IMG/VR virus record: IMGVR_UViG_2830161386_000001
Location: 1-64,000 of that record
Reading direction: 5' to 3' (one strand)
Source of the DNA: a virus
Lineage: Duplodnaviria; Caudoviricetes
DNA length: 64,000 nucleotides
Below are positions 1-64,000 of this stretch, piece by piece. The position numbers and the translations under genes are program-made. How positions within the stretch are numbered: the first letter of the stretch is position 1; every line of letters starts with the position of its first letter. The notes below the pieces were generated by a model. It was not told the DNA's origin and ran no database searches. It worked only from the letters and a program-made list of their open reading frames with translations.

Positions 1-1
1 T

Positions 2-2182
2 TCATTGGCGCTTGGTGTTGTTGTTTGAGTACTGAGATGAGTACGGCGAGTGCTCGCTTTCGAGATAGAGGCGGACGAGGCGCTTTTGGCTTTCGCTGGC
101 CCCGGAGTAGCTGTGAATCGTCACCGGGGACAGCGCCTCCTCCAACGTCTCGATCCGCTCCTTTGCGTCTGCGACCTTTTTTGGAAGCGTTACCTCCAGG
201 TCCATCGCCTCGTTGTAAAGGTCGTCTTCGACGTCCGACCGGCTGTGGGAGTAGGAGGAAATCGAGACCGAATTGGTCAAGAACGTCTCTTTCATGAGCT
301 GCACGTCGCTCTCTACGTCCGGCACGTCCATCTCGTCAATGACGGTCGTGGACGTGTACATCGGCGGGGCCTCCCGCTCCGAAAGCGCAATCTCCCGCAG
401 GAGGTCTTCTATTACATCGGCGTCTTCGACGTGCGTCCAGGTATCCGGGAGTTGCCCTGCCCGAGACTTCGCGACGCGGGCGACGACAAAATCCTCTTCG
501 CGCCCGGTCACCTCGGCGGCCACCCCCAGGCGCTTCAGCGCCGACAGGTCTGCCTGGTGGCCGTACACGGCCGTTTTCTCTTCCCCGATTGTCTCCAGCT
601 CGCGGGGAAGCCGCTGGCGCCGGTCGAGGGTGCCCTCCTCGATTTCGTAGTAGAGAACCTTCTCTCCCGCTTCGGGGATGGAGACGTCCTCCTTTACGTC
701 AACCTCGCTGTAAAGGGGAAGCGGGCCGCCGGACCGGAAGTCCTCAAGCATCGCCTCAATTCCATTGGCCAGGGCCACCCCCTCTGTCTGGGAGGGCACG
801 ATCCGGATGATGTAGTCCCGGTTGTGCTTCTCAAAGAGCGTGGCGTTGACCGCCGCGTCGTTGTCCGCGTCTCCGAAATACACGTAATCGGCGCTTTCTT
901 TGAGCGCCCGCTGAACCCGGTCTTCCGTGGCTTTCTTGCGGGTGGTCTTGTACCCGCCGGAGTGATTCTTCGACCGGGTCACTTTCTCGTGCTGAAGGAA
1001 CTCCGAGAACGGATTTGTGGTGAAGTGCACCTCAAAATCCGTAATCGTGCTTCTGTTAATCGTCGGCGCGAAGCTTACCTTCGGCTCCGAGAGGTCCGTC
1101 CGGTACGGGTCTTCTGCCGCCTGTGCCAGCTTTTGGACCCGGAAGTACCGCTCGACCGGCGGCGTCGCGGCGACCGAGCGGAGCGCCCCGGAGAAGAAGT
1201 GGTCCCGCGCATCGTCCCGCACCTCCGAGAGGGCCTTTTCTAGGGTTTTCTGGGTCTTCTCGGTGGTTTTGATGTTTTCCCGGGCCCCGTCCAGGTCGAT
1301 GCTCCCGATTGGGAGAAGAAGCGTCATGTGGGTCGGCAGGTCGTAGTCCTCAAAGTGGACGAAGTCCTTCGGCACCTGGTACAAAACGCCTCCGACCGAC
1401 ACGCTGCGCATGGCAGGGCGCTGCCCTATGGCTCCGCCATGTAGGTGGTAGTAGACGTTTTTCGGGGCGGGGTCGTAGTGAAACCGCGTAATCAAGGACC
1501 CGAAGTGCCCGCTGTCTTTGATTTCGTTTTTGCTAAACAGAGAGAGGTCTCGGCCCTCGGCCCGCACTGGCATCACGTGGGGCATGTAGTACATCGATTC
1601 TCGAATAATCGAGTAGACGTCGTCTTCGGTCTTGCCGTTTAGCGGAATGTGGACCTCCGTCCCGTTTGGCTGGGCGGTCTGGGCGTTTACTTCCGTTTTG
1701 TAGAAGCGGTCGCCCTCTTCGTGCTTCTTTGCGATGCGGACGTTCTTGAGGCCGCCGTGCACCGTTTTGACGGCAAACCGGTCGGCGTGGGCAAACGGCA
1801 CCTTCGCGCCGTTTCCGTAGCCGCCGATCATCCGGTTATCCTCGTCTTTCGTCGAGCGGTGGTACACCGGAAACACGTTGTCGAGCTTGTGCTTGCTCAT
1901 GCCGGTGCCGTGGTCTTTGATCACGACCGCCCGCTCCCCCAGCTCCGAGGAGCGCCCGACCCGGATGTCAACTGCCTTTTTCGTTCCGTCGTCCAGGTGG
2001 GCGTCCACCGCGTTGCATAAGGTCTCCCGGATCGCGGACTCAAAGGCGCGGGAGTAGATCGCGTCTTGGATGAAGCGCTGTTGCTTGGCAAGAGATTCTG
2101 GGCTGTCCCCCGCTTTGAACTGCTCGAAGTCGTGGTGCTCGATCGAATGGTCGCGGTTGTATTCTTTTGGTTTGTCTTTCAT
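2..2182 (-). CDS. rIIA-like protein with N-terminal GHKL (HATPase_c/Hsp90-like) ATPase
   Basis: GHKL motifs IRETLCNAVDAH, IKDHGTGMS, STK...IGGYGNGAK and NGTEV; size and layout match phage rIIA-like proteins. Confidence 0.75.
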   Translation of the reverse strand: MKDKPKEYNRDHSIEHHDFEQFKAGDSPESLAKQQRFIQDAIYSRAFESAIRETLCNAVDAHLDDGTKKAVDIRVGRSSELGERAVVIKDHGTGMSKHKLDNVFPVYHRSTKDEDNRMIGGYGNGAKVPFAHADRFAVKTVHGGLKNVRIAKKHEEGDRFYKTEVNAQTAQPNGTEVHIPLNGKTEDDVYSIIRESMYYMPHVMPVRAEGRDLSLFSKNEIKDSGHFGSLITRFHYDPAPKNVYYHLHGGAIGQRPAMRSVSVGGVLYQVPKDFVHFEDYDLPTHMTLLLPIGSIDLDGARENIKTTEKTQKTLEKALSEVRDDARDHFFSGALRSVAATPPVERYFRVQKLAQAAEDPYRTDLSEPKVSFAPTINRSTITDFEVHFTTNPFSEFLQHEKVTRSKNHSGGYKTTRKKATEDRVQRALKESADYVYFGDADNDAAVNATLFEKHNRDYIIRIVPSQTEGVALANGIEAMLEDFRSGGPLPLYSEVDVKEDVSIPEAGEKVLYYEIEEGTLDRRQRLPRELETIGEEKTAVYGHQADLSALKRLGVAAEVTGREEDFVVARVAKSRAGQLPDTWTHVEDADVIEDLLREIALSEREAPPMYTSTTVIDEMDVPDVESDVQLMKETFLTNSVSISSYSHSRSDVEDDLYNEAMDLEVTLPKKVADAKERIETLEEALSPVTIHSYSGASESQKRLVRLYLESEHSPYSSQYSNNNTKRQ

Positions 2183-2210
2183 ATCGGTCTTGAGTCTGGA
2201 GAGTAAGAAT

Positions 2211-2261
2211 AAAAAAAGACAAGAGGCCCGCAGCTCGCGCCACGGGCCCCTTGTCTATTTT
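2211..2261 (-). terminator. intrinsic terminator
   Basis: Stem AGACAAGAGGCCCG/CGGGCCCCTTGTCT next to an A7 run, which is a U-tract on the minus strand. Confidence 0.6.
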
Positions 2262-2264
2262 AGG

Positions 2265-2525
2265 TTATCGCTGCCCGATCCCGACACCAATCCAGAACTC
2301 TCTCTCTATCTCCTCAAGCGTGTCCTGGAGAAAGAAGTCTCGGATCTGTTCTTTGAGGTTATTCCAAGACTTCTGTTGTTCTTGTCGGGACTGTTTCGCA
2401 GTTTCCGCTCCTAGTTCGCGAGCGTCCTTTTTGACGTCTTGAGGACGCGCGCTCAGCGTCAAGTCAGCATAAGTCCCTGACTCGTCAACATCGAGATTCG
2501 GATCCGGCCTGCTAGTGACTATCAT
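2265..2525 (-). CDS. hypothetical protein (86 aa)
   Basis: ORF lies between a conserved upstream motif and a terminator. Confidence 0.6.
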   Translation of the reverse strand: MIVTSRPDPNLDVDESGTYADLTLSARPQDVKKDARELGAETAKQSRQEQQKSWNNLKEQIRDFFLQDTLEEIEREFWIGVGIGQR

Positions 2526-2585
2526 AGTCGTTCAGGTTTTTGGTGGAGAGTATAAAAAAGACAAGTTATGCCCCTCGTCTACTTC

Positions 2586-2614
2586 TATGGTGCGCATTTG
2601 GCCGCTATTTTTGC
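2586..2614 (-). promoter_or_regulatory. conserved 29-bp promoter-like motif, copy 1
   Basis: Minus strand reads GCAA-aaatagcggccaaatgc-GCACCATA; the same layout occurs at 4 intergenic sites. Confidence 0.7.
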
Positions 2615-2650
2615 GCCAAATGGCCTGATCCGGTTGGCCACCAGGAGGCA

Positions 2651-3766
2651 TCAGTGGCGGGCGTAGAGGTCGTCGATTACGGCCTTGAACTCCTTCTCCG
2701 GGAGGGGCGGGTCGTTGGACTGATTCCAGTGGTGAAGAAGCGGGAGCGCCGCGTCTTTCGGCACGTTCCAGGTGCCGGCGAGCTTCCCGACCAGGTGGCA
2801 AAGCGCGTCCCGCCGCCCGGCGATGTCCATGATGCTCTGCCCCTCTTCCATGCCGCCGACCAGGACCTTTTTGGTTTTCTCCGCGTCGACGGCAAAGCGG
2901 CCGAACCCCGGCTTGTCCAGTCCGGCCAGGTCCCCAGACGTAAGGGGCGCCCCGCCGCTCACGTCGCCGTAAACGCTCGACTCCCGGCGAAACTTCAGGC
3001 CCTCGCCCCCGATGCGCTCCCGGATGGTGTCCCCGAGGCCTTCGGTCCGGCGGTTCGGGTTTGGGTCCGGGCGGTACGGCGGGCGCCACTCCCCGGCCGC
3101 CTCCTGAACGCGCTCGGCCGCTTTACCGGGCGGCCCGTTCATCAGCTCCTCCTCCCGCACCGGAATCTTCCAGAGCTGGGAGTCTTGGTGCACGGTGCAG
3201 GGCATCCGGAGCATGTGGAGGCGGGAAAACACCCCGAGGTCCACGTGGTCGCTCGTGACGGCGGGGCCGCTTCCCTCGGTGTCGATCTCGCGGATCACGC
3301 CGGTGCCGACAAAAAGCTCCGCGACCAGCTCGAAAAGCACGTCGTGAAACCGCTCATGCGGCTGAAACGCCCCGAAGTGCTCGGTTGGAATCAAGAGATG
3401 AAAGCCCCGCCGGCCGCTGTAATACACCGCGAGATCCTCGTAGCTGAGGCCCCACTTTTCCTTCAGGGCCGCGATGGCCGAGCGGGCCGTCTCGACGCCC
3501 TTGCCAAGCTCCTCCCGGCTCGGGCCGTCGATTTCGAGGGGGATGTAGTCGGCGTACGCCGGCCCCCGGTAGCCTTTGACGCTATGGCCGTTTTCCTCCC
3601 AGTACGTCTCGATTTGAGAGTCGTACCGGAAAATTGAGATGTGCACGTTTTCCGGGCGGCGGGGGAGCCGCTCCATTTCTTGTTCGATTAGCTTCACGGG
3701 GACGAGCGTCCGGGCCCGCTGGCCGACGGCGCGGAACTCGACCCAGTGAAAGTCGGGATGAAGCAT
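2651..3766 (-). CDS. archaeo-eukaryotic-type primase/polymerase (AEP) with PriCT-like C-terminus
   Basis: Motifs DYIPLEID, YYSGRRGFHL and LRMPCTVH; C-terminal WNQSNDPPLPEKE. Confidence 0.8.
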   Translation of the reverse strand: MLHPDFHWVEFRAVGQRARTLVPVKLIEQEMERLPRRPENVHISIFRYDSQIETYWEENGHSVKGYRGPAYADYIPLEIDGPSREELGKGVETARSAIAALKEKWGLSYEDLAVYYSGRRGFHLLIPTEHFGAFQPHERFHDVLFELVAELFVGTGVIREIDTEGSGPAVTSDHVDLGVFSRLHMLRMPCTVHQDSQLWKIPVREEELMNGPPGKAAERVQEAAGEWRPPYRPDPNPNRRTEGLGDTIRERIGGEGLKFRRESSVYGDVSGGAPLTSGDLAGLDKPGFGRFAVDAEKTKKVLVGGMEEGQSIMDIAGRRDALCHLVGKLAGTWNVPKDAALPLLHHWNQSNDPPLPEKEFKAVIDDLYARH

Positions 3767-3811
3767 TCATCTGTATAGTAGGTTGGTTCTGAAGGGGATG
3801 AACAGGCGGAG

Positions 3812-4303
3812 CTAATCCGCCTGGCTGTGCTCCCGGACCGACGAGAGAAGCCGGCGGAGCGTCCCGGCCCGAAACACGACAAGGTCGCTGTCGGGCTTGT
3901 AGTCCTCCCGGATGATTTGCCCGTGGACGACCTCGTCGGGGGCCCACTGGTTGCCGACCGTGTGGCGGGAGCTGCGCTGAACCTCCGGGCTGATCGGCTC
4001 CAGTTGGAGCATCCGCATGACATGCGGCTTGAGCCAAAGCACCGCGTAGTCGGTGCCTTCCTTTTCGTCGGTGATGAGGGAGGCGCTCGACGCGTCGGGC
4101 GGGTACAGATACGAGGGCACGTCCGCCGGGCGCTTGAGCTGGAAGTGAAGCACGCCGTGGACCACGAGGTCCACCTCTTCGTCCAGCCCTCGGCTGCGCC
4201 CGTCGGAGCCCCAGGTCCGCTCCGCTTCGACGCTTGCGGTGCCGAGCTTATCGACCACCTCTCGCTCGTAGTCTTTTCCCTTTCGGGCACTTGGATGGCT
4301 CAT
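3812..4303 (-). CDS. Holliday junction resolvase-like PD-(D/E)xK nuclease
   Basis: N-terminal RKGKDYEREV followed by DLVV...QLKR, the Hjc-like pattern. Confidence 0.6.
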   Translation of the reverse strand: MSHPSARKGKDYEREVVDKLGTASVEAERTWGSDGRSRGLDEEVDLVVHGVLHFQLKRPADVPSYLYPPDASSASLITDEKEGTDYAVLWLKPHVMRMLQLEPISPEVQRSSRHTVGNQWAPDEVVHGQIIREDYKPDSDLVVFRAGTLRRLLSSVREHSQAD

Positions 4304-4327
4304 AGAGAAATAGGGATTAACTAGCGG

Positions 4328-4645
4328 CTACGCCGTCTGGTAGGCGCCGACCGCAACGTCGTCTATTGTAGCGAAAACGTTCGTTTGGCGGACCATCCGT
4401 AGCGTCTCGCCCGCGCCCGGAAAGTCCCGGCCCGATCCGCCGTGGAAGAGCACGCGGTCCCCTTCTTCGAGCTGCATGTCTCGGGACCGCCCTTTGTATC
4501 CGGAGCCGGCGGAGAGGACCGTACCGGTGACACAGGTATTTTTTGCTTCGCCGGGGATGTAAAGCCCTTCATCCGTCTGGTCGGGGTCTTTGTCCTGGTC
4601 GATGAGCACATAGTTCTGAATAGGCCGAAAGTCAGAAACGTCCAT
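4328..4645 (-). CDS. groES: co-chaperonin GroES/Cpn10 family
   Basis: 105 aa; FRPIQNYVLI...TDEGLYIP...GTVLSAGSG...EEGDRVLF. Confidence 0.85.
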   Translation of the reverse strand: MDVSDFRPIQNYVLIDQDKDPDQTDEGLYIPGEAKNTCVTGTVLSAGSGYKGRSRDMQLEEGDRVLFHGGSGRDFPGAGETLRMVRQTNVFATIDDVAVGAYQTA

Positions 4646-4756
4646 TGCAATAACGGGGGTTAAAATGGGTGGGGGCAGGCGGGCCCTACTCCGCCTGCGA
4701 GCCCCGTTTGGACAAGGTTTCCAGGGTTTCCGAAAGAATGGGCCTCGCCCCAGCTG

Positions 4757-4772
4757 AGTCCCAGCTGGGACT
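4757..4772. repeat. dispersed 16-bp palindrome AGTCCCAGCTGGGACT, copy 1
   Basis: Exact palindrome, intergenic. Confidence 0.95.
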
Positions 4773-4796
4773 GGCGCCCGTTGGCGCCCAGCGGGC

Positions 4797-5945
4797 CTAG
4801 AAGTCGATCAAGACCGTTCCGTCGGCGCGCTCGTAGAAGGTCACCTTCTTGGAGCCGAGCTTCTCGATGCCCTGGTGGCTGTCGTCGTCCAGCACCTCAC
4901 GGGCCATGTCGGTCCCCTGCTCCAGCTTGGTCTGGATCTGGCCGAGGTTCTCGGCGGCCTTCTCCGAGTTCTGGGCATTGACCATGATGGCCGGCCCGTT
5001 GATGGCCCGGTCGTTCAGCTCCTCGGTGATGGTGCTGTCCTTCTCGTCCTTGAACTTCTGAATCTCCTCCTTGAAGTCCTCGGAGAGCATGTTCAGGGAC
5101 TTCTTCATCAGCTCCATCGCCTGGGCGGAGTCGATCTTGCCCTGGTCGTAAATGCCCGCGACCTTCTCGACGTCGGTGAAGTTGAGCTTGTTGCGGAGGC
5201 TGTTCCGCTGGCGGGTCTCCTCCTCCAGAACGTTTCCGTTTTCGTCGGTCACCTCAACCTTCTCCAGGTCGGTCTCCTCGTAGAAGCGGTCGTCGAACTC
5301 CTCCTCGCCGATCGGAAACTCGTCCATAAACGAGCCGACCCGCTTGTAGCGGTAGGCCGCCGAGCGGCTGATATTCTCCACCTCGTTGGAGCGGAAGAAC
5401 GACGAGAAGTTCTCGTAGCCGTACAGCTCCCACATCTCCTCCTCGACCACCTCGGTAATGAGGTCGGACTGGTCAAACCCAATCGCGCTTCGGGTCTGCT
5501 CCATAACCTCAATCTGGTCGATGATGTTGGAGGCCCGGAGAATCGTCTCCTCCGATGCGTTTGGCGAGGCCTTCTGCGCCTTCTGCATCAGCTCCTTCGA
5601 GCGGCTTTCCTGCACCTGCACCTGCGGCCGGTTGTCCTCGGTGCTGTCGGTGCCGGTCTCCTCCTCGCTCGTCTGCCCGGTGAACTCCTCAAGCAGCTGC
5701 TCGCCTTCGGACTTCTCCTCGCCCGAGCTTCCGTTCTCGCTTGAGCCCTCGCTTGAGGGATCGCTTGAAGGATCGTCCCCCTCGAAAATCTCCTCCGGGG
5801 GCGTAACGCCTGGGTCGCCGGCGTCCTCCTCCGGGCTGCCGCCCGTGGCGCCGTCGCCACCGGGGGCGTCGCCAGAGGCCGACTCCTCCTCGGCGCCGCT
5901 GTCCAGATCCAAAATGTCGCGAATGTCTTCCTCAGAAGTACCCAT
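4797..5945 (-). CDS. acidic protein with possible central helix-turn-helix
   Basis: Disordered acidic N-terminus; YGYENFSSFF...ISRSAAYRYKRV resembles DUF3102-like HTH segments. Confidence 0.55.
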   Translation of the reverse strand: MGTSEEDIRDILDLDSGAEEESASGDAPGGDGATGGSPEEDAGDPGVTPPEEIFEGDDPSSDPSSEGSSENGSSGEEKSEGEQLLEEFTGQTSEEETGTDSTEDNRPQVQVQESRSKELMQKAQKASPNASEETILRASNIIDQIEVMEQTRSAIGFDQSDLITEVVEEEMWELYGYENFSSFFRSNEVENISRSAAYRYKRVGSFMDEFPIGEEEFDDRFYEETDLEKVEVTDENGNVLEEETRQRNSLRNKLNFTDVEKVAGIYDQGKIDSAQAMELMKKSLNMLSEDFKEEIQKFKDEKDSTITEELNDRAINGPAIMVNAQNSEKAAENLGQIQTKLEQGTDMAREVLDDDSHQGIEKLGSKKVTFYERADGTVLIDF

Positions 5946-6019
5946 AGTGAAAGGGTGGTTTGCCTATCAAAGAGATAAAGAAGGAACCCAAAACGGGCGT
6001 CGTCATTGTCAAGAGCGCA

Positions 6020-6248
6020 GCTTCCGGCGGGCTTTCGCCGGAGCCGTCTGCCAGAGGCCGGGCCGGGCCTTTCAGCGCCGACCGTCCTCGCTTGCGGCGC
6101 GTTTTTCGGCAAGGCCAGGCCGTTAGGTTGCGAGGCGCCTACGCATAAGGGACGGCCCCTGGCAGTCGTCGGCTGCGGTTGTGTAAGGGCTGCCGCATGC
6201 CAACCTTGGCGCCCGGCAGGCAAACGCCTGCCTGGGCGTCTTTTTTTT
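6020..6248. ncRNA. candidate structured RNA / multi-hairpin element
   Basis: Nested stems 6048-6060/6153-6165 and 6061-6071/6111-6121, plus hairpins at about 6020-6044 and 6208-6240 followed by T8. Confidence 0.35.
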
Positions 6249-6284
6249 GCTTAAAGGCGCGAGGCGATTTGTAAAGTACAAGGC

Positions 6285-7748
6285 TTACACGTTGAAAATG
6301 TCTTCGGCATCTTCGGCCGACCCGGTCTCAACCTCGTCGTCCTCGGAGGGGCCCCGGCCTGCGCCGGCGAGCATCGCGTCTCCGGCCTCGCTTTCCTCCG
6401 GCTCCTGGTCGACGAATTGCATCGTCGGGCCGTGGAAGTACTTTTCGAAGGTCCCCTCCTTGCCCTCCCGGTTTTTGTCGAGGCCGATTACCGCCCATCC
6501 TTCCCGGATGCCCATGCTCCGAAGCTCGTCGACGGACATGTGCGGGTTTCGCATGTCGGGGCGGTCGATGGTGATGGCCCGGTCGAAGTCCTGCTCCAAC
6601 TGGCCGGTACCCTTCGCGTCCTTGATGCGGGGCGGCCGGTTTTGGTCTACGCAGTTCCGGTTGACCTGCGAGAGCAGAAACACCGGCGACTCGCAGTCGA
6701 GTGTAAGGTCCTTGATCAGGCTGGAGGCCTCCTCCATCTGCTCTCTCTGGACCACCTTTCCGAAGCTCTGAAAGTTGTCGATAAAGACAGAGAGGTGGTC
6801 GTTTTCGGCTGCTGCGTCGCGGGTCGTGTTTGCGCGGATGATCTGGCAGACCTGTCGCGGGGTCATCGATCCGGTGTAGATGCGGAGCTCCCCCTCCCAC
6901 CCGGCGACCCGCTCTGCCGCGCTCCGGACCGCCTGTTTCTCCTCCCCGCCGATCTCGTCGGGGTCTCGCATGACGCGTTTGACCGTCTGGTACGGCACGC
7001 CGGAGATCTGCGACACGATGCGGTAGGTCATTCGCTGCTCGCTCATCTCCATCGAGAACACGTCGATGTGGCCCTCCGGGTAGATGAGCTTCTGCCCGAC
7101 GATCATCTGGACCATAAACGAGGTTTTCCCCCACTTCGGCCGGGCCAAGATGCCGACCAGGTCCGTGTCCATCACCCCGTCGATCAGATTATCCAGCTCC
7201 GGCATGCCGGTTTTCAGGTTGCCCGGCATGTAGCCGACCTGCTTCCCGTCGAGGCGGTCTAGCATCGAGACGGCGACGTTTGAGGCTCGGGCCGGCTCCG
7301 CGATGGAGTGGCGCTCGGCCATCGCGTCGGTCATCTCTTTCTGGATGGAGTCGAGGTCCGCTTCCGGGTCTTCGATCATGCTTTTGACCCGTGGCAGAAG
7401 CGCCCGCAGGTCCCGCCTGTTTTTCAGGCCGAGCAACTCCTCGGCCCAGCCCTCGACGTTTCCCGCATGCTCTTGGAGCTGAACGATCCGGGCCAGGCGC
7501 TCTTTGGCCGTGTCTTTCGTAAGGTAGCCCCGCTGAGAGACGTGGCTCATAAGCGAGGTCGGGTCCGGTGCCGGGCCGTTTTCCGCCGCATACATGTCGA
7601 GGATGCCCTTCCAAAGCTGGCGGTTTGTATCCTCGTCCATCAGATCCGGATCGTCGCACACCGACACGGCCTCCGGGATGGACTCCGGGTTGTGCAAAAG
7701 GGCAGAAAGAAGGCTTTCTTCGATGTCGTGCTTGCTTAGAGTAGCCAT
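6285..7748 (-). CDS. dnaB: replicative DNA helicase DnaB family
   Basis: IEESLLSALL N-terminal domain; Walker A ARPKWGKT; FSMEMS; LLSQVNR; GQLEQD; KNREG. Confidence 0.93.
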   Translation of the reverse strand: MATLSKHDIEESLLSALLHNPESIPEAVSVCDDPDLMDEDTNRQLWKGILDMYAAENGPAPDPTSLMSHVSQRGYLTKDTAKERLARIVQLQEHAGNVEGWAEELLGLKNRRDLRALLPRVKSMIEDPEADLDSIQKEMTDAMAERHSIAEPARASNVAVSMLDRLDGKQVGYMPGNLKTGMPELDNLIDGVMDTDLVGILARPKWGKTSFMVQMIVGQKLIYPEGHIDVFSMEMSEQRMTYRIVSQISGVPYQTVKRVMRDPDEIGGEEKQAVRSAAERVAGWEGELRIYTGSMTPRQVCQIIRANTTRDAAAENDHLSVFIDNFQSFGKVVQREQMEEASSLIKDLTLDCESPVFLLSQVNRNCVDQNRPPRIKDAKGTGQLEQDFDRAITIDRPDMRNPHMSVDELRSMGIREGWAVIGLDKNREGKEGTFEKYFHGPTMQFVDQEPEESEAGDAMLAGAGRGPSEDDEVETGSAEDAEDIFNV

Positions 7749-7802
7749 AAAAGATGGTCAGTAGTAAAGGTAGAGAAAGCGATTTGGGTGTTTCCCGAGG
7801 CG

Positions 7803-8642
7803 CTACGCGCCGCTGTCGGAGGTTTTCTCGTAGGCCTTGCGGGCCTGCCGGTGGGACGGGCCGGTCATTTTCTTGACGCAACTGGGCGGCTCTAGAATCC
7901 GGGTCACCGCAGGGGTGCCCAGCCGCTCCGGGTCCATAAGCTCTTCCGGCGTTAGGTTGGCGCTCATCATCAAAATGCCCCGGTTCCGGTACACCGAGTC
8001 GACGATTTCGAAGATGTACTCCCGGATGTCGTTGGAGAAGCACATCTCGTTTATGTCCTGCAAGATGAGGACATCCGGCTCCTTCATCGCCTCGATAATT
8101 TGCTGGACGGTGCCGATTTCCTGGTCGTGCGGCTCCGAGTAGGTCGCCCAGACCCGCGTCACAAGGCTGGTCATGTGCCAGGACGAGGCGGTAAGGCCGG
8201 CGCCGATGAGCTTGCGGGTCGCGGCGGCCAGAAGGTGGGTTTTGCCCAGCCCGTTGGGGCCAAACAAAAACACCGTCCCTTCCTTCTCCCGCTTCATGTC
8301 TTGGGTAAAGCGCTGTAGGCTGGACTTTGCGTCCTGAATCGTCTCGATATCCTCCTCCGTTACGGCCGGGCCGGAGCCGCCTTTTGCCTCCCGGATCTTC
8401 CGGGCAATCCGCCGGAAGTACTCTGGGTCGGTCCGGAAGGTCGAGAAGGTCGCGTCCCGAAACTTCTTGCCAAAGAGGCTTTCGATTCGGTCTTCGACGC
8501 TGACGTCGCTGGAGCTGGCCCGGAGGCGCTTTGCCTCCTGGTGGTGGCTCAAGCAGAAAAAGAGGCGCCGCTTTTCGCCGTCCTTGTTGACAATAAGCGG
8601 ATAGTCCCCCGGTTCTGAGCAGTTCGGGTGTTGACACTCCAT
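7803..8642 (-). CDS. DnaC/IstB-like AAA+ helicase loader with N-terminal Cys/His cluster
   Basis: ATFSTF; Walker A GPNGLGKTHL; Walker B LILQDI; SANL; adjacent to dnaB. Confidence 0.85.
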   Translation of the reverse strand: MECQHPNCSEPGDYPLIVNKDGEKRRLFFCLSHHQEAKRLRASSSDVSVEDRIESLFGKKFRDATFSTFRTDPEYFRRIARKIREAKGGSGPAVTEEDIETIQDAKSSLQRFTQDMKREKEGTVFLFGPNGLGKTHLLAAATRKLIGAGLTASSWHMTSLVTRVWATYSEPHDQEIGTVQQIIEAMKEPDVLILQDINEMCFSNDIREYIFEIVDSVYRNRGILMMSANLTPEELMDPERLGTPAVTRILEPPSCVKKMTGPSHRQARKAYEKTSDSGA

Positions 8643-8704
8643 AGGGCGTGGGGTCGGTCGGTGAGCAGGTTGCGAAAAGGGCCTTTGCGGGCTAAGGAGG
8701 GCAC

Positions 8705-9400
8705 TTAGTACACCGCCGTTCGCTGGTTGGCGTCGCTGGCGGGGTCGACCTCGCCTTTGAGGGCCGCAATTAGGTATTTTCTGTACACCCGCCGCCGCTT
8801 TTTCCAGTCCCCTTGGCGGAGCTTCTCGAACCCGTCGTGGCGGTAGATGTCCAGCACGGTGCCGATTACCGTCTCTGCCCCGTACGTCCCTTTTAGCTTG
8901 CCGATAAAGCCGTAGTCCCAGGTCTTGGCCCAGTACCGGACCTGGTGGCCCGCGTCGACAACGGCCCCCTGGTCGGTAGAGAGCTGCTTCCGCTTTTCTT
9001 TTACGGCCACCTCCAGCGCCTTCGCGACCTTGAGGGCCGAGAAGATGCGCTCCTGCTCCGGAAAGTCGTAGCTCTCGAAGTCGGGGTGGACCCCGGAGAT
9101 GTCTTGCTCCAGCTTCTCGACGATGTTTTCGACGCGCTTTTTGGACTTTTGAGGCGGGGAGAGCGGGTAGAGGGCCTCTCGGGACGGCATCGCCCCCTTT
9201 TCGATCAGGGTGTCTAGCGCCTCTTCGTAGGCGTCCTCACGGATTTGCTTTCCGTAGAGGCGGTAGTACATCTTGCGAATTGTGCCGTGGCCCTCTCGGA
9301 GCGCGCCGCTTGGGGCGGCGCTTTGCATGAGGGCCACGTACACCGCAAGCGTCTCTAGGTCGATGTCTTGAAAGGTTAAAAGCGAAGTCCATGCGGTCAT
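8705..9400 (-). CDS. hypothetical protein, possible replication initiator
   Basis: ATG at 9400; directly upstream of the dnaC-dnaB pair. The function is inferred from position only. Confidence 0.5.
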   Translation of the reverse strand: MTAWTSLLTFQDIDLETLAVYVALMQSAAPSGALREGHGTIRKMYYRLYGKQIREDAYEEALDTLIEKGAMPSREALYPLSPPQKSKKRVENIVEKLEQDISGVHPDFESYDFPEQERIFSALKVAKALEVAVKEKRKQLSTDQGAVVDAGHQVRYWAKTWDYGFIGKLKGTYGAETVIGTVLDIYRHDGFEKLRQGDWKKRRRVYRKYLIAALKGEVDPASDANQRTAVY

Positions 9401-9425
9401 TTGACGTTTTGATTTGTGTAAACTG

Positions 9426-9481
9426 AAAAAGAAGCCCGGCCCAGGGGCGAAGCGCAAGGCGCGCCCCCAGGCCTGCTTCTT
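9426..9481 (-). terminator. putative terminator hairpin
   Basis: Long imperfect stem AAGAAGC...GCTTCTT with an adjacent A-run, downstream of the SSB-like gene. Confidence 0.4.
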
Positions 9482-9533
9482 GCTATCTGCCTGCGGCGGC
9501 AAACCCGCTTGAAGCAGGAGCTAAAAGCGCCGC

Positions 9534-10289
9534 TTAGAAGGGAAGGTCGTCATCCTCTTCCGGCTGAAACGCCTCGTCGTCCGACGCGCCGCTTCCGGCG
9601 TACTGCTCCTGGCCGTTGTCGTCGAACTTCTCCTTCGCCCGCTTGGAGGCCTTGTCCTCCCCGGCGTGAAGCGGCTCGCGCTCCGGGGTAATCTCCCCCT
9701 TGACCGGGTGGTCGAACGTCGTCTGGTCGGACTGGTCGACCGTAACGCCGTACCACGGGTAGAAGGACGGCCACTCTTCGCTGGTGTCCTCTACTTCCGC
9801 GATGAAGTCCCGCCCCAGAAGCGCGGAGCAGTTCACGTGCATCTCGTCGACGAGGGGTCCGAGCTCGTACTGGCTCTCCGCCCCCTGGCCGTCGACGCGG
9901 TACTGCTCCAGAAGCTCCTCGTCCGGCCGGTCGTCCCGCGGGGAGCCGGCAATCGCGTTGAGGAGTTTCATGTGGCCCTCCAAGAGGCTGGAGTTGCCGT
10001 CTCGGGCGAGAAAAATGGAGATGCGGGAGATGTTGCCCACCTGGTCCTTGCGCCGCTCGAAGTCCTCTTCGAGCTCCTGGTAGTCCCCGCGGGTGTCGCG
10101 GATGGGCTTGACGACCTTTATCCGCATCGAAATGCGACGTGGGCGGTTCGGGTCGTCCTTGTCCTCGGGGTTGACCTTGTAGGTGTCAAACGCGGAGATC
10201 ACCTTCAGCCAGTACAGGCCGTCCTCGGTGATCTCCCCGGCGCCGCCGCCGCTCAGCTCGTCTTCGTCGAAGGTCCCAAAAATAGACAT
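9534..10289 (-). CDS. putative single-stranded DNA-binding protein
   Basis: Acidic tail ending EEDDDLPF; located in the replication/recombination cluster. Confidence 0.6.
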   Translation of the reverse strand: MSIFGTFDEDELSGGGAGEITEDGLYWLKVISAFDTYKVNPEDKDDPNRPRRISMRIKVVKPIRDTRGDYQELEEDFERRKDQVGNISRISIFLARDGNSSLLEGHMKLLNAIAGSPRDDRPDEELLEQYRVDGQGAESQYELGPLVDEMHVNCSALLGRDFIAEVEDTSEEWPSFYPWYGVTVDQSDQTTFDHPVKGEITPEREPLHAGEDKASKRAKEKFDDNGQEQYAGSGASDDEAFQPEEDDDLPF

Positions 10290-10324
10290 ACGTTGTTTTC
10301 AGTTGTGAAAGGAAAAAGAGGCCC

Positions 10325-10340
10325 AGTCCCAGCTGGGACT
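10325..10340. repeat. 16-bp palindrome, copy 2
   Basis: AGTCCCAGCTGGGACT; extends to 18 bp with flanking C/G. Confidence 0.95.
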
Positions 10341-10404
10341 GAGAGGTTGTGAAGGGTTTTCAGGCTTTCTTTTTGTATGGGCGAGACAAGCCCGCCTGCC
10401 GCTA

Positions 10405-12036
10405 CTAACTCTCCTCCTGGCTGCCCTGCGGGCCGCCTTGGCGCTCGGAAGAGGGCGGGTTTTCACCGCGCCGCTCGCGGCTGTTCTGGTCGACGTGCTC
10501 GCTGATCTGTTCTTCGGAGTATTCGGAGAGGACCTCGTCGAGCAGGCTGGACCACTTGTCGATATTGTCCTTTGTGATCCGGTCTTTGTTGTCGGTAAAC
10601 GCCTCGTACCGCTTTGGCGGGAGGCGGCGGGCGCGGGTAAAGAGCTCGCGCCGCTTCCACTCGTAGGCGCCCTCGCTTTCGGCGCCGGTCTCCTCTCCCT
10701 CACTGTGCCCCTCGTCGGCTACGGAGACCGCGTCGGGCTGCTCTTGAATGTCGGTCTCGACGCCCTCCTCCTTGAGGCGCTCCTGGTGCTCCTCCGGGTT
10801 AAACTCCGAGGCCCAGCGGCGCCGCTCCTCTTCATCGGGCAGGCCCTCGTTGGGAATATCCGTGGGGTCTCGCTTCGGGCCGCCGTCCCCGCTTGGCCCG
10901 GTGTCGACGCCCGGCACCATGCTGTTCATCGACCGGTAGTCGTCAAGGGTCTCAAGCATGTCTTCGATCACCGGGCGGTACTTGTCCAGCAGGTGCTCGC
11001 TGGTGGACAGGGTCGTCCGCTCGACCTTCGTCGGGATCCGGCCGTCCTCGTAGCGGCCCCCGCTTCGCTCGGTTTTCTCCCGGAGAATCTCCAGCTTCAT
11101 CGGCACAAACGAGATCCGGCCGAACTTCTGCTTGATGCCGGTATCGGGGTTCAGAAGGCTCTCGTGGTACTTCTCGATCACCTTCGAGCTGGTGGTCTCC
11201 AGCTTGAAGTACCGGCCGAGGCTAAAGTCTCCGTCCTCGTTCAAGATGTTGAAGTAGAAGCTGCCGGTGAAGTCGCAGTCCTGCTTCCCGTCCTGGTCGT
11301 ACTCCCGGTACGGGCAGAGCTGCTGCTCCTCCGGCTTCCGGGCCTCGTGGATCGCCTTGATCTCCTCGGGGGTGCACTCGAAGATCGTATCTTTGTCCAC
11401 CCCGGCCCGGTCGGCCAGCTCCGAGAACGGCACCGTGTTGTCCCCCCAGTGAAACGGGGCGCAGTTGATGTCGACGTCCCCGCCGGTGTAGGCGTGGTTT
11501 TCGTAGTGGTCCGTCAGGTCGTCGCCGTTTATGCGCTGGCGGGTCGCCTCCTCCCCGTCTGCGGAGGAGCAAAACACCTGGCTCCGCGACCGGTCGTAGT
11601 TCAGAAGCCGGGTCTGGATCACCTGGTCGATGTTCTCCGACGTCAGCATGATCGGAATTTCAGTCAGGCCCGGGCCCGGGTCCAGCCCGTACTTGTCGTA
11701 GAGCTTCGGGTCCTCAACGTAGCCTTCGCTAATGTTGGAGTTGCGGAGGACGCGGAAGTAGTTGAGGGTCCGCGGAAAGCGGCCCCGGTGGACGTGCACC
11801 TCCCGGATGCCGGCCTCCTGCATCTTTTCGATGTGGTGCTCTTGCAGGGTTTTGCCGGACGGGATCTTCGTGTTGCCGAAGGTCACGTCGGAGACGAGCT
11901 TTTTCCCCTCCGCGTGCTCGACGAGCATCGGCTCGTCGGCTGGAATCCCGATGGAGACTTTGCCGATGATGGGGCTTTCGGTTTTCCCCCCGCGTGGGGA
12001 CTCGTCGTGGTCCATTCTGCTTCCGATAATTGACAT
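10405..12036 (-). CDS. Gp3-like (recombination directionality factor-like) phage protein
   Basis: IGKVSIG...FPRTLNYFRV, Cys motifs and G.YFKLETTS; lies between the exonuclease and SSB genes. Confidence 0.55.
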   Translation of the reverse strand: MSIIGSRMDHDESPRGGKTESPIIGKVSIGIPADEPMLVEHAEGKKLVSDVTFGNTKIPSGKTLQEHHIEKMQEAGIREVHVHRGRFPRTLNYFRVLRNSNISEGYVEDPKLYDKYGLDPGPGLTEIPIMLTSENIDQVIQTRLLNYDRSRSQVFCSSADGEEATRQRINGDDLTDHYENHAYTGGDVDINCAPFHWGDNTVPFSELADRAGVDKDTIFECTPEEIKAIHEARKPEEQQLCPYREYDQDGKQDCDFTGSFYFNILNEDGDFSLGRYFKLETTSSKVIEKYHESLLNPDTGIKQKFGRISFVPMKLEILREKTERSGGRYEDGRIPTKVERTTLSTSEHLLDKYRPVIEDMLETLDDYRSMNSMVPGVDTGPSGDGGPKRDPTDIPNEGLPDEEERRRWASEFNPEEHQERLKEEGVETDIQEQPDAVSVADEGHSEGEETGAESEGAYEWKRRELFTRARRLPPKRYEAFTDNKDRITKDNIDKWSSLLDEVLSEYSEEQISEHVDQNSRERRGENPPSSERQGGPQGSQEES

Positions 12037-12105
12037 GGTAGCGTTTCGCTTTTGAAAAAGTGAGTGGGGCGTGTAAAAGCGCCGAAAAGAGGGTTCAAAG
12101 GAGCC

Positions 12106-13101
12106 TCAAGACGTGTCCGGCTTGTGCGCGTAGGTGTGGTCGATCTCTTGGTTTTCGTGGCACACCCGGAAATAGTCGCAGAGCCGGCACGGCATGCGGC
12201 CGGGGTCGTACTTGACAAAGCTGTCGGCCGAGTCGTACGGGTCGTCGTAAAACTCCTCCATTGCCCGGTAGGCCCGCCGGATGTACTTCTCCAGGGGGCC
12301 GGGGTCCGGGCGCCACGGCACGAGCACGGCCCGGCGGTAGGGCGTCCGGGCGCGGCTGTAGTACCCGTCTATCGCCTCTTTTTGCTCGGCCAAGGAGTCG
12401 TAGTTTTCAGCCTTTCGGTACTTGGACGGGGCCTTCCGGTAGGACGTGTGGACGATCCCCTCGACCGGGGTGCCCGCTTTTTTCAGGGCCCACCAGTACA
12501 AGTGGGTCTGGAGATCCTCCTGCGTCTGCTTCTCGTAGTCGGTGCCGGGAAAGGTCGACGTCGAGCGGGTTTTCTCCTCGCCGATAAGCCGGAGGTAGTC
12601 CCGGTTCTCCTCCGCGAGCTGGTCGATGGCCCAGTCCGGAAGGCCGCCGTCCGGGCTGAACTCTTCCTTGAAGTCCTCGACGCTGATCCGGTAGAGCCGG
12701 TCGGCCATCCCGCGCATCGGAACGTCCGCGAGCGTCTCCTGGAAGGCCACCTCCGTGTCTACGATTTCGAACGGTTCGTCCGGGCGCACCTGCTCTTGAA
12801 ATACGCCGATAAGGTTTTTTGCCACCCGGCGCTTGACCCGGAACTCCCGGAACCGGAAATCAAGAAGGTCGTCCTTGATGCGGTTTTTCTCCGCTCCGGC
12901 CACGGCTTTAAACGCCTGCTCCGGGTCGTGGCCCCGGTAGATGCGCTCGATTGTGTCGTGCACGAGATTCCCGATGATAAAAAACTTGTTGTCCTCCCAC
13001 GTCCGGGAGCGGGTCTGCATGAAGTAGCGGTAGAAGTGCTGAAGACGGCACCGATTCCAAAACGTCTTCAGCTCCGAGTACGAATGTGCATTTCGTTTCA
13101 T
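12106..13101 (-). CDS. PD-(D/E)xK exonuclease (RecB/AddB/Cas4-like)
   Basis: SYSELKTF..RC, GNLVH, GMADR, EEKT, QTHLY and C-terminal CRLCDYFRVC. Confidence 0.8.
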   Translation of the reverse strand: MKRNAHSYSELKTFWNRCRLQHFYRYFMQTRSRTWEDNKFFIIGNLVHDTIERIYRGHDPEQAFKAVAGAEKNRIKDDLLDFRFREFRVKRRVAKNLIGVFQEQVRPDEPFEIVDTEVAFQETLADVPMRGMADRLYRISVEDFKEEFSPDGGLPDWAIDQLAEENRDYLRLIGEEKTRSTSTFPGTDYEKQTQEDLQTHLYWWALKKAGTPVEGIVHTSYRKAPSKYRKAENYDSLAEQKEAIDGYYSRARTPYRRAVLVPWRPDPGPLEKYIRRAYRAMEEFYDDPYDSADSFVKYDPGRMPCRLCDYFRVCHENQEIDHTYAHKPDTS

Positions 13102-13142
13102 GGGGGCATAGGGTTTAAGGCAGGGCCTGTGAGCATGTCTGT

Positions 13143-13349
13143 TTATTGAACCGGCCGCTTGCGCGCAAGAGCGCGGACGATCTTTTTCCGGCGGCGCACA
13201 AACCGTTTGAGGTGGCGGCGCTCGTCCTCCTCGGACAGAACCTCTTTTGAGCTACTGGTTTCTTCAGGAGGCTCTTTTTCTGAATGTTCGTTTTCCGCGG
13301 AGGGAGGCGCGCTATCGCCGCCGGATTGTCGGGCCGTTTCTGGGTCCAT
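13143..13349 (-). CDS. small hypothetical protein (68 aa)
   Basis: Fills the gap in a minus-strand operon; acidic N-terminus and basic C-terminus. Confidence 0.45.
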   Translation of the reverse strand: MDPETARQSGGDSAPPSAENEHSEKEPPEETSSSKEVLSEEDERRHLKRFVRRRKKIVRALARKRPVQ

Positions 13350-14004
13350 ACGAAGATCGGTTGGGATTGGAAGAAGACTGTGACGAGTGGTTTTGGAGAC
13401 TGATCAGGACAGACCGGTAGCTTTGCCGGACCGCTTCCGCTCGCTTTTTCGCGTCGCTGAGGCGGGAGCACGACACGCCGTGGGCGCCGAAGACGGCCTC
13501 GCACACGGCGTTTCGGTCGTAGGGCCCGGCGGCCCGGACCGTCTCGCGAACCGCGCTCTTGTCGCCGAACATCGACCCGCGAGCCGACACGTCGAGGGTG
13601 GCCTGAAGAAGGCCGCCGACGTTCCGCGTCATGCTCGCGTCGACCGCGCTTGTTTTCTGGACGGCCTTGCGGAGAAAAGGGGCGTCGGTGCCTGCGTCAA
13701 AGCAAAACAGGCGCGACTCCCCGAGCCCGGGGCCGGCCTTGTCCGCAAGAGAGGCAAAATGGGGCCACACTGTCTCCGGGCCGCCCCAGTATTCAGAGCG
13801 GTTCTTAAGCTCCTCGACCGACCGAATGTCCTGGCGGGCCAGGTACGAGAGATCGGACTTTTCGGGATAGCGTGGCGTGATGTAGCAGGAAAACTCCTGC
13901 CACACCGACGAGAGATCGTCCGGGCAAAAAAGAGCCCCGACCTGAAACACCTCGTGGGTGAAGAGGTCGGGGCCCGTTGGGTCTTGGCTCAAAACGATTG
14001 TCAT
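13312..14004 (-). CDS. degenerate DEDDh/DnaQ-like exonuclease-fold protein
   Basis: TGPD..THEVFQVGA and DAPFLRK resemble ExoI/ExoII motifs, but the acidic residues are not canonical. Confidence 0.4.
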   Translation of the reverse strand: MTIVLSQDPTGPDLFTHEVFQVGALFCPDDLSSVWQEFSCYITPRYPEKSDLSYLARQDIRSVEELKNRSEYWGGPETVWPHFASLADKAGPGLGESRLFCFDAGTDAPFLRKAVQKTSAVDASMTRNVGGLLQATLDVSARGSMFGDKSAVRETVRAAGPYDRNAVCEAVFGAHGVSCSRLSDAKKRAEAVRQSYRSVLISLQNHSSQSSSNPNRSSYGPRNGPTIRRR

Positions 14005-14076
14005 AGAAAAAAGAGAGTTTGGGGCCTCCGTGCATCTATGTGGTGGGCACTTCCCGTCCGTTTTTGCACGCAGGGC

Positions 14077-14472
14077 TTAGTCCTCCTCCAGAAGTCCGAT
14101 GGTTTTCCGGGCCTTTCCCAAGACGTACTCCACAAGACCGTCCAAAAAGTCGCCGGGGTCTTCCTGGCGAAACGCCTCGTACAGCTGGCCCTCTTCGGCC
14201 GCGTCTTCGAGGTCGTCAAGAAGGATGCCGGTTGCCATTTTCTGTACCGAATGGTTCTCCGACCGGCGGCGCACTTCCCGAATCGCGTTTGCGAGAAACA
14301 CGATGCCATGTGTAGCGGGGGCTTTTTGCGCCGGGCCCCAACTCACCTCATGATCGGCAAACCGGTTGCGAACCTTCTCCGGCGGGCCGGTCGTGCCCGG
14401 CGGGTCGACGCGCTCGCGGAGCTCATCGGCATATTCGTCGTTGACGCCAAGGTCTTCGCTTGAGTTGCTCAT
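14077..14472 (-). CDS. hypothetical protein
   Basis: Acidic ORF in the operon; ATG at 14472. Confidence 0.6.
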   Translation of the reverse strand: MSNSSEDLGVNDEYADELRERVDPPGTTGPPEKVRNRFADHEVSWGPAQKAPATHGIVFLANAIREVRRRSENHSVQKMATGILLDDLEDAAEEGQLYEAFRQEDPGDFLDGLVEYVLGKARKTIGLLEED

Positions 14473-14547
14473 AGAAACAGCGGAGTTTAGAAACAAAGAA
14501 GCTGAAGCGAGGAGATTTTCTGGTTTTCAAGCGCGCCCGTTATAGCG

Positions 14548-16443
14548 CTATGACGGGACCGCCGGCTCGACGTGGACGACTTCGTCGGCGTAGCCCCCGT
14601 CGATAAACCCGGGATATACGTCTCGGCGGTGATCGCTTTTCTCCTCGGTCATGATGACAAGAATCCACTCAAGACTCCCCCGGCGGGCAAGCGGGCCGAT
14701 CAAGTCGGGGTCGATTTCGTCCATGTCATCTGTAAGAACGCAAATCCGGGAGTGGCCATTGTCGCGTGCATCCCGGATTACGGCGTCGAAATTGGTCCCG
14801 CGTCCCGTGACCGAAGACTGGACCTCCCCGTTGTTGACCAGCTTGTGGAACCGGGCAACGGGCACCGGCTGGACCTTCGTGGTAAAGAGGTTGACCTCCC
14901 GGTCTGCAATGTGGCGCTTGTTTTCCAGCACGATCTGGTTGCAGGCAGGGATGTACTGAGTTTGGCTCCCGGACACGTCGTAGTAAAAAGCCACGCGCTT
15001 GCTGTCGGCCGCGTTGCGGTGCTTGTAGCTCGCGACAAAGCCGCCGAGCTTGCGCTGGATCCGGGCGTCGTGGTCGTCCCGGAAGTTCGGCACCGGAGAG
15101 CGGCGGATCGCCCGGCCGACCTCGTCGTCAATCTTTTCGGCCACTTTTGAGTGGAAGCTCGTGTGGCTTCCGGCGTCCTGCATCTTCTGGCCGACTTCCG
15201 GGTTTCGCTCCTGAGAAACCTCAGGGGTCTCGGCCCACTCCCCGACCGACTGGCCGTCCATGCCGGAACTGGACTCGCTTTCGACGGCTTCTTTTATCGC
15301 TTCAATCATCTCCTGGGCCTCTTCTTCGGCCCCCTCTTCCACCCCGCTTTCCGAGTGGATCATCGCGGTTTGGATGTCGGACTGAGTCGGGCTGCTGTCT
15401 CCGGAGCCCTCTCCGGACTCTTCCTCAGAGCCTTCTCCAGACCCTTCCCCGGAGCCCTCTTCGGACCCTCCTTCGCCGGAGGCGGAATCCCCGTCGCCGT
15501 TTTCGCTAGAGCCACTCTCGCCAGAACCGCTTTCGCCCTCGCCGTCTTCGCTACCGTCGCCAGAGCTGTTGTCGCCTTCGCCGCTTTCTCCGGCGTCCTC
15601 GCCTGAACCGTCCTCATTTTCGCCGTCGGGGCCGCCTTCTTCAGGCTCATCTTCGCCGGACTCTCCTTCGCCGGACTCCCCTTCCTCGGATTCGCTTTCT
15701 TCAGTTTCGCCTTCTCCAGAATCTTCCTTCTCAGAGCCGTTTTCCCCGGAGGTGCTTTCGCCGTCCTCGTCGCTTTCGCCGGGCCCGCTTGGGGGGTCTA
15801 GCGGGTTCCGGTCTTCCGACCGGCTTTGCAGGAGAAGGCGGGCCTCAACGGGAGAGAAGCGCCCGTCGGAAAATACGCTTTTGTGGAGGCCTCGGTACAG
15901 GGGGTCTTCAATGCCCTCGGCGTGGCGGTAAAAGATGCGGTAGGACTCCTGATCGACCCCACCGTAGCTCTTTTTGTTCATCCGGTGCCACCGGTCGTCC
16001 TCAAAGAGAAGATGCTCCATGTGCTTGATCTCCAGCTCTTGGGCGTATTGGAGCAGCTTCCACTCCTCACGCTCTTCTTCAGAGAGGGCTTGAACCTCAT
16101 CCTGGCGGGCCTCAATCATCGACTCGTAGTCCCCCATCAAGCTGTCGTCTCGGAACTGCGAGCGGATGTGCTCTAGGTTTTGGTGGCCCTCCAAGATGTG
16201 CAGCATCTCGTGAAAGACCAGGAAGGCAAGGTCCTTGTGGTCGTCGGCCATCTCGTTAATCAGAGGCCGGGAAAACTCAAAGCGCGGGCCGTCTTCGGTA
16301 ATGCGGACCGACGCGGCGGCCGAGTGGCTCTCGTTTAGTTTTTTGGTGCCGTTCATCATCATAGCCCGGATCTGGCGGGTACTCGTTGGCAGCTCCGCCA
16401 CGATCCGGCCCAGGTCGATGTCCTCTACAGATTCTATGTTCAT
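14548..16443 (-). CDS. HExxH metallopeptidase-like + VWA domain protein (DUF2201-like)
   Basis: FHEMLH; long G/E/S acidic linker; MIDAS motif YDVSGS, GRGTNF and VLTD. Confidence 0.8.
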   Translation of the reverse strand: MNIESVEDIDLGRIVAELPTSTRQIRAMMMNGTKKLNESHSAAASVRITEDGPRFEFSRPLINEMADDHKDLAFLVFHEMLHILEGHQNLEHIRSQFRDDSLMGDYESMIEARQDEVQALSEEEREEWKLLQYAQELEIKHMEHLLFEDDRWHRMNKKSYGGVDQESYRIFYRHAEGIEDPLYRGLHKSVFSDGRFSPVEARLLLQSRSEDRNPLDPPSGPGESDEDGESTSGENGSEKEDSGEGETEESESEEGESGEGESGEDEPEEGGPDGENEDGSGEDAGESGEGDNSSGDGSEDGEGESGSGESGSSENGDGDSASGEGGSEEGSGEGSGEGSEEESGEGSGDSSPTQSDIQTAMIHSESGVEEGAEEEAQEMIEAIKEAVESESSSGMDGQSVGEWAETPEVSQERNPEVGQKMQDAGSHTSFHSKVAEKIDDEVGRAIRRSPVPNFRDDHDARIQRKLGGFVASYKHRNAADSKRVAFYYDVSGSQTQYIPACNQIVLENKRHIADREVNLFTTKVQPVPVARFHKLVNNGEVQSSVTGRGTNFDAVIRDARDNGHSRICVLTDDMDEIDPDLIGPLARRGSLEWILVIMTEEKSDHRRDVYPGFIDGGYADEVVHVEPAVPS

Positions 16444-16485
16444 AGCAGAAGTGTCTTTTTAGGGGGCTGATGCAACTTCCGGAAG

Positions 16486-17493
16486 TCACTCGAAGAGGTT
16501 CTCCAGCTCCACGAGGCGAACCTTTTCCGTCTCCATCGGGGCGCTGGGGCGCTTCTCCGCCCGGACGTGCCCGTTGACCGACGCGCCGCCAAGGGCCTGC
16601 ACGCCTGTTTCTGAGCAGCCTATTTCGAGCGTGTCGTTTAAGGACGTCGGCGCCTCCAGCCTGTAGGCCTCCTCGTCCGATTCGGTAAGCGCCAGCATCG
16701 GAGACGTGTCCCTTAGCTTGGGCGCGACGGACTGCGCCCCAATTTCGAGCACGTCTAGGTCGGAGCTTTCCTCCTCGTCGGCAACGTACGTGTAGCAGGA
16801 CCCGATCGGCGCCCCCTCGACGCGAATCGGAAATTCGTCGTTCATAACGACCCGGCGGGCCCCCTGCACGGTTTGGCCGAGGTCGTGGGTAACCGGGTCC
16901 TGCACCGACAGAAACTCGTCGGTGTCGTCGTCAAACAGGGCGAGCTGGCGGTCGCCGTTGTTCTTTGCGCCGCCTCCCTGGGTGGACCAGTCGACGATGG
17001 CGGCTCGGACGTTCCGGCCGTTAATCCCGGTCTTAAAGGTCGTGTACCCGCCCTCTACGTTTGAGACCTGGCACACAGAATTATTGAAGGTCATCTTGTT
17101 GGGGTTGTTGTTATGCCCGGGGTAGCCGTCGATGACCTTGATGTCGCTTAGGGACCCGTCGGAAAGGCCCATCGCCTCTTCGACGTCGCGCCGGGCCTGA
17201 GTCTCGCTCATCGACGCGTCTGAAGCGGTGTAGATCACCGATACGCCAAACGGGGCGCCCTCAAAGTCGGAAACGTCGTTGTCCTCGCTTGTCGGGTCGA
17301 CGACCTTCACCATTGAGGCCATTTCCTCGACCTGGTTGGTCCCGACCATCGAGACGCGCCAGTCCCGAGGCGTCTGGATGTAGGTCGAGAGGTCCGACGC
17401 GGTGGCCGGAGACAGGCGGGCCACCTTGATATCGTCGGTGGGGTCGTCAATTCGAAATACGTGAATCGAGCTTGTGTCTATGTCGGTGCTCAT
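16486..17493 (-). CDS. hypothetical protein
   Basis: 335-aa acidic ORF between the MoxR and VWA genes. Confidence 0.7.
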   Translation of the reverse strand: MSTDIDTSSIHVFRIDDPTDDIKVARLSPATASDLSTYIQTPRDWRVSMVGTNQVEEMASMVKVVDPTSEDNDVSDFEGAPFGVSVIYTASDASMSETQARRDVEEAMGLSDGSLSDIKVIDGYPGHNNNPNKMTFNNSVCQVSNVEGGYTTFKTGINGRNVRAAIVDWSTQGGGAKNNGDRQLALFDDDTDEFLSVQDPVTHDLGQTVQGARRVVMNDEFPIRVEGAPIGSCYTYVADEEESSDLDVLEIGAQSVAPKLRDTSPMLALTESDEEAYRLEAPTSLNDTLEIGCSETGVQALGGASVNGHVRAEKRPSAPMETEKVRLVELENLFE

Positions 17494-17554
17494 GTCGGAA
17501 AGTAGTTTTGCAGAGAAAAAGCAAGAGATACAGAAAGAGCCGGGGCCGGCCCGA

Positions 17555-17568
17555 GTCCCAGCTGGGAC
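17555..17568. repeat. palindrome, copy 3 (14-bp core GTCCCAGCTGGGAC)
   Basis: 15/16 match, set within a longer GC-rich inverted repeat. Confidence 0.9.
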
Positions 17569-17625
17569 CGGGCGGCCGGCTCAAATCTGGATTTCAGCTC
17601 AAGTGCAGATTTCAAAACGTCAGGC

Positions 17626-19245
17626 TCAGTTAAGCGCCCGAGAGTCTCGGCTGAGGTCCGTGAAAACGTCGATCATCTCTTCGACGTTGTTTTCTGCGGT
17701 TTCAACCGAGCTGTTCAGGCCGGTGTACTTCCGGGCCGCGACCGTCGCCCCGGACATGACGTTCGCGCTGTCGGAGTCGGTTTCCCGCCGGGCATGCTCC
17801 GCAATTGCAAGCGTGAGGCGCCCCTCGGCGGTTTGGCGAAGGCGGTCTACTGCCCCGATAAAGTCCCCGATTGCCCCGATGGCCTCGTGGTCCGGGTGCA
17901 CGGCCCGGTCGGTAAACTCCATCGTTTCCGCGACGGAGATCAGGTCCCGCACGTCCGACACCAGAAGGTCCAGCTTCGAGTCGGTGACCATGCTCGCAAG
18001 CTCGTCATCTCCGTGCTGGAGCTTGTTAAACAGGACCCAAGAGAAGCTCTTGCGCTTAATTTCGTCGTTGGAAAGCTCGCTGTGGGCCTCGTGGATGTAG
18101 GCGGACACGTCCTCCTGCGGAAGCCGAAGCTGAAACGCCTTCGCGACCCGCTCAACCGGGTCCTCAAGGCCTTCAACCAAAGAACGGACGCGGGCCTGCT
18201 CGCTTTTGAGAACGCCCTTGTGGAGGTCGTGCGCCCCCTCCAGAAGGCGGGTGGGCACCGGGTCGTCCGCGTGCAGGTCGTGCACGAGCGAGGAGGAAAG
18301 CGCCTCGGAGGCGCACTTCGCGAGCGTGTCGGTCTCCCCACGCACGGTCCGGACCGCGTGCAGGGCAAACATATTGTCCATAATAATGCCGGCCCGCCGG
18401 GAGCCAATGTCCGACGTCGTCCGGTTCGGGTCGATGTCCACGCTAATGTCGGCCTGGTGGATCTCGCCGTTGAGCCCCTTGTCGATCAGACTCACGGCGT
18501 TTACCACGTAGTCCGACACCTTCGGGAGGTTGTTCTGCTTCGTTTGCGTGTACGCCCGGCCTGCCTCCCGCACAAAGGAGACAAGGTCCTTCGCCGCCCC
18601 CAGGTCCGGCTCCGAGTCGTTTAGGTCCGTGGCCTGGGCCTTGACCGCCTTTTTGCGCTCGGCTTTCGGCATGTCCAGAAACGACGGGGCCTGGACCCGA
18701 ACGCGCCAGCGGTCGGCAAACGCCTCGTCCATGACCTCCGTGCCGGAGTAGCTGACCGGGTTGGCCGCCCCGATAATTTGCTCAACGGCCAGCTCTCGGC
18801 CCTCGACTACCCCCTCTTCAAGCATCCCGAGGTACCGGTTCTGCATGTTGGGGGGAATCCGGGTCACCTCGTCAATCACGACGCCCTTGCACCCGGCAAT
18901 TGTGTTGGGGGAAAGGGCAATTAGCATTTCGGGAGACTCGCCGTTTTCAATTGCCTTCCGCACCTGTTCGTCGTCGGGCGGGAACGGGTAGCCGACCAGG
19001 TCCTGCGGGTTGGCGGCGTGGCCGTCGAGCTGGGCAACCGGAAACGTGCCGCTGCCCTCGTCCCGGAGCACAAGATCGACTGCCTGCATAATCCGGGTCG
19101 CGAGCCACGTCTTTCCCTGGCCCTTTTCGCCGATAATGAGCATGTTCGCGTTCAGGACGAGCGCGGCCAGCACGAGGTCTTCGACCTCTTGCCAGCCGTA
19201 CACGTCGATGTTAGATAACAGATTTCTTGACGCAGAGCTTGACAT
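17626..19245 (-). CDS. MoxR-family AAA+ ATPase
   Basis: Walker A GEKGQGKT; Walker B VVIDEVTR; GAANP; MDEAFADR; VWA partner nearby. Confidence 0.85.
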   Translation of the reverse strand: MSSSASRNLLSNIDVYGWQEVEDLVLAALVLNANMLIIGEKGQGKTWLATRIMQAVDLVLRDEGSGTFPVAQLDGHAANPQDLVGYPFPPDDEQVRKAIENGESPEMLIALSPNTIAGCKGVVIDEVTRIPPNMQNRYLGMLEEGVVEGRELAVEQIIGAANPVSYSGTEVMDEAFADRWRVRVQAPSFLDMPKAERKKAVKAQATDLNDSEPDLGAAKDLVSFVREAGRAYTQTKQNNLPKVSDYVVNAVSLIDKGLNGEIHQADISVDIDPNRTTSDIGSRRAGIIMDNMFALHAVRTVRGETDTLAKCASEALSSSLVHDLHADDPVPTRLLEGAHDLHKGVLKSEQARVRSLVEGLEDPVERVAKAFQLRLPQEDVSAYIHEAHSELSNDEIKRKSFSWVLFNKLQHGDDELASMVTDSKLDLLVSDVRDLISVAETMEFTDRAVHPDHEAIGAIGDFIGAVDRLRQTAEGRLTLAIAEHARRETDSDSANVMSGATVAARKYTGLNSSVETAENNVEEMIDVFTDLSRDSRALN

Positions 19246-19284
19246 AGAAAAAAGAAATTCGTTCGATTTAGCGTATGAACCAAC

Positions 19285-19327
19285 AAAAAAAGCCCCAGAC
19301 GCCCGGTCAAGCCGGGCGCCTGAAGCT
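19285..19327 (-). terminator. intrinsic terminator
   Basis: A7 run plus the stem GACGCCCGG/CCGGGCGCC. Confidence 0.55.
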
Positions 19328-19364
19328 CAGTTGAAGTCTTCGTTGAGTGCCGACAGGAACGGCG

Positions 19365-20288
19365 CTAGAGCAAATTCAGGTACTCCTTGCTGCCGACGCC
19401 GTAGTCCTCAACCGCGTCCCCGGCCCCGATGCCGGAGGGGCGCTCGAAGCCAGGTTGCTTGAGGGTGTGCCGGAAGGCGTTCTGGCTCACGTTTTCGGTC
19501 TCGTCGCCGAGGTGGATAATATTCTCGGCGTCCCGTCGGAGCTGGTAGGTCTGGTCCCAGAGCTTCTGGGCCCGCGTCTCTTGGACCTTGTGGGAGGAGA
19601 GGTAGTGCTCCAGCTCCTCGTCGACAAATTCGGCCAGCTCCATCGGGGTCATCCCCTTCAGGGCCGGCTGGCCGACGGAGTTGTAGTCGGGGAACTGCTT
19701 CAGGATGCGTCCTGCCTCCTTCCGCAGTTCCTGGACGTCGGTGATGAGCTCCCCCTTCCGGGTTTTGACCGTATCGATTCCGTCCTGGGACTTGTTGTCC
19801 AGGTCCATCTTCGGGACGTTTCTCGACCGGTTGATGTCGTTGGCCAGGAGGTCGATGTCTACCCCCATATCCTCCAGTTCCGGGTCAATCGACCAGATGT
19901 CGTTTGCCGCGTGGACGTTCTCCTCCGGGCGCTTTTCGCTCGGGTTCATCTGGCGCTTGTCCACGTACGGGCTGGAGGCATACTCCATGCGCTCTCCGAG
20001 AAGCGTCTCGTCCATTTCAGGAAGCCGCTCCTCCCGGTAGAACTGGATGCTGCCGAGCTGCCCGCGGTTCGACCCTGGGCGGTAGCCCTGGTCGTACTGG
20101 GCGATCACCGCCCGCTCGCCGCCGAAGTCCGGCTCGCCGTGGGGGTTTCGCACCGCCTCGACGCGGTGCAAGTTATGGTTGGCCTCGCCGATCTCGCCTC
20201 GGCGGTTGGCATCTTCAGCCATGTGCTGAACATCTTCTTTCAGCTTCTGAAAACTAATGTCGTCGTTTACCTCTACTGGATTAGGCAT
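19365..20288 (-). CDS. hypothetical protein
   Basis: Acidic ORF; likely start MPNPVEV at 20288. Confidence 0.7.
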   Translation of the reverse strand: MPNPVEVNDDISFQKLKEDVQHMAEDANRRGEIGEANHNLHRVEAVRNPHGEPDFGGERAVIAQYDQGYRPGSNRGQLGSIQFYREERLPEMDETLLGERMEYASSPYVDKRQMNPSEKRPEENVHAANDIWSIDPELEDMGVDIDLLANDINRSRNVPKMDLDNKSQDGIDTVKTRKGELITDVQELRKEAGRILKQFPDYNSVGQPALKGMTPMELAEFVDEELEHYLSSHKVQETRAQKLWDQTYQLRRDAENIIHLGDETENVSQNAFRHTLKQPGFERPSGIGAGDAVEDYGVGSKEYLNLL

Positions 20289-20334
20289 AGAGCTATGGTA
20301 TCTGTTGTTAGCGTTGAGATTAGGAAATCTGAAC

Positions 20335-21354
20335 CTACAGGCCCAGAGCATCTTCGATGTTCGGGTACGCGTTGAAGAAGCCAGTTTGCGCCGCCTGCTG
20401 CTCCATCATCTGCCAGAGCTGCGGGAAAGTGTACTGGCCTGCTGCCTTCCGGTAGCATGGAATCGCGACCTCGTCGGCGAACTCCTCCCAGCGGTCCGTG
20501 TGGCGGTTTTTCCCGCCGTAGATCCGGCGGACCCACTCGGGGAGGCCCTTCGAGCGCTGCCGCCGGATGAACTTCGCCATGCGACGCCTTGTCATTTTGG
20601 CGTTTTTCTGCGGCACAGTTTGCTGGGGCGCGGTGCCTTGGCTTCCCGGAACCCGGCGGTAGCCGGACTGCTGGCCTGACTGCCTTCCTGATCGCCGGGT
20701 GGACTGCTGGCCTGACCGGCGGGTGGACCGGCGGGTAGATTGCCCGCTGGCGGCTGGGGCCTGCGCGCCGCCCGCCGCCCGGGCTGGGACCTGGGGCCCA
20801 GGTACTTGTGGGCCCGGTACTTGCGGGCCGACCGCCTGCGCGCCTCCGGCAGCCGGAGCCTGCATCGGCGCTTGGCCGACCGGGTTTTGCTGGGCGTGCT
20901 GCACAAATGCCCGGCTTACCTGCCCGATCTTGTCGAGCGCGCTTCCGATGTCGTCGTTGGCGCGGGACAGATCGTCCGGCTCGTAGGCCTTCGGCTCTTG
21001 GACTCGGCGGATGTCCCCGCCGGAGCCCTGGATGCCGAGGGCCTCCCACCGGCCTTGCGGGTCGGTGTAGAGCCCGATCTTCGCCGTAAGCCACGGGCTG
21101 CCCTCCGGGTCGCGAAGCAGAAGCGGCACCTGCGTTGTCTCCCCGCGGGGAAGGGAGAGCGGGCCGGCAAGCGTCGCGCCGATGCTTCGCAGCTGGTTTG
21201 GCAGCTGGGCCAGCCGCTCCTTCGCGCCGCTTTCCCGCAACTGGGCCCGGATCTCATCAAAGGTCCGCACCTCGCTTGCCACAGACTGGGCAAACGTTTG
21301 GCCCATCTGCTCTTGCAGCTGGGCTAGGTAAGGAGTATTTTTGTATAGCTGCAT
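20335..21354 (-). CDS. hypothetical protein with low-complexity GPQVP and STRRS repeats
   Basis: 339-aa ORF in a tightly packed run of genes. Confidence 0.7.
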   Translation of the reverse strand: MQLYKNTPYLAQLQEQMGQTFAQSVASEVRTFDEIRAQLRESGAKERLAQLPNQLRSIGATLAGPLSLPRGETTQVPLLLRDPEGSPWLTAKIGLYTDPQGRWEALGIQGSGGDIRRVQEPKAYEPDDLSRANDDIGSALDKIGQVSRAFVQHAQQNPVGQAPMQAPAAGGAQAVGPQVPGPQVPGPQVPARAAGGAQAPAASGQSTRRSTRRSGQQSTRRSGRQSGQQSGYRRVPGSQGTAPQQTVPQKNAKMTRRRMAKFIRRQRSKGLPEWVRRIYGGKNRHTDRWEEFADEVAIPCYRKAAGQYTFPQLWQMMEQQAAQTGFFNAYPNIEDALGL

Positions 21355-21363
21355 GATAAGTAA

Positions 21364-21981
21364 TCACTCTATGTGAAAGTTGCGGAGATGAGGGGGAAGC
21401 TCCTCTTCGGCATCGCCCTCGCCCGAATCGGGACCCGCGTCGCCGCTTTGGCCGCCTTGTTCTTCTGGCAGGTCCGGCGGCGAGGGGACGTTGTCGGGGC
21501 CGCTGGCCGGCGGGGAAATTCCGCCTTCCGGCGCCTCCTCTTGGGGCGGGGCCTCGCCCGGAAGCGGCTCGTTCCCGCCGAGGGGTGAGGGGCCGGGGCT
21601 GTATTCCAGGTTTCCCCCTGACGGCTCTCTGCCGGAATCCGCCGCGGGCGGCTGGATCTGCGAGGCGCCTTGCTGGCTGGAGGAGGTGCCCGCGCCTTCG
21701 CTCATCGCGTCCCCGACCGTGTCCATGAGAGACATATAGCCTTTCGAGTCCATGATAATCTGGACATCGCTTCCGCAATGGACACACTGAAAATTGGGCT
21801 TGTTTTCAGTGACCTTCTCCATCACGAGGTCCATTACCGCAGACGGGTCCTCCCTCAAGTCAATTCGCTCTTTCGCGGCCTGCCGGATCTCGGTGTGGAG
21901 CTTCAGGCCTCGGGCGTCGAGGTTGCCTTGCCGGCAGGGCCCGTCCCGTTGGCATCCGTTAATGATATTTAGTTCGACCAT
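21364..21981 (-). CDS. hypothetical protein with Cys pairs and P/G/E-rich tail
   Basis: CQRDGPC and CVHC may bind a metal. Confidence 0.65.
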   Translation of the reverse strand: MVELNIINGCQRDGPCRQGNLDARGLKLHTEIRQAAKERIDLREDPSAVMDLVMEKVTENKPNFQCVHCGSDVQIIMDSKGYMSLMDTVGDAMSEGAGTSSSQQGASQIQPPAADSGREPSGGNLEYSPGPSPLGGNEPLPGEAPPQEEAPEGGISPPASGPDNVPSPPDLPEEQGGQSGDAGPDSGEGDAEEELPPHLRNFHIE

Positions 21982-21996
21982 ACCGATTATCGTTTA

Positions 21997-22335
21997 CTAG
22001 AGAAAGACATCTGCGAGGAAGCCGACGAGCCGCAGGCCGTCGGACATGTTTTGCCGCCGCATTTGCCGCTTGGCTTGGCGGCGCCGCTCCACCATGTCGT
22101 CCACGGCCAGGCCCGTTTGCAGCGCCGTCTCGCCAGCTTTGAGGACCTGGCGGCTGGTTTCCCGGACCGACTGGCGGCTGACGCTGAATTTGTAGTAGAC
22201 CCCGTCGTCCTGTTGTTGGTGGTGGCCATTGGTCTTTGGGCCGCCCATCTGCGGATTCGCTTGACCGGAGATCTCTTGCTCTTTGATCTCCTCGTCCACG
22301 TGCTCGGAGAAGCTTTGGTACTGATCGTTTTGCAT
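21997..22335 (-). CDS. hypothetical protein (112 aa)
   Basis: ORF in the operon; hydrophobic C-terminus. Confidence 0.6.
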   Translation of the reverse strand: MQNDQYQSFSEHVDEEIKEQEISGQANPQMGGPKTNGHHQQQDDGVYYKFSVSRQSVRETSRQVLKAGETALQTGLAVDDMVERRRQAKRQMRRQNMSDGLRLVGFLADVFL

Positions 22336-22366
22336 AGATGAAGCTGTAATTTCTATTGGATGATAG

Positions 22367-22669
22367 TTAGTTGTGCGCTTCGAGAGTCTCGGCCACTTCG
22401 CTGATCGCGCCGATGCCCTCCACGACCCGATCAGCGATACGGTCGTACCGCTTGGTCGTGAAGTAGTAATCGGCGGCCGACCAGATCAGGCCGCCCAGGC
22501 CGATGGCGGCGGCAAGGCCCGCCAGAAAGAAAAAGACGTGCTCCCGCTTGACCTGGACCTCGGTCCGGTCGAGCGCTTCTTCCGACGGACTGAAGCCGTG
22601 TGGCATCTGGCCCTGTTGTTGGGCCTGGCCTTGCGGCTCGCCCTCTTCCGATTCAGAATTATCTGCCAT
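22367..22669 (-). CDS. small single-pass membrane protein
   Basis: Hydrophobic helix VFFFLAGLAAAIGLGGLIW; ATG at 22669, downstream of motif copy 2. Confidence 0.65.
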   Translation of the reverse strand: MADNSESEEGEPQGQAQQQGQMPHGFSPSEEALDRTEVQVKREHVFFFLAGLAAAIGLGGLIWSAADYYFTTKRYDRIADRVVEGIGAISEVAETLEAHN

Positions 22670-22732
22670 AGCAACTAGCGTTGAAAAAAAGATTATATTG
22701 AAAGACGCGACACAACGCCCTCGCGCCATAGT

Positions 22733-22761
22733 TATGGTGCGCAAATGTCTGCAATACTTGC
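22733..22761 (-). promoter_or_regulatory. conserved 29-bp promoter-like motif, copy 2
   Basis: Minus strand reads GCAA-gtattgcagacatttgc-GCACCATA. Confidence 0.7.
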
Positions 22762-25700
22762 ATGCCGCCCAATTCCATCGAACAAAATCAGGCCGATTTC
22801 TCCGGGCGCTACACGCCCATCGACAGCCCGCAGTACCAGCAGGTCCAGGCCCAGGCCTACTACGAGCGGATGCGCGCTCACGTCAACGAGCGCAGCCAAA
22901 GCCTCATGTCCGGCGGTCAAGGCCGGATCACCACCGGCCGGGAAAGCGCCCGCGGGCTCGTAACCGGCGGGATGTACGACCCCTCTCGCCGCTCCTACCG
23001 GTCCCGCTCCCGCCAGCAGCGAGCCGATGCTCAGGACATCACCGAGCGGGCCATGCAGCTCCCCATGAACGCTTTCGACGCGTTTAACATTTTGGGGTCA
23101 ATGACGCTGGTAGAAAACCCCATTGAAGAAGGTGTGGGAAACATGCTCTACCGGGGAAGTGGCACTGGAGGCACGCTCGGGTTCTTTGGGTCTAGCGCCG
23201 CCGGATTTACGGCAGGGGCCGTCGGAGGAACGGCAGCGATTGCCGCCAGTGAAGGGGCACTTCGGTACACTGGCACCAGAGATGCCTTTAATCAATTTGA
23301 GGACATCCGCGACCTCCAGCAGGTCAGCCGCCCGATGACAGCGGGCACGGCAAGCGGGCCCCGTGGCCGCATGAGCCGGGAGATGGCCCAAGAGGTAACC
23401 GCCGACATGGCCGAGCAGGGGCGGCTCTCCACGATGATGGCCGACGGGGAGTCCTTCAGCGAAATGCAAGAGCAGGCGGGCATCTTGGCCGACTACAAGC
23501 TCATGGAGGGGGTCCGCGACGCCGACGAGTTTGAGCGGAAGTTCAGCGAGCTCAAAGAAGGGGTCAAGCGCGTAATGGAGGTGCTCGGCACGACTTTTGA
23601 GGAGGGGGCCAGCCTACTTAGCGACTTTCGGAACGTTGGCATCACGCCGGGAACCGGGGTGGATCTTCTGGATCAGGCCCGCATGACGAGCGCCCAATTT
23701 GGAACCAACTTCCGGCAGACCCACGCCGCCGGAATGAAATCCGCGATGGCGATGCAGGGGACCGGAATGTCGATGGCCGCCGGGTATCAAATGGGCCAGC
23801 AGGCCCAAGGGATGGCCCAAACCATCTACGAGGGGCGCTACCTCGACGAGAACACAATTTACAACATGGGCGGGCAGCAGGGCATCCGGATGAACCTCCA
23901 GCGCGGCCAGATGCGGTTTATGGAGGGCCCCTCGTTTACTGCCATGATGATGGGGGCAAGCCGGGACGGCCAGTTCGACGGCCAAAACATCCTTCAAACC
24001 CTGGCAGGGGAGCGCACGCCGCAGCAAAACGCAAATGCGGCGGGCCAGAGCATCGACTCCCTTGAAGACGTCTATTCGTACCGAGACAACTCGCGGGAGG
24101 CGATCAGCAGCCTCATTGAGGACAATCCCGCAATTATGCAGGGCCTTCAGGTCCGGACTGTGATGCAGCAAGCCCGGGCCGCCGGCATGAACCCCGAAGA
24201 AATGACGCGGGGGGAGCTCGGGCAGTTTGCCGCCGACGCGACGCCGATGAACGCGCAGGAGTTTGAGGCCGCCGCCGCGGCGGTTGAGTCCTTGCCTGAA
24301 ACCTACGGCCGGCGGGCCCAAGAGGAGCGCCGCACCGCCGAGTCGCGGGCAGACGATCGGTACACCACTGGTCCGCTGGAGCAGACGATGGAGGGCCTCC
24401 GGGAGCTTCCGCTCTTTCGCGGGGCAGTATCTGAAAGCGCAGACATTGCCCGCCGCACCCGAGACGCGGTGTACAACATGTCGACCGCCATCAGCCAAGA
24501 AGTGAACGAGACGTTTACAGGCCAAAAAACCGTGACCGTCTCCGGGGGCACCCAGCGGTTCTTTAGCCAGGAGGCGCTTGCGGGGATGAGCCAAGAGGCG
24601 CGGCAGCGAATGGGCGTAAATGAGGAGGGAGAAGTAACGGGAGAAAACGTTGCAACGTACTACGAAGACGAGGGAAGCGACCTGTTTGGGTCAACCGAGG
24701 CGGCAGACGTGGTTGAAGAGCGGGCTCGGTCTGACGAGGACTTCAACCCGATGAAGGTCTCTCAGAACACCTTTGAGCGGCGGGATGGACGGGTCACGCT
24801 GTCTCCAGATCAAATCTCGCAGCTGGAATCTCAAAGCGACCAAGTAAACGGGCTGGGCGAGCTTGGGGAGCCGGTTCGGGGCGGAGAGGGGCGGTCCTTT
24901 AGCTACCAAGAGCTTGCAAGCGCGGGCGTGACGGCGTCGGAGGCAGATATGGGCCCGACAGCTCAAGACGTCATGTCGGACTTTAGTTTAATGCGCCCGG
25001 GCCAAAACTCCATGGCTCTGGAGAAGGCAACGGTCAACGCGCTTGACCCGGCAAGCGACGACGCGGTCTACCTCATGAACCCGGAGCAAACCGGCCAGGT
25101 GCAAAGCACTGGGAAAGCCGCAGCTCAGCTTATGGACGAGGCGCTAAGCCGGGCTCCCGAGCGGTTCAGCGACCTTAGCACACAAGAATCTGAAAGCGGA
25201 GAGAGCGCCCGTGACGTCTACATGGACGTGAAAGACCGGATGCAGCAGGTTAGCGAAAGCCGCCGCAACCGAATTCTAAACACGTCCGGCGGGAACGCCG
25301 CCCGAGAGGTCCGAAAGCTCCAGCGAGACGTTCTTCAAGAGGGGCTTGACATCGATCCTGATTTGGAAGGAGAAGCCTTAGATAAAGCTATATCTGAGAA
25401 GCTCAGCAACATTGAAGGTGGAAAAGGTGCGGTCGGAAAAGTCTTCAAAGACGCAACCGGCCAACAGCTGTCATCCCTGATCCAACGGTATGGCCCGGAG
25501 TACGGCACGCTTAGTGAAATAAGCCCCAGCGAACAGGAAAATATAATGGATCAGCGGACGGAAATGATCGACGAAAACCTTGAAGCGATGGGGGAAGGCG
25601 GCACGTTCTACGACACCGAAGAGGCCGATTACCTCCAGGAGATGGAATCGGAGGTTATGATCATGGCCCACGCAAAGTCTATTGGAAGGGAGAACTTGTC

Positions 25701-26109
25701 CGACGCTCAGCTTGACGCTCTCGAAAAGGCGGAAAACACGATTGCAAGCCGCGCTCCAGACGCGATGGACGAGGCGAAGAAGCTAACGTCTCGCCTCGCA
25801 AATCAGTCAACGCAGCAAGAGCTCGTTAACCAAGCCCGAGTTGCTCAATCCGACCTTGCCGGCTCCGGAAGTGACGAACAGGCAAGCGGCACGGGAGCAC
25901 AAGTCCAGACCGCTTCGAGCGACCAGGAAGCCCGAGACATGATTAAAAACAAGATGATTCAGCTTGCACAAGTCATCGAAGAGCTTCAAAGCAACCAGAA
26001 AGAAATTATCGACCTTGCGGATCCGGGAAGCGGGTCGAAAGGCGGCACAGGAGGCGGGACGGGGCGCGGAAGCGCAGGCGGGGCTCTAGGGCTCGGAATT
26101 ATCGATTAG
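22762..26109 (+). CDS. tape-measure-like protein
   Basis: 1115 aa, A/G/M/Q-rich and apparently helical, with an N-terminal Gly/Ala hydrophobic stretch; the only large plus-strand gene. Confidence 0.5.
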   Translation: MPPNSIEQNQADFSGRYTPIDSPQYQQVQAQAYYERMRAHVNERSQSLMSGGQGRITTGRESARGLVTGGMYDPSRRSYRSRSRQQRADAQDITERAMQLPMNAFDAFNILGSMTLVENPIEEGVGNMLYRGSGTGGTLGFFGSSAAGFTAGAVGGTAAIAASEGALRYTGTRDAFNQFEDIRDLQQVSRPMTAGTASGPRGRMSREMAQEVTADMAEQGRLSTMMADGESFSEMQEQAGILADYKLMEGVRDADEFERKFSELKEGVKRVMEVLGTTFEEGASLLSDFRNVGITPGTGVDLLDQARMTSAQFGTNFRQTHAAGMKSAMAMQGTGMSMAAGYQMGQQAQGMAQTIYEGRYLDENTIYNMGGQQGIRMNLQRGQMRFMEGPSFTAMMMGASRDGQFDGQNILQTLAGERTPQQNANAAGQSIDSLEDVYSYRDNSREAISSLIEDNPAIMQGLQVRTVMQQARAAGMNPEEMTRGELGQFAADATPMNAQEFEAAAAAVESLPETYGRRAQEERRTAESRADDRYTTGPLEQTMEGLRELPLFRGAVSESADIARRTRDAVYNMSTAISQEVNETFTGQKTVTVSGGTQRFFSQEALAGMSQEARQRMGVNEEGEVTGENVATYYEDEGSDLFGSTEAADVVEERARSDEDFNPMKVSQNTFERRDGRVTLSPDQISQLESQSDQVNGLGELGEPVRGGEGRSFSYQELASAGVTASEADMGPTAQDVMSDFSLMRPGQNSMALEKATVNALDPASDDAVYLMNPEQTGQVQSTGKAAAQLMDEALSRAPERFSDLSTQESESGESARDVYMDVKDRMQQVSESRRNRILNTSGGNAAREVRKLQRDVLQEGLDIDPDLEGEALDKAISEKLSNIEGGKGAVGKVFKDATGQQLSSLIQRYGPEYGTLSEISPSEQENIMDQRTEMIDENLEAMGEGGTFYDTEEADYLQEMESEVMIMAHAKSIGRENLSDAQLDALEKAENTIASRAPDAMDEAKKLTSRLANQSTQQELVNQARVAQSDLAGSGSDEQASGTGAQVQTASSDQEARDMIKNKMIQLAQVIEELQSNQKEIIDLADPGSGSKGGTGGGTGRGSAGGALGLGIID

Positions 26110-26198
26110 GGGGTTGGAGCCAGGGAAAAAGAAACCATGGGCAAAAAGGGTTGTATAGATAAATCCCTTACGACTTCTCACAACCGAGCCCTTCCCTT

Positions 26199-26342
26199 AT
26201 GGATTATCTGATCAGCGAAGGCCTCCGCGCTGTAATCGAAAACTTCGACGACGAATCCCTCATTCAAAGCTCCGCCGCGCTTGGGGTGTCTCTGGCCGGC
26301 GTGGCCCATTTTGGAGTTAAGGTCTACGAGAACCTCGACTAA
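26199..26342 (+). CDS. 47-aa putative membrane peptide (absent from the ORF track)
   Basis: MDYLISEGLRAVIENFDDESLIQSSAALGVSLAGVAHFGVKVYENLD*, followed by a terminator. Confidence 0.5.
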   Translation: MDYLISEGLRAVIENFDDESLIQSSAALGVSLAGVAHFGVKVYENLD

Positions 26343-26391
26343 GCGCCCTCTGTTAGCGTCTTATTGAACCGCACATTTGAGCCCCACCGAC

Positions 26392-26429
26392 AAAAAAGAG
26401 CGGCCTGCCTCCCGGCGGGCCGCTTTTTT
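26392..26429. terminator. bidirectional intrinsic terminator
   Basis: AAAAAAGAGCGGCCTGCC-TCCC-GGCGGGCCGCTTTTTT between convergent genes. Confidence 0.8.
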
Positions 26430-26431
26430 GT

Positions 26432-27112
26432 TTAGCCCCCTTCCACCAGCGAGTGGAAGCGGAACTGATCATCGACGGCATACTCTGGTGCCCGCCCCTT
26501 CGCCCACTCCGGCTTGGCCCCAGACCGGGGCGACCAGAAGTGGTCAACCCCTTTAAGGGGCCGGTACTTTTCCGGCAGCGTAAGCATCATCCACGCCGTC
26601 CGGACCGAGAGATGCCACTTCAGATTGTCTTCCCCGTAATCGCTCAGATCGAGGGTATCGACCTCTTGAGCTTCACGGGTAATCCCCTCGAAGGCCCATC
26701 GCTGCTGGACGACCCGAGGCACCGTATCGGGAAAGCGTTCGAGCCGTTTTCGCTCGATTACGACTGAGCCCACGTACGACATCAGCCGCATCGTCGGGGC
26801 TTCGGTGTACATCACGCGAGCCATGTGGAGAAGCTCCCGGTCGGTCGGCCGGTCGACCCGGGCCTTCTGGAGCTGCGCCTCTTTGTGCTGCAAAAGGTGC
26901 CCGAGGGCTTTTGCCCGAACGCGAGCGGGAAAGCCGCACATCTTCAGCGACTCCCGCGGCTGATGCGCAACAGAGCACGTCTCTGAGCCGTAACGCACAA
27001 GCTCTTTTTCAAGGTCGATGTCCAGACCTTCGCTCCCACAGCCGGTGAGGGCGAAAAGCAAAAAGGCGAGCACGAACGTGAGTCCAATTGTGTAAAGTCC
27101 TCCTCGTCTCAT
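26432..27112 (-). CDS. SleB/Hydrolase_2-family cell wall hydrolase with lipoprotein signal
   Basis: MRRG...LFALTGC lipobox; MARVMYTEA, VGSVVIER, FPDTV..VV.Q..AF and HFW.P....PEWA. Confidence 0.75.
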   Translation of the reverse strand: MRRGGLYTIGLTFVLAFLLFALTGCGSEGLDIDLEKELVRYGSETCSVAHQPRESLKMCGFPARVRAKALGHLLQHKEAQLQKARVDRPTDRELLHMARVMYTEAPTMRLMSYVGSVVIERKRLERFPDTVPRVVQQRWAFEGITREAQEVDTLDLSDYGEDNLKWHLSVRTAWMMLTLPEKYRPLKGVDHFWSPRSGAKPEWAKGRAPEYAVDDQFRFHSLVEGG

Positions 27113-27139
27113 GGCGGTATTGAAATTGGTAAGCAGAGC

Positions 27140-27166
27140 AAAAAGAAAAAGCCCCCTCTCGGGGGC
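27140..27166 (-). terminator. intrinsic terminator
   Basis: GCCCCC-TCTC-GGGGGC with an adjacent A-run. Confidence 0.6.
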
Positions 27167-27182
27167 CAGATGACGGCTCATC

Positions 27183-27353
27183 TCACTTCTCAGCGAGATG
27201 ACGCAGCCGCCAATCTCTGTCCTTCTCCCTTGCTCTCTGCCTCTTGCGGTGGCGTGTGGTCGGCGGGCTTTCCGCCGAACGGTTGAATGAAAAGCTGTCG
27301 TCGCTCTCGCGACGGTCGTCGATATTTTTGATTGCAGAAGCAGAAGTAGCCAT
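27183..27353 (-). CDS. small basic protein (56 aa)
   Basis: MATSASAIKN...RHRKRQRAREKDRDWRLRHLAEK, between motif copy 3 and a terminator. Confidence 0.55.
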   Translation of the reverse strand: MATSASAIKNIDDRRESDDSFSFNRSAESPPTTRHRKRQRAREKDRDWRLRHLAEK

Positions 27354-27410
27354 GGTATCATATCCAAGTGAGAGAGTAAGCGGAAGCAAGCATGTCCCTC
27401 GCTTCATTAC

Positions 27411-27439
27411 TATGGTGCTCACTTGGGCGCCACTTTTGC
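27411..27439 (-). promoter_or_regulatory. conserved 29-bp promoter-like motif, copy 3
   Basis: Minus strand reads GCAA-aagtggcgcccaagtga-GCACCATA. Confidence 0.7.
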
Positions 27440-27461
27440 ACAAATACTTGTGCAAGGGAGG

Positions 27462-27962
27462 CTACTCCTCGGCCAGGCACACGTCCTCGACCACCCGGTC
27501 GATAGCGCGGCCTAAGCGGCGAAGCCACCCCTCGTACGGGGTCATCCCCGTCGGCTCCGGTTCCGCCTCCGACAGCGGCGACAAGGCCGGGTTAGAGAGC
27601 TGCGTGCTGCGGGCCCGCTCGTAGAAGCTGGGCGGCACCTGGAGGTAGAGGTAGTAGTAACAGGTTTGGTCAATCCATTTCATGTTCGACCCGGCCGGGG
27701 ACACCTCGTCGTAGGCCAAAATCTCCTCGACTTGAAACCGGTCGTCTCGGCTCGTTAGGTCAAACTGCATGAGCAGAAGCCGCTGGTCGTCCCCCGCGTC
27801 CCCCTCGACGTCGAAGGAGGCCCGGACCCGCTCCCGCTCGGAGGGGTTCAGCATCTGCTGAGCCGCCTGGTTGAAGGCCCGCTCCTGGGTGTCTTTAAAC
27901 TCCTCTGCCGTATCCGGCGGGTCCTCCTGCATTTGCTCAAGAAGCTCCTCGGGGCTAGGCAT
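27462..27962 (-). CDS. hypothetical protein
   Basis: Acidic ORF overlapping the end of the kinase gene. Confidence 0.65.
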   Translation of the reverse strand: MPSPEELLEQMQEDPPDTAEEFKDTQERAFNQAAQQMLNPSERERVRASFDVEGDAGDDQRLLLMQFDLTSRDDRFQVEEILAYDEVSPAGSNMKWIDQTCYYYLYLQVPPSFYERARSTQLSNPALSPLSEAEPEPTGMTPYEGWLRRLGRAIDRVVEDVCLAEE

Positions 27963-28749
27963 GGTCGTAAGGGGCTTTGTCGCCAAAGATCAAACCAGTT
28001 GATACCTGAGGCGCCTGAACCGGATCGGCGTTGAGCGTCTTCCAAACCCGGTCGGACACCTCAAGGTGCGAGGGAATCCCGGGGACAGTCCTCCCCTCCT
28101 CCAGGCGCATAATTATCCGTGCGTTCAGCCGGAGGTGCTTTAGGGTATCGACGTTGTGGATGTGGTAGTCCCAGCCCTCCCAGCCGTCCATCGCGGTTTC
28201 CGACGCGTGGTCGTCATCGCGGAGGTCCTCCCCGCTCCACTCTTCCCGCATTTCTCTGGGGGCGCGCACCTCGACGCAGGTGGCCCCGAAGTGCTCGCGC
28301 AGAAACTCTGCCTCGTCGGGGAAGCGCAGGTCGGTAAACACATATTTCCCATGTTGCCCACGGTTTTGCCGCTCGATTAGCTCTCGGCACTCAGCGCGGG
28401 CCCAAATCTGGCCGTCAAACTGTTCGGGGAACTCCTCTTGAAGCCCCTTCCGGAAGAGCTCGGTGCCGACGACCTGAAAAATCTCCCCCGGCGACACGCC
28501 CCAGTAGTCGTCTACCGCGCCCTTTTCGCCCCCGTGACACTGCTCGCCGGAAAACCCGAACACCCCCTTCCCGATCGCCTCTTTGATGGGGTTGGCAAAT
28601 GCGCGCTTTTCGTAGCCCGCGTCGGCGAGGGCGCCGCCCGCCGCGTCTTTCCCGCTGTGCTTTTTGTAGCCAAATGCGATTACGGTGTGGCCCTCTAGCT
28701 CAGGGTCTTTCTTTTGAATCGCGGGGTCTTTCTTTTCGATTGTGCTCAT
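27955..28749 (-). CDS. deoxynucleoside monophosphate kinase (T4 gp1-like)
   Basis: P-loop FGYKKHSGKD; AFANPIKE; QVVGTE; TDLRFPDEA; HASE. Confidence 0.88.
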   Translation of the reverse strand: MSTIEKKDPAIQKKDPELEGHTVIAFGYKKHSGKDAAGGALADAGYEKRAFANPIKEAIGKGVFGFSGEQCHGGEKGAVDDYWGVSPGEIFQVVGTELFRKGLQEEFPEQFDGQIWARAECRELIERQNRGQHGKYVFTDLRFPDEAEFLREHFGATCVEVRAPREMREEWSGEDLRDDDHASETAMDGWEGWDYHIHNVDTLKHLRLNARIIMRLEEGRTVPGIPSHLEVSDRVWKTLNADPVQAPQVSTGLIFGDKAPYDHA

Positions 28750-28789
28750 AGAGCTGCTTTCGGCTGATCCGACAGGTTCGTGAAAGGTC

Positions 28790-28990
28790 GCGCGCGCTTT
28801 GTTGCTTGCAGTATCTAGTATAAGTAGTGCTTGCTAACGCATTGGACTAGTAGCTCAAACGCTGCTAGTTACAGTGGAATAGGACCGCGTGTTATTAAGA
28901 CAGTAACGCCAGTTATTAAATAGCGTTTGCTGTTATCAAATTACTGTTATTACCAGTATTATTAGTAATAACTAAGCGCACGTGCGCGTG
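28790..28990. other. AT-rich non-coding tract with GTTATTA repeats, candidate replication origin
   Basis: Sharp drop in GC; GTTATTA at 28891, 28912 and 28946, a variant at 28932 and an inverted copy at 28966. Confidence 0.45.
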
Positions 28991-29032
28991 GGGCGTGTAG
29001 GCTTCTTTGTAGACAGCCCCATGTAAGCTAAC

Positions 29033-31051
29033 CTACAAGTTTTGCGGCGGCTGCTGCGTCGCCTCGCTTTCCTCGCCCCCAATTGTTTTGCCGGCGCGCT
29101 GGCCGGAGGACTGGCGCGTGCTGTCCTCGGGCATGCCCATCGACACGGGGCTGCTTCCGCCCTGGTTGTCCTCGGTGGGGTCGGGGCTCGCGGTCGGCGC
29201 CTCCATGGAGGGCACCTCTCCTTGCTGCCGGTCCATTTGCTGGCGAACGAGCTTGTAGGCCTGCGGGTACTTTTTCTTTGCCCGCCGGAGGAGCTGCTTT
29301 CCCTTCTTGGGGCTTTGCTTGATCTTCTGCATGAGCTTTTTGGCGACGCGGCGGGGGTCGGGGCCTCCTTCCTCTTTCTGGGCTTCCTCCATGTCGTCTT
29401 GAAGCTCCATTTTCTTCCGCTGGACGATCTCCTGCCCCTCGGCCTTGGCGCGGGCCTGGGCCTCCCCGCGTATCTCCTTGATTTTGCCCATGCGCTTTGC
29501 GTCCTCCTCCATTTTTTGCCACTCGGACTCCGGGTCCAGGCCCTGGTCTTCGAAGAAGGTCGAGAGGCTGAGCATGTTGTTCATCGCCGCCTGCGCCCGG
29601 GTCTTCTTTCGCTTCTGGTCGTCGGGCCCCTCGTAGTCTTTGAGGTGCATGTTCATCGAGGACGGGAACTGCTCCTCCCCAAGGTTGGCGACGACCTGGT
29701 CCTGGAAAAAGTCGAGGGCCTCGTTGAACCGCTCGGCGTGCAGGCCGGTCTGGGCGGAGAAGAGGCGCTGCTGGACGGCCATCCCCGAGTATTTCCCGCC
29801 GCCGAAGAGGAGCTCGTAGGGGATGCCCATGGCGGTGGTGATCATCCGGAAAATCGGCTGAAGCTCCTCGGTAATCAGCTGCATTCGCCCCTTGCCGAAC
29901 GCCTTCACGTTGCCGACCGGAATCGGGCTGACGCCCACGAAGTTCGGGTCGTCCCGCCAGTTTTTGAGGATCGACTTGACGTTTTTCTTAAACGAGGAGC
30001 CGGGCATCGCCGCCACCGGGTCGAGCATCCCAGACTGGCTTTGCGGAAAAAGAATGTCGAGGTCTTGAATCTTTCCCCGGGCGACCTGCTCGTTGGACCG
30101 GAGCAGGGTCATGTAGTAAAAGATGAGCTTAAAGGCGGAGTAGAGCCGGGGGATGCCCCACCCGTTGAAAGCCCCGCTCACCTTCACGTTGGAAAGGTGG
30201 TGCAGGCGCTCCTCTTTGATGCGGACGTTGCGGTCCTCGCGGGCGGCCTTGATGTACTCCCACGGGTCGTTGTTGAGGTGCCACCGGTTGTTGTCCTTGA
30301 TCAGCTCCTTGGTGTCGTGCTGGAGCTGGTAGTAATACCGGTTCTCCCCGGTTACCTCGTTGTGGTGGATCTCGATCTGGTTCGGGTCCCACTTCTTGAT
30401 CGAGAGGTTCTGGGCGGAGGGGTAGTAGCGGTCCTGGCGCTCGAAGATGACCTCTTTGCCGGTTTTGGGGCACTTGCCCTTAAAACGGCCGTCGCCGGTC
30501 ATCGACCAGTTTATGTTTTTTGCCTTGTAGCGGTCCGGGAGCTGGTGCCCGTTGGTGGGCTCCTCGGCGTTTTCGGCTACCTTTTGGTCGAGCTCCGCTT
30601 CCGGGCGCTGTCCCTTCCGGACCTGCTCGGCCTGCTTTTTCAGCTCGTTTTTGGCAATTTCCGACGTCCCGTTTGCGTTGGGGCTGATCAGGTACCGCTG
30701 CACCGGGACGCGAAGCGAAAGGAAAGCGTTGGAGTACACCGCAAGGTCGATCCCCGCTTCTAAAAACTTCTCTCGGACGTTTAGCTGCTGCTCGAAAAGC
30801 TCCTGGTACTTGTTTTTGACCGGCTCGGACTCGTGCTCGTAGACGACCTGCGTGACCGGGGCCTCTGCCATTTTGTGAACCGCTCCCGACACGATGGGGT
30901 CGGACATCACCAGGTACCGGCAAAACCGGAAAATCTCCTTGATGTTGTCCGGCATGTGGTAGTCCGCCATCGAAAATAGCTTCGACGGATAAAAGTCGTC
31001 CGCCTCGTCTTCGGTGAGGGAGCCTTCGATGCCTCGCGTGTGGTTGACCAT
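29033..31051 (-). CDS. portal protein
   Basis: DPIVSGAVHKMAE.P; LHHL...GWGIPRL; AMGIPYELLFGG; 672 aa; located at the edge of the structural region. Confidence 0.7.
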   Translation of the reverse strand: MVNHTRGIEGSLTEDEADDFYPSKLFSMADYHMPDNIKEIFRFCRYLVMSDPIVSGAVHKMAEAPVTQVVYEHESEPVKNKYQELFEQQLNVREKFLEAGIDLAVYSNAFLSLRVPVQRYLISPNANGTSEIAKNELKKQAEQVRKGQRPEAELDQKVAENAEEPTNGHQLPDRYKAKNINWSMTGDGRFKGKCPKTGKEVIFERQDRYYPSAQNLSIKKWDPNQIEIHHNEVTGENRYYYQLQHDTKELIKDNNRWHLNNDPWEYIKAAREDRNVRIKEERLHHLSNVKVSGAFNGWGIPRLYSAFKLIFYYMTLLRSNEQVARGKIQDLDILFPQSQSGMLDPVAAMPGSSFKKNVKSILKNWRDDPNFVGVSPIPVGNVKAFGKGRMQLITEELQPIFRMITTAMGIPYELLFGGGKYSGMAVQQRLFSAQTGLHAERFNEALDFFQDQVVANLGEEQFPSSMNMHLKDYEGPDDQKRKKTRAQAAMNNMLSLSTFFEDQGLDPESEWQKMEEDAKRMGKIKEIRGEAQARAKAEGQEIVQRKKMELQDDMEEAQKEEGGPDPRRVAKKLMQKIKQSPKKGKQLLRRAKKKYPQAYKLVRQQMDRQQGEVPSMEAPTASPDPTEDNQGGSSPVSMGMPEDSTRQSSGQRAGKTIGGEESEATQQPPQNL

Positions 31052-31074
31052 AGGTGAACGTGGATTGGGGGCTC

Positions 31075-31090
31075 AGTCCCAGCTGGGACT
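31075..31090. repeat. 16-bp palindrome, copy 4
   Basis: Exact copy about 24 bp upstream of the portal start. Confidence 0.95.
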
Positions 31091-31158
31091 CAGCGTCAGC
31101 AAGTGGGAAATAAAAATGCCTGGAAAGGGTGGGCGGCCGTTTTCAAATTCCGGTAGCG

Positions 31159-31848
31159 CTAGCCGTCTTCGCCAAACGGGTTTTCTTCCGGGGCCGCGTC
31201 CCGGCGGTAGAGGTCCGCCCAAATCGAGGCGAGGCGCACGACGTGACGGTAAACAATTTCTTTTTGGCCCTCTGCCTCATCTTCAGGGCCGAGCCGGGTT
31301 TTGACCGCCCGGAAAAGAGCGCGGGGCGTCTCCGGCCCCTCGGCCATAAGCGCTTCCCAGTGGCTTTCGGCTTTATCCTGCACCTCCGGCATGTGCATGA
31401 GGCGGCGCAGGTTTTCTTCGGCGGGGTGAAACCCGAACCACTCGGTCGGCACGCAAAGCGGCTCTCTCGCGAGCGTGGTTGCCATGTACGCCTCAACCTC
31501 CTCCCCGACCGCGTCTTGCCGGAGCGGGCCCGGCCCCACGAGCTTCCGCATCGAATACAGCCCATAGGCCATCTGCGCCGCGTCGACGGGCTGCCACATC
31601 TCCGGCGTCATCTCCAGCCCGCAAAATGCCCGCGTCACGTTTTCGAAAAGCAGGGGGTTGAACGCAAACCGGTCGGCCCGGAGCACCTCTCGGGTCGCTT
31701 CGACCCGCTCAAGCTGCTTCTCATCCGGGTCGAGGCCAAACTTCTCCCGGAGGGTCAGCTCCATGACCTGCGGGGCCCACCCGAGCCATTCCTGGTCGTA
31801 GTAGAAGGAAAAGGTCTTTGCAAGCTGTCGGGGCGCGTCTACGTTCAT
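31159..31848 (-). CDS. hypothetical (likely virion-associated) protein
   Basis: 229-aa ORF upstream of the portal gene. Confidence 0.65.
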   Translation of the reverse strand: MNVDAPRQLAKTFSFYYDQEWLGWAPQVMELTLREKFGLDPDEKQLERVEATREVLRADRFAFNPLLFENVTRAFCGLEMTPEMWQPVDAAQMAYGLYSMRKLVGPGPLRQDAVGEEVEAYMATTLAREPLCVPTEWFGFHPAEENLRRLMHMPEVQDKAESHWEALMAEGPETPRALFRAVKTRLGPEDEAEGQKEIVYRHVVRLASIWADLYRRDAAPEENPFGEDG

Positions 31849-32381
31849 TATCGTTGCGTTGGGATCATAGAGCTGAGGATCTCCGCATCCGGCACTTCGC
31901 CGGACGAGGGGGGCCTGAACATGACCATGAGAGAGCTTTCAGACAGTGGCGATATCGAGTGAGATTGGCCCCTGGGAATCGTTACGGCGGCGCCGGGCCG
32001 CAAGGTCTGGGTATCTCCGCCTTTTAAGCTGAACGTAAGGGCGCCGGACATGACCCAAATGTACTGGTCATGCATTGGGTGGTAGTGCTCCGGCAAGTCG
32101 TGGCCCGGAGCGCAGGCGACGGCGTAGACGTCGAAATCGTCTTGGTGGACAATTTTTTTCTCGGCCCACCCCTCGTTGTTTTTGAGGGCGAGGGACGGGG
32201 GGGTTGCTTTTCCGTCGCTCGGGTCGAAGGCGCTTCGAAGCGCGGCCCGGCTGCTCCGGAGGTGCGTCAGCTCTTTCGCTGGCGCTGCTTCAGCTCCTGA
32301 TAGAGATCGTCCATCAGGTCCCCCTGCTCCTGAAACTCGTCCATCGTCTCCTGATGCTTGTCGAGGGTCCGTTCCTTCCAT
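31848..32381 (-). CDS. cupin-domain protein (start uncertain)
   Basis: PEHYHP..DQYIWVMSG.L and LRPGAAVTIPRGQSHSI cupin motifs. Confidence 0.75.
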   Translation of the reverse strand: MEGTDPRQASGDDGRVSGAGGPDGRSLSGAEAAPAKELTHLRSSRAALRSAFDPSDGKATPPSLALKNNEGWAEKKIVHQDDFDVYAVACAPGHDLPEHYHPMHDQYIWVMSGALTFSLKGGDTQTLRPGAAVTIPRGQSHSISPLSESSLMVMFRPPSSGEVPDAEILSSMIPTQR

Positions 32382-32512
32382 TCATCTCTCTCGTTTCTTA
32401 GCCGCTCGATCTGCTGTTCGAGCCGGCGGTTCCAGTAGTACATCGCAGTTACGGCAATCCCATAGGCGCCGAACTGCTTTAGAAAGACCGATATAATTTC
32501 TTCAAAGCCCAT
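32267..32512 (-). CDS. small membrane-anchored coiled-coil protein (holin-like)
   Basis: N-terminal hydrophobic segment followed by a charged coiled coil. Confidence 0.5.
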   Translation of the reverse strand: MGFEEIISVFLKQFGAYGIAVTAMYYWNRRLEQQIERLRNERDEWKERTLDKHQETMDEFQEQGDLMDDLYQELKQRQRKS

Positions 32513-32548
32513 CTGATAATTTGTTCGTAGAACGCGAATCTAAGGAGA

Positions 32549-33532
32549 CTACGCTCCCTGAACTGCATCCCGAAAAAGCTCCCGCTCGGCGCTGGAAAGC
32601 GCCTTCAGGGCGTCTTCGCCTTCTTTTTCATACCGGTCGGCAAACCCCTCGCCAAAAATCTCCGCCACCTTGCTAAGGTCCCGTTCTTGCTTTGGCGTTT
32701 CGCTTTTGGGAAACACCACCTTGTGGGCCGTCGGCTCAACCTTGCTGGCCATTTTCTCCCCGTCCATCGGGGCCAGGCCCGCGACCTCGTCTAGCGACCG
32801 CAGCTTCCGGGCTAGCTCCGGGAGGTCGGTGTTGCTCGCCTGCTTCTTCAGCTCCTGGTACATCGGCTGAAGTTTTTCGGGGGCGCGTGCCTTGCGGGCA
32901 TCGACGTGCTCTTCAAACCGGACCGGCACCGAGGAGCGGCCGAACCGGGACACGGACGGTTCGCTGATTTCGGCCCCGGTTTTCTCCGCCTGCTTCAAAA
33001 TCGGCCGCGCCTTCTCGCACTTCTTCCGGGGCGGCATCGGGGCGGCGCCCAGCATCTTGGCGGCGGCCTTGACGTGATCCTTTGTGTCGAGGGGGTACTC
33101 CATGCCGTCGATCTCGACGGCCGTCTCCACCGCCGACGCGCTTGCCCGTTTTTCCTGCCAGGCCTGCTTGTCGATCGACCCGACGTAGACGATGTTTGTC
33201 GCCTGCGGGTCCGGGCGCTCCTCGAAAGCGGGCTCCGCAATTTTTTCCCGGGCGTGCTGGTCGATAAAGTACGCGGCGGTCTTGACGACCTCGTCCGGCA
33301 TCTCCCCGCGAGACTTATCGAGCGCCTCCTTGCTCATGCGGATGTCCATTTCCGTCTGTACCGGAAACTTCGGCCGCTTCTCCCGCCCGTCGTCTAGCAC
33401 GACGGCAAAGTCGTCGTGCGAGGCTTCTTTCAGCGCCTCTTTTCGGTCCGCAAGCTGGCTGGCCAGTTTTTCGGCCTCCTCGCGCCCCCGGTCGAACTGG
33501 TCGTTTACATGTCGAAGAAATTGTTGTAGCAT
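32549..33532 (-). CDS. hypothetical head-associated protein rich in K-x-A motifs
   Basis: 327 aa; two related segments KFPVQT and EYPLDT; many KxA(S) motifs. Confidence 0.6.
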   Translation of the reverse strand: MLQQFLRHVNDQFDRGREEAEKLASQLADRKEALKEASHDDFAVVLDDGREKRPKFPVQTEMDIRMSKEALDKSRGEMPDEVVKTAAYFIDQHAREKIAEPAFEERPDPQATNIVYVGSIDKQAWQEKRASASAVETAVEIDGMEYPLDTKDHVKAAAKMLGAAPMPPRKKCEKARPILKQAEKTGAEISEPSVSRFGRSSVPVRFEEHVDARKARAPEKLQPMYQELKKQASNTDLPELARKLRSLDEVAGLAPMDGEKMASKVEPTAHKVVFPKSETPKQERDLSKVAEIFGEGFADRYEKEGEDALKALSSAERELFRDAVQGA

Positions 33533-33555
33533 TCTGAGTCAGGTTTATTGCGCGC

Positions 33556-36543
33556 CTACGACAAGACCGTGATCGATACGGTGCCCGGCACGAACGTCTC
33601 GACGTTGCTTCGAGAAACTGAGAAATCGGTTGTTGATGTCCTGTTGCCGTCTCGGGAAAGGCGGCGGGCCGAAAGCGTGGCGGAATCGGTGTTTACGCTC
33701 TCGGCGCCGCGGTTTTGAAGGGCCGCCGCTAGGACCGATACGTCGATGAACTCTTTCTGGCGGTTCCGAATCCACTCGCGGATCATCGGCTCGACCTGCC
33801 CGCTAAACGTCCCGCGCACCTCGGCCGAAAAGTCGATCCACACCGGCCGGCGGTGGCGCGGAAGCAGGTCTGCGTCAATTTTTCGCTTCGGTGACGTATT
33901 CATAAAATCATGAACGGCGGCCACCTCGTTGTGGACGCGGGCCTCGGCGGTAATGGTCGTGCTCACGATGCCGGTATCAACCGGCATGTATACCGTCTCC
34001 TCCATCGACCCGCGGCGGCCGTCCCCGGCCCAGAAGTACCGGTACTCCGACCCCTCTTGGAGAGCAACTCCCTCTGGGCTTGACCCGGCGTATACGTTTG
34101 TAATCTCCGCAACTGGCCCACCGAAGTCCTCCGGCCGAAGGGTGTTGACCGCGTCCGCGGACTGGATCGTCGTTGACCGCGTGACGCTGGGCCGGTTGTC
34201 GCTTCCGGTGTCCTGGGTGAAGAACACGTCGGCCATGCCGCCAAGGTCGGTTTTGCCCTGGTAGCTCCGCCCGGTAATCTGGTCGACGTCCAGCTCCGCT
34301 ACGACCGGGGAGGCGGCCGGGCCTTCATGCGGGTGCGCGCTCGTGATGAGCATCCGGACGTGGCCGGAGCTGGTGCGGTAGCTGCCGACCTCGACCTCCA
34401 GCTGGCTGCTCCAAAACGAAAAGGAGTCGTAGCGCGGAGCCTTCGCTTCGGTCCACTCCTGGTTGCTTGGGTCCCAGAGGTAGATGTCGTGGCCGTAGGT
34501 TTCGGCGCCGTCGTGGCCTTTCCCGCGGGCAATTACGTCAATCTCGACCCGCCCAGAGAGGCCGGTTACGTCCACCTCCGAAATCACCTGCGGGTAGGAC
34601 TGCTGGACGTTTTCGACCCGGAAGCCGTTGAACGTCCAGTACTCGGTCCCGCCCGTAGAGCTGACGCCCAGGCCGACGTGGGTGGCGTTGATCGGGTTTT
34701 CCTGCGGGGTCGTAATGTCGTCGGGGCCCGGCTGCAACAGCTCCTCGCGCCGGTTTTCCGGCACGTAGGCCCCGTACTCCAGCGTTGGCGTGCCGGGCCG
34801 GGGCTGCCCGTCCGGCCAGAGGCGAACGGTCATTGTCATCCCGTTTTCCCCCTCCGCCGGGCTCCCGACCATAAGCTCGTACTGGTAGGTCGTCCCGGTG
34901 TCAACGGGCATGGAGGTCTGGGAAAGCGTGTTAAACTCCAGGGTCCCGCCGACGTGCTTCTCCCCGACGACGCTCATCTGGCGGGCCGCCGACGCGTTGT
35001 CGGTAATAAAGACGTTGGGGCGCCCTCCGTCCCCTGCTTTTACGATTGCGCCGTACCCCTCGAACCACCGGAACTTCGGGGCGCCCCGCCCGACCTGGGA
35101 AAGCGCGTCGGGGTTTTCGGTGCGGGCCATGCTGATGCAGGCCGGACGCTCCGGATCGGTCGTCTGGAAGCTCCCCCGCATGCGAAAGCCATAGGGCTGG
35201 GGGACTTTCCGTTGAAGCACCGGCGAGGTGTTGTTTTCGATGCCGCGGTACCCTTCCGACGGGTACTCGCGGGGCCGGGTAATTTCCTGCACGATGTCTT
35301 GCCGGACCTCCGAAGAGACGCCCTCCTCCCGCAAGCGCTGGTTGACCGCCTCCGCCCGGGCCTGGTCCTCCGACGTGGTCGAGAGGGTAAAAACCGGTAG
35401 GGTCAGGTCGGGGAAGCTATCCGACGGGTTCGGCAGCTCCTCCTCCCGCTTTTGCCGCAGGTTTCGGGGGCCTAACACGAGGCTGCCGTCGTTTACGAAA
35501 ATGCCGCTTGCGCTGTCTTTTTCGCGCCACCGCTCGCCGGTGTTGCCCGCGATCCAGCCGTTTCCGATTGCGGTCTTAAAGGACTGGTCGCGGCTGAAAT
35601 TGTCCTCAAACAGCACATCGGTCGACACCGACAGGGTTTCCAGGTCCGTGCTCGTTACGCTGTTGTAGCTCTCCTGCGGGACCTCTCCGTCAAAGGAGCT
35701 TGGCGGCTTTTGCTTCGACCGCGTGGTCCGGTAGTACAGCGCGCTGTTGTTGGGGATCGAGCGCCCCTTGGTTTTGTTGGCGTACCCAATTTCTTGCACC
35801 TCCTCGTAGGTGCGGACCGTGTTTCGCTCGATTTCCGGGTCCCCCGGCTCGGCAACAAACACGTTTTGGACCGCGTCCCCGAACTGCTCGCCCAGCTGAA
35901 ACTGAAGCCCGTCTTCGGTGTCCAGGGCGCGGGAGCTAACCGCCTGTTGGAGCCGAGAGCGAAGCCGCTCGTCCCCCTCTGATACCGAGGCGCTGGTGGT
36001 CGGCTCCGGGTTGTACGTCCCGACGAGATTGTCGATAATAAACCCCGGCGTCTGGATCGCATCGGCCCCTACCTCGTGGCTCGGGCCTTCTTCGGCGGCT
36101 TCAACCGGCACGTCCGGGGTCTCGTAAAGGGTCTGGTCGTTTCGGGTGACCTCCGTGAGCTGAGAGGCGGGGAACCGGACCGCCCGGGTTGTTTGGTATT
36201 CCAGGTCCTGAGCAAAAACAGACGACCCCTCCGGAAGATTGACTTCCGTGGGGGTCGTAAACAGAAGCCGGACGTCTGCGGTGGCCCGGCTCCCGCCCTG
36301 CCGCTCGGTTAGAAAACGGGCCGCTTGCGCCTCAAGCACGTCTCCGGTCGCGCCCGGGCCGGGCGGGTTGTTCTGCTGAATAAGCGTTTCGGCCTCGGAG
36401 AACACCGGCTCCATAATCATCGAAAGCGGGTTGATCACCTGGTCGACGATCACCGACCCCTCCCGCACCGCTCCGTCGCTGTCGCTGGAGCTGTACTCGC
36501 GGAAAAGCGACTCAAAAAGTGCCTTTACGTCTTGTTTGTCCAT
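33556..36543 (-). CDS. baseplate J/gp6-like wedge protein with large internal insertion
   Basis: REGSVIVD.VI.P, RQGGSRAT..V and EGDERLRSRL in the N-terminus; next to a gp25-like gene. Confidence 0.75.
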   Translation of the reverse strand: MDKQDVKALFESLFREYSSSDSDGAVREGSVIVDQVINPLSMIMEPVFSEAETLIQQNNPPGPGATGDVLEAQAARFLTERQGGSRATADVRLLFTTPTEVNLPEGSSVFAQDLEYQTTRAVRFPASQLTEVTRNDQTLYETPDVPVEAAEEGPSHEVGADAIQTPGFIIDNLVGTYNPEPTTSASVSEGDERLRSRLQQAVSSRALDTEDGLQFQLGEQFGDAVQNVFVAEPGDPEIERNTVRTYEEVQEIGYANKTKGRSIPNNSALYYRTTRSKQKPPSSFDGEVPQESYNSVTSTDLETLSVSTDVLFEDNFSRDQSFKTAIGNGWIAGNTGERWREKDSASGIFVNDGSLVLGPRNLRQKREEELPNPSDSFPDLTLPVFTLSTTSEDQARAEAVNQRLREEGVSSEVRQDIVQEITRPREYPSEGYRGIENNTSPVLQRKVPQPYGFRMRGSFQTTDPERPACISMARTENPDALSQVGRGAPKFRWFEGYGAIVKAGDGGRPNVFITDNASAARQMSVVGEKHVGGTLEFNTLSQTSMPVDTGTTYQYELMVGSPAEGENGMTMTVRLWPDGQPRPGTPTLEYGAYVPENRREELLQPGPDDITTPQENPINATHVGLGVSSTGGTEYWTFNGFRVENVQQSYPQVISEVDVTGLSGRVEIDVIARGKGHDGAETYGHDIYLWDPSNQEWTEAKAPRYDSFSFWSSQLEVEVGSYRTSSGHVRMLITSAHPHEGPAASPVVAELDVDQITGRSYQGKTDLGGMADVFFTQDTGSDNRPSVTRSTTIQSADAVNTLRPEDFGGPVAEITNVYAGSSPEGVALQEGSEYRYFWAGDGRRGSMEETVYMPVDTGIVSTTITAEARVHNEVAAVHDFMNTSPKRKIDADLLPRHRRPVWIDFSAEVRGTFSGQVEPMIREWIRNRQKEFIDVSVLAAALQNRGAESVNTDSATLSARRLSRDGNRTSTTDFSVSRSNVETFVPGTVSITVLS

Positions 36544-36607
36544 AACAGAGTTGCGCTGGTAAGGCTACGTTTCGGGAGCTATGTCCTGGCGTTCTACACG
36601 CGAGTTG

Positions 36608-37024
36608 TCACACCTGTATTTCTGCGTTCTGCCCGGCCGCCGACCGGACCGTGATAAATATATCGAGTTGGCTCGGGTCGTCGCTGTTGCGGTTGACGCC
36701 GCTGACCGACATTGAGGCAAGGGTTTCGTCCGGTGGCAGGTCCAGCTCTTGCTGCTCGTTTTTCATCTCGACGGCCAGCTCGTCGACCCGGCTTTTGATC
36801 TCTTCGCGGAGGTCGGAGGAGTTGGTGCGGTACCGGCGGGTCAGGTCCCCGAGTCCGGCCCCGCGGTTTGGGCTCAGGGCGTCGCTTCCGGGGGTGGTCA
36901 AGAGGTTGTTGACCACCGCCTGCGCGAGGCTTACGATGCCTTCGGCCCGGAGGGGCACCTCGCCGGGAATTTTATACGTCACCGCCCCGTCCGACGGAAT
37001 TTGAAGAAGTCGAATGTCGGCCAT
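36608..37024 (-). CDS. gp25/GPW-like baseplate wedge subunit
   Basis: LAQAVVNNLLTTPGSD...PNRGAGL; 138 aa; precedes the baseplate J-like gene. Confidence 0.7.
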   Translation of the reverse strand: MADIRLLQIPSDGAVTYKIPGEVPLRAEGIVSLAQAVVNNLLTTPGSDALSPNRGAGLGDLTRRYRTNSSDLREEIKSRVDELAVEMKNEQQELDLPPDETLASMSVSGVNRNSDDPSQLDIFITVRSAAGQNAEIQV

Positions 37025-37032
37025 TGCAAACG

Positions 37033-38790
37033 TTAGCTTGGCAGCTCAGCCATTTTCTGAGCGTCGGCGTCGTTGCTTTCGGAAATTGCGGTGATCGCCC
37101 CGCGGGCAAGCCGGGCCCGCTCTCTGGTTTTCCGTTTGGCTTCGAGGTACGCCCGCTCTTTGTCGGCGGGAAGCGTGCCGGTTGGTTCCGGGCACGTGTC
37201 GGCCTGCTGGACCGGGAGCAGAGACGTGGCTCCCGCAAACACGGTTTTGATCTCCCGCGAAAACTGCCCGCGCAGGATGCTCTCGATTGGGTTTTCGATT
37301 CCGGCGCTTCCAAGCAGCTCCGCAACCACCGACACGGTCGAGCTGGACTGTTCGTACAGCCCGGACAAGGCCTGGGCTTCTTGAAGCGCGCTTTCGGTTT
37401 CTTGAAGCGTCGTACTTGCGGCCTGCACCGGGTCTTCGGTTTTTGGCTCCAGCCCGACGAGACCGGTGGCCTGGTCGGCAAGCCGGCCGAACACCTCCAG
37501 GCGCTGAATGGGGCTTTGCCCGGACTGGCCCCGGAAAAACGGGCGATCAAAAAACGAAACCGCCCGGCTGTACCACTTCTCTTCGCTAATGGGGCGGTCG
37601 TCTCCGATCTGCGAGAGCAGCCCGAGCTTGCGGGCGAGCTCTTGTAGCTCCGAGGCAATTTCGGCCCGCCGCTCTGCCTCCTCCGGCCGGAGGGCTTCGA
37701 TCTCGCTTTGCAGGCGCTCTGTCTCTCCTTCAATGTAGCGAATCTGCTGGCCTGCCTTGACGAGCTGAGCCACGCCGTAGACCGGTCCGACCGTGTCGCT
37801 CATCGTCCGGGCAAGACTGCTCCAGGTAAGCACCTGCCCGTATAGAGACGCAATAGGGCTCGCGCCCAGACTTGAAATCGCGTCTCTGGCTTCCTGAAGC
37901 GCGTTTCGGCTCCGGCCGGCCCCGCCGATTGCAGAGCGGAGAAGCGCCGTCGCCCGGCTGGAGGCCAGAAGACGGCTTGCGTCAGATAAGTCCGTGCCGG
38001 CGGCCTCCAGGGCCGGCTCGTTGACCGAGCTGCTTTCCTCGTACTGCGAGCGGGCGACTTCCAGGTTCCGGTGGGCGGTTTCGGTGCGACGGGCCGCCTC
38101 CTCGATCCGGGGGCCACCTGCTCCAGACAAGGCCGACCGGGCCCGACGAGCCGCCGCGGCCCCGCGCCGTATCGACCGGACCCGAGAGCGGAACCGAACA
38201 AGCCGGTTTCGCATCCGGCGCAGGTCCCGCTCGGTCCGCCGGACCAAAAGCCCCATGACGCCCCGGAAAAAGGCGCTTTTGCTGCTTGAAACGATGTCAA
38301 GGGCGGCGACTGCCGCCTTCCGGGCGCGCTTTCCCTTCCGGCGCACAGCCCGGGCGGTTCCCTCCCCAAAGGTTCGGTCGAGCCCCTCGCTTACGGCCCG
38401 GTCAATTTTCTGGTTGGCAAGCTCCCCGATCTCTCCTGTCGACGTGCCGAGCCCGGCGGCAAGCGACTCCTCGGCCAGGCGCCGCGAGGCGTCGGAGAAG
38501 GTCGTTTCCGTGTTTTCCGCGGCGCTTGCGGCCTCCTGCTTTAGCTGCTTGTAGAGGCTGTCAACGCGGGACTGGACCTGCGACACGATCGACGAGGACA
38601 CCGGCTCAAGCCGCTTCCGGTTGCTCCGAATCGCGCTTCTTACGTCCCGAGCCTTCTCAAGCGCGGCGGAAACGCACTCCTCCGACGCGGAGCGGACGTC
38701 CGCGAACCGCCGGGCACGCCTCTTGGCGTTTTCGGCTACTTCTTTGGCCTGCTCGGTAACTTGTGCCGTAAGGCTGTCTTCTAAAATCAT
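37033..38790 (-). CDS. hypothetical helical A/R/S-rich protein
   Basis: 585-aa ORF filling the gap between the sigma and gp25-like genes. Confidence 0.6.
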   Translation of the reverse strand: MILEDSLTAQVTEQAKEVAENAKRRARRFADVRSASEECVSAALEKARDVRSAIRSNRKRLEPVSSSIVSQVQSRVDSLYKQLKQEAASAAENTETTFSDASRRLAEESLAAGLGTSTGEIGELANQKIDRAVSEGLDRTFGEGTARAVRRKGKRARKAAVAALDIVSSSKSAFFRGVMGLLVRRTERDLRRMRNRLVRFRSRVRSIRRGAAAARRARSALSGAGGPRIEEAARRTETAHRNLEVARSQYEESSSVNEPALEAAGTDLSDASRLLASSRATALLRSAIGGAGRSRNALQEARDAISSLGASPIASLYGQVLTWSSLARTMSDTVGPVYGVAQLVKAGQQIRYIEGETERLQSEIEALRPEEAERRAEIASELQELARKLGLLSQIGDDRPISEEKWYSRAVSFFDRPFFRGQSGQSPIQRLEVFGRLADQATGLVGLEPKTEDPVQAASTTLQETESALQEAQALSGLYEQSSSTVSVVAELLGSAGIENPIESILRGQFSREIKTVFAGATSLLPVQQADTCPEPTGTLPADKERAYLEAKRKTRERARLARGAITAISESNDADAQKMAELPS

Positions 38791-38833
38791 GCTTTGGGCG
38801 CGCAGCGCGCAGCCTCGTGAAAGGCGGTGTCGC

Positions 38834-39871
38834 TCATGAGATGCGGTCGATTTCTTCTATGATTTTGTCTTTGTCGCGGCTGATGGTGGAGGAGCTGACG
38901 CCGGTTTTGTCTGCGACGGTGTCGATCAGTCCCTTGTTCATGCCAATCGGGTTTTTGGGCGCCCCGTCCAAAATGCCGGGAAACATGTGCTCCATAAGTA
39001 CCTGCCGGCGGTTGCTCGCGTCGGCGTATACAAGGTGAATTGCCTCCTTCTTGTCCGCGAGCCGGTCGGGGACCAGGTCCTCCTCGTCGATGGTCTGCTC
39101 CATGTCGTATTCGTCGGCCACTCCCATCAGGGCTTTGCCCGCCTTGTCTTTCGACACGGAGAACTGCTCCGCAAACTCCGCCCGCGTGGGGCGCCGGTTT
39201 TTCTGCTCTTTGACCTCGTCTATATAGTCTTTAATTTTGCCCAGGTTATCGCCAATGTCGCCGCTGCCGGGGGTGTTTGCGTCTCCGAACATTCGCACGA
39301 CTTCGCCGAGGCCCTGATACACGTAGTTTCCGACGTGGGTTGAAAGTTTGGCGTTGCCCTCCCTCGGGTCGTAGTTGTCGATTGCTTTCAAGGCCTCTCC
39401 ACGCCTGTTGGTGATAACGGCCGGCTTGGTCACGGCCTCGTCTTCGATTTTGTGAACCGCGTCCATCGTCATGTTTTTTACCGTCTGAAAGACCCGGCCC
39501 CTCATTCTCGGGTCGCCCCGCTCGGTCTCTTTGGTCCCAAATTTCCAGGCCCGCCAGAGGTTGTGCTGCTGGTCGTCTGGAAGGTTCTTGGCGGCTTCCC
39601 ACATCTCGCTATCTACGTCTTCAGGAGCGTCTTCCTCCATCTCGAAACTGGGGAGCCCGTAGCGCTCCGGGTTGGCGCTGGAGGGGCGGGCGCCTTTGTC
39701 TTTTAGAACGTTCATCTCCCCCTCGTAGGAGAGGTCGCTGTTTTGCAGCACTTCGGTGGCGTCGGCGTCCCCATCGTAGTTTTCAAACACCTCTTTTCGG
39801 ACCGGGGTGTCCCGGAAGAAGTCCGCCCCGTCGTCCCCGTCAAACAAGTCGTTTTCGTCAAGTGCGTCCAT
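38834..39871 (-). CDS. sigma-70-family RNA polymerase sigma factor (FliA/SigF-like, divergent)
   Basis: Region 2 LKAIDNYDPREGNAKLSTHV; region 3 RRPTRAEFAEQFSVS; region 4 HTH VADKTGVSSSTISR. Confidence 0.8.
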   Translation of the reverse strand: MDALDENDLFDGDDGADFFRDTPVRKEVFENYDGDADATEVLQNSDLSYEGEMNVLKDKGARPSSANPERYGLPSFEMEEDAPEDVDSEMWEAAKNLPDDQQHNLWRAWKFGTKETERGDPRMRGRVFQTVKNMTMDAVHKIEDEAVTKPAVITNRRGEALKAIDNYDPREGNAKLSTHVGNYVYQGLGEVVRMFGDANTPGSGDIGDNLGKIKDYIDEVKEQKNRRPTRAEFAEQFSVSKDKAGKALMGVADEYDMEQTIDEEDLVPDRLADKKEAIHLVYADASNRRQVLMEHMFPGILDGAPKNPIGMNKGLIDTVADKTGVSSSTISRDKDKIIEEIDRIS

Positions 39872-39924
39872 CGGTCGTGGTAATTTGGTAGGCGCGTGTT
39901 CTTTGCTTTGGCCTTGTCGTTTTT

Positions 39925-39940
39925 AGTCCCAGCTGGGACT
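39925..39940. repeat. 16-bp palindrome, copy 5
   Basis: Exact copy (18 bp with flanking T/A), upstream of the sigma gene. Confidence 0.95.
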
Positions 39941-39956
39941 AGCGCGCCAGCAGACT

Positions 39957-42902
39957 TTATCCGGTCTCGTCGGCAAAGGTGGCGTCGATTGCATTGTTTT
40001 CGTCTTGGATTTCGCTTCGGTAGTTGCGGGCCCAGTCCGCACGCTCTTTCATAAACGCCTGGTCCCGGCTTGCCATTTCAAACACGCGGTAGGGCGCCGA
40101 CCAGTCGGTCCCGCTGTTTGCCTGCTCCGCCCCCAGCACGCCTTTGAAAAACTCCTCTTCGGTTGCAACCGGCCGACTGGTATTCCGGCGCACCCAGCTG
40201 CGCGGCTCGTTTGCGTTTTTGTAGGCCCGGTGCAGGACCTGAAGAGCATCGGCAACGCTCATGGAATCTCCCTCAGAAGCGTCTTCAGAAGTGTCTTCAG
40301 AACTGTCGCCGGAAAGCTCGTTGGCCCAGTCGATGACCGACCCGACCTCCAAGAGGTCCTGGTACATCTCGTCCCCGATGGACTGGTCGCTAAATCGGTC
40401 CTCGAAAAAGATCGGGTTCCGGGGGTACCCGGCCTCGTTCATCTTGTGGCCGTCGGCGGAGTTGGCCATTTCGATGTGCTCGCGCACCGGGTTTTCCCGG
40501 TCGGTGTGGAAGGTGCAGTGGCTCATCGAAATCTCGGTGCTTGCCGACTCTTCCCGCACGCTCACCCGGTCGGTGATCTTTTCGATTGTGCCGGTTGTCC
40601 ACCCGAGCGCCGGGTGGTGGACCGCCGCCGGAAAGCCTGCCGCAAGGCTTGTGTTCAGCGGCAGGCTGACGCTAAAGACCCGGCTGCTTTTTCGCAGCAT
40701 CGAGAGCTTGTAATTAGCCCAGATCGAATCGGCGGTCAGAGATTCGGTGTCCTCCTCGTAGTTGTTGAGGGCGTCTTTCCGGGCCTCCATCGCCTCCTGC
40801 ACGACCTCGTTTGTCAGGGGCGTGAGGCTCGAAATAATGTCCTCGTTTGTCTGGATCGCGTCGCTTATATCCTGCTTAATTTCAGGAACGGCCCCGTCTG
40901 TCCCTAGCTTCGGAAAGGGAAACTTTCCGATGCTCGGCTGCACGCCTCGAAGCAGCTCCTCCATCGTGTAGAGGCTCAGCATGTGACTCGGGAGCGCGCT
41001 GTTTCCGTTTTGAATGGCGGACATCATGTCATTGAGCGCGGCGGCGGCCGTCTCCTCATGGGCGGCTCGCTTCTTTTCGATCGACTCGGAGAGCTCCTGA
41101 AACGAACCCGGCACGTCTTCCGCCTCTGCTTCCTGGACCCGCTCTCGGAACGACTCTTTCTCCGACTCGCTCATCACGTCGGGAATTTCGCCGCCGTCTT
41201 TGAGCTGGCTAATGAGATACGCGATCTTTCGGGGGGCGTAGGCCCGTTTGCTTGCAATTTCCTTTGCGGCGGGGGACCTGCCGGTCAGCTGGCTCAAGAT
41301 GCCGAGTTCCCGCCGCATCATAAGGCGGGTCGGCGTTCCGGTAAAGCGCTCCTGCGCGCTTATGCTCTCGATTTGGTTGTCAAACAGAACGTTGCAGCGG
41401 GGCGGCGGGGCTTCCCGTATAGTTGGTTTGATGAGGTGGGTTGGGAGGGTCTCCGGCGCCGTTTTCATTGCGCCCGGGGGCCGCCCGTCAACGGTAGGCG
41501 CAGGGGCGGAGTACCCCTCTTCAATTTGCCGCTTTTCGAAGGTGTCGTAGTAGTCTCGCAGGTCCTCGTGGGTGAGGTCCGGCGACCGGAGCGCGTCGAG
41601 CGGGGAGGTGCCCGAGCGGTCCGGAATCGAGGCCCACCGCTGGGCGGCGCGGTGGTTTGCCTCTTTGATGTTTCCGTTCAGGATCGGCTCGATGGCGCCC
41701 TCCTTTTTCAAAAGTGCAATCGCGGCGTAGTCTTGTTCTTGCTTTGAAAAACCGCTTAGGTACTGGCCGTACTCCTCGCTCCGAACCTGGTCCCAAGTGG
41801 TCGCTGTTATTTGATACCGGCCCGCTGCGGAGGTTTTCTTCCCGTCTCCGCGGTCGGCGTAAACCCGGGGGTGGCGCATGAGACCAGTCATGTTTTGGAA
41901 CTCTCGCCCGCCATAGAGCGTCTGGTACTGCTGTTCTTTCGAGTACCCGAGCCCGTTGAACTCCGCCTGCGCGATGGTGTCGAGGTAGGCCCGGACCCGC
42001 GGGTCTTTTCGGAGCTGAGGAAGGGACATGTCCGGGGTGGTGTCTGGAATCTCTCCGCTGCCTACAGTGAGCTTTTCTTTTTTCTTGTTTGGCTTAGACT
42101 GAGTCTCGCTTCGCTTTGGCTTCCGAAACGGAGCGCTCGGCAGGGTAACCATCTCGTGGAAGCTTTCCCGCAGCACAAGGCGCACCACGTCCATAAGCGT
42201 GGCGCTCGCGGGCAGCTCCCGGAAGCGGCGCCGAAAGAAGTCCAGTGTGTTGTCTTTCTGGAGCCACTTTGTGATCCGCTTGTTTTCGACGTACCCGATC
42301 CGGGAGTCGGTGCCGAGGGCGTTGTAGTTGCGGCGAAAAATTGGGCTGAGGCTCCCCATCGACCCCAAGATGGAGACAATCGCTTGCACCGGCCCCTCTT
42401 TTTCGATGAATTGGTCCAGAGCAAACTTGTAGGAGAAAAACCGGGAGCCGCCTTTGCTGCTTTTGTCGGCCATCTGGGCCCCGCGGGCCCCTTCGACCCC
42501 ATCAAATATTTCCTCGTCCTCCGCCGAGGAGAGCCCGTAGAAAAAGTGGGCCTCCTTTTCGGAGACAAACCCCCGGTTCTGGTCTACGTCAAACCCCATG
42601 CTCGTTTCGTTCCAGTCCCCGTCGATGCCCTCACACCGAATCCGCGTGGCGAGCCGCCCCTTCGAGGAGCGGAGGGCCCGGTTTTTGACCCGCCCCTCCG
42701 CAAAAAGCGCCCAGGGCTCCTCCCCCTCCTTGACAAACGCGTGGACGACAGTGTCCGGCAGGACGCGAAACGCAGACGGGGTCGGCGGCAGCCGGACGGT
42801 AAACTCCAGCGGCGCCCCCACTTGCTGCGTGCGGGTAATGCCGTATGCGGGGATTCGGACCCCCTCGGCGTAGACGCGAAGGTCGTAGGACCGGTCTTCC
42901 AT
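39957..42902 (-). CDS. baseplate hub-like protein with internal lambda-type (GH104-like) muramidase domain
   Basis: RAYLDTIAQAE...YGG...HPR...SAAGRYQI...TW...QDYAA...WASIP lies inside a hub-like scaffold containing PPRCNVLF. Confidence 0.75.
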   Translation of the reverse strand: MEDRSYDLRVYAEGVRIPAYGITRTQQVGAPLEFTVRLPPTPSAFRVLPDTVVHAFVKEGEEPWALFAEGRVKNRALRSSKGRLATRIRCEGIDGDWNETSMGFDVDQNRGFVSEKEAHFFYGLSSAEDEEIFDGVEGARGAQMADKSSKGGSRFFSYKFALDQFIEKEGPVQAIVSILGSMGSLSPIFRRNYNALGTDSRIGYVENKRITKWLQKDNTLDFFRRRFRELPASATLMDVVRLVLRESFHEMVTLPSAPFRKPKRSETQSKPNKKKEKLTVGSGEIPDTTPDMSLPQLRKDPRVRAYLDTIAQAEFNGLGYSKEQQYQTLYGGREFQNMTGLMRHPRVYADRGDGKKTSAAGRYQITATTWDQVRSEEYGQYLSGFSKQEQDYAAIALLKKEGAIEPILNGNIKEANHRAAQRWASIPDRSGTSPLDALRSPDLTHEDLRDYYDTFEKRQIEEGYSAPAPTVDGRPPGAMKTAPETLPTHLIKPTIREAPPPRCNVLFDNQIESISAQERFTGTPTRLMMRRELGILSQLTGRSPAAKEIASKRAYAPRKIAYLISQLKDGGEIPDVMSESEKESFRERVQEAEAEDVPGSFQELSESIEKKRAAHEETAAAALNDMMSAIQNGNSALPSHMLSLYTMEELLRGVQPSIGKFPFPKLGTDGAVPEIKQDISDAIQTNEDIISSLTPLTNEVVQEAMEARKDALNNYEEDTESLTADSIWANYKLSMLRKSSRVFSVSLPLNTSLAAGFPAAVHHPALGWTTGTIEKITDRVSVREESASTEISMSHCTFHTDRENPVREHIEMANSADGHKMNEAGYPRNPIFFEDRFSDQSIGDEMYQDLLEVGSVIDWANELSGDSSEDTSEDASEGDSMSVADALQVLHRAYKNANEPRSWVRRNTSRPVATEEEFFKGVLGAEQANSGTDWSAPYRVFEMASRDQAFMKERADWARNYRSEIQDENNAIDATFADETG

Positions 42903-42937
42903 AAAGCTATTTTGTTGGGCGTATTAGCATATAACTT

Positions 42938-43705
42938 CTATGTGCCTTGAAGCCCCGCGATTTCGGACTGCTCGGCCTCCTCTTCCGGAGCGGCGGGCAC
43001 GTCGGCGGCCAGCTCCCGGGAGGCGGGCGTGAACCGGAACGAGGCGCTTTCGATGTCGAAGCTCCGGACGTACATCGAAAACTGGAACCGGGCCATCGCC
43101 GGGTCCATCTTCTCGCTTTGCGTGGTGCTGAAGTTGAGGATATACCCCCGGAGCGACAGGTCCCCAATCCGGAACCGGACAAACTCGTTGTTGCGCATCA
43201 TCTTGGTCGGGCGCAGTCGCTGGCGGTAAAACATCTCCATCGCCTTTCGCCACTGGGTTTCGCCGGTCCCGCTTCGCAGAATGCCATTGAACCCCCATAT
43301 TTTCGGCTTCTCCCCGAAGGAGTGGGCAATTTCCGGGGCGTCCCCGAACGTCGACCGGACGGAGAACCGCTCTGCGTTTTTGAAGCTCGTGTTCGTGATA
43401 ATAAACCGGTACTCTTGGAGGGGCGTCCCGTTTTGGGTCACCCGCTCGGAGCGAGGGACTTCCTTTCCGCCTCGCTGCTGCACCACGCTGCGGTAGATGT
43501 CGATGTGGGCCTGCGTGCCGCTTTTTCCGCCCCGCCCGCTCTCGACGGCCGAAAACAAGCGCTTGGCAAGCTGGTCCGAAACGCTCGTGTCCGGGGCCTC
43601 CGCCGCGGCCCGCTCCGCGTCGTCGCGGGTGGCGGCCGCGTCGATCTCGTTTGCCGGGCTGTCAAATAAGTTTTTTACTGCTCGGGTAACGCCTGCAAAT
43701 GGCAT
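42938..43705 (-). CDS. putative tail/baseplate structural protein
   Basis: Beta-rich C-terminus (TFG..HSFGEKP..W.FNG.L); upstream of the hub gene. Confidence 0.55.
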   Translation of the reverse strand: MPFAGVTRAVKNLFDSPANEIDAAATRDDAERAAAEAPDTSVSDQLAKRLFSAVESGRGGKSGTQAHIDIYRSVVQQRGGKEVPRSERVTQNGTPLQEYRFIITNTSFKNAERFSVRSTFGDAPEIAHSFGEKPKIWGFNGILRSGTGETQWRKAMEMFYRQRLRPTKMMRNNEFVRFRIGDLSLRGYILNFSTTQSEKMDPAMARFQFSMYVRSFDIESASFRFTPASRELAADVPAAPEEEAEQSEIAGLQGT

Positions 43706-43725
43706 ATTCAGCTATATTTATCGAG

Positions 43726-44685
43726 TTACGCCCACCGGGCTTCAATGGGGCCGAAGTCTTGGATGGGCCGGTTTTTGTAGTCGCGGAGGTTTCCGTCTTC
43801 GTATCGGGCGCGAACCGGCGTGCCGCTTTCCGCGCCGGGCAGCTCGACAATAAGGGTGTCCTTGTTGCGCGGGTCCCGCACCACGTCCGGGCGGCGGGCG
43901 TCCCGGCCGACGCGGGCGGTGACCCCGTCGACTTGGTAGGTGCACAGGTCTGTCGAAAAGGTAAGGAGCCCCTCCGCCGCCGTTGATCCGCGGCCCTCCG
44001 ACACGACAAACGACTCGGGGGCCGCCGGGCTGGGCTCCTCTTTCACCTCCCCGCACTCGAAGCTGTCGGCCCGCAAGCTGTATTCGCTCGTGTCTGCAAC
44101 GCCGCCGTATTGAGGATTCTCTTCGTCTTGGCGGCGTTCCTGCCGCTCTAAAATTACGAAGCCTGACTGTACCACCGCCTGGTACACGTCGTCCTGCTCG
44201 GTGCCTTGGCGGGCGGGCTGGGGGGCCTGCATCTTTGGTTTCATCATGCCGAAAATGCCCCGGCGCCCCAGGTCCTTTCGTGCCAGGTCGATCAGGCGCC
44301 GCACCCGGTCGCCCAGCGCGTTGGCCTCGGCGGCCTCCTCCGCCGTGCAGATAAACATCACCTGCGCCTGGTCCGCGTAGACGTGCCGCCGGACCGCCTT
44401 TGTCCATTTGTTGAGGTTGTTGATCGAGCCCTCGTATTCGGAAATCGGGCCAATCCGTACCTCGATGCGGGGAAAGGACGCCTGGTCCTCGTTTGAAAGC
44501 GCGGACCGGACCCCAAGGCGACGCTCGCTTGGGTCTTCGCTGTAGGGAAACGTCTCGTGGCCCAGAAACGCGGCCCGGACCATTTCTATAAACGTCCGTT
44601 CGGCCTTTGCGCGGAGGCCATCGGTTAGGGGGGCGGTTGTGCCCTGGGCCGGGCCTAAATCGGGGTCAAATTGGCTATCAGTCAT
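43726..44685 (-). CDS. putative tail completion/terminator-like protein
   Basis: FPRIEV and 'C.A....EA..L' pattern; located in the structural region. Confidence 0.45.
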   Translation of the reverse strand: MTDSQFDPDLGPAQGTTAPLTDGLRAKAERTFIEMVRAAFLGHETFPYSEDPSERRLGVRSALSNEDQASFPRIEVRIGPISEYEGSINNLNKWTKAVRRHVYADQAQVMFICTAEEAAEANALGDRVRRLIDLARKDLGRRGIFGMMKPKMQAPQPARQGTEQDDVYQAVVQSGFVILERQERRQDEENPQYGGVADTSEYSLRADSFECGEVKEEPSPAAPESFVVSEGRGSTAAEGLLTFSTDLCTYQVDGVTARVGRDARRPDVVRDPRNKDTLIVELPGAESGTPVRARYEDGNLRDYKNRPIQDFGPIEARWA

Positions 44686-45037
44686 CGGGATCGGAAGGCG
44701 GGTGAGCCCGCCTGATCTCGCCTTTCCAGTCGTGGAGGCGAGCAGGGGGCACGGTCTGAAGCGAGCATGGAACGGCGTGTCCGTTTTCGGTGGCCCGCCA
44801 TTCGGTTCGTTCGGTCACGATCGGGGCGGGCTTTCCATTGGTAAAAGCCCCGAATGGCAAGATTCCCCATTCCGTGTCCGGGGGCGTTGTTGCCGAAAAC
44901 ACGAGCGCGGCAGCGCCCGCATCGGCCATCGTTCCCCCGTCTTTGAGCCGCCCGAGCAGACGGGGCGGCGTTTCTTTCGTCCACACCCCCTCTAACACGC
45001 CGGAGGACCGCTGGAGAACGATCGGAGCAACGTCCAT
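44678..45037 (-). CDS. hypothetical protein
   Basis: 119-aa ORF overlapping the next start codon. Confidence 0.45.
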   Translation of the reverse strand: MDVAPIVLQRSSGVLEGVWTKETPPRLLGRLKDGGTMADAGAAALVFSATTPPDTEWGILPFGAFTNGKPAPIVTERTEWRATENGHAVPCSLQTVPPARLHDWKGEIRRAHPPSDPDD

Positions 45038-45092
45038 CTGCGCGCTGGCCTACTTCGTTTTTTGCTTGGGGCAGCTGCTTAAAACTCAAATT

Positions 45093-48000
45093 TTATTGGT
45101 ACGGCGTGTCGACCCGAGGGGTGACCTGGACGGACGTGTGGTCGGTGTCGGACACGCCCCCGACGGTGACCGTCACGCGGAGCCGAAGCGTTTTAACGCG
45201 GACCGAGGGGCTCTCGTAGTCGAACACGTCGTTTTCGCGGTAGAGCGGGCCTTCGTATTCGGTGCGCCCGATTTCATCGTCGGGTCGGAGCCGCTCCAGC
45301 TCCGTCGTGTCCCCGAAGAGATTCGACCAGTCGACGGTCACCGACACCTGCGTCGTCGAAGTGCCGGGGACCACCGTTTTGTTGGTAATCGGAAGCGTGG
45401 TGCCGCCGACCCACCCAATGTTTTTGCTGTCGATGCTTCCCTTGTTGACCTCGTAGTTTATCGTAAGCGACTCGTCCCGGTGGACGATCACCTGCGAGGG
45501 GCCGGTAATCTCGACGTTCTTCTGTGCCGCTTCCCCAATGGAGGTCACCCGTATTACCGGGTAGACGCTTCCTCCGATTTCAACCTCTCGGCTCATCACG
45601 ATACCGGTAGCTGTCAGGTCCGTCCCAGCTGGGACTGACACCGACCCGCTTTGGTCGACCAGGTATTCGGTTCCACCGTGGCTTACGACAACGCGCTCGT
45701 TGTCGGTTTCGCCGGTCACGTAGCGGTCGACGGTAAGGGCCCCGTCGCCGTTTCCGGAAAAGTCCCGCGCCTTCTTGTAGCGAGCAACATAAACGACGCT
45801 CCCGGACCCGCTGTCTTTGACCTGGGTACGCCCCTGGATGTGCGTTCCCCCCGGTCCGGCGGCGGGCTCGCGGCGCTCCCCGCTGATCGCCTGGGTGTTC
45901 GGCGGAAGCGACGACCGGTTTTTCTCAAACGTGTTTGCCCGCCGGCGCCACTCGTCAAAAATGTAGTTGTCTCCGCTTTCGCCAGTGGCCTCGATGGGGG
46001 CCTGCACGTCAAGGTCCGCCCCTTCGACCAGACCCCGAGAGAACGGCGGCTTGCGGCGCGCTGAGTCCGGCGGGGTGTTGTACCCAAGCTCCGGGGGCGC
46101 GCCCGCAAGGTCTGCCTCGTTTCCGTCGGCGGCGGCATCTACGATAAACCGGCTCTCGATGCGGTCGACTCGGGACTGGCTTTGCGGGTCGGACTGGACG
46201 GTGAAGGTGTGGCGCCCGAACTCGATGGTTTCGGACTTCATCCAGGCCTTCGCCCCGCTTTCGTTGAGGTCGCAGACGTAGGGCTGGTTCTCCGCGCCGT
46301 TGTAGTAGTAGTCTCCCACCGAGGCGCCTCCGACCGGCGGGGCGCTTTCGAAGCGGCCCCGGTTTTTGAGAACAAGCCCTTTTCCGTCGTGCAGGTCCCC
46401 GCCGGCAAGGCTTGAGGGGTAAAACACGTATTCAATCGCGAAGCTCGTTTCGATCCACAGGTTTGTCGCCCGGCTCGGGACGAGCACCTCAACGCCGTTG
46501 TTCGTGTGCTGAAGCGCGTAGTAGTAGGGGTCCCCGACCTGATTGCCAAACCGGGAGGCACCCTTGTAGGCAATCTGCGGCACAAGCCGCTCTTCCGGCA
46601 GCCGGCGGATCCGGATGTCCAAGACGTCGGACGGCACCATCTTTTTGGCCCGAAGCTGAAGCGCCCGGACCTCCTCGGTTTCTTCGACCGGGTGCTGCGG
46701 CGCGCTTGGGTCGCTGGCCATCTCGAAATTCGCGTCCAGCCCGTACCCGTCCAGCGCCTCGTCGGAGGCCGCGGCCCAGGGCTCCTCGAAAATCCCGGAC
46801 TTTGCGTCGGAAGACTCTTTTTTCGGCCAGCGCTTCGGAAACGGCCCATAGGGGGTTGGCTCCTGGGCCTCCCCGACCCGGGAGTCGTAGCGCCAGTAAG
46901 AGGCAGTGTTGCCGTAGGTCGTGCTTTCGGTAATCGAAGAGACGCGCTCTTCTTTAAACGAAAGCACGTTGGGGCCGACCACCGAGGGCTGGCTCTGTTC
47001 GTACCGGACGGCGAAGAAGTCCGACCCCCGCGCCCCGGCGTTAAACTCCAGCGTCACGACCGGCGCCTCCTCCTTCGACAGCTGCTCGATATTGGGGAGG
47101 TTTTTGATCGCGACTTGCGGGTCGCCCTGCCCAACAAGCACCTTAAAGTTCGCCTCTTCGGTAATCTCTTCTCGGGTGGAGTTTTCGTCGCTCTCGCCCG
47201 GCGGGGTGTAGCGCATAAACACCTTCTGCACGCTCCCCAGATTCCGGCCGGAAAAGCGGGTCACGCCCGGCTGCCTCGGCACGTCGAATGGACCGCTCAC
47301 CTTCGGCGGCGTGCCGTAGAGAGACGCCTGGTCGATAATCTTTCGGATCTCGTTCAGGCGGTTTTCCAGGTACTCGTTGAACGTTTCCGGATCGATGGTC
47401 TCCATCATCTCCTGGTACCCGGAGTAGATGTCGTTGATCGCCCGGTGGAGGTCAAACCCAAGCTGCGCGTTGAACTTGTCCCGCAGCTCCTTAGTGCGAA
47501 GGGTCGTTTTCTCTCCGTTTTGCCCGTCTTCCCCGACCGGCTGTACGGTTACCCGGTAGTCGGTCCCGCCCTTGATGCCGTTTAGATTGACGTTCATGGT
47601 GTCCCCCTGAAACGAGCCGCGGCTTACGTCGACCTGGATCCAGTACCCTTCGTTGTCGCTGTACGGGAAGGTCTGAATCGGGTCTCCATTTTCGTCGGTA
47701 AGGCTGCTTGCCTGGTCGGCCCGCATCTTTGGCTCGTAGCGCCAGTACCCGTTGTTTTCCGCGTTGCTGTCGCTCGCGACGTGGACGACGTCGTTTTCTT
47801 TCAGTGGGCGATCGCTGTCGGTCGTAACGTCGAGGCGGCCCATGTTGTGAGACAGGTTCGTCAGGTCCTGCTTCTCCGAGACGCTGCCCCGGTAGCGGTC
47901 GCTCATAAGATCAATCCAGGTCAGCTCCCGCATCAGCTCGGTCGTCGATCGGTACACCACCGTTTCCCGCTCGGTTTGCCAGCCCTCTCCGGTAAGCATT

Positions 48001-49592
48001 TCGACGGCCAGCTTGTACCCGACGGTCATTGACTGCTTCGTCTCGCTTCGGGTGCGGGACTGCGGCGTGATTTCGATCCGGAGGTTGACCTCCTGCTCCT
48101 GGATTCGCTTTAGCTCCTCCCGGATCCGGTCGATGTACCGGTCGAGGTCCTCCTGGTTGACCTTTGGCTCCCCCCGCTGATCGACCTCGATGTTGTTGAA
48201 CGGGTTTGCCGGGATCGTGTCGCCGTCCTCTTCGGTGGCCGGCTCGACCTGCTCGCCGGAGAGGTCAATGGAGGCGGGGGCCCGCGGGGCGATCAGCTCC
48301 GGAATTTCGACGCTGTGGGTCGTGGTGGCGCGGGCGTCTTGGCTTTTGCTTTGAATAATGACGTTCCACGCGCCGGGCTCAAGGCTCAGCTGCCCGACCG
48401 GCGCCCGCGAGTCGCTCTCGACGGCGAAGTCCTTGCTTCCCTTTCCTTTGCGGAACCACTTGAGGCTCGGCTCCGCGACGACTTGAAACTCCTCGGCCCC
48501 GTTTGTAATCGCGGCGTTCGGGTCCTCGGTCGCGCTGCTTTCAATCTCTGTCTTCAAGGAAACGGTGTTGGGCCCGGGGAACCCTTCGATCGGATAGAGG
48601 TCCCCGTCAAACCGGAGCTGAAGCGGCACGTCCGGGCTTTGGTAATTGATGGACCCGAAGTTCTGCTCGGTGCGGATCTCCACGCTTTTCGGGCCGGTCT
48701 TTGTCGCCAAAACCCCGTAGAGGTTCCACTCCACCTCTACAACCCGCGCCGGGTCCGGCCGGATCTCCAGCTCCGCGTCGATTGTGTTCATGTCCCGCAG
48801 GGTTTTCCGGACGGCCGGCTCGTTTCGGGTCCGGACAAAGACCGGCTCAGCCGCCTCTTTCAGCCGGGTCACGACCCGCTCGCCGTTTAGCATCTGGTCG
48901 TCAAACAGGGCGTGGATGTCCTCGACGATGCCGTCTCGGCCAAACACTTCCTCGACGTCGCCGACCAGGGCCGGGTCCACCATTTTCTCCCGGAGCGTCT
49001 GGTCGGCCCGGAGGCGGGCGGCGTGGCTCGCCCGCACGTCCTCAACGTACGGCTCTCCGAGCCCGCTTGGCGTCACGCGGCCGACCGGCACGCCCTCTTC
49101 GATGGCCGGGGCCGACTCCGTTAGGATAAGCCTGTATCCGGGGACGACTCGAAGCTCGACCTCTCCGTTTCCGTAGGGCACAATGTCAACGGGGGTGTCT
49201 CGCGTCTCCTCGTACATCAAGCTGAGGTAGGCGTCCTCGCTTGTAGAAAAAAGCGGCTCAGACCACTCTCCGTCCTTGCGGATCCGGACCTCACCGCCGC
49301 TTTGAAACCGCTCGCGGTCTACCACGAGAGAGGTGGTCGACTGGACGCGCACGACGCCCTTGCCAACGACGGCAAAGCCGGGGCGCACCGCGAGCTCGAC
49401 GCCGCTATCGACGTTGGCCTCGCTGGCCTGTGGCTCTAGCTCGTCGGTATGCGGGGCCGTCACGCCTCTTTTTTCAAAAAGCGCGTCGGCAAGGGCTTGC
49501 AGGTTTTCGTTGGCGTACCGCTGGCTGAGCTCGGCAATCTCGTACGGGTGGCCCATGACCACCCCGTCTTCAATGTTTAGCTTTTTTATCAT
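45093..49592 (-). CDS. large virion structural protein (1499 aa)
   Basis: Long beta-rich ORF in the tail region; shares a domain with the neighbouring gene. Confidence 0.65.
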   Translation of the reverse strand: MIKKLNIEDGVVMGHPYEIAELSQRYANENLQALADALFEKRGVTAPHTDELEPQASEANVDSGVELAVRPGFAVVGKGVVRVQSTTSLVVDRERFQSGGEVRIRKDGEWSEPLFSTSEDAYLSLMYEETRDTPVDIVPYGNGEVELRVVPGYRLILTESAPAIEEGVPVGRVTPSGLGEPYVEDVRASHAARLRADQTLREKMVDPALVGDVEEVFGRDGIVEDIHALFDDQMLNGERVVTRLKEAAEPVFVRTRNEPAVRKTLRDMNTIDAELEIRPDPARVVEVEWNLYGVLATKTGPKSVEIRTEQNFGSINYQSPDVPLQLRFDGDLYPIEGFPGPNTVSLKTEIESSATEDPNAAITNGAEEFQVVAEPSLKWFRKGKGSKDFAVESDSRAPVGQLSLEPGAWNVIIQSKSQDARATTTHSVEIPELIAPRAPASIDLSGEQVEPATEEDGDTIPANPFNNIEVDQRGEPKVNQEDLDRYIDRIREELKRIQEQEVNLRIEITPQSRTRSETKQSMTVGYKLAVEMLTGEGWQTERETVVYRSTTELMRELTWIDLMSDRYRGSVSEKQDLTNLSHNMGRLDVTTDSDRPLKENDVVHVASDSNAENNGYWRYEPKMRADQASSLTDENGDPIQTFPYSDNEGYWIQVDVSRGSFQGDTMNVNLNGIKGGTDYRVTVQPVGEDGQNGEKTTLRTKELRDKFNAQLGFDLHRAINDIYSGYQEMMETIDPETFNEYLENRLNEIRKIIDQASLYGTPPKVSGPFDVPRQPGVTRFSGRNLGSVQKVFMRYTPPGESDENSTREEITEEANFKVLVGQGDPQVAIKNLPNIEQLSKEEAPVVTLEFNAGARGSDFFAVRYEQSQPSVVGPNVLSFKEERVSSITESTTYGNTASYWRYDSRVGEAQEPTPYGPFPKRWPKKESSDAKSGIFEEPWAAASDEALDGYGLDANFEMASDPSAPQHPVEETEEVRALQLRAKKMVPSDVLDIRIRRLPEERLVPQIAYKGASRFGNQVGDPYYYALQHTNNGVEVLVPSRATNLWIETSFAIEYVFYPSSLAGGDLHDGKGLVLKNRGRFESAPPVGGASVGDYYYNGAENQPYVCDLNESGAKAWMKSETIEFGRHTFTVQSDPQSQSRVDRIESRFIVDAAADGNEADLAGAPPELGYNTPPDSARRKPPFSRGLVEGADLDVQAPIEATGESGDNYIFDEWRRRANTFEKNRSSLPPNTQAISGERREPAAGPGGTHIQGRTQVKDSGSGSVVYVARYKKARDFSGNGDGALTVDRYVTGETDNERVVVSHGGTEYLVDQSGSVSVPAGTDLTATGIVMSREVEIGGSVYPVIRVTSIGEAAQKNVEITGPSQVIVHRDESLTINYEVNKGSIDSKNIGWVGGTTLPITNKTVVPGTSTTQVSVTVDWSNLFGDTTELERLRPDDEIGRTEYEGPLYRENDVFDYESPSVRVKTLRLRVTVTVGGVSDTDHTSVQVTPRVDTPYQ
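45622..45635. repeat. palindrome, copy 6 (14-bp core, inside a CDS)
   Basis: GTCCCAGCTGGGAC(T), encoding VPAGT. Confidence 0.85.
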
Positions 49593-49625
49593 CGGTAGGT
49601 TAGGTTAAGTGTGGCGCGCCTGCCA

Positions 49626-49670
49626 AGAGCTAAAAATCAGAGAGCTAAAAATCAGAGAGCTAAAAATTAG
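49626..49670. repeat. 15-bp tandem repeat x3
   Basis: AGAGCTAAAAATCAG twice plus AGAGCTAAAAATTAG, spanning a stop codon. Confidence 0.9.
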
Positions 49671-52600
49671 AGAGGTCAACTTCCTTTGTCGTCGTGTTCA
49701 CGGCGCCGGAGCTGTCTTTCACCCCGAGCCGAACGGTAAATTTCGTGCTCCGGCTCCCCCGCGACCCGCTTCGAAAGCGGTTGAACGTTTTGGTTTTTTG
49801 GGCAGCGTCCTTGTTGTATTCGGTATTCCATTTGCCGTCGTTGATCCAGTCCCACCGGTACTTCAGGTCGTCACCGTCGGGGTGGGAGCTTTCCGATGCG
49901 TCAAATTTAATTGTAGAGCGCTCCCGCCCGTCTCGGTTCCGGTTGATTGTGGTCGACACGCTGGCGGTCGGGAAGGTTACGTCGGTGGTCTCGCTGTATA
50001 CGTCCCGGTCGGCCTCCGGCACCTCCGGATTTGTGGTGCGGCCCTCAAACGTGACGGTTTTCGTGCCCCCGCTATTGACGGCCCGCTCAAAGACGCTTAC
50101 GCTTTGCCACCCGGTAAAGCCGTTTCCGTCGTGCCAGTCAACGCGAAACTCCCATTTGTACCCCTCGGGGGAGAAGTTCGCCCCCGGGGTTACGACCCGG
50201 ATCTTCTGGCCGGGCGTCAAAATATCGGGGGCTTTTCCGGGGGACTCCTCTCCTCCGTTTTCGCTTACGAGAAGCGTGTTTGCCGTATCGGTGTCGACCG
50301 AATCGTTTTCGTCTCGGGCCTCCGCCTCGACGCGAACCTCGTTGATCGTGACGTTTTCATTTTCGCTTGGCGGGCGGTTTAGGTCCCGCTGCGGGCCGCC
50401 CCACGCGGTCCACTCCCCAAAATCGCGCTCCCCGTTTGCAACCCGAAAGCGGTACTCAAGCCCTCCGCTTGCGGTGGTGGAGCTTCCGGAGGCGTCGACG
50501 CTGAGGGTGCTCGTGCTTGCGGTATAGTAAAACGAGGATATTGTGGCGGTAACGAAGGACACCGACACGCCTACGTTGGTCGTCGCCCCCAGGGCAGTTT
50601 GCGCCTCGACGTTAATGGGCTGGGAGGCGCTGGTGTCGCTGTAGTTATAAGAAATCTCTTTGCTGGTTGTCGGCCCGGCGTCCAAGGACCCGTCGCCGGT
50701 CCAGTCGACCGAGTAGCTGAACTCGACGCCCTCGACGTCGGGCGGGTCGATTTGCAGGGTCGCGACGCTTCCCCGGGCTTTCACCGACGCGTTCGCGTCG
50801 TCGAAATTCGGAAAGTAGATTTCCTTGGTGCCCTCGTCTTTCGCCTCCCGGCCGTCCCGGACCTCCAGGGCTACCTGGTAGAACCGCCCTGGCGTGCCGT
50901 CGGGCAAGGAAAACTGCTTTTCGGCCGTGGGGCTCTCCTTCCAGCTTAGCTTCGCCCAACCGCTTGTAAGCTCTCCGTCGAGCCCGACCGGCGGGGTGCC
51001 TTCTGGCACGCTTGTCGTGGTCTTGTAGATCGTCTCTGTTTCCGGGTAGTACACCCGCGCCCCGCTCTCGTAGCCGGAGCTGCTTGACCAGGTCTGAAAG
51101 GCCATCCGGTACTCCAGGGGGAACGACGGGTTGCGGACGCTTTCCGACCCGTCTAGCGTGGCGGTTTTGTCCTCGAACGTAACCCGCGGAATTGCCTTCG
51201 GCAAAATAATTGTGTCGGTCGCCTCGTCGGTCGCGTCGACCTCGTCGACCGCCTGAACGCGAATGGTCTTCGTGCCGCCGTCTTCAAAAACGTGTTCGAT
51301 GGTCTCCTGCTCTCCAAGGGCCGTGTTCCAGGCCCCGTCCTCGCTCCAGTCGAACCGGTAGCGGTTGTCCAGCCCGTTGGGGTGACCGCTCTCCGAGGCG
51401 CTGATCTGGACCCGCTTTCCGCCGAGGGCCTCGGTCTTGAGGCGGGCGTTGGGGGCCTTAAATTCCTCAAGCGGGACCTCCTCGGGGCTTTTCTTCTCGA
51501 CGATGGACTCGGCCTCCCCCTCCAAGGGGTCGATTTTGCTGTCGGCCTTGTCGTAAAACCGGACGATGTCTTTGCTGGCCGGCTTGGCAGACTGCTCGGC
51601 AAGGGTCGAAAACCGCTCCCCCAGATTGGGGTGCGCTTCAAACCCTCCTCCCGACGGCTGGGCCGGCTGGTCGGTTTCTGCGGTGTGGACCGACCGCCCC
51701 ATCTCGTCGATAAAGGAGATCTCGATGCGCCGTTTGTGCGAGGAGGAGTACCGCCCGAGATCCACGATGCCGGACTTCACGTCTGAGTCCGGGTCGCTTT
51801 GAAGCATCCACCGCAGGGTCGCGGCCGAAAACGGCCGGAAGGTCGGCTCGTTGTAGCGCCACTCCCCGCTCGACCGGGTGGCCACGCGGTGGCGAAGCCC
51901 CAGAAGCACGGCGTCGCTGTCGGGGTGGGGCACCTCCACGTTTGCCACGAGCGTGTTCATCGTGCGGTTGAGGCCCCGCTCGGTGCCGGGGTTCCCGACC
52001 GGGGACCCGTCGCGGTACCCGGTGCCTTTGACCCGCCCGGTGTCTGGGCGAGAAACGGTCACCTCCAGGCTGTCGGACTGGCGGGCGGACTGGTCCTGGC
52101 GCCGGGCCTTGACCACGATTTCGTGCGGGCCGGGCATCGCCTCTGCGCTCAGCACCGGGGTCGGCCGCCCGGTCGTCGTGTTTTCCGCCCGGTCTTTCGC
52201 CCGCTCCCTGCTTCCGGACTCCGGGTCCGAGATCATAAGCAGCCGAGAGGCGCCGTTGTAAATGGCCCCGTTTTGCGGGCCGCTAAAGCGAAGGTCCGTC
52301 CCCAGCTCCAAGACGCTTCCCTCGATGTCGACAATGGGGTAGTCGGTTCCGTCGACGTCGAGATAGTAGGTGTGAGCGCCGACCGCCTCCCGAAGGGCCT
52401 CCACCGCCGTCTGGTCGGAGTCTCCCCCTTGCGGGCCTGCAACACGCTTGACGCGGACGCTGCGCCGCCCCGACGGGGTGACGTACACGCCGGGCCACCC
52501 GACCGTCACAATGAGGCGGGCCTTCGGCGCCGGGCGGATTTCGGGCCGCTCGTTTCCCTCCTCGATCAGCCCCTCCAAGCGCTCGCGGATGGCCGGTTCC

Positions 52601-52827
52601 GTGGCGTAACGAACCGCGCCGATCGGGGCCATCTCCTGGTCGACGGTTTGAACTTCCCTGCCGCCGAGCTTGCCCTCGCTGAAAAGAAGATCGATCTCCT
52701 GCGGGAGCGACCCGCGGTCGAAGGCCCGCTCGACCCGCTCGACGAGCCCCGGGTTGATGATTCGGGGCCGCAGGTGATGCAAGCGCGGGCGGGGCGCGGC
52801 GGGCTGTCGGAGGTTTTGGGTCGGCAT
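49660..52827 (-). CDS. virion protein with multiple PKD/Ig-like domains
   Basis: Repeated DASESS.P....YRWDW..DG and YRFDW..DG motifs. Confidence 0.75.
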   Translation of the reverse strand: MPTQNLRQPAAPRPRLHHLRPRIINPGLVERVERAFDRGSLPQEIDLLFSEGKLGGREVQTVDQEMAPIGAVRYATEPAIRERLEGLIEEGNERPEIRPAPKARLIVTVGWPGVYVTPSGRRSVRVKRVAGPQGGDSDQTAVEALREAVGAHTYYLDVDGTDYPIVDIEGSVLELGTDLRFSGPQNGAIYNGASRLLMISDPESGSRERAKDRAENTTTGRPTPVLSAEAMPGPHEIVVKARRQDQSARQSDSLEVTVSRPDTGRVKGTGYRDGSPVGNPGTERGLNRTMNTLVANVEVPHPDSDAVLLGLRHRVATRSSGEWRYNEPTFRPFSAATLRWMLQSDPDSDVKSGIVDLGRYSSSHKRRIEISFIDEMGRSVHTAETDQPAQPSGGGFEAHPNLGERFSTLAEQSAKPASKDIVRFYDKADSKIDPLEGEAESIVEKKSPEEVPLEEFKAPNARLKTEALGGKRVQISASESGHPNGLDNRYRFDWSEDGAWNTALGEQETIEHVFEDGGTKTIRVQAVDEVDATDEATDTIILPKAIPRVTFEDKTATLDGSESVRNPSFPLEYRMAFQTWSSSSGYESGARVYYPETETIYKTTTSVPEGTPPVGLDGELTSGWAKLSWKESPTAEKQFSLPDGTPGRFYQVALEVRDGREAKDEGTKEIYFPNFDDANASVKARGSVATLQIDPPDVEGVEFSYSVDWTGDGSLDAGPTTSKEISYNYSDTSASQPINVEAQTALGATTNVGVSVSFVTATISSFYYTASTSTLSVDASGSSTTASGGLEYRFRVANGERDFGEWTAWGGPQRDLNRPPSENENVTINEVRVEAEARDENDSVDTDTANTLLVSENGGEESPGKAPDILTPGQKIRVVTPGANFSPEGYKWEFRVDWHDGNGFTGWQSVSVFERAVNSGGTKTVTFEGRTTNPEVPEADRDVYSETTDVTFPTASVSTTINRNRDGRERSTIKFDASESSHPDGDDLKYRWDWINDGKWNTEYNKDAAQKTKTFNRFRSGSRGSRSTKFTVRLGVKDSSGAVNTTTKEVDLSNF

Positions 52828-52967
52828 GCGCCGATGCGGTTTAGCAGGCCGCCCGTCCGGGCAGCCGGGAACAACACGTTAACAAACTAACGGGCCGGGC
52901 GCGGGCCGTTGACGCCCAGCGGTCTTTCGGCCTTCTTTTTGGCCGCAGGATTTGCGGCCCTGTCGAC

Positions 52968-53007
52968 AAAAAAAAGACCCCACCCCCTTTAGAGAGGGGC
53001 GGGGCCT
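52968..53007 (-). terminator. intrinsic terminator
   Basis: A8 run plus the stem GACCCCACCCC/GGGGCGGGGCC. Confidence 0.55.
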
Positions 53008-53014
53008 AGGCGCC

Positions 53015-53030
53015 AGTCCCAGCTGGGACT
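53015..53030. repeat. 16-bp palindrome, copy 7
   Basis: Exact copy; 53009-53036 is the exact reverse complement of 4751-4778. Confidence 0.95.
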
Positions 53031-53039
53031 CAGCTGAGC

Positions 53040-53840
53040 TTAAGCCTGCGCCGCTTCGGCGGGCTCGTCCGCCTCGCCGTTCTCTGCGGCATCCGACGTC
53101 TGATCCTCTTCATCTTCTTGGAGGGCGGCAATCGTCTCCTCCGCCGCCTCAATAACCTGGTCGCGGCTTTCGTTTTGGATGATTGCCCTCACGAGAGAGG
53201 GCCGGGCGTTTTCGAGGCCCTGAACACTGACGATTATACTTCTCGCCACAGACTCGTCCAGAGCGCGGCTCCGAATATCCCAAAGCTCGGGAATCTCTCT
53301 CAAGTCGCCAATCCGAGACATAATCGCGTTCTCCAGCGACTGGATTGGCTCGTACCCACTGCCCAGCTCATCGACGTCTTCAACGCCGACCGCGTCGGCG
53401 ATTTGCTCCATCGCCAATCGGGTTTTTCTCTGCTCTCTTCGAAGAATGCGCTGGGCTTCCTCCGAGTCTACCTCATCCTGCACGTACGGCAGGTCAATTT
53501 CGACCTGCTCTTTCGGACGCATAATCCCGTGCAGCTTCTTGCCAGCAGCGGTGCCGCCGGTTATACCCGCAGCAAGGCACAGCCCTTCGACAGTGTCGTC
53601 GCTCAGGCCTTCGGTGGCAGCGTCAAGCTGCCCCAATATTACGTTTTCGGAGCCCTTGCTCTGAAGGGCATCTCGCAGAGCTAAACCTGCTCCTGCGCCG
53701 AACAAGGTTGAGCCGAGGAACGTGGCGTGTGCTGAATAGCGCCGTACTGTCCGGCGGAATTCTTCTTGGTCGTCAGGGGTAAGAAAATTCTTCGTTGAGT
53801 TCCAGGCGTTCTGAATTGAATTTAGCATGGTAGGCACCAT
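53040..53840 (-). CDS. hypothetical protein with two Gly-rich hydrophobic helices
   Basis: FLGSTLFGAGAGLAL and GLCLAAGITGGTAAG; visibly lower GC than neighbouring genes. Confidence 0.7.
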   Translation of the reverse strand: MVPTMLNSIQNAWNSTKNFLTPDDQEEFRRTVRRYSAHATFLGSTLFGAGAGLALRDALQSKGSENVILGQLDAATEGLSDDTVEGLCLAAGITGGTAAGKKLHGIMRPKEQVEIDLPYVQDEVDSEEAQRILRREQRKTRLAMEQIADAVGVEDVDELGSGYEPIQSLENAIMSRIGDLREIPELWDIRSRALDESVARSIIVSVQGLENARPSLVRAIIQNESRDQVIEAAEETIAALQEDEEDQTSDAAENGEADEPAEAAQA

Positions 53841-53895
53841 GGCTCTTTATTTATGTAGAGTGAAAGCAACAGACACACACCGCCCGTTGCATAAC

Positions 53896-53924
53896 TATGG
53901 TGCCGACTTGCCTGCTATATTTGC
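53896..53924 (-). promoter_or_regulatory. conserved 29-bp promoter-like motif, copy 4
   Basis: Minus strand reads GCAA-atatagcaggcaagtcg-GCACCATA. Confidence 0.7.
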
Positions 53925-53929
53925 ACGGT

Positions 53930-54664
53930 TTACCGGAGGCGGCTGGGCACCCCCATCGTACGGTGGGTTTTGGAAGGTAGACCTGTTTCTTGCGCGCCGT
54001 TTTGTTTTGGGGCTTGGCCTCCTTTGGAGCGGCCGTTTTCTTTTGCGGCGCATTCTGCAATTCCGCTTCCCGCAGCCCCGTCTCCCAAAGGCGGAAGGTC
54101 GTGCTCGTTTACCGACCCGCGAGCGAGAGCGCGGAGAAATGACGCGTTGGCGTCACCTTTCATGAGATAGGCCTGGACCATCCCCTCGATGGTCTGCTCG
54201 ATCTGGTCGACTATTGTGCGCTCCAAGGCGTCGTTTTCCGGAACCAGCGCCTCGATCTGCCGCTGAAGCGGGGCAAGCTGGAGGTGGCACATCTCGTGCA
54301 GAAGCGCCTCCGTGCGCCTCGGTCGCGAGAGGCCTGCCGCCGGCGGAGCGGCCCAAATGACCGCCCGGCGGTACCGGGTAATTGGGCGGCACTCAAACGG
54401 GCGCTCCACCCCCAGCTCCGGGTCTTCGGTCGGCGCCTCGCGCCAAGAGATAAGCAGCTCGGTGCACCAGTGGGGGATGATGTTGATGTGCTTCCGGATC
54501 ACCGGGCGGATCTGCCGAAGCAGAAATGGAGGGATGTCTTCTTCAAACCCGACCTTTCGCTGGCCGTTTGTCGCCGGGTCTTGGCCGTGAGAACTGAGCT
54601 TCCGGAACATCTCTCCGCACTGGCTAAAGCCGTAAAACTCCATTGGCCGACTAAATTGGTGCAC
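53930..54664 (-). CDS. HExxH-containing protein (zincin-like)
   Basis: EALLHEMCHL motif; start uncertain. Confidence 0.5.
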   Translation of the reverse strand: MHQFSRPMEFYGFSQCGEMFRKLSSHGQDPATNGQRKVGFEEDIPPFLLRQIRPVIRKHINIIPHWCTELLISWREAPTEDPELGVERPFECRPITRYRRAVIWAAPPAAGLSRPRRTEALLHEMCHLQLAPLQRQIEALVPENDALERTIVDQIEQTIEGMVQAYLMKGDANASFLRALARGSVNEHDLPPLGDGAAGSGIAECAAKENGRSKGGQAPKQNGAQETGLPSKTHRTMGVPSRLR

Positions 54665-54769
54665 TTAAAGACAAGCAAAGTAGCGAACGGGCTTCTTTTA
54701 GACCAGCTTTATAGAAATGTTTTTGTCTATCGCCCAAATAAAAAGTGAATGCTGAACTTATTCGTTACT

Positions 54770-55798
54770 TCATGCCACGTGCCGAAAAAGAAGCGCCCGC
54801 CCGCTTTCCGGCGGGGTCGGGCTCGCCCAGATCCTTGTTTTGTAGGCCCGCTCGACAAGGCGGGATTGGGAGCGGTCCCGGCCCGCGTAGATTGCCCGCT
54901 CTTTCGACCCGGACGCAAACCGCGTCGCGTACGCCGTGAGGCGCCCCGCCGACAGGCTCGCCCGAAACGCCGTTGGCGACTGCAAAACAAGAGCCTGGCC
55001 GTCCTCGCTCGTGCCCCGCCCGCTGGTCACGTGCACAAACGCGGTTCCGTCTGGAAGGGGGACAGCGCCTCCTGCAAAGCCGTGCCGTTTCCGGGTTACA
55101 ACCGGCCGGGCAACCATGCTGGTGCCACCGAGGCCGATCTCCAGGTTGGGGCCCTCGTCCTGGTAGCCAATTCGCCCGCTTGGGGCGAGCACGACGCGCC
55201 AGGGGCTCCACCCGCTTCCGCTTACAGGCTGATCCCCGCTTGCCCACGTCGTTTTTTGGTCCCCGCTCCCCGTCGTTAGCGCGGCGGAGACGGTCCCGCT
55301 TCCTTTCGCGGCCCCGAACACGACCAGCGCCGCGTCGCTTCGAACCGACTCTGTAGAGAGAGGGGCCTTCACTTCATTGGAGGCGACATAGTACTCCGCC
55401 GTTACGCTCGCCTGCGTCTCTGTTTTCACGTTAGACACCGACACGTCTCTCCCGCTCTGGTAGGGGTAAGGCCACCGGTTTGCCCGCAGAAACGCCCCGA
55501 CGCGGGGGTTCTTGCGGGCAGGGGGGGCTTGGCCTATTGGCTCGACGCGCCCGTTTCGGTAGGCCTTATACGCGTGCTCTGGGCCGGAGAGCTCGACGTA
55601 CTCTTTTTCGGATACTCCGGTGCTTCCGGCCGAAAACGGGCCGCCCGCGGCCATGAGGTCCTCCCCGCTGCCTGGAACGCGCCCGGACACCGACGCCCCG
55701 ACCAAATCGGCCCGCGCCTCCGTCAGGCGAAGGAGCCCGGGAAGCTCCGCGCCATTGAAAATAATGTCTTCTTCTGGCTTCTCGAACTGTCGGATCAT
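54770..55798 (-). CDS. hypothetical tail-region protein
   Basis: 342 aa; start overlaps the upstream stop codon (ATGA). Confidence 0.6.
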   Translation of the reverse strand: MIRQFEKPEEDIIFNGAELPGLLRLTEARADLVGASVSGRVPGSGEDLMAAGGPFSAGSTGVSEKEYVELSGPEHAYKAYRNGRVEPIGQAPPARKNPRVGAFLRANRWPYPYQSGRDVSVSNVKTETQASVTAEYYVASNEVKAPLSTESVRSDAALVVFGAAKGSGTVSAALTTGSGDQKTTWASGDQPVSGSGWSPWRVVLAPSGRIGYQDEGPNLEIGLGGTSMVARPVVTRKRHGFAGGAVPLPDGTAFVHVTSGRGTSEDGQALVLQSPTAFRASLSAGRLTAYATRFASGSKERAIYAGRDRSQSRLVERAYKTRIWASPTPPESGRALLFRHVA

Positions 55799-57036
55799 GA
55801 GGCGGATTGCATCGAAATGGTAGCCGGCGCGCCCGGCGGCAGGGACCGCTTAATTTCCTCTCGGATGCGGCGTTTCGGGGCGCCGCGCTCGTAGGGACTG
55901 TCTAGCTGAATCGACCAGTTTTTCGCGCCGGTGGCCCGCCCCTCTACAGGCACGAGGTAGGCGACGTCCTCCCCGCCCATCGGCGGGACCTCCCCGACGA
56001 CCGACGTTACCGTGCCCGGCGACTCGACCCGAAGGGTGCGGTCGAAGTCTTGGGTCAAAACGCGGAGCTCCGCCACTTGGCCGGCGGAAAGCCCAGGCGG
56101 GTCGTGAAACTGGATTTCGTTGTCGGCGGGAACCGTATCTTTGACCTCGACTGGCGCCCCCGCCGAGCGGCCGCTTCCGCCGGGGGAGCCGACCGACGCC
56201 TCCGTAATGCAAAGCGGCTCGAAGCGCTCGACCGACGTGCCGGGCGCTTTGAGCGGGAGGGACCCCATTACGCTCAGGTCTTCTTCGACCACCGAATAGG
56301 CCCCGCCCAGCGACGCGTCCTCCGGCACAAAAGAGCCGTACTCGGTTCCGCCCTCATCTTCGATTACCGCAAGCCCCACGCCGCCTTTCCGGCGGTAATC
56401 GGTAATTATCCCGCCCCCGTAGGCAAAGGGGACGCCCAAAAGCGCCTGCCCAAGGCGAAGAATTGTCTTCGGGCGCGCCCCCTCTTGGCGGGCCTTCTCG
56501 ACAAGTTCGGTCACGTAGCTGAGGTGCGGCGGCGGGTACTTTGGGAAGTGCTCGGCCCGAAGCCCGTGGGACTGGCTTAGGTGGTTTTCCACGTAGGGGT
56601 TCGCGAAGCGCATCTCGACAACCCAGGCGCCCCCGTCGTACCCAGTGTAGTTCCCAATTGGGTTTAGCGTGCCGCCGTCGCTGTCGTACTGAAACGGAAT
56701 CTGCCCGCCCTCGACGGTTTCTTGCACGGAAACGACCCGGTAGGGCGCGGGGGTTAGGTCTGCCTCCCCGCCGGAAAAGTCCACCCGGACCCAGGACTCG
56801 GAAAAGAAGGGAATCGCCTCCCCGGGCGTAAGCGACGAGAAAAGCGTAGAGAGGCGAAGAGTCGCGTCGATGCCCAATACCTTGACTCCTTCCCGGATGG
56901 CCTCCAGGCGGCGCAGTGTTTCCTCGGTTGCGGCCTGCTGGTAGGCGTCCGACACGATCGAGCCGGTATCGATGCCGTCCCCCCGGACTTGCCGAAGGCG
57001 GCGGTCTTCGTCCAAGACGTGAAGCTGTGCAGACAT
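55795..57036 (-). CDS. putative baseplate/tail structural protein
   Basis: 413-aa ORF downstream of the tail chaperone genes. Confidence 0.55.
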   Translation of the reverse strand: MSAQLHVLDEDRRLRQVRGDGIDTGSIVSDAYQQAATEETLRRLEAIREGVKVLGIDATLRLSTLFSSLTPGEAIPFFSESWVRVDFSGGEADLTPAPYRVVSVQETVEGGQIPFQYDSDGGTLNPIGNYTGYDGGAWVVEMRFANPYVENHLSQSHGLRAEHFPKYPPPHLSYVTELVEKARQEGARPKTILRLGQALLGVPFAYGGGIITDYRRKGGVGLAVIEDEGGTEYGSFVPEDASLGGAYSVVEEDLSVMGSLPLKAPGTSVERFEPLCITEASVGSPGGSGRSAGAPVEVKDTVPADNEIQFHDPPGLSAGQVAELRVLTQDFDRTLRVESPGTVTSVVGEVPPMGGEDVAYLVPVEGRATGAKNWSIQLDSPYERGAPKRRIREEIKRSLPPGAPATISMQSAS

Positions 57037-57051
57037 AAAGGCCCTTCGGTG

Positions 57052-57441
57052 TTAGTGGGCGGCGATGTCCCCGAACTGCTCCTGCGCTTTTTTCTCTTCT
57101 TGGCGCTCTTTGAGAATTTCGGGGTCGAGCTGGAAGTGCTCCGACCAGTCCACGTCTCGGAGGGAGCGGAGGTACTCCGCCTGCTTTTGCTGGCGGGTTT
57201 CGTCTCGCCCCTTGTGGCCGGGCAGAAGCATTTCAAAGACTGTTTCGAGGGTGTCCTCAGGGCTTTCCAGCTCGGAGGCCCCGCCGGCGAACGCCGCCTT
57301 CTTGTACTCGATCTGCCGGCACCGCTGCTCGTGAAAAAGAAGCGCCACCTCCCGAATCGTGCCCGGATGCACCTCGATGTCGTAAAGCCCCCGCTTCATG
57401 AGGCTAAGCCGGTGCCAGCGAAGGGGGGCCGTTAAAAATTT
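57052..57441 (-). CDS. tail assembly chaperone C-terminal extension (gpT-like, -1 frame)
   Basis: Open -1 frame through the slippery heptamer at the end of the upstream gene. Confidence 0.6.
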   Translation of the reverse strand, partial: KFLTAPLRWHRLSLMKRGLYDIEVHPGTIREVALLFHEQRCRQIEYKKAAFAGGASELESPEDTLETVFEMLLPGHKGRDETRQQKQAEYLRSLRDVDWSEHFQLDPEILKERQEEKKAQEQFGDIAAH

Positions 57442-58136
57442 GCGATGCTCCGGTTGGTGGCGTCTTTCACCCGCTCGCGGAAGGCGTTGACCCGCTCCCC
57501 GATTGCATCTAAAACCGGCGTCGGCACCTCCATGCACTCCCGAAACCGCGCTTTCAGGGCGTCGGTGCTGGAAAAAGACTCCCCTGGCGCTGCGCCCGGC
57601 ATCTGCTCCCCCCGGAAATACGAAAGATGCTGGCTTACCAGCATCGGCCCCCGCACCGCTTGCGTGATCGGCTCGTCCTCCCCTAAGGTGTCCTGCAAGA
57701 CGCGCACGACGTTGTGCGTGACGTTCGGGTCGGCGGTCCGGAGGCGAAAGGACGTGGCCCCGAGCTCAAACTCCCGCTCGTAGTGGCCCTCCATGATGAG
57801 CCCGTCTAGGATCTTTTCATCTAGCTCGTTGGGCTCCCGCTCCTCCCCTTCTTTCATCTCCTCCATGATCTCGCGGGGGGTAAAGCCCGCGTCGGTCTCG
57901 GCGATCCGGTAGGTGTCGGCAAACGCCTCCAGGGAGCTGAGGTCCGTTTCCGGGCCCTGCGGGCCCCCGTCCTCCTGTTCAGGTTCGCCCTGAACAGACT
58001 CTTCCTCGCCGTCGGCAGCGCCGCTGGCGGTTTCGCCGGAGGCGCTTTGGGGGCCCTCCCCGTCGTACTCGTCAAGCGGATTGGGGGGCTCGCCAAACGA
58101 GCCGCTGTTTTCATCGGGAGGTCCAAGTTCGGGCAT
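57432..58136 (-). CDS. tail assembly chaperone (gpG-like)
   Basis: Immediately downstream of the tube gene; ends in A AAT TTT TAA. Confidence 0.6.
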   Translation of the reverse strand: MPELGPPDENSGSFGEPPNPLDEYDGEGPQSASGETASGAADGEEESVQGEPEQEDGGPQGPETDLSSLEAFADTYRIAETDAGFTPREIMEEMKEGEEREPNELDEKILDGLIMEGHYEREFELGATSFRLRTADPNVTHNVVRVLQDTLGEDEPITQAVRGPMLVSQHLSYFRGEQMPGAAPGESFSSTDALKARFRECMEVPTPVLDAIGERVNAFRERVKDATNRSIANF

Positions 58137-58192
58137 CTGCTAAAAGAGGTCTATTTCAGGTTTGCTGTGAGATCGCCGTGTCTGCCGGGCCG

Positions 58193-58786
58193 TTACTGCG
58201 GCTGGACGGGAAGCATCTGGTCGAAGAGCAGCTGCACCCCCTCCCCGATAAACGGGCTGTTGGAGGACACCTGCATGTTGTGCGAGACGATAAACGTTCG
58301 CTCGAAGAACACGACGCCGACCGGCTCGTCCTCCAGGTCGCGAAAGACGGCAAACAGGCCGACCGGCTTCGAGAAGAGGCTCGACCCGAGGTTGATCATA
58401 AAGTCGCCGTAGCCCGGCTTGTCGCGGCGCTCGAAGTCCTCGACCGCCTGGCCCTCCTGCCCGAGCTGCGGGGAGAGGACGTTCAAGAGGCTCTCTCCGT
58501 CGAAGAGGACCCGGCTGATGTTCATCGAGTCGTTCGTCCGGCTGGAGGAGATGGTGTAGCGCTGGTTCGACCCGACCTCGTGGACCTGGACGACTTGCCG
58601 CTGCTGATTAAACGACATGTCCTGGGTCAGCGCCACGGCGCGGGCTTGCTGAAGCGCGCTTGGGTTGTAGGTCGGCTCCGGGCTGATCAAAAGCAGCGTC
58701 GACTCGCTGGTGACGAAGTCCTGGCCCGCGACGTCGGTCGCGAGCTTGTTGCCGCGAAAGTCCCAGTCTTGGTAGTTGGTTGGCAT
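58193..58786 (-). CDS. tail tube protein
   Basis: About 197 aa, beta-rich (QQRQVVQVHEVGS...MNISRVLFDG); directly after the sheath gene. Confidence 0.7.
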   Translation of the reverse strand: MPTNYQDWDFRGNKLATDVAGQDFVTSESTLLLISPEPTYNPSALQQARAVALTQDMSFNQQRQVVQVHEVGSNQRYTISSSRTNDSMNISRVLFDGESLLNVLSPQLGQEGQAVEDFERRDKPGYGDFMINLGSSLFSKPVGLFAVFRDLEDEPVGVVFFERTFIVSHNMQVSSNSPFIGEGVQLLFDQMLPVQPQ

Positions 58787-58873
58787 GCTCAAAAAGGGTC
58801 AAAGTGGCCGCCTATGCGGCGGCGAAAGGCATCAATGGGTTGAGGCAGCGCAGGGCGCTCGAAGCGCAGGGTG

Positions 58874-60784
58874 CTACGTAACGATCGTGGCCTCGACCTC
58901 CCCGCGGTTGTACGGGTAGAGGTGGCGAGCGGTCACTTCGTAGATCACGGTGTCCGGGTTCTCCTCGCTCTGCCGCACGTCCTCGACCGAGACGTTCTGG
59001 TAGCGGTAGTGCTCGGACTGGGGATCCGACAGGGTCGTCGCGATCTCCGAGGCCTGAAGCCCCAGCAGGTCGAGGGTCCGGCCGCTGATCCGGAAGTCGC
59101 GGAGGCCCTCGCTCAATTCGTTCCGGAAGAACCGGGAGAGGTAGTCCCGCTCCACAACCAGAATGGCCTCCATGCGCTCCACGGCCGAGGCGTCGGTCGT
59201 GACCGTCCGGAGCGTGTTGACCGGCTCGCCGTCGCGGTCGTTGGCTAGGATGGTCCACCCGGCGGACACAATCTCCTCCAGCTCACTCGGGGTAAAGAAG
59301 CCGGAGCTCCGGAAGACCTGTTCCGTCGAGTCTCGGAGCTGGAAAAACGGCTCGACGCCGGGGGCGGCGCCGGCCGGCTCTTCCCCGGTGCGGCAAAACT
59401 CCGCCGCAAGCTGGGCGGCGGCGTAGTGGCTCGGAACGTCGATCCCCGCGTCCATATCGCCAACGAAGTTCGGCATGACCAGCACCACGCGCTCGTTTTC
59501 GATCGAACGGGCCTTTGCCTTGTGCAGGTCAATAAATTCGGTCCGCTCGGTGGCCGGGTCGATAACGCGAATGGCCTGCCAGGGGCGACTGTCTACCGGG
59601 TTGGCGCCGCCGGCATCGACCTCAATCACGTTTTCGTGCTGGGGGATCGGAAGCGCCTGAATCGTGGCCTCAACGGTCGAGCCGTCGTCGGCCTGAAACT
59701 CAATTCGGTCGTCGCTCTCCAGGGCGCGGGTCGGCGGGGAGATTGCGCTCTCCTCCAGCCCGATCAAAAAGAGGCCGTTGAAGCTAACCGAATAGCTGGT
59801 GCCCCCGAGCGTGACCGTCTCGGCGGTCCCGCTTCCCGAGGGCACGAGCCCCTGGACGTAATACGTCCCGTCGGCGGTTTTCACGATCGTGTATCCGCCG
59901 CGCTCGATCGTGTCGCCGGCCGCCTTGTTGGAGAAGGAGTCGGCCAGGTCGGTGCTCGTGTCGTCCGTGATCGGATACCACGGGGTAAAGCCCCGCCCGC
60001 GGCGCACGACGTCTTCTCCGTCGATTCGGGGCGCGAGCACGGTGAGGCGCTCTTGGTTCCCCCCGGTCGGGTTGCTCATTCGGTTGACGTGGTTTTCGAC
60101 CAGGGAGTGCACCAGCTCGTTGGGCGTGAGCGGCACGACCGTGTAGACGTCCTCTGTCTCCAGGAACTGAAGCACCTCCGAATACGCCCCGGTTACGTTT
60201 TGGACCTGGGCGCTGTACTGCCCCTGCCCGCCGTCGGTTGGGTTCGTGACCGCGACGCCCGCGGCCGCCAGCCCGGAGTACTCCATCGACTGGTACATCG
60301 CGTAGCCAAGCGGGTTGGCCGGCCCGATGCCCGCCTCGCTAAAGAGGCTGGTCAGCTCCTCAAACGATGAAGCGGTGAGAAGCTCCCGCTCGGTTCCGGC
60401 GTACTTGTCGTGCCGGGCGCGGTAGGAGACGTACAGGGCGCCGCTAAACGGGAAGGCGCCCCCGATGTCGAAGTCGCTGGCTGTGACGTTCATCTCGGAG
60501 GTCACGTCCTGCTGGGTCCCGTCTTCGGCCACGAGGGTAAAGGTCGGCGCAAACCGGGAGGTGGTGTCCACCGACAGCTTTTGCGACGGGTCGTTTTCGG
60601 AGCTGGGCAGCCCCGGGTACGGCCACGGGCCGGTGTCGCCCGGCGAAACGTTGGCCACAAACTCTTCCTGAGCGACGTGGTAGTGCTCCCCAATGACGCA
60701 CGGCGTAAGCGCGGGGCTCGTGACCGTAGGCGTCGGCTCCGGGATGTCTACCGAGACAAATACGTCGGGAATTGCAAGGCTCAT
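58874..60784 (-). CDS. contractile tail sheath protein
   Basis: N-terminal PDVFV; HVNRMS....ER; C-terminal RTVTTD...RDY and YPYN..E.T. Confidence 0.8.
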   Translation of the reverse strand: MSLAIPDVFVSVDIPEPTPTVTSPALTPCVIGEHYHVAQEEFVANVSPGDTGPWPYPGLPSSENDPSQKLSVDTTSRFAPTFTLVAEDGTQQDVTSEMNVTASDFDIGGAFPFSGALYVSYRARHDKYAGTERELLTASSFEELTSLFSEAGIGPANPLGYAMYQSMEYSGLAAAGVAVTNPTDGGQGQYSAQVQNVTGAYSEVLQFLETEDVYTVVPLTPNELVHSLVENHVNRMSNPTGGNQERLTVLAPRIDGEDVVRRGRGFTPWYPITDDTSTDLADSFSNKAAGDTIERGGYTIVKTADGTYYVQGLVPSGSGTAETVTLGGTSYSVSFNGLFLIGLEESAISPPTRALESDDRIEFQADDGSTVEATIQALPIPQHENVIEVDAGGANPVDSRPWQAIRVIDPATERTEFIDLHKAKARSIENERVVLVMPNFVGDMDAGIDVPSHYAAAQLAAEFCRTGEEPAGAAPGVEPFFQLRDSTEQVFRSSGFFTPSELEEIVSAGWTILANDRDGEPVNTLRTVTTDASAVERMEAILVVERDYLSRFFRNELSEGLRDFRISGRTLDLLGLQASEIATTLSDPQSEHYRYQNVSVEDVRQSEENPDTVIYEVTARHLYPYNRGEVEATIVT

Positions 60785-60935
60785 AAAGTCGTGTAGTCGA
60801 GGTAGCCGGGGGGCCGGCGTATCGGTAGGTGCAAGTGGCCGCCGTGAAGACGGCATTGAAAAGGTAGTGGCTACATTTCCACTACCGGTGTTCCCCGCCC
60901 TGTGTCCTTATAAAGAAGACTGTGCCACAAAAGGG

Positions 60936-61319
60936 CTACGTGCCGCCCAGCCAGGCAAACACGCCCAGCACGCGGACGACCCCGTAGGCGCACTGGCGGA
61001 GCCACTTCGGGTCTTCCGGGTCCGCGGCAATCGCCGCGTCGGCCACGACCCGCGGCACCGCGTCTTCGGGGCGGTCTTCGATTTCGTCGTAGAGGTAGTC
61101 GTGCAGGGCCATCGCCCGGTGGAGGGCGTAGGGCCGCCCGAGAAGCGAAAGAATCAAGATCGTCTCCGACCACACGCCCGGCTTGCACCGGTAGCCCTCC
61201 GGAATCGTGCGCCGGTAGGTCACGCCCTGATACGTCCACGCGACGGTCGTCTCCTCGTCTACGACTAGGTACTTTCGGTCGTCGGAAATGCGAAACGAGA
61301 GGCCTAGCTTTGAGGGCAT
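60936..61319 (-). CDS. DUF1353-like protein
   Basis: TIPEGY...AMALHDYLY...ADA...YGVVR..G. Confidence 0.7.
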   Translation of the reverse strand: MPSKLGLSFRISDDRKYLVVDEETTVAWTYQGVTYRRTIPEGYRCKPGVWSETILILSLLGRPYALHRAMALHDYLYDEIEDRPEDAVPRVVADAAIAADPEDPKWLRQCAYGVVRVLGVFAWLGGT

Positions 61320-61339
61320 TTGAAGAAGCCTAGACGGTT

Positions 61340-62080
61340 TTAATCAGAGGACTCCGCGTCCTCAAGGGCGCGCCGTACGGTAACCCGGTCTTCGTTTTCG
61401 AAAAACCCGTCCGGCCACACCCCGCTTCCGTATTCCCCGATGAGCTTCCGGAGCGGCTTGGCGTTCATGTCGCTGGAGGTCTCGACACCGTCTTCAACCG
61501 CGCCCATTTCCTGAAGGGTAGCTAAGATGTTTTCTTGCTCGGCGCCGCCCTCTTCCGAGGCCTCTTCCGCCGAAGCGTTTTCGGCGCCGGCGCTTTCAGT
61601 AGAGGCGCCCTGGCTCTCGTCTTCTTCGGTCGCCGTTTCCTCGGCATCAGACTTTTCAATGTCAGTATCCTCGGCATCAGTCTCCTCGGTAGCAGCCTCT
61701 TCAGTAACAGCTTCCTCAGTAGCACCCTCTTCAGAAACCGCCTCTTCCTCGCCCTGACTTGTTTCGGGGGCCGTTTCTACAAGGCCAAGCACCTCTTCTT
61801 TCTTTCGGACCCGGCCGTCTACGTTGCTTGTCACGGACGTTTGCGTGCTGCTTTCGATTTTGAGGCCCCGCTCCCGCAGGGTGCGCTCGGTCACCATCGC
61901 TCCGCTCTCCCGGTGCACGCGAAGGTCCCCGGACCGGATGCCCTTCAGCACATCGGAGGTCAGCTCCTCGACCTGCATCGTGTCGGTCGGGTAGAGGCGG
62001 GTGCCGCTGACGTTTAGCACGCGCCGGTCCGAGGGGCTACCGGGCGTGGAGGCTTGGGTCGTGTTTTGAACGGTAAACAT
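61340..62080 (-). CDS. acidic low-complexity protein
   Basis: Central EEA(V/A)T repeats. Confidence 0.65.
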   Translation of the reverse strand: MFTVQNTTQASTPGSPSDRRVLNVSGTRLYPTDTMQVEELTSDVLKGIRSGDLRVHRESGAMVTERTLRERGLKIESSTQTSVTSNVDGRVRKKEEVLGLVETAPETSQGEEEAVSEEGATEEAVTEEAATEETDAEDTDIEKSDAEETATEEDESQGASTESAGAENASAEEASEEGGAEQENILATLQEMGAVEDGVETSSDMNAKPLRKLIGEYGSGVWPDGFFENEDRVTVRRALEDAESSD

Positions 62081-62122
62081 ATCAGGTCGTAAGGGGTCGT
62101 GATTTGTTCACGTGAGCCGCCG

Positions 62123-62138
62123 AGTCCCAGCTGGGACT
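62123..62138. repeat. 16-bp palindrome, copy 8
   Basis: Exact copy, intergenic. Confidence 0.95.
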
Positions 62139-62222
62139 GGCGTTTGTTTCTGTTTTTTAACCTATGAAGCCCTCGCCCGGCCGTTGATGCGCTTTGGGCG
62201 CGGGCTTTCGGCCCCGCCTCCT

Positions 62223-62936
62223 TCAGCTCACCTTATCCGCCACGGCGCGGGCGGAGGACCCCTGCTCGACAAACTTTAGGATCAGGTTCTGCCGCAGGTC
62301 GTGGCCCTTTCGCTTCGTGGGCCGCCGCTTGACGACGCGAAACACCTCCCGGTCTCGGTCCCGGACCAGGTGGTCTCCGATGTCGACTTCGGGGTAGGCG
62401 CCGGTCCATGCCTTGAGCTGAAGGGTCTCGATTTCCCCGCCCTGCGTTTCTTTTGGCTCCGGCTCCCCGGCCCCGATGCACGCCCGAAAAGAAATAGGCG
62501 CGGACCACCCGCCGATGTATCCGTTGCCCCCGCACGTGTCGCAATCCGACCGCTTGCGCACCCGGCGCACCTCGTCCCAGCAATCCGGGCAGCGCTCCCC
62601 CTCTTTTTCCTCGAAGAGATGCATCTTTTCCCCGACCCGCCGGAGGTGGCGCTCCGTTTGGCGGCGGATGTGGGCGGTCTTGTGGCCGACCGGCGGCCCC
62701 GGCGCGACCGGCCCAAGGGTTTTTCCCTGAGCCTCGACTTGGTAGTAGGTTTCGTCCCGCCGGCCTTTTTTTGGCGGGGTGTCTACGTACCGGCTTACGT
62801 TTTGCAGGCTGGCAATCTCCTCAAACCCGCCGGACTGCCGCGCCGAGCGCTTTACAACCGCGTCTGTGACGGCGCCCCACCGCAGGACGATGCGGCGGCG
62901 GTCTAAAACCTGCGCGTCGAGATCGAGGCCAGGCAC
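62223..62936 (-). CDS. putative neck/head-closure protein with Zn-finger
   Basis: FN3-like N-terminus; CPDCWD...CDTCGGNGYIGG; GDHLVR; located upstream of the sheath gene. Confidence 0.6.
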   Translation of the reverse strand: MPGLDLDAQVLDRRRIVLRWGAVTDAVVKRSARQSGGFEEIASLQNVSRYVDTPPKKGRRDETYYQVEAQGKTLGPVAPGPPVGHKTAHIRRQTERHLRRVGEKMHLFEEKEGERCPDCWDEVRRVRKRSDCDTCGGNGYIGGWSAPISFRACIGAGEPEPKETQGGEIETLQLKAWTGAYPEVDIGDHLVRDRDREVFRVVKRRPTKRKGHDLRQNLILKFVEQGSSARAVADKVS

Positions 62937-63008
62937 GTCGCTCCGTGAAAGCTAGTAGCCGGGCGTCCCGGCAAAGAGGCGTGCAAAGAAGAGGCGGTGC
63001 AGAAGGGG

Positions 63009-63803
63009 TTAGTGGAGGTGGTCCCCAAACGCTCCGTTGCCGTAGCGCTCGTCGATGGACATCCCGCCCCAATAGCGCTGGGCGTTGGAGGCGGCTTTGT
63101 ACTTCTGCTTTTTCTTCTCGTACTCCGCGTTGAGGCGCTGGGCGAACTGCATAAAGGCCGGGGCGTGGGAGTTCTCCTCCGCCGAGAAGCCCTGGTCGGA
63201 GTAGCTGTATTGGTTTCGCCCCTCGGATTGGGCGGCAGACCGGAGCGTCTCAACCGCCGTCTTTTGGTAGAGAAGCCGCCGGGCCTCGACCGGGAACTGG
63301 TCTAGGTCGTGGCTGGTGTGGGGCTGGGTGGAGTTCCAGTCCGAGAGGGCCGAGCGGACCGCCCGGCGCATGTCATCGAAACTCGACTGAAGCTCCCCGA
63401 AGTTCAGCTCGTTGTCCGAGGGCCGGTCCCGGAGAAACTGCCGGGCCATAAACGCGGCGCGCCGCATCGAGAGGTCCTCCGGCTCCGCGTAGATGTCGCC
63501 TACTGGCAGGGTGTATCCCCGCTTGAGCACAAGCCCGTCGCTGGTGTCGATGGTGGCGGTTACGCGGTAAAACGTCCCGCTCTCCCCAGCCCCAACGATG
63601 GCCTCTGTAGACCCGCCGGCGGCCGATACAGACCCGAAAGAAAGGTCTCCGGCGGGGTCTCCGGCCCAGCTGGCCGAGCTGATCTGGTCGGTGTCCGCCA
63701 ATCGGTCGGAGAAGTCGATCTCGTGGCGGACCTTTTCGTCGGGGTCTTTGCGGGGCGCGTGGGCCCAGTTCGAAAACTCTTCGCCTCCAAATACAGCGGG
63801 CAT
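63009..63803 (-). CDS. putative head-tail adaptor with N-terminal Ig-like (KDP..) domain
   Basis: KDPDEK..HEIDFS beta domain followed by helical RQFLRD...RNQYSYSDQG. Confidence 0.55.
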   Translation of the reverse strand: MPAVFGGEEFSNWAHAPRKDPDEKVRHEIDFSDRLADTDQISSASWAGDPAGDLSFGSVSAAGGSTEAIVGAGESGTFYRVTATIDTSDGLVLKRGYTLPVGDIYAEPEDLSMRRAAFMARQFLRDRPSDNELNFGELQSSFDDMRRAVRSALSDWNSTQPHTSHDLDQFPVEARRLLYQKTAVETLRSAAQSEGRNQYSYSDQGFSAEENSHAPAFMQFAQRLNAEYEKKKQKYKAASNAQRYWGGMSIDERYGNGAFGDHLH

Positions 63804-63826
63804 TGTATAGGAAAACCTAATTCGTT

Positions 63827-63842
63827 AGTCCCAGCTGGGACT
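63827..63842. repeat. 16-bp palindrome, copy 9
   Basis: Exact copy about 24 bp upstream of a start codon. Confidence 0.95.
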
Positions 63843-63861
63843 GAGCCCCGTTTCGGGGGAG

Positions 63862-63999
63862 TTACTCAAACACAGGAAGGTCGCCAGCAGGCCTCGCGTC
63901 GAGAACGGTAATGCCGCTTAGGCCCTCCAGCACCGACGGGTCCTCGGTCCGGATCGCCCCGACTTTTCGTCCGTCGAGCGTGCCGCCGGTAAAAGCCTC
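63862..63999 (-). CDS. 3' end of a gene running off the window
   Basis: Open frame EAFTGG...DLPVFE* ending at TAA 63862-63864. Confidence 0.5.
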   Translation of the reverse strand, partial: EAFTGGTLDGRKVGAIRTEDPSVLEGLSGITVLDARPAGDLPVFE

Positions 64000-64000
64000 C

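Follow-up and report, generated by a model that had tools for sequence, protein, structure and literature searches.

A putative phage-specific promoter with a 5′ leader hairpin at the head of dispersed orphan-gene units in a large salt-lake phage

A short motif recurs on one strand of the genome of a large salt-lake phage, ahead of small orphan genes, and it raises the question of whether the motif is a promoter and, if so, which RNA polymerase holoenzyme reads it. We analyzed the first 64 kb of this 197,771-bp genome (hereafter, the window) together with the whole genome. Judging from the conservation, spacing, and placement of its copies, the motif is probably a sigma-70-family promoter specific to the phage, followed by a 5′ leader hairpin and heading dispersed orphan-gene units.

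Copies and architecture of the motif

A sequence-only reading of the window had reported four minus-strand copies, identical at 18 of 29 positions and free of indels. The coordinates proved exact (Table 1), and our own reading of the sequences gave the same count, with 0 copies expected by chance. When the window was searched with the original pattern, allowing up to three mismatches, exactly these four sites were returned; across 100 shuffles the mean number of sites was 0.00, and four was never attained. Likewise, GCACCATA occurs four times in the window, always on the minus strand, against 0.36 expected. Genome-wide, we found 14 full copies and one degenerate copy, the latter also within the window, all on the minus (coding) strand, and no site for a backwards-read control pattern. 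In a weight-matrix scan of the genome, the 14 copies scored 35–50 bits and the degenerate copy 25.8 bits, compared with at most 5.5 bits on the minus strand and 6.7 bits on the plus strand for all other sites. CACCATA alone is found 15 times on the minus strand and never on the plus strand, with GCAA at the fixed distance in 14 of the 15 cases. Four copies lie inside a 6-kb small-gene region at 188–194 kb of the genome. The degenerate copy has no hairpin of the kind described below, and an ATG at 14004 lies 32 nt downstream of it.

The 14 copies align without indels to the consensus YGCAAAWAT-N13-(G)CACCATA-N3-AT-R, with conserved blocks at positions 0–8 and 22–29. Twelve positions are invariant throughout (GCAA, the T at position 8, and CACCATA), the base preceding GCAA is always a pyrimidine, AT occupies positions 33–34 in 12 copies, and position 35 is a purine in every copy. 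The gap between the hexamers YGCAAA and CACCAT is fixed at 17 bp and falls within the 16–18 bp spacer of sigma-70-family two-block promoters. Conserved spacer bases had been taken as a sign of extra protein contacts; they do hold for the four window copies, but across all 14 they are mostly preferences, the base originally noted at positions 10, 11, 15, 16, and 19 being present in 10, 9, 8, 11, and 11 copies, respectively, and this variation weakens the argument for such contacts. Among 132 intergenic regions, GCAA-N18-CACCA occurs in 14, against a shuffle maximum of 5, and no other strong two-block motif stands out in these regions.

The proposal that the motif behaves as a bipartite promoter agrees with its fixed spacing, its restriction to the coding strand, and its placement: 13 of the 14 copies are intergenic, and all are co-oriented with genes, with a start codon 43–99 nt downstream. 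The exception, copy 108012, lies inside a called gene, which counts against a promoter reading. The promoter core would consist of YGCAAAWAT upstream and (G)CACCATA downstream, separated by 13 variable nucleotides, and transcription would start behind the conserved AT, at position 35, which is a purine in every copy and lies 6 nt beyond CACCATA. With this start, −11 would be occupied by the invariant A24 and −7 by the invariant T28.

Which sigma factor could read such a promoter? As had been claimed, the motif departs from the sigma-70 housekeeping consensus: a scan for TTGACA and TATAAT gave no match at the four window sites, which fits an alternative or phage sigma factor. The copies might instead be early phage promoters served by the host RNA polymerase and one of the host's own sigma factors, be it the housekeeping or an alternative one, with no phage factor involved. 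We consider this unlikely, even though small orphan-gene units are typical of early host-takeover genes, four copies cluster among the small genes at 188–194 kb, and a phage polymerase and sigma factor that are not carried in the virion need the host enzyme for their first synthesis. In addition, the predicted A at −11 and T at −7 could be used by any sigma-70-family holoenzyme. The missing consensus match argues against a host factor, as does the C that is invariant at three downstream-block positions deviating from the sigma-70 consensus; moreover, a relative whose GC content differs widely (46% vs 61%) retains the motif. The scarcity of Shine-Dalgarno sites (12 of 190 genes, against a background of 21%) presumably points to a Bacteroidota-like host. 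The Bacteroidota housekeeping motif, TAnnTTTG, differs from the motif described here and is no commoner on the coding strand (16 sites) than on the other (35). More broadly, sigma-70-type, Bacteroidota-type, and T4-late-type patterns show no coding-strand excess in this genome. For the phage DnaE, the best bacterial matches (Acidimicrobiia and others) are only 39% identical.

Table 1. Positions of motif copies, leader hairpins, downstream units, and the candidate sigma factor gene in the window
Feature	Positions	Strand	Remarks
Motif copy 1 (GCAA..T..CACCATA)	2586..2614	-	top weight-matrix score, 50.5 bits
Leader hairpin, copy 1	2559..2580	-	7 pairs, 8-nt loop, 6 nt after CACCATA, then T run
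Unit 1: 86-aa orphan ORF	2265..2525	-	no Pfam or PHROG match
Unit 1 intrinsic terminator	2217..2256	-	18 pairs, then T7
Degenerate 15th copy (GCAA..CACCACATA)	14037..14067	-	one additional base; position 8 is not T
Motif copy 2	22733..22761	-	5′ end abuts ATG (22762) of plus-strand 1115-aa gene
Leader hairpin, copy 2	22704..22727	-	7 pairs including one G-U, 10-nt loop
Unit 2: five orphan genes (22367-22669, 21997-22335, 21364-21981, 20335-21354, 19365-20288)	19365..22669	-	no Pfam or PHROG match
Unit 2 intrinsic terminator	19290..19328	-	17 pairs
Motif copy 3	27411..27439	-	pattern match
Leader hairpin, copy 3	27383..27405	-	8 pairs including one G-U, 7-nt loop
Unit 3: 56-aa orphan ORF	27183..27353	-	
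Unit 3 intrinsic terminator	27150..27167	-	then cell-wall hydrolase gene 26432-27073
Motif copy 4	53896..53924	-	pattern match
Leader hairpin, copy 4	53866..53890	-	10 pairs including three G-U, 5-nt loop
Unit 4: 266-aa orphan ORF	53040..53840	-	no Pfam or PHROG match
Unit 4 intrinsic terminator	52975..53007	-	13 pairs, then T8
Divergent sigma-70-family factor P0121, 345 aa	38834..39871	-	candidate reader of motif

Leader hairpins and downstream units

In 11 of the 14 copies, a hairpin with a stem of at least six pairs begins 4–6 nt after CACCATA; by our own stem search, the background at intergenic positions is 1226/25342 (4.8%), which gives a binomial P of about 1e-12. The first account of the motif did not mention this hairpin. 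Stem sequences differ between copies and include G-U pairs, and the three copies that have no hairpin retain the two motif blocks. Position 42 is a G in 13 of the 14 copies, and a CGAGGG-like stretch is conserved at the junction of the 5′ arm and the loop, which suggests a sequence-specific partner too. Beyond the hairpin, the leader is G-poor and has no Shine-Dalgarno site. With the predicted start, the mRNA would thus open with a stem-loop of about seven pairs and continue into this leader, and the hairpin would most likely serve as 5′-end protection of the mRNA or as a protein-binding handle. RNAalifold predicted no pairs on a MAFFT alignment of the leaders, because the loop lengths differ and the 3′ arms fall out of register, and an Rfam search at the leaders returned no known RNA family. 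Similar hairpin-plus-pyrimidine leaders are also found in intergenic regions that have no motif.

A linear box followed by a hairpin might be a processing or antitermination site, or the whole might act as a promoter-proximal attenuator, so that the element would work mainly at the RNA level and not as a promoter. Stems that vary with pairing kept, and that contain G-U pairs, do point to RNA; the leaders in motif-free regions lend themselves to the same reading, as do other hairpins of the genome with T runs a few nucleotides past the stem and the one window hairpin of four (2580–2559) that a terminator scan flagged. Those of copies 2–4 were not flagged, however, which sets them apart from intrinsic terminators, and most hairpins have no proper U tract. 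Furthermore, an RNA box needs neither GCAA nor T at exact upstream distances (18 and 14 nt, respectively) across an intervening sequence that varies, the three copies without a hairpin still have both blocks, and the Rfam result offers no known family for such an element. Altogether, an RNA-level element is highly improbable in our estimation.

Returning to the promoter reading, the 14 copies (four in the window) would be promoters that head small orphan-gene units, each window unit with its own terminator. The dispersed arrangement of motif-headed orphan-gene units described earlier is upheld by the 14 scattered copies and by the four window units, whose terminators are real and on the minus strand. 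Start codons had been placed about 55–65 bp downstream of the motif, and we measured 60, 63, 57, and 55 nt from the last A of CACCATA to those proposed for window copies 1–4. For copy 27411, an alternative ATG 49 nt downstream, at 27361, opens a 309-aa frame with a poor coding score over its first third. Pfam searches with the tested first genes downstream of the copies gave no match. Comparison with DNA contigs from four runs suggests, as far as the variants were listed, that cassettes are gained and lost between strains with the promoter-leader repeats as break points.

Candidate reader of the motif

The sequence-only reading had treated the product of 38834–39871 (P0121) as the phage sigma factor, and profile, family, and structure matches to the sigma-70 family agree with it. 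As a single sequence, P0121 matches the NCBIfam SigB/F/G model (E 7.6e-6), the sigma-F structure 1l0o (E 0.011), and, below the cut-off, Pfam Sigma70_r3 (E 0.012). A profile of its 52-member family matched SigA, RpoS, SigB, and SigF chains with E values between 3e-19 and 2e-17, profile A4 aligning to SigA over profile positions 37–256 (E 3.2e-19) and to SigF 1l0o over positions 23–256 (E 1.6e-17). Among the 52 members, Pfam recognized Sigma70_r3 in 39, Sigma70_r4 in 9, and Sigma70_r2 in 0, and a search of the phage genome gave no Sigma70_r2 match. The AlphaFold model (pLDDT 81.9) was used in a Foldseek search, in which the matches listed among ranks 1–50 were sigma-factor chains or holoenzyme complexes, each with probability 1.00; the global TM scores were low (0.21–0.27), as expected because the protein is a flexible multi-domain one. 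These profile matches and this predicted structure show P0121 to be a genuine, though divergent, member of the sigma-70 family.

An RNA polymerase gene is present in the phage as well (171201–178562 of the genome); its 2453-aa product is a beta-beta′ fusion that carries an intein and matches Rpb2_6 (E 3e-60) and Rpb1_2/4/5. This polymerase, too, was missing from the first account. The most likely reader of the motif would be P0121, paired with the fused polymerase or with host core enzyme. We propose this pairing because of parsimony only, the genome having one strong motif and one full-length sigma factor. Two placements count against our best reading: the sigma gene is set among tail and baseplate genes, while the motif heads small orphan genes of "early" appearance, and the RNA polymerase operon has no motif copy in its own upstream region.

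Alternatively, the fused polymerase might initiate at the motif with another specificity factor or with none, and P0121 would then serve a weaker class of promoters. A sigma-region-4 paralogue does exist at 146125–146361 (E 1.8e-9), within a small protein (146044–146397) that would be one such factor, and the 9-nt upstream block exceeds the usual −35 hexamer. Known phage multisubunit polymerases use non-sigma factors, according to the available text of one review (PMC7598289). We judge this arrangement improbable. The fixed two-block geometry with its spacing of about 17 bp is the hallmark of a full sigma factor with regions 2 and 4, motif searches turned up no second conserved sequence for P0121 to read, and the P0121 family co-occurs with the polymerase family in both of the other phages tested (E 1.5e-48 and 6.5e-42).

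Taking P0121 as the reader, one may tentatively envisage a self-contained initiation system, in which the phage sigma factor docks on the fused, intein-bearing polymerase and reads the 14 promoters. The orphan cassettes would be transcribed independently of the host polymerase into mRNAs with a protective or protein-binding 5′ hairpin, and recombination at the promoter-leader repeats would add or remove cassettes from one strain to another.

Relatives and known systems

The motif is shared with a relative contig, L143 (46% GC), whose RNA polymerase is 55% identical to that of the phage. It carries GCAA-N19-ACCAT at three sites on the coding strand and at none on the other, and one of them begins 4 nt past the RNA polymerase stop codon, in the same place as copy 171128. 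Position 35 is a purine at all three sites, AT precedes it at two, and a strong hairpin follows only one. The motif is absent from the metagenome relatives L144–L163 (RNA polymerase 27–31% identical), and an IMG/VR search with the RNA polymerase protein found no relative. Searching IMG/VR with GCAAANAT-N14-CACCATA gave at least 118 single matches; those listed are in unrelated, mostly low-GC contigs, and none of them has the upstream context or a convincing hairpin. The five matches to CACCATA-N5-AGACGAGGG are all unrelated and were discarded as well.

Related polymerase genes are also found in two distant phages, Salmonella phage Arash and Vibrio phage D69, which resemble the phage described here in having a sigma factor of the same family and a strongly strand-biased motif. 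In Arash, a structural cell-wall hydrolase gene is followed, two genes on, by the annotated sigma factor, and the sigma gene of our phage adjoins the equivalent of that hydrolase gene. A search for the two-block motif in Arash and D69 gave nothing above shuffles, and apparent GTTC..CACCA matches turned out to be tRNA 3′ ends. Their motifs are instead single blocks, GGTATAAG in Arash (31 vs 2 sites on the two strands) and GTTATAAG in D69 (24 vs 4). These differ from our motif in having other letters and no upstream block; Shine-Dalgarno sites are present, the Arash motif lying a few tens of nucleotides upstream of them and of start codons, and a hairpin was not noted. A literature search found no paper dealing with phage Arash, with the motif, or with any phage that combines a fused beta-beta′ polymerase with a sigma factor.

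Promoters dedicated to phage sigma factors are known from Bacillus phage SPO1 (gp28 and gp33/34) and from the late promoters of T4 (gp55). As in these phages, a phage sigma-family protein occurs here together with scattered predicted promoters that are sharply conserved and do not resemble the housekeeping consensus of the host, although the pairing in our case is putative. Unlike in SPO1 and T4, the two large polymerase subunits are phage-encoded and fused, the motif letters are new, and a hairpin follows at a fixed distance. Stabilizing stem-loops at the 5′ end are found in bacterial and phage mRNAs such as the ompA leader. The hairpin described here likewise lies at or within a few nucleotides of the 5′ end, which is itself only predicted, and has a free stem sequence, but it differs in its conserved CGAGGG-like stretch. 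The N4 virion polymerase recognizes a short hairpin that precedes the start and whose loop is 3 nt long; our hairpins, in contrast, lie downstream of both blocks and have loops of 5–10 nt. In T7-like promoters, about 23 contiguous bp are conserved up to the start, whereas our motif is two blocks with a variable middle. A search for the single-subunit polymerase family PF00940 gave no match in our phage, the search control having matched in no genome.

The phages phiKZ and AR9 share with ours a computable conserved motif upstream of operons and phage-encoded beta/beta′-like subunits, as far as the available text of PMC7598289 describes them. In that text, their promoters have either just one AT-rich block, close to −10, or a short motif at the start site, and their polymerases are split into four to five pieces with no sigma homologue (PMC7598289). 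By comparison with that description, the motif here is GC-rich and has two blocks, and a sigma-70-family gene is present, which places the system outside that class; in addition, the one fused polymerase is much closer to bacterial enzymes, as the Rpb2_6 match indicates.

The available portions of two reviews, one of them PMC7598289, describe large phages that have their own polymerase and no sigma factor, or a sigma factor and no polymerase. The pairing seen here, of a sigma factor with a bacterial-type beta-beta′ polymerase in one phage, is absent from those portions, and a self-contained system, if true, falls outside the split that they draw (PMC7598289 included). Break points at the promoter-leader repeats, if true, would be one route for shuffling orphan genes. 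For this uncultivated lineage, whose phages are about 200 kb in size, the motif gives a sharply defined candidate recognition sequence; its 14 sites delimit a probable set of orphan genes under its control, and together with P0121, it makes up a portable candidate promoter-sigma pair. Since phage-specific promoters are well known, the motif is a new instance of such promoters and not a new principle.

Motif copies inside and beyond the window

The two-block motif (GCAA upstream, CACCATA downstream) was recovered on the minus strand at exactly the four window positions where the sequence-only reading had placed it, and the pattern proposed there, with up to three mismatches tolerated, matched these four window sites only and nothing in any of 100 shuffles. 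By our own reading of the sequences, the four copies are identical at 18 of 29 positions, with no indels; GCACCATA alone occurs four times in the window, always on the minus strand, against an expectation of 0.36. The spacing proposed between CACCATA and the start codons of the four units was likewise borne out (60, 63, 57, and 55 nt), and a scan recovered the intrinsic terminators of all four.

The idea of a four-member set holds for the window but not as a total, for the genome contains 14 full copies and one degenerate copy. CACCATA occurs 15 times genome-wide, on the minus strand every time, and has GCAA upstream at a fixed distance in 14 of these cases. Using a weight matrix built from the 14 copies, we found scores of 35–50 bits for those copies and 25.8 bits for the degenerate one, which has one extra base, while no other site in the genome scored above 5.5 bits (minus strand) or 6.7 bits (plus strand). 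GCAA-N18-CACCA, present in 14 of the 132 intergenic regions searched (shuffle maximum, 5), is the sole strong two-block motif among them. Altogether, the motif observation is confirmed and extended. The next unrelated two-block motif, found in 7 of the 132 regions, arises from a palindrome.

Pfam and PHROG searches returned no match for any of the eight genes in the four window units, and Pfam returned none for the genes that come first after nine further copies or for the zinc-ribbon-like gene behind copy 171128. The minus strand holds 187 of the 190 genes found by a simple codon-usage gene caller. Among the only three on the plus strand is an 1115-aa gene of no clear family, whose ATG abuts the 5′ end of the second motif copy, which forces the promoter of this gene to overlap with the leader of the unit on the opposite strand.

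Contigs from two of the four runs compared join genome position 189972 to 193995 (L016, a genome segment, 9972 to 13995). This junction links the motif copies at 189948 and 193970, omits the 4,022 bp between them, and has nine letters that fit either side; read depth is low across 190.7–193.0 kb in three runs. Between strains, cassettes seem to be removed or added by recombination at the putative promoter-leader repeats.

Positions of the motif copies and of other features (genome numbering unless a segment or contig is named; L013, L015, and L016 are genome segments with their own coordinates)
Feature	Position	Strand	Remark
Motif, four window copies	2586-2614, 22733-22761, 27411-27439, 53896-53924	minus	full extent
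Motif, 14 sites	2586, 22733, 27411, 53896, 108012, 132371, 143751, 149395, 150983, 171128, 188077, 189948, 191523, 193970	minus	last A of CACCATA
Degenerate motif copy	14037-14067		window
Terminators of window units	2256-2217, 19328-19290, 27167-27150, 53007-52975		
1115-aa gene	22762-26109	plus	window
P0121 gene	38834-39871	minus	window
Paralogue of P0121 C-terminal region (inside the 117-aa protein below)	146125-146361		
117-aa protein	146044-146397	minus	L013:8044-8397
Fused RNA polymerase	171201-178562	minus	L015:1201-8562
Paralogue array, phage	165980-170619		
Paralogue array, L143 (relative)	L143:16420-19529		
16-nt palindrome	4760, 10328, 17557, 31078, 39928, 53018, 62126, 63830		window
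Plasmid-like module	181602-184522		
RepA-type initiator	182669-184522	plus	
ParA-type ATPase	181602-182393		
Six direct repeats	L016:2380-3020		divergent gap of the module
tmRNA	187224-187709	minus	L016:7224-7709
tRNA-Lys	137230-137303		ARAGORN
tRNA-Glu	189372-189459		ARAGORN
Odd tRNA	187040-187112		ARAGORN

Motif anatomy and the leader hairpin

The 14 copies align without indels. With GCAA numbered 1–4 and CACCATA 23–29, the invariant positions are G1 C2 A3 A4, T8, and C23 to A29; the base preceding GCAA is C or T in every copy, and preferences are seen for A5 (12/14), A16 (11/14), T19 (11/14), and G22 (10/14). Of the conserved spacer bases in the sequence-only reading, T8 stays invariant, and the others amount to preferences across the 14 copies. 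The two blocks are separated by 17 bp. Beyond them, AT occupies positions 33–34 in 12 of the 14 copies and a purine follows at position 35 in all, which is likely the start site. If transcription began at purine 35, CACCATA would contribute its invariant A and T at −11 and −7, the two bases flipped out by sigma region 2. The motif is built like a sigma-70-family promoter, and, from this anatomy and its conservation, we consider it a candidate promoter, a reading that is well supported but unproven. The invariant C's at non-consensus positions, together with the length of the upstream block, favor a dedicated sigma over a housekeeping one.

Stems of ≥6 pairs, with loops of 6–11 nt, begin 4–6 nt past CACCATA in 11 of the 14 copies, compared with 1226 of 25342 (4.8%) of all other intergenic positions (P ~1e-12). 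The stems vary between copies (example arms: AGACGAG/CTCGTCT, GGCGCGA/TCGCGTC, GAAGCGAG/CTTGCTTC, AGCCGGG/CCCGGCT, and CAGAAGG/CCTTCTG), and several contain G-U pairs, which points to pairing as RNA rather than DNA. Sequence conservation extends to the point where the 5′ arm meets the loop (CGAGGG-like; G at position 42 in 13/14). On the 3′ side, a pyrimidine-rich, G-poor leader precedes a start codon that lacks a Shine-Dalgarno site. The hairpin would stand at the extreme 5′ end of the transcripts, and its likeliest predicted roles are to shield the end of the mRNA or to offer a phage protein a handle. A role as attenuator is less likely because a U tract is absent from most copies; the terminator scan flagged one of the four window leader hairpins as terminator-like.

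The candidate sigma factor, the fused polymerase, and their genome

Initial scans of P0121, which the sequence-only reading had taken for a sigma factor, gave nothing at E ≤0.01, and single-sequence matches were weak (Pfam Sigma70_r3, E 0.012; NCBIfam SigB/F/G, E 7.6e-6; sigma-F structure 1l0o, E 0.011). Searching 1.84 billion proteins with a profile returned 222 relatives, and the profile of a 52-member alignment of these matches chains of SigA, RpoS, SigB, and SigF (E 3e-19 to 2e-17). Within the 52 members, Pfam finds Sigma70_r3 in 39, r4 in 9, and r2 in none. A structure model from the same alignment has a pLDDT of 81.9, and its Foldseek matches listed at ranks 1–50 are sigma-factor chains or holoenzyme complexes. 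The family profile, the r3/r4 matches in relatives, and the Foldseek matches together support the assignment. Given a single sharp motif and a single full-length sigma in the genome, pairing the two is the simplest reading, from which we infer that P0121 reads the motif; its working partner would be the phage polymerase or else the host core. Sigma homologues at 72% and 53% (P0122 and P0123) lie on other contigs. A small paralogue of the C-terminal region of P0121 also exists, a 117-aa protein that resembles only the region-4-like C-terminal part (34% identity to residues 262–341, E 1.8e-9) and could be a −35-block binder or competitor.

The polymerase gene, outside the window, encodes a single 2453-aa protein fusing RNA polymerase beta and beta′ (Rpb2_6, E 3e-60; Rpb1_2/4/5), with an intein in the beta′ part (Intein_splicing). 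Both beta and beta′ domains are present in 49 of 120 among the polymerase homologues listed, on contigs of up to 210 kb, and the catalytic aspartates are invariant in the nine closest of the listed beta+beta′ homologues.

The virus record, whose first 64 kb form the window, is 197,771 bp long and bears terminal repeats. Family searches of the window identified an rIIA-like gene along with genes for a baseplate wedge protein and for a lysozyme-domain tail protein; in the rest of the genome, they identified genes for a DnaE-type polymerase and for a giant SNF2 helicase. The metagenomes in which window DNA was found come from eight studies and represent hypersaline lakes, brine, and salterns; one match is possibly the source sample. 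Before start codons, Shine-Dalgarno motifs are rarer than in the background (12/190 vs 21%), which we take to point to a Bacteroidota-like host, and upstream regions are A/C-rich; together with the hypersaline sources, these features hint at a halophilic, Bacteroidota-like host.

A plasmid-like module combines a RepA-type initiator, a ParA-type ATPase whose gene heads the operon reaching the RNAP gene, and a 14-nt unit ((T/C)ACACGACAGTACA) present as six direct repeats, which suggests either life as a phage-plasmid or an origin of the plasmid type. The phage also carries a tmRNA gene (Rfam RF00023, 70 bits) and tRNAs. A perfect 16-nt palindrome, AGTCCCAGCTGGGACT, recurs in the window and at ~25 further intergenic places genome-wide; its core, CCCAGCTGGG, with at most one mismatch, has 46 matches, mostly intergenic and typically 7–40 nt past a stop codon. 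A T run is often absent behind the copies, a few of which lie inside very large genes, and the palindrome stands directly upstream of the motif at 143788 and 171165.

Relatives and known promoter systems

In L143, a metagenome contig of a relative (RNAP 55% identical, 46% GC), three GCAA-N19-ACCAT sites occur, every one of them on the coding strand. One begins 4 nt past the RNAP stop codon and is followed by a zinc-ribbon-like gene and then a paralogue array, the same gene order as at copy 171128 in the phage. A purine stands at position 35 in all three sites, preceded by AT in two, and one has a strong hairpin. In both genomes, the arrays comprise paralogous genes of ~140–175 aa with a common C-terminal motif, downstream of the RNAP and zinc-ribbon-like genes. 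The motif is absent from relatives with 27–31% RNAP identity.

Both distant phages tested that have related polymerase genes, Vibrio phage D69 and the culturable Salmonella phage Arash, encode a sigma of the P0121 family. In Arash, a structural cell-wall hydrolase precedes the annotated sigma by two genes, and the P0121 gene adjoins the equivalent gene. The intergenic motifs of Arash and D69 are single-block and differ from the two-block motif: GGTATAAG in Arash (OQ632216.1; 31 vs 2 by strand), a few tens of nt upstream of ribosome sites, and GTTATAAG in D69 (OZ195729.1; 24 vs 4). These motifs likely represent a promoter class in the two sigma-plus-polymerase phages.

By analogy, the motif set would resemble those of SPO1 and T4 (late), phages with their own sigma and matching promoter sets. 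It falls outside the N4 type, in which a hairpin with a 3-nt loop lies upstream, whereas here the hairpin lies downstream of the blocks, and differs from the T7-like type, which has one contiguous block rather than two. Promoters of the phiKZ/AR9 type, as described in part of one review (PMC7598289), are single AT-rich blocks used without a sigma; in contrast, the motif has two blocks and the genome a sigma gene. In the sections consulted of two reviews (one being PMC7598289), large phages have either their own polymerase without sigma or sigma factors without polymerase. Unlike either group as described there, this phage lineage has polymerase and sigma together.
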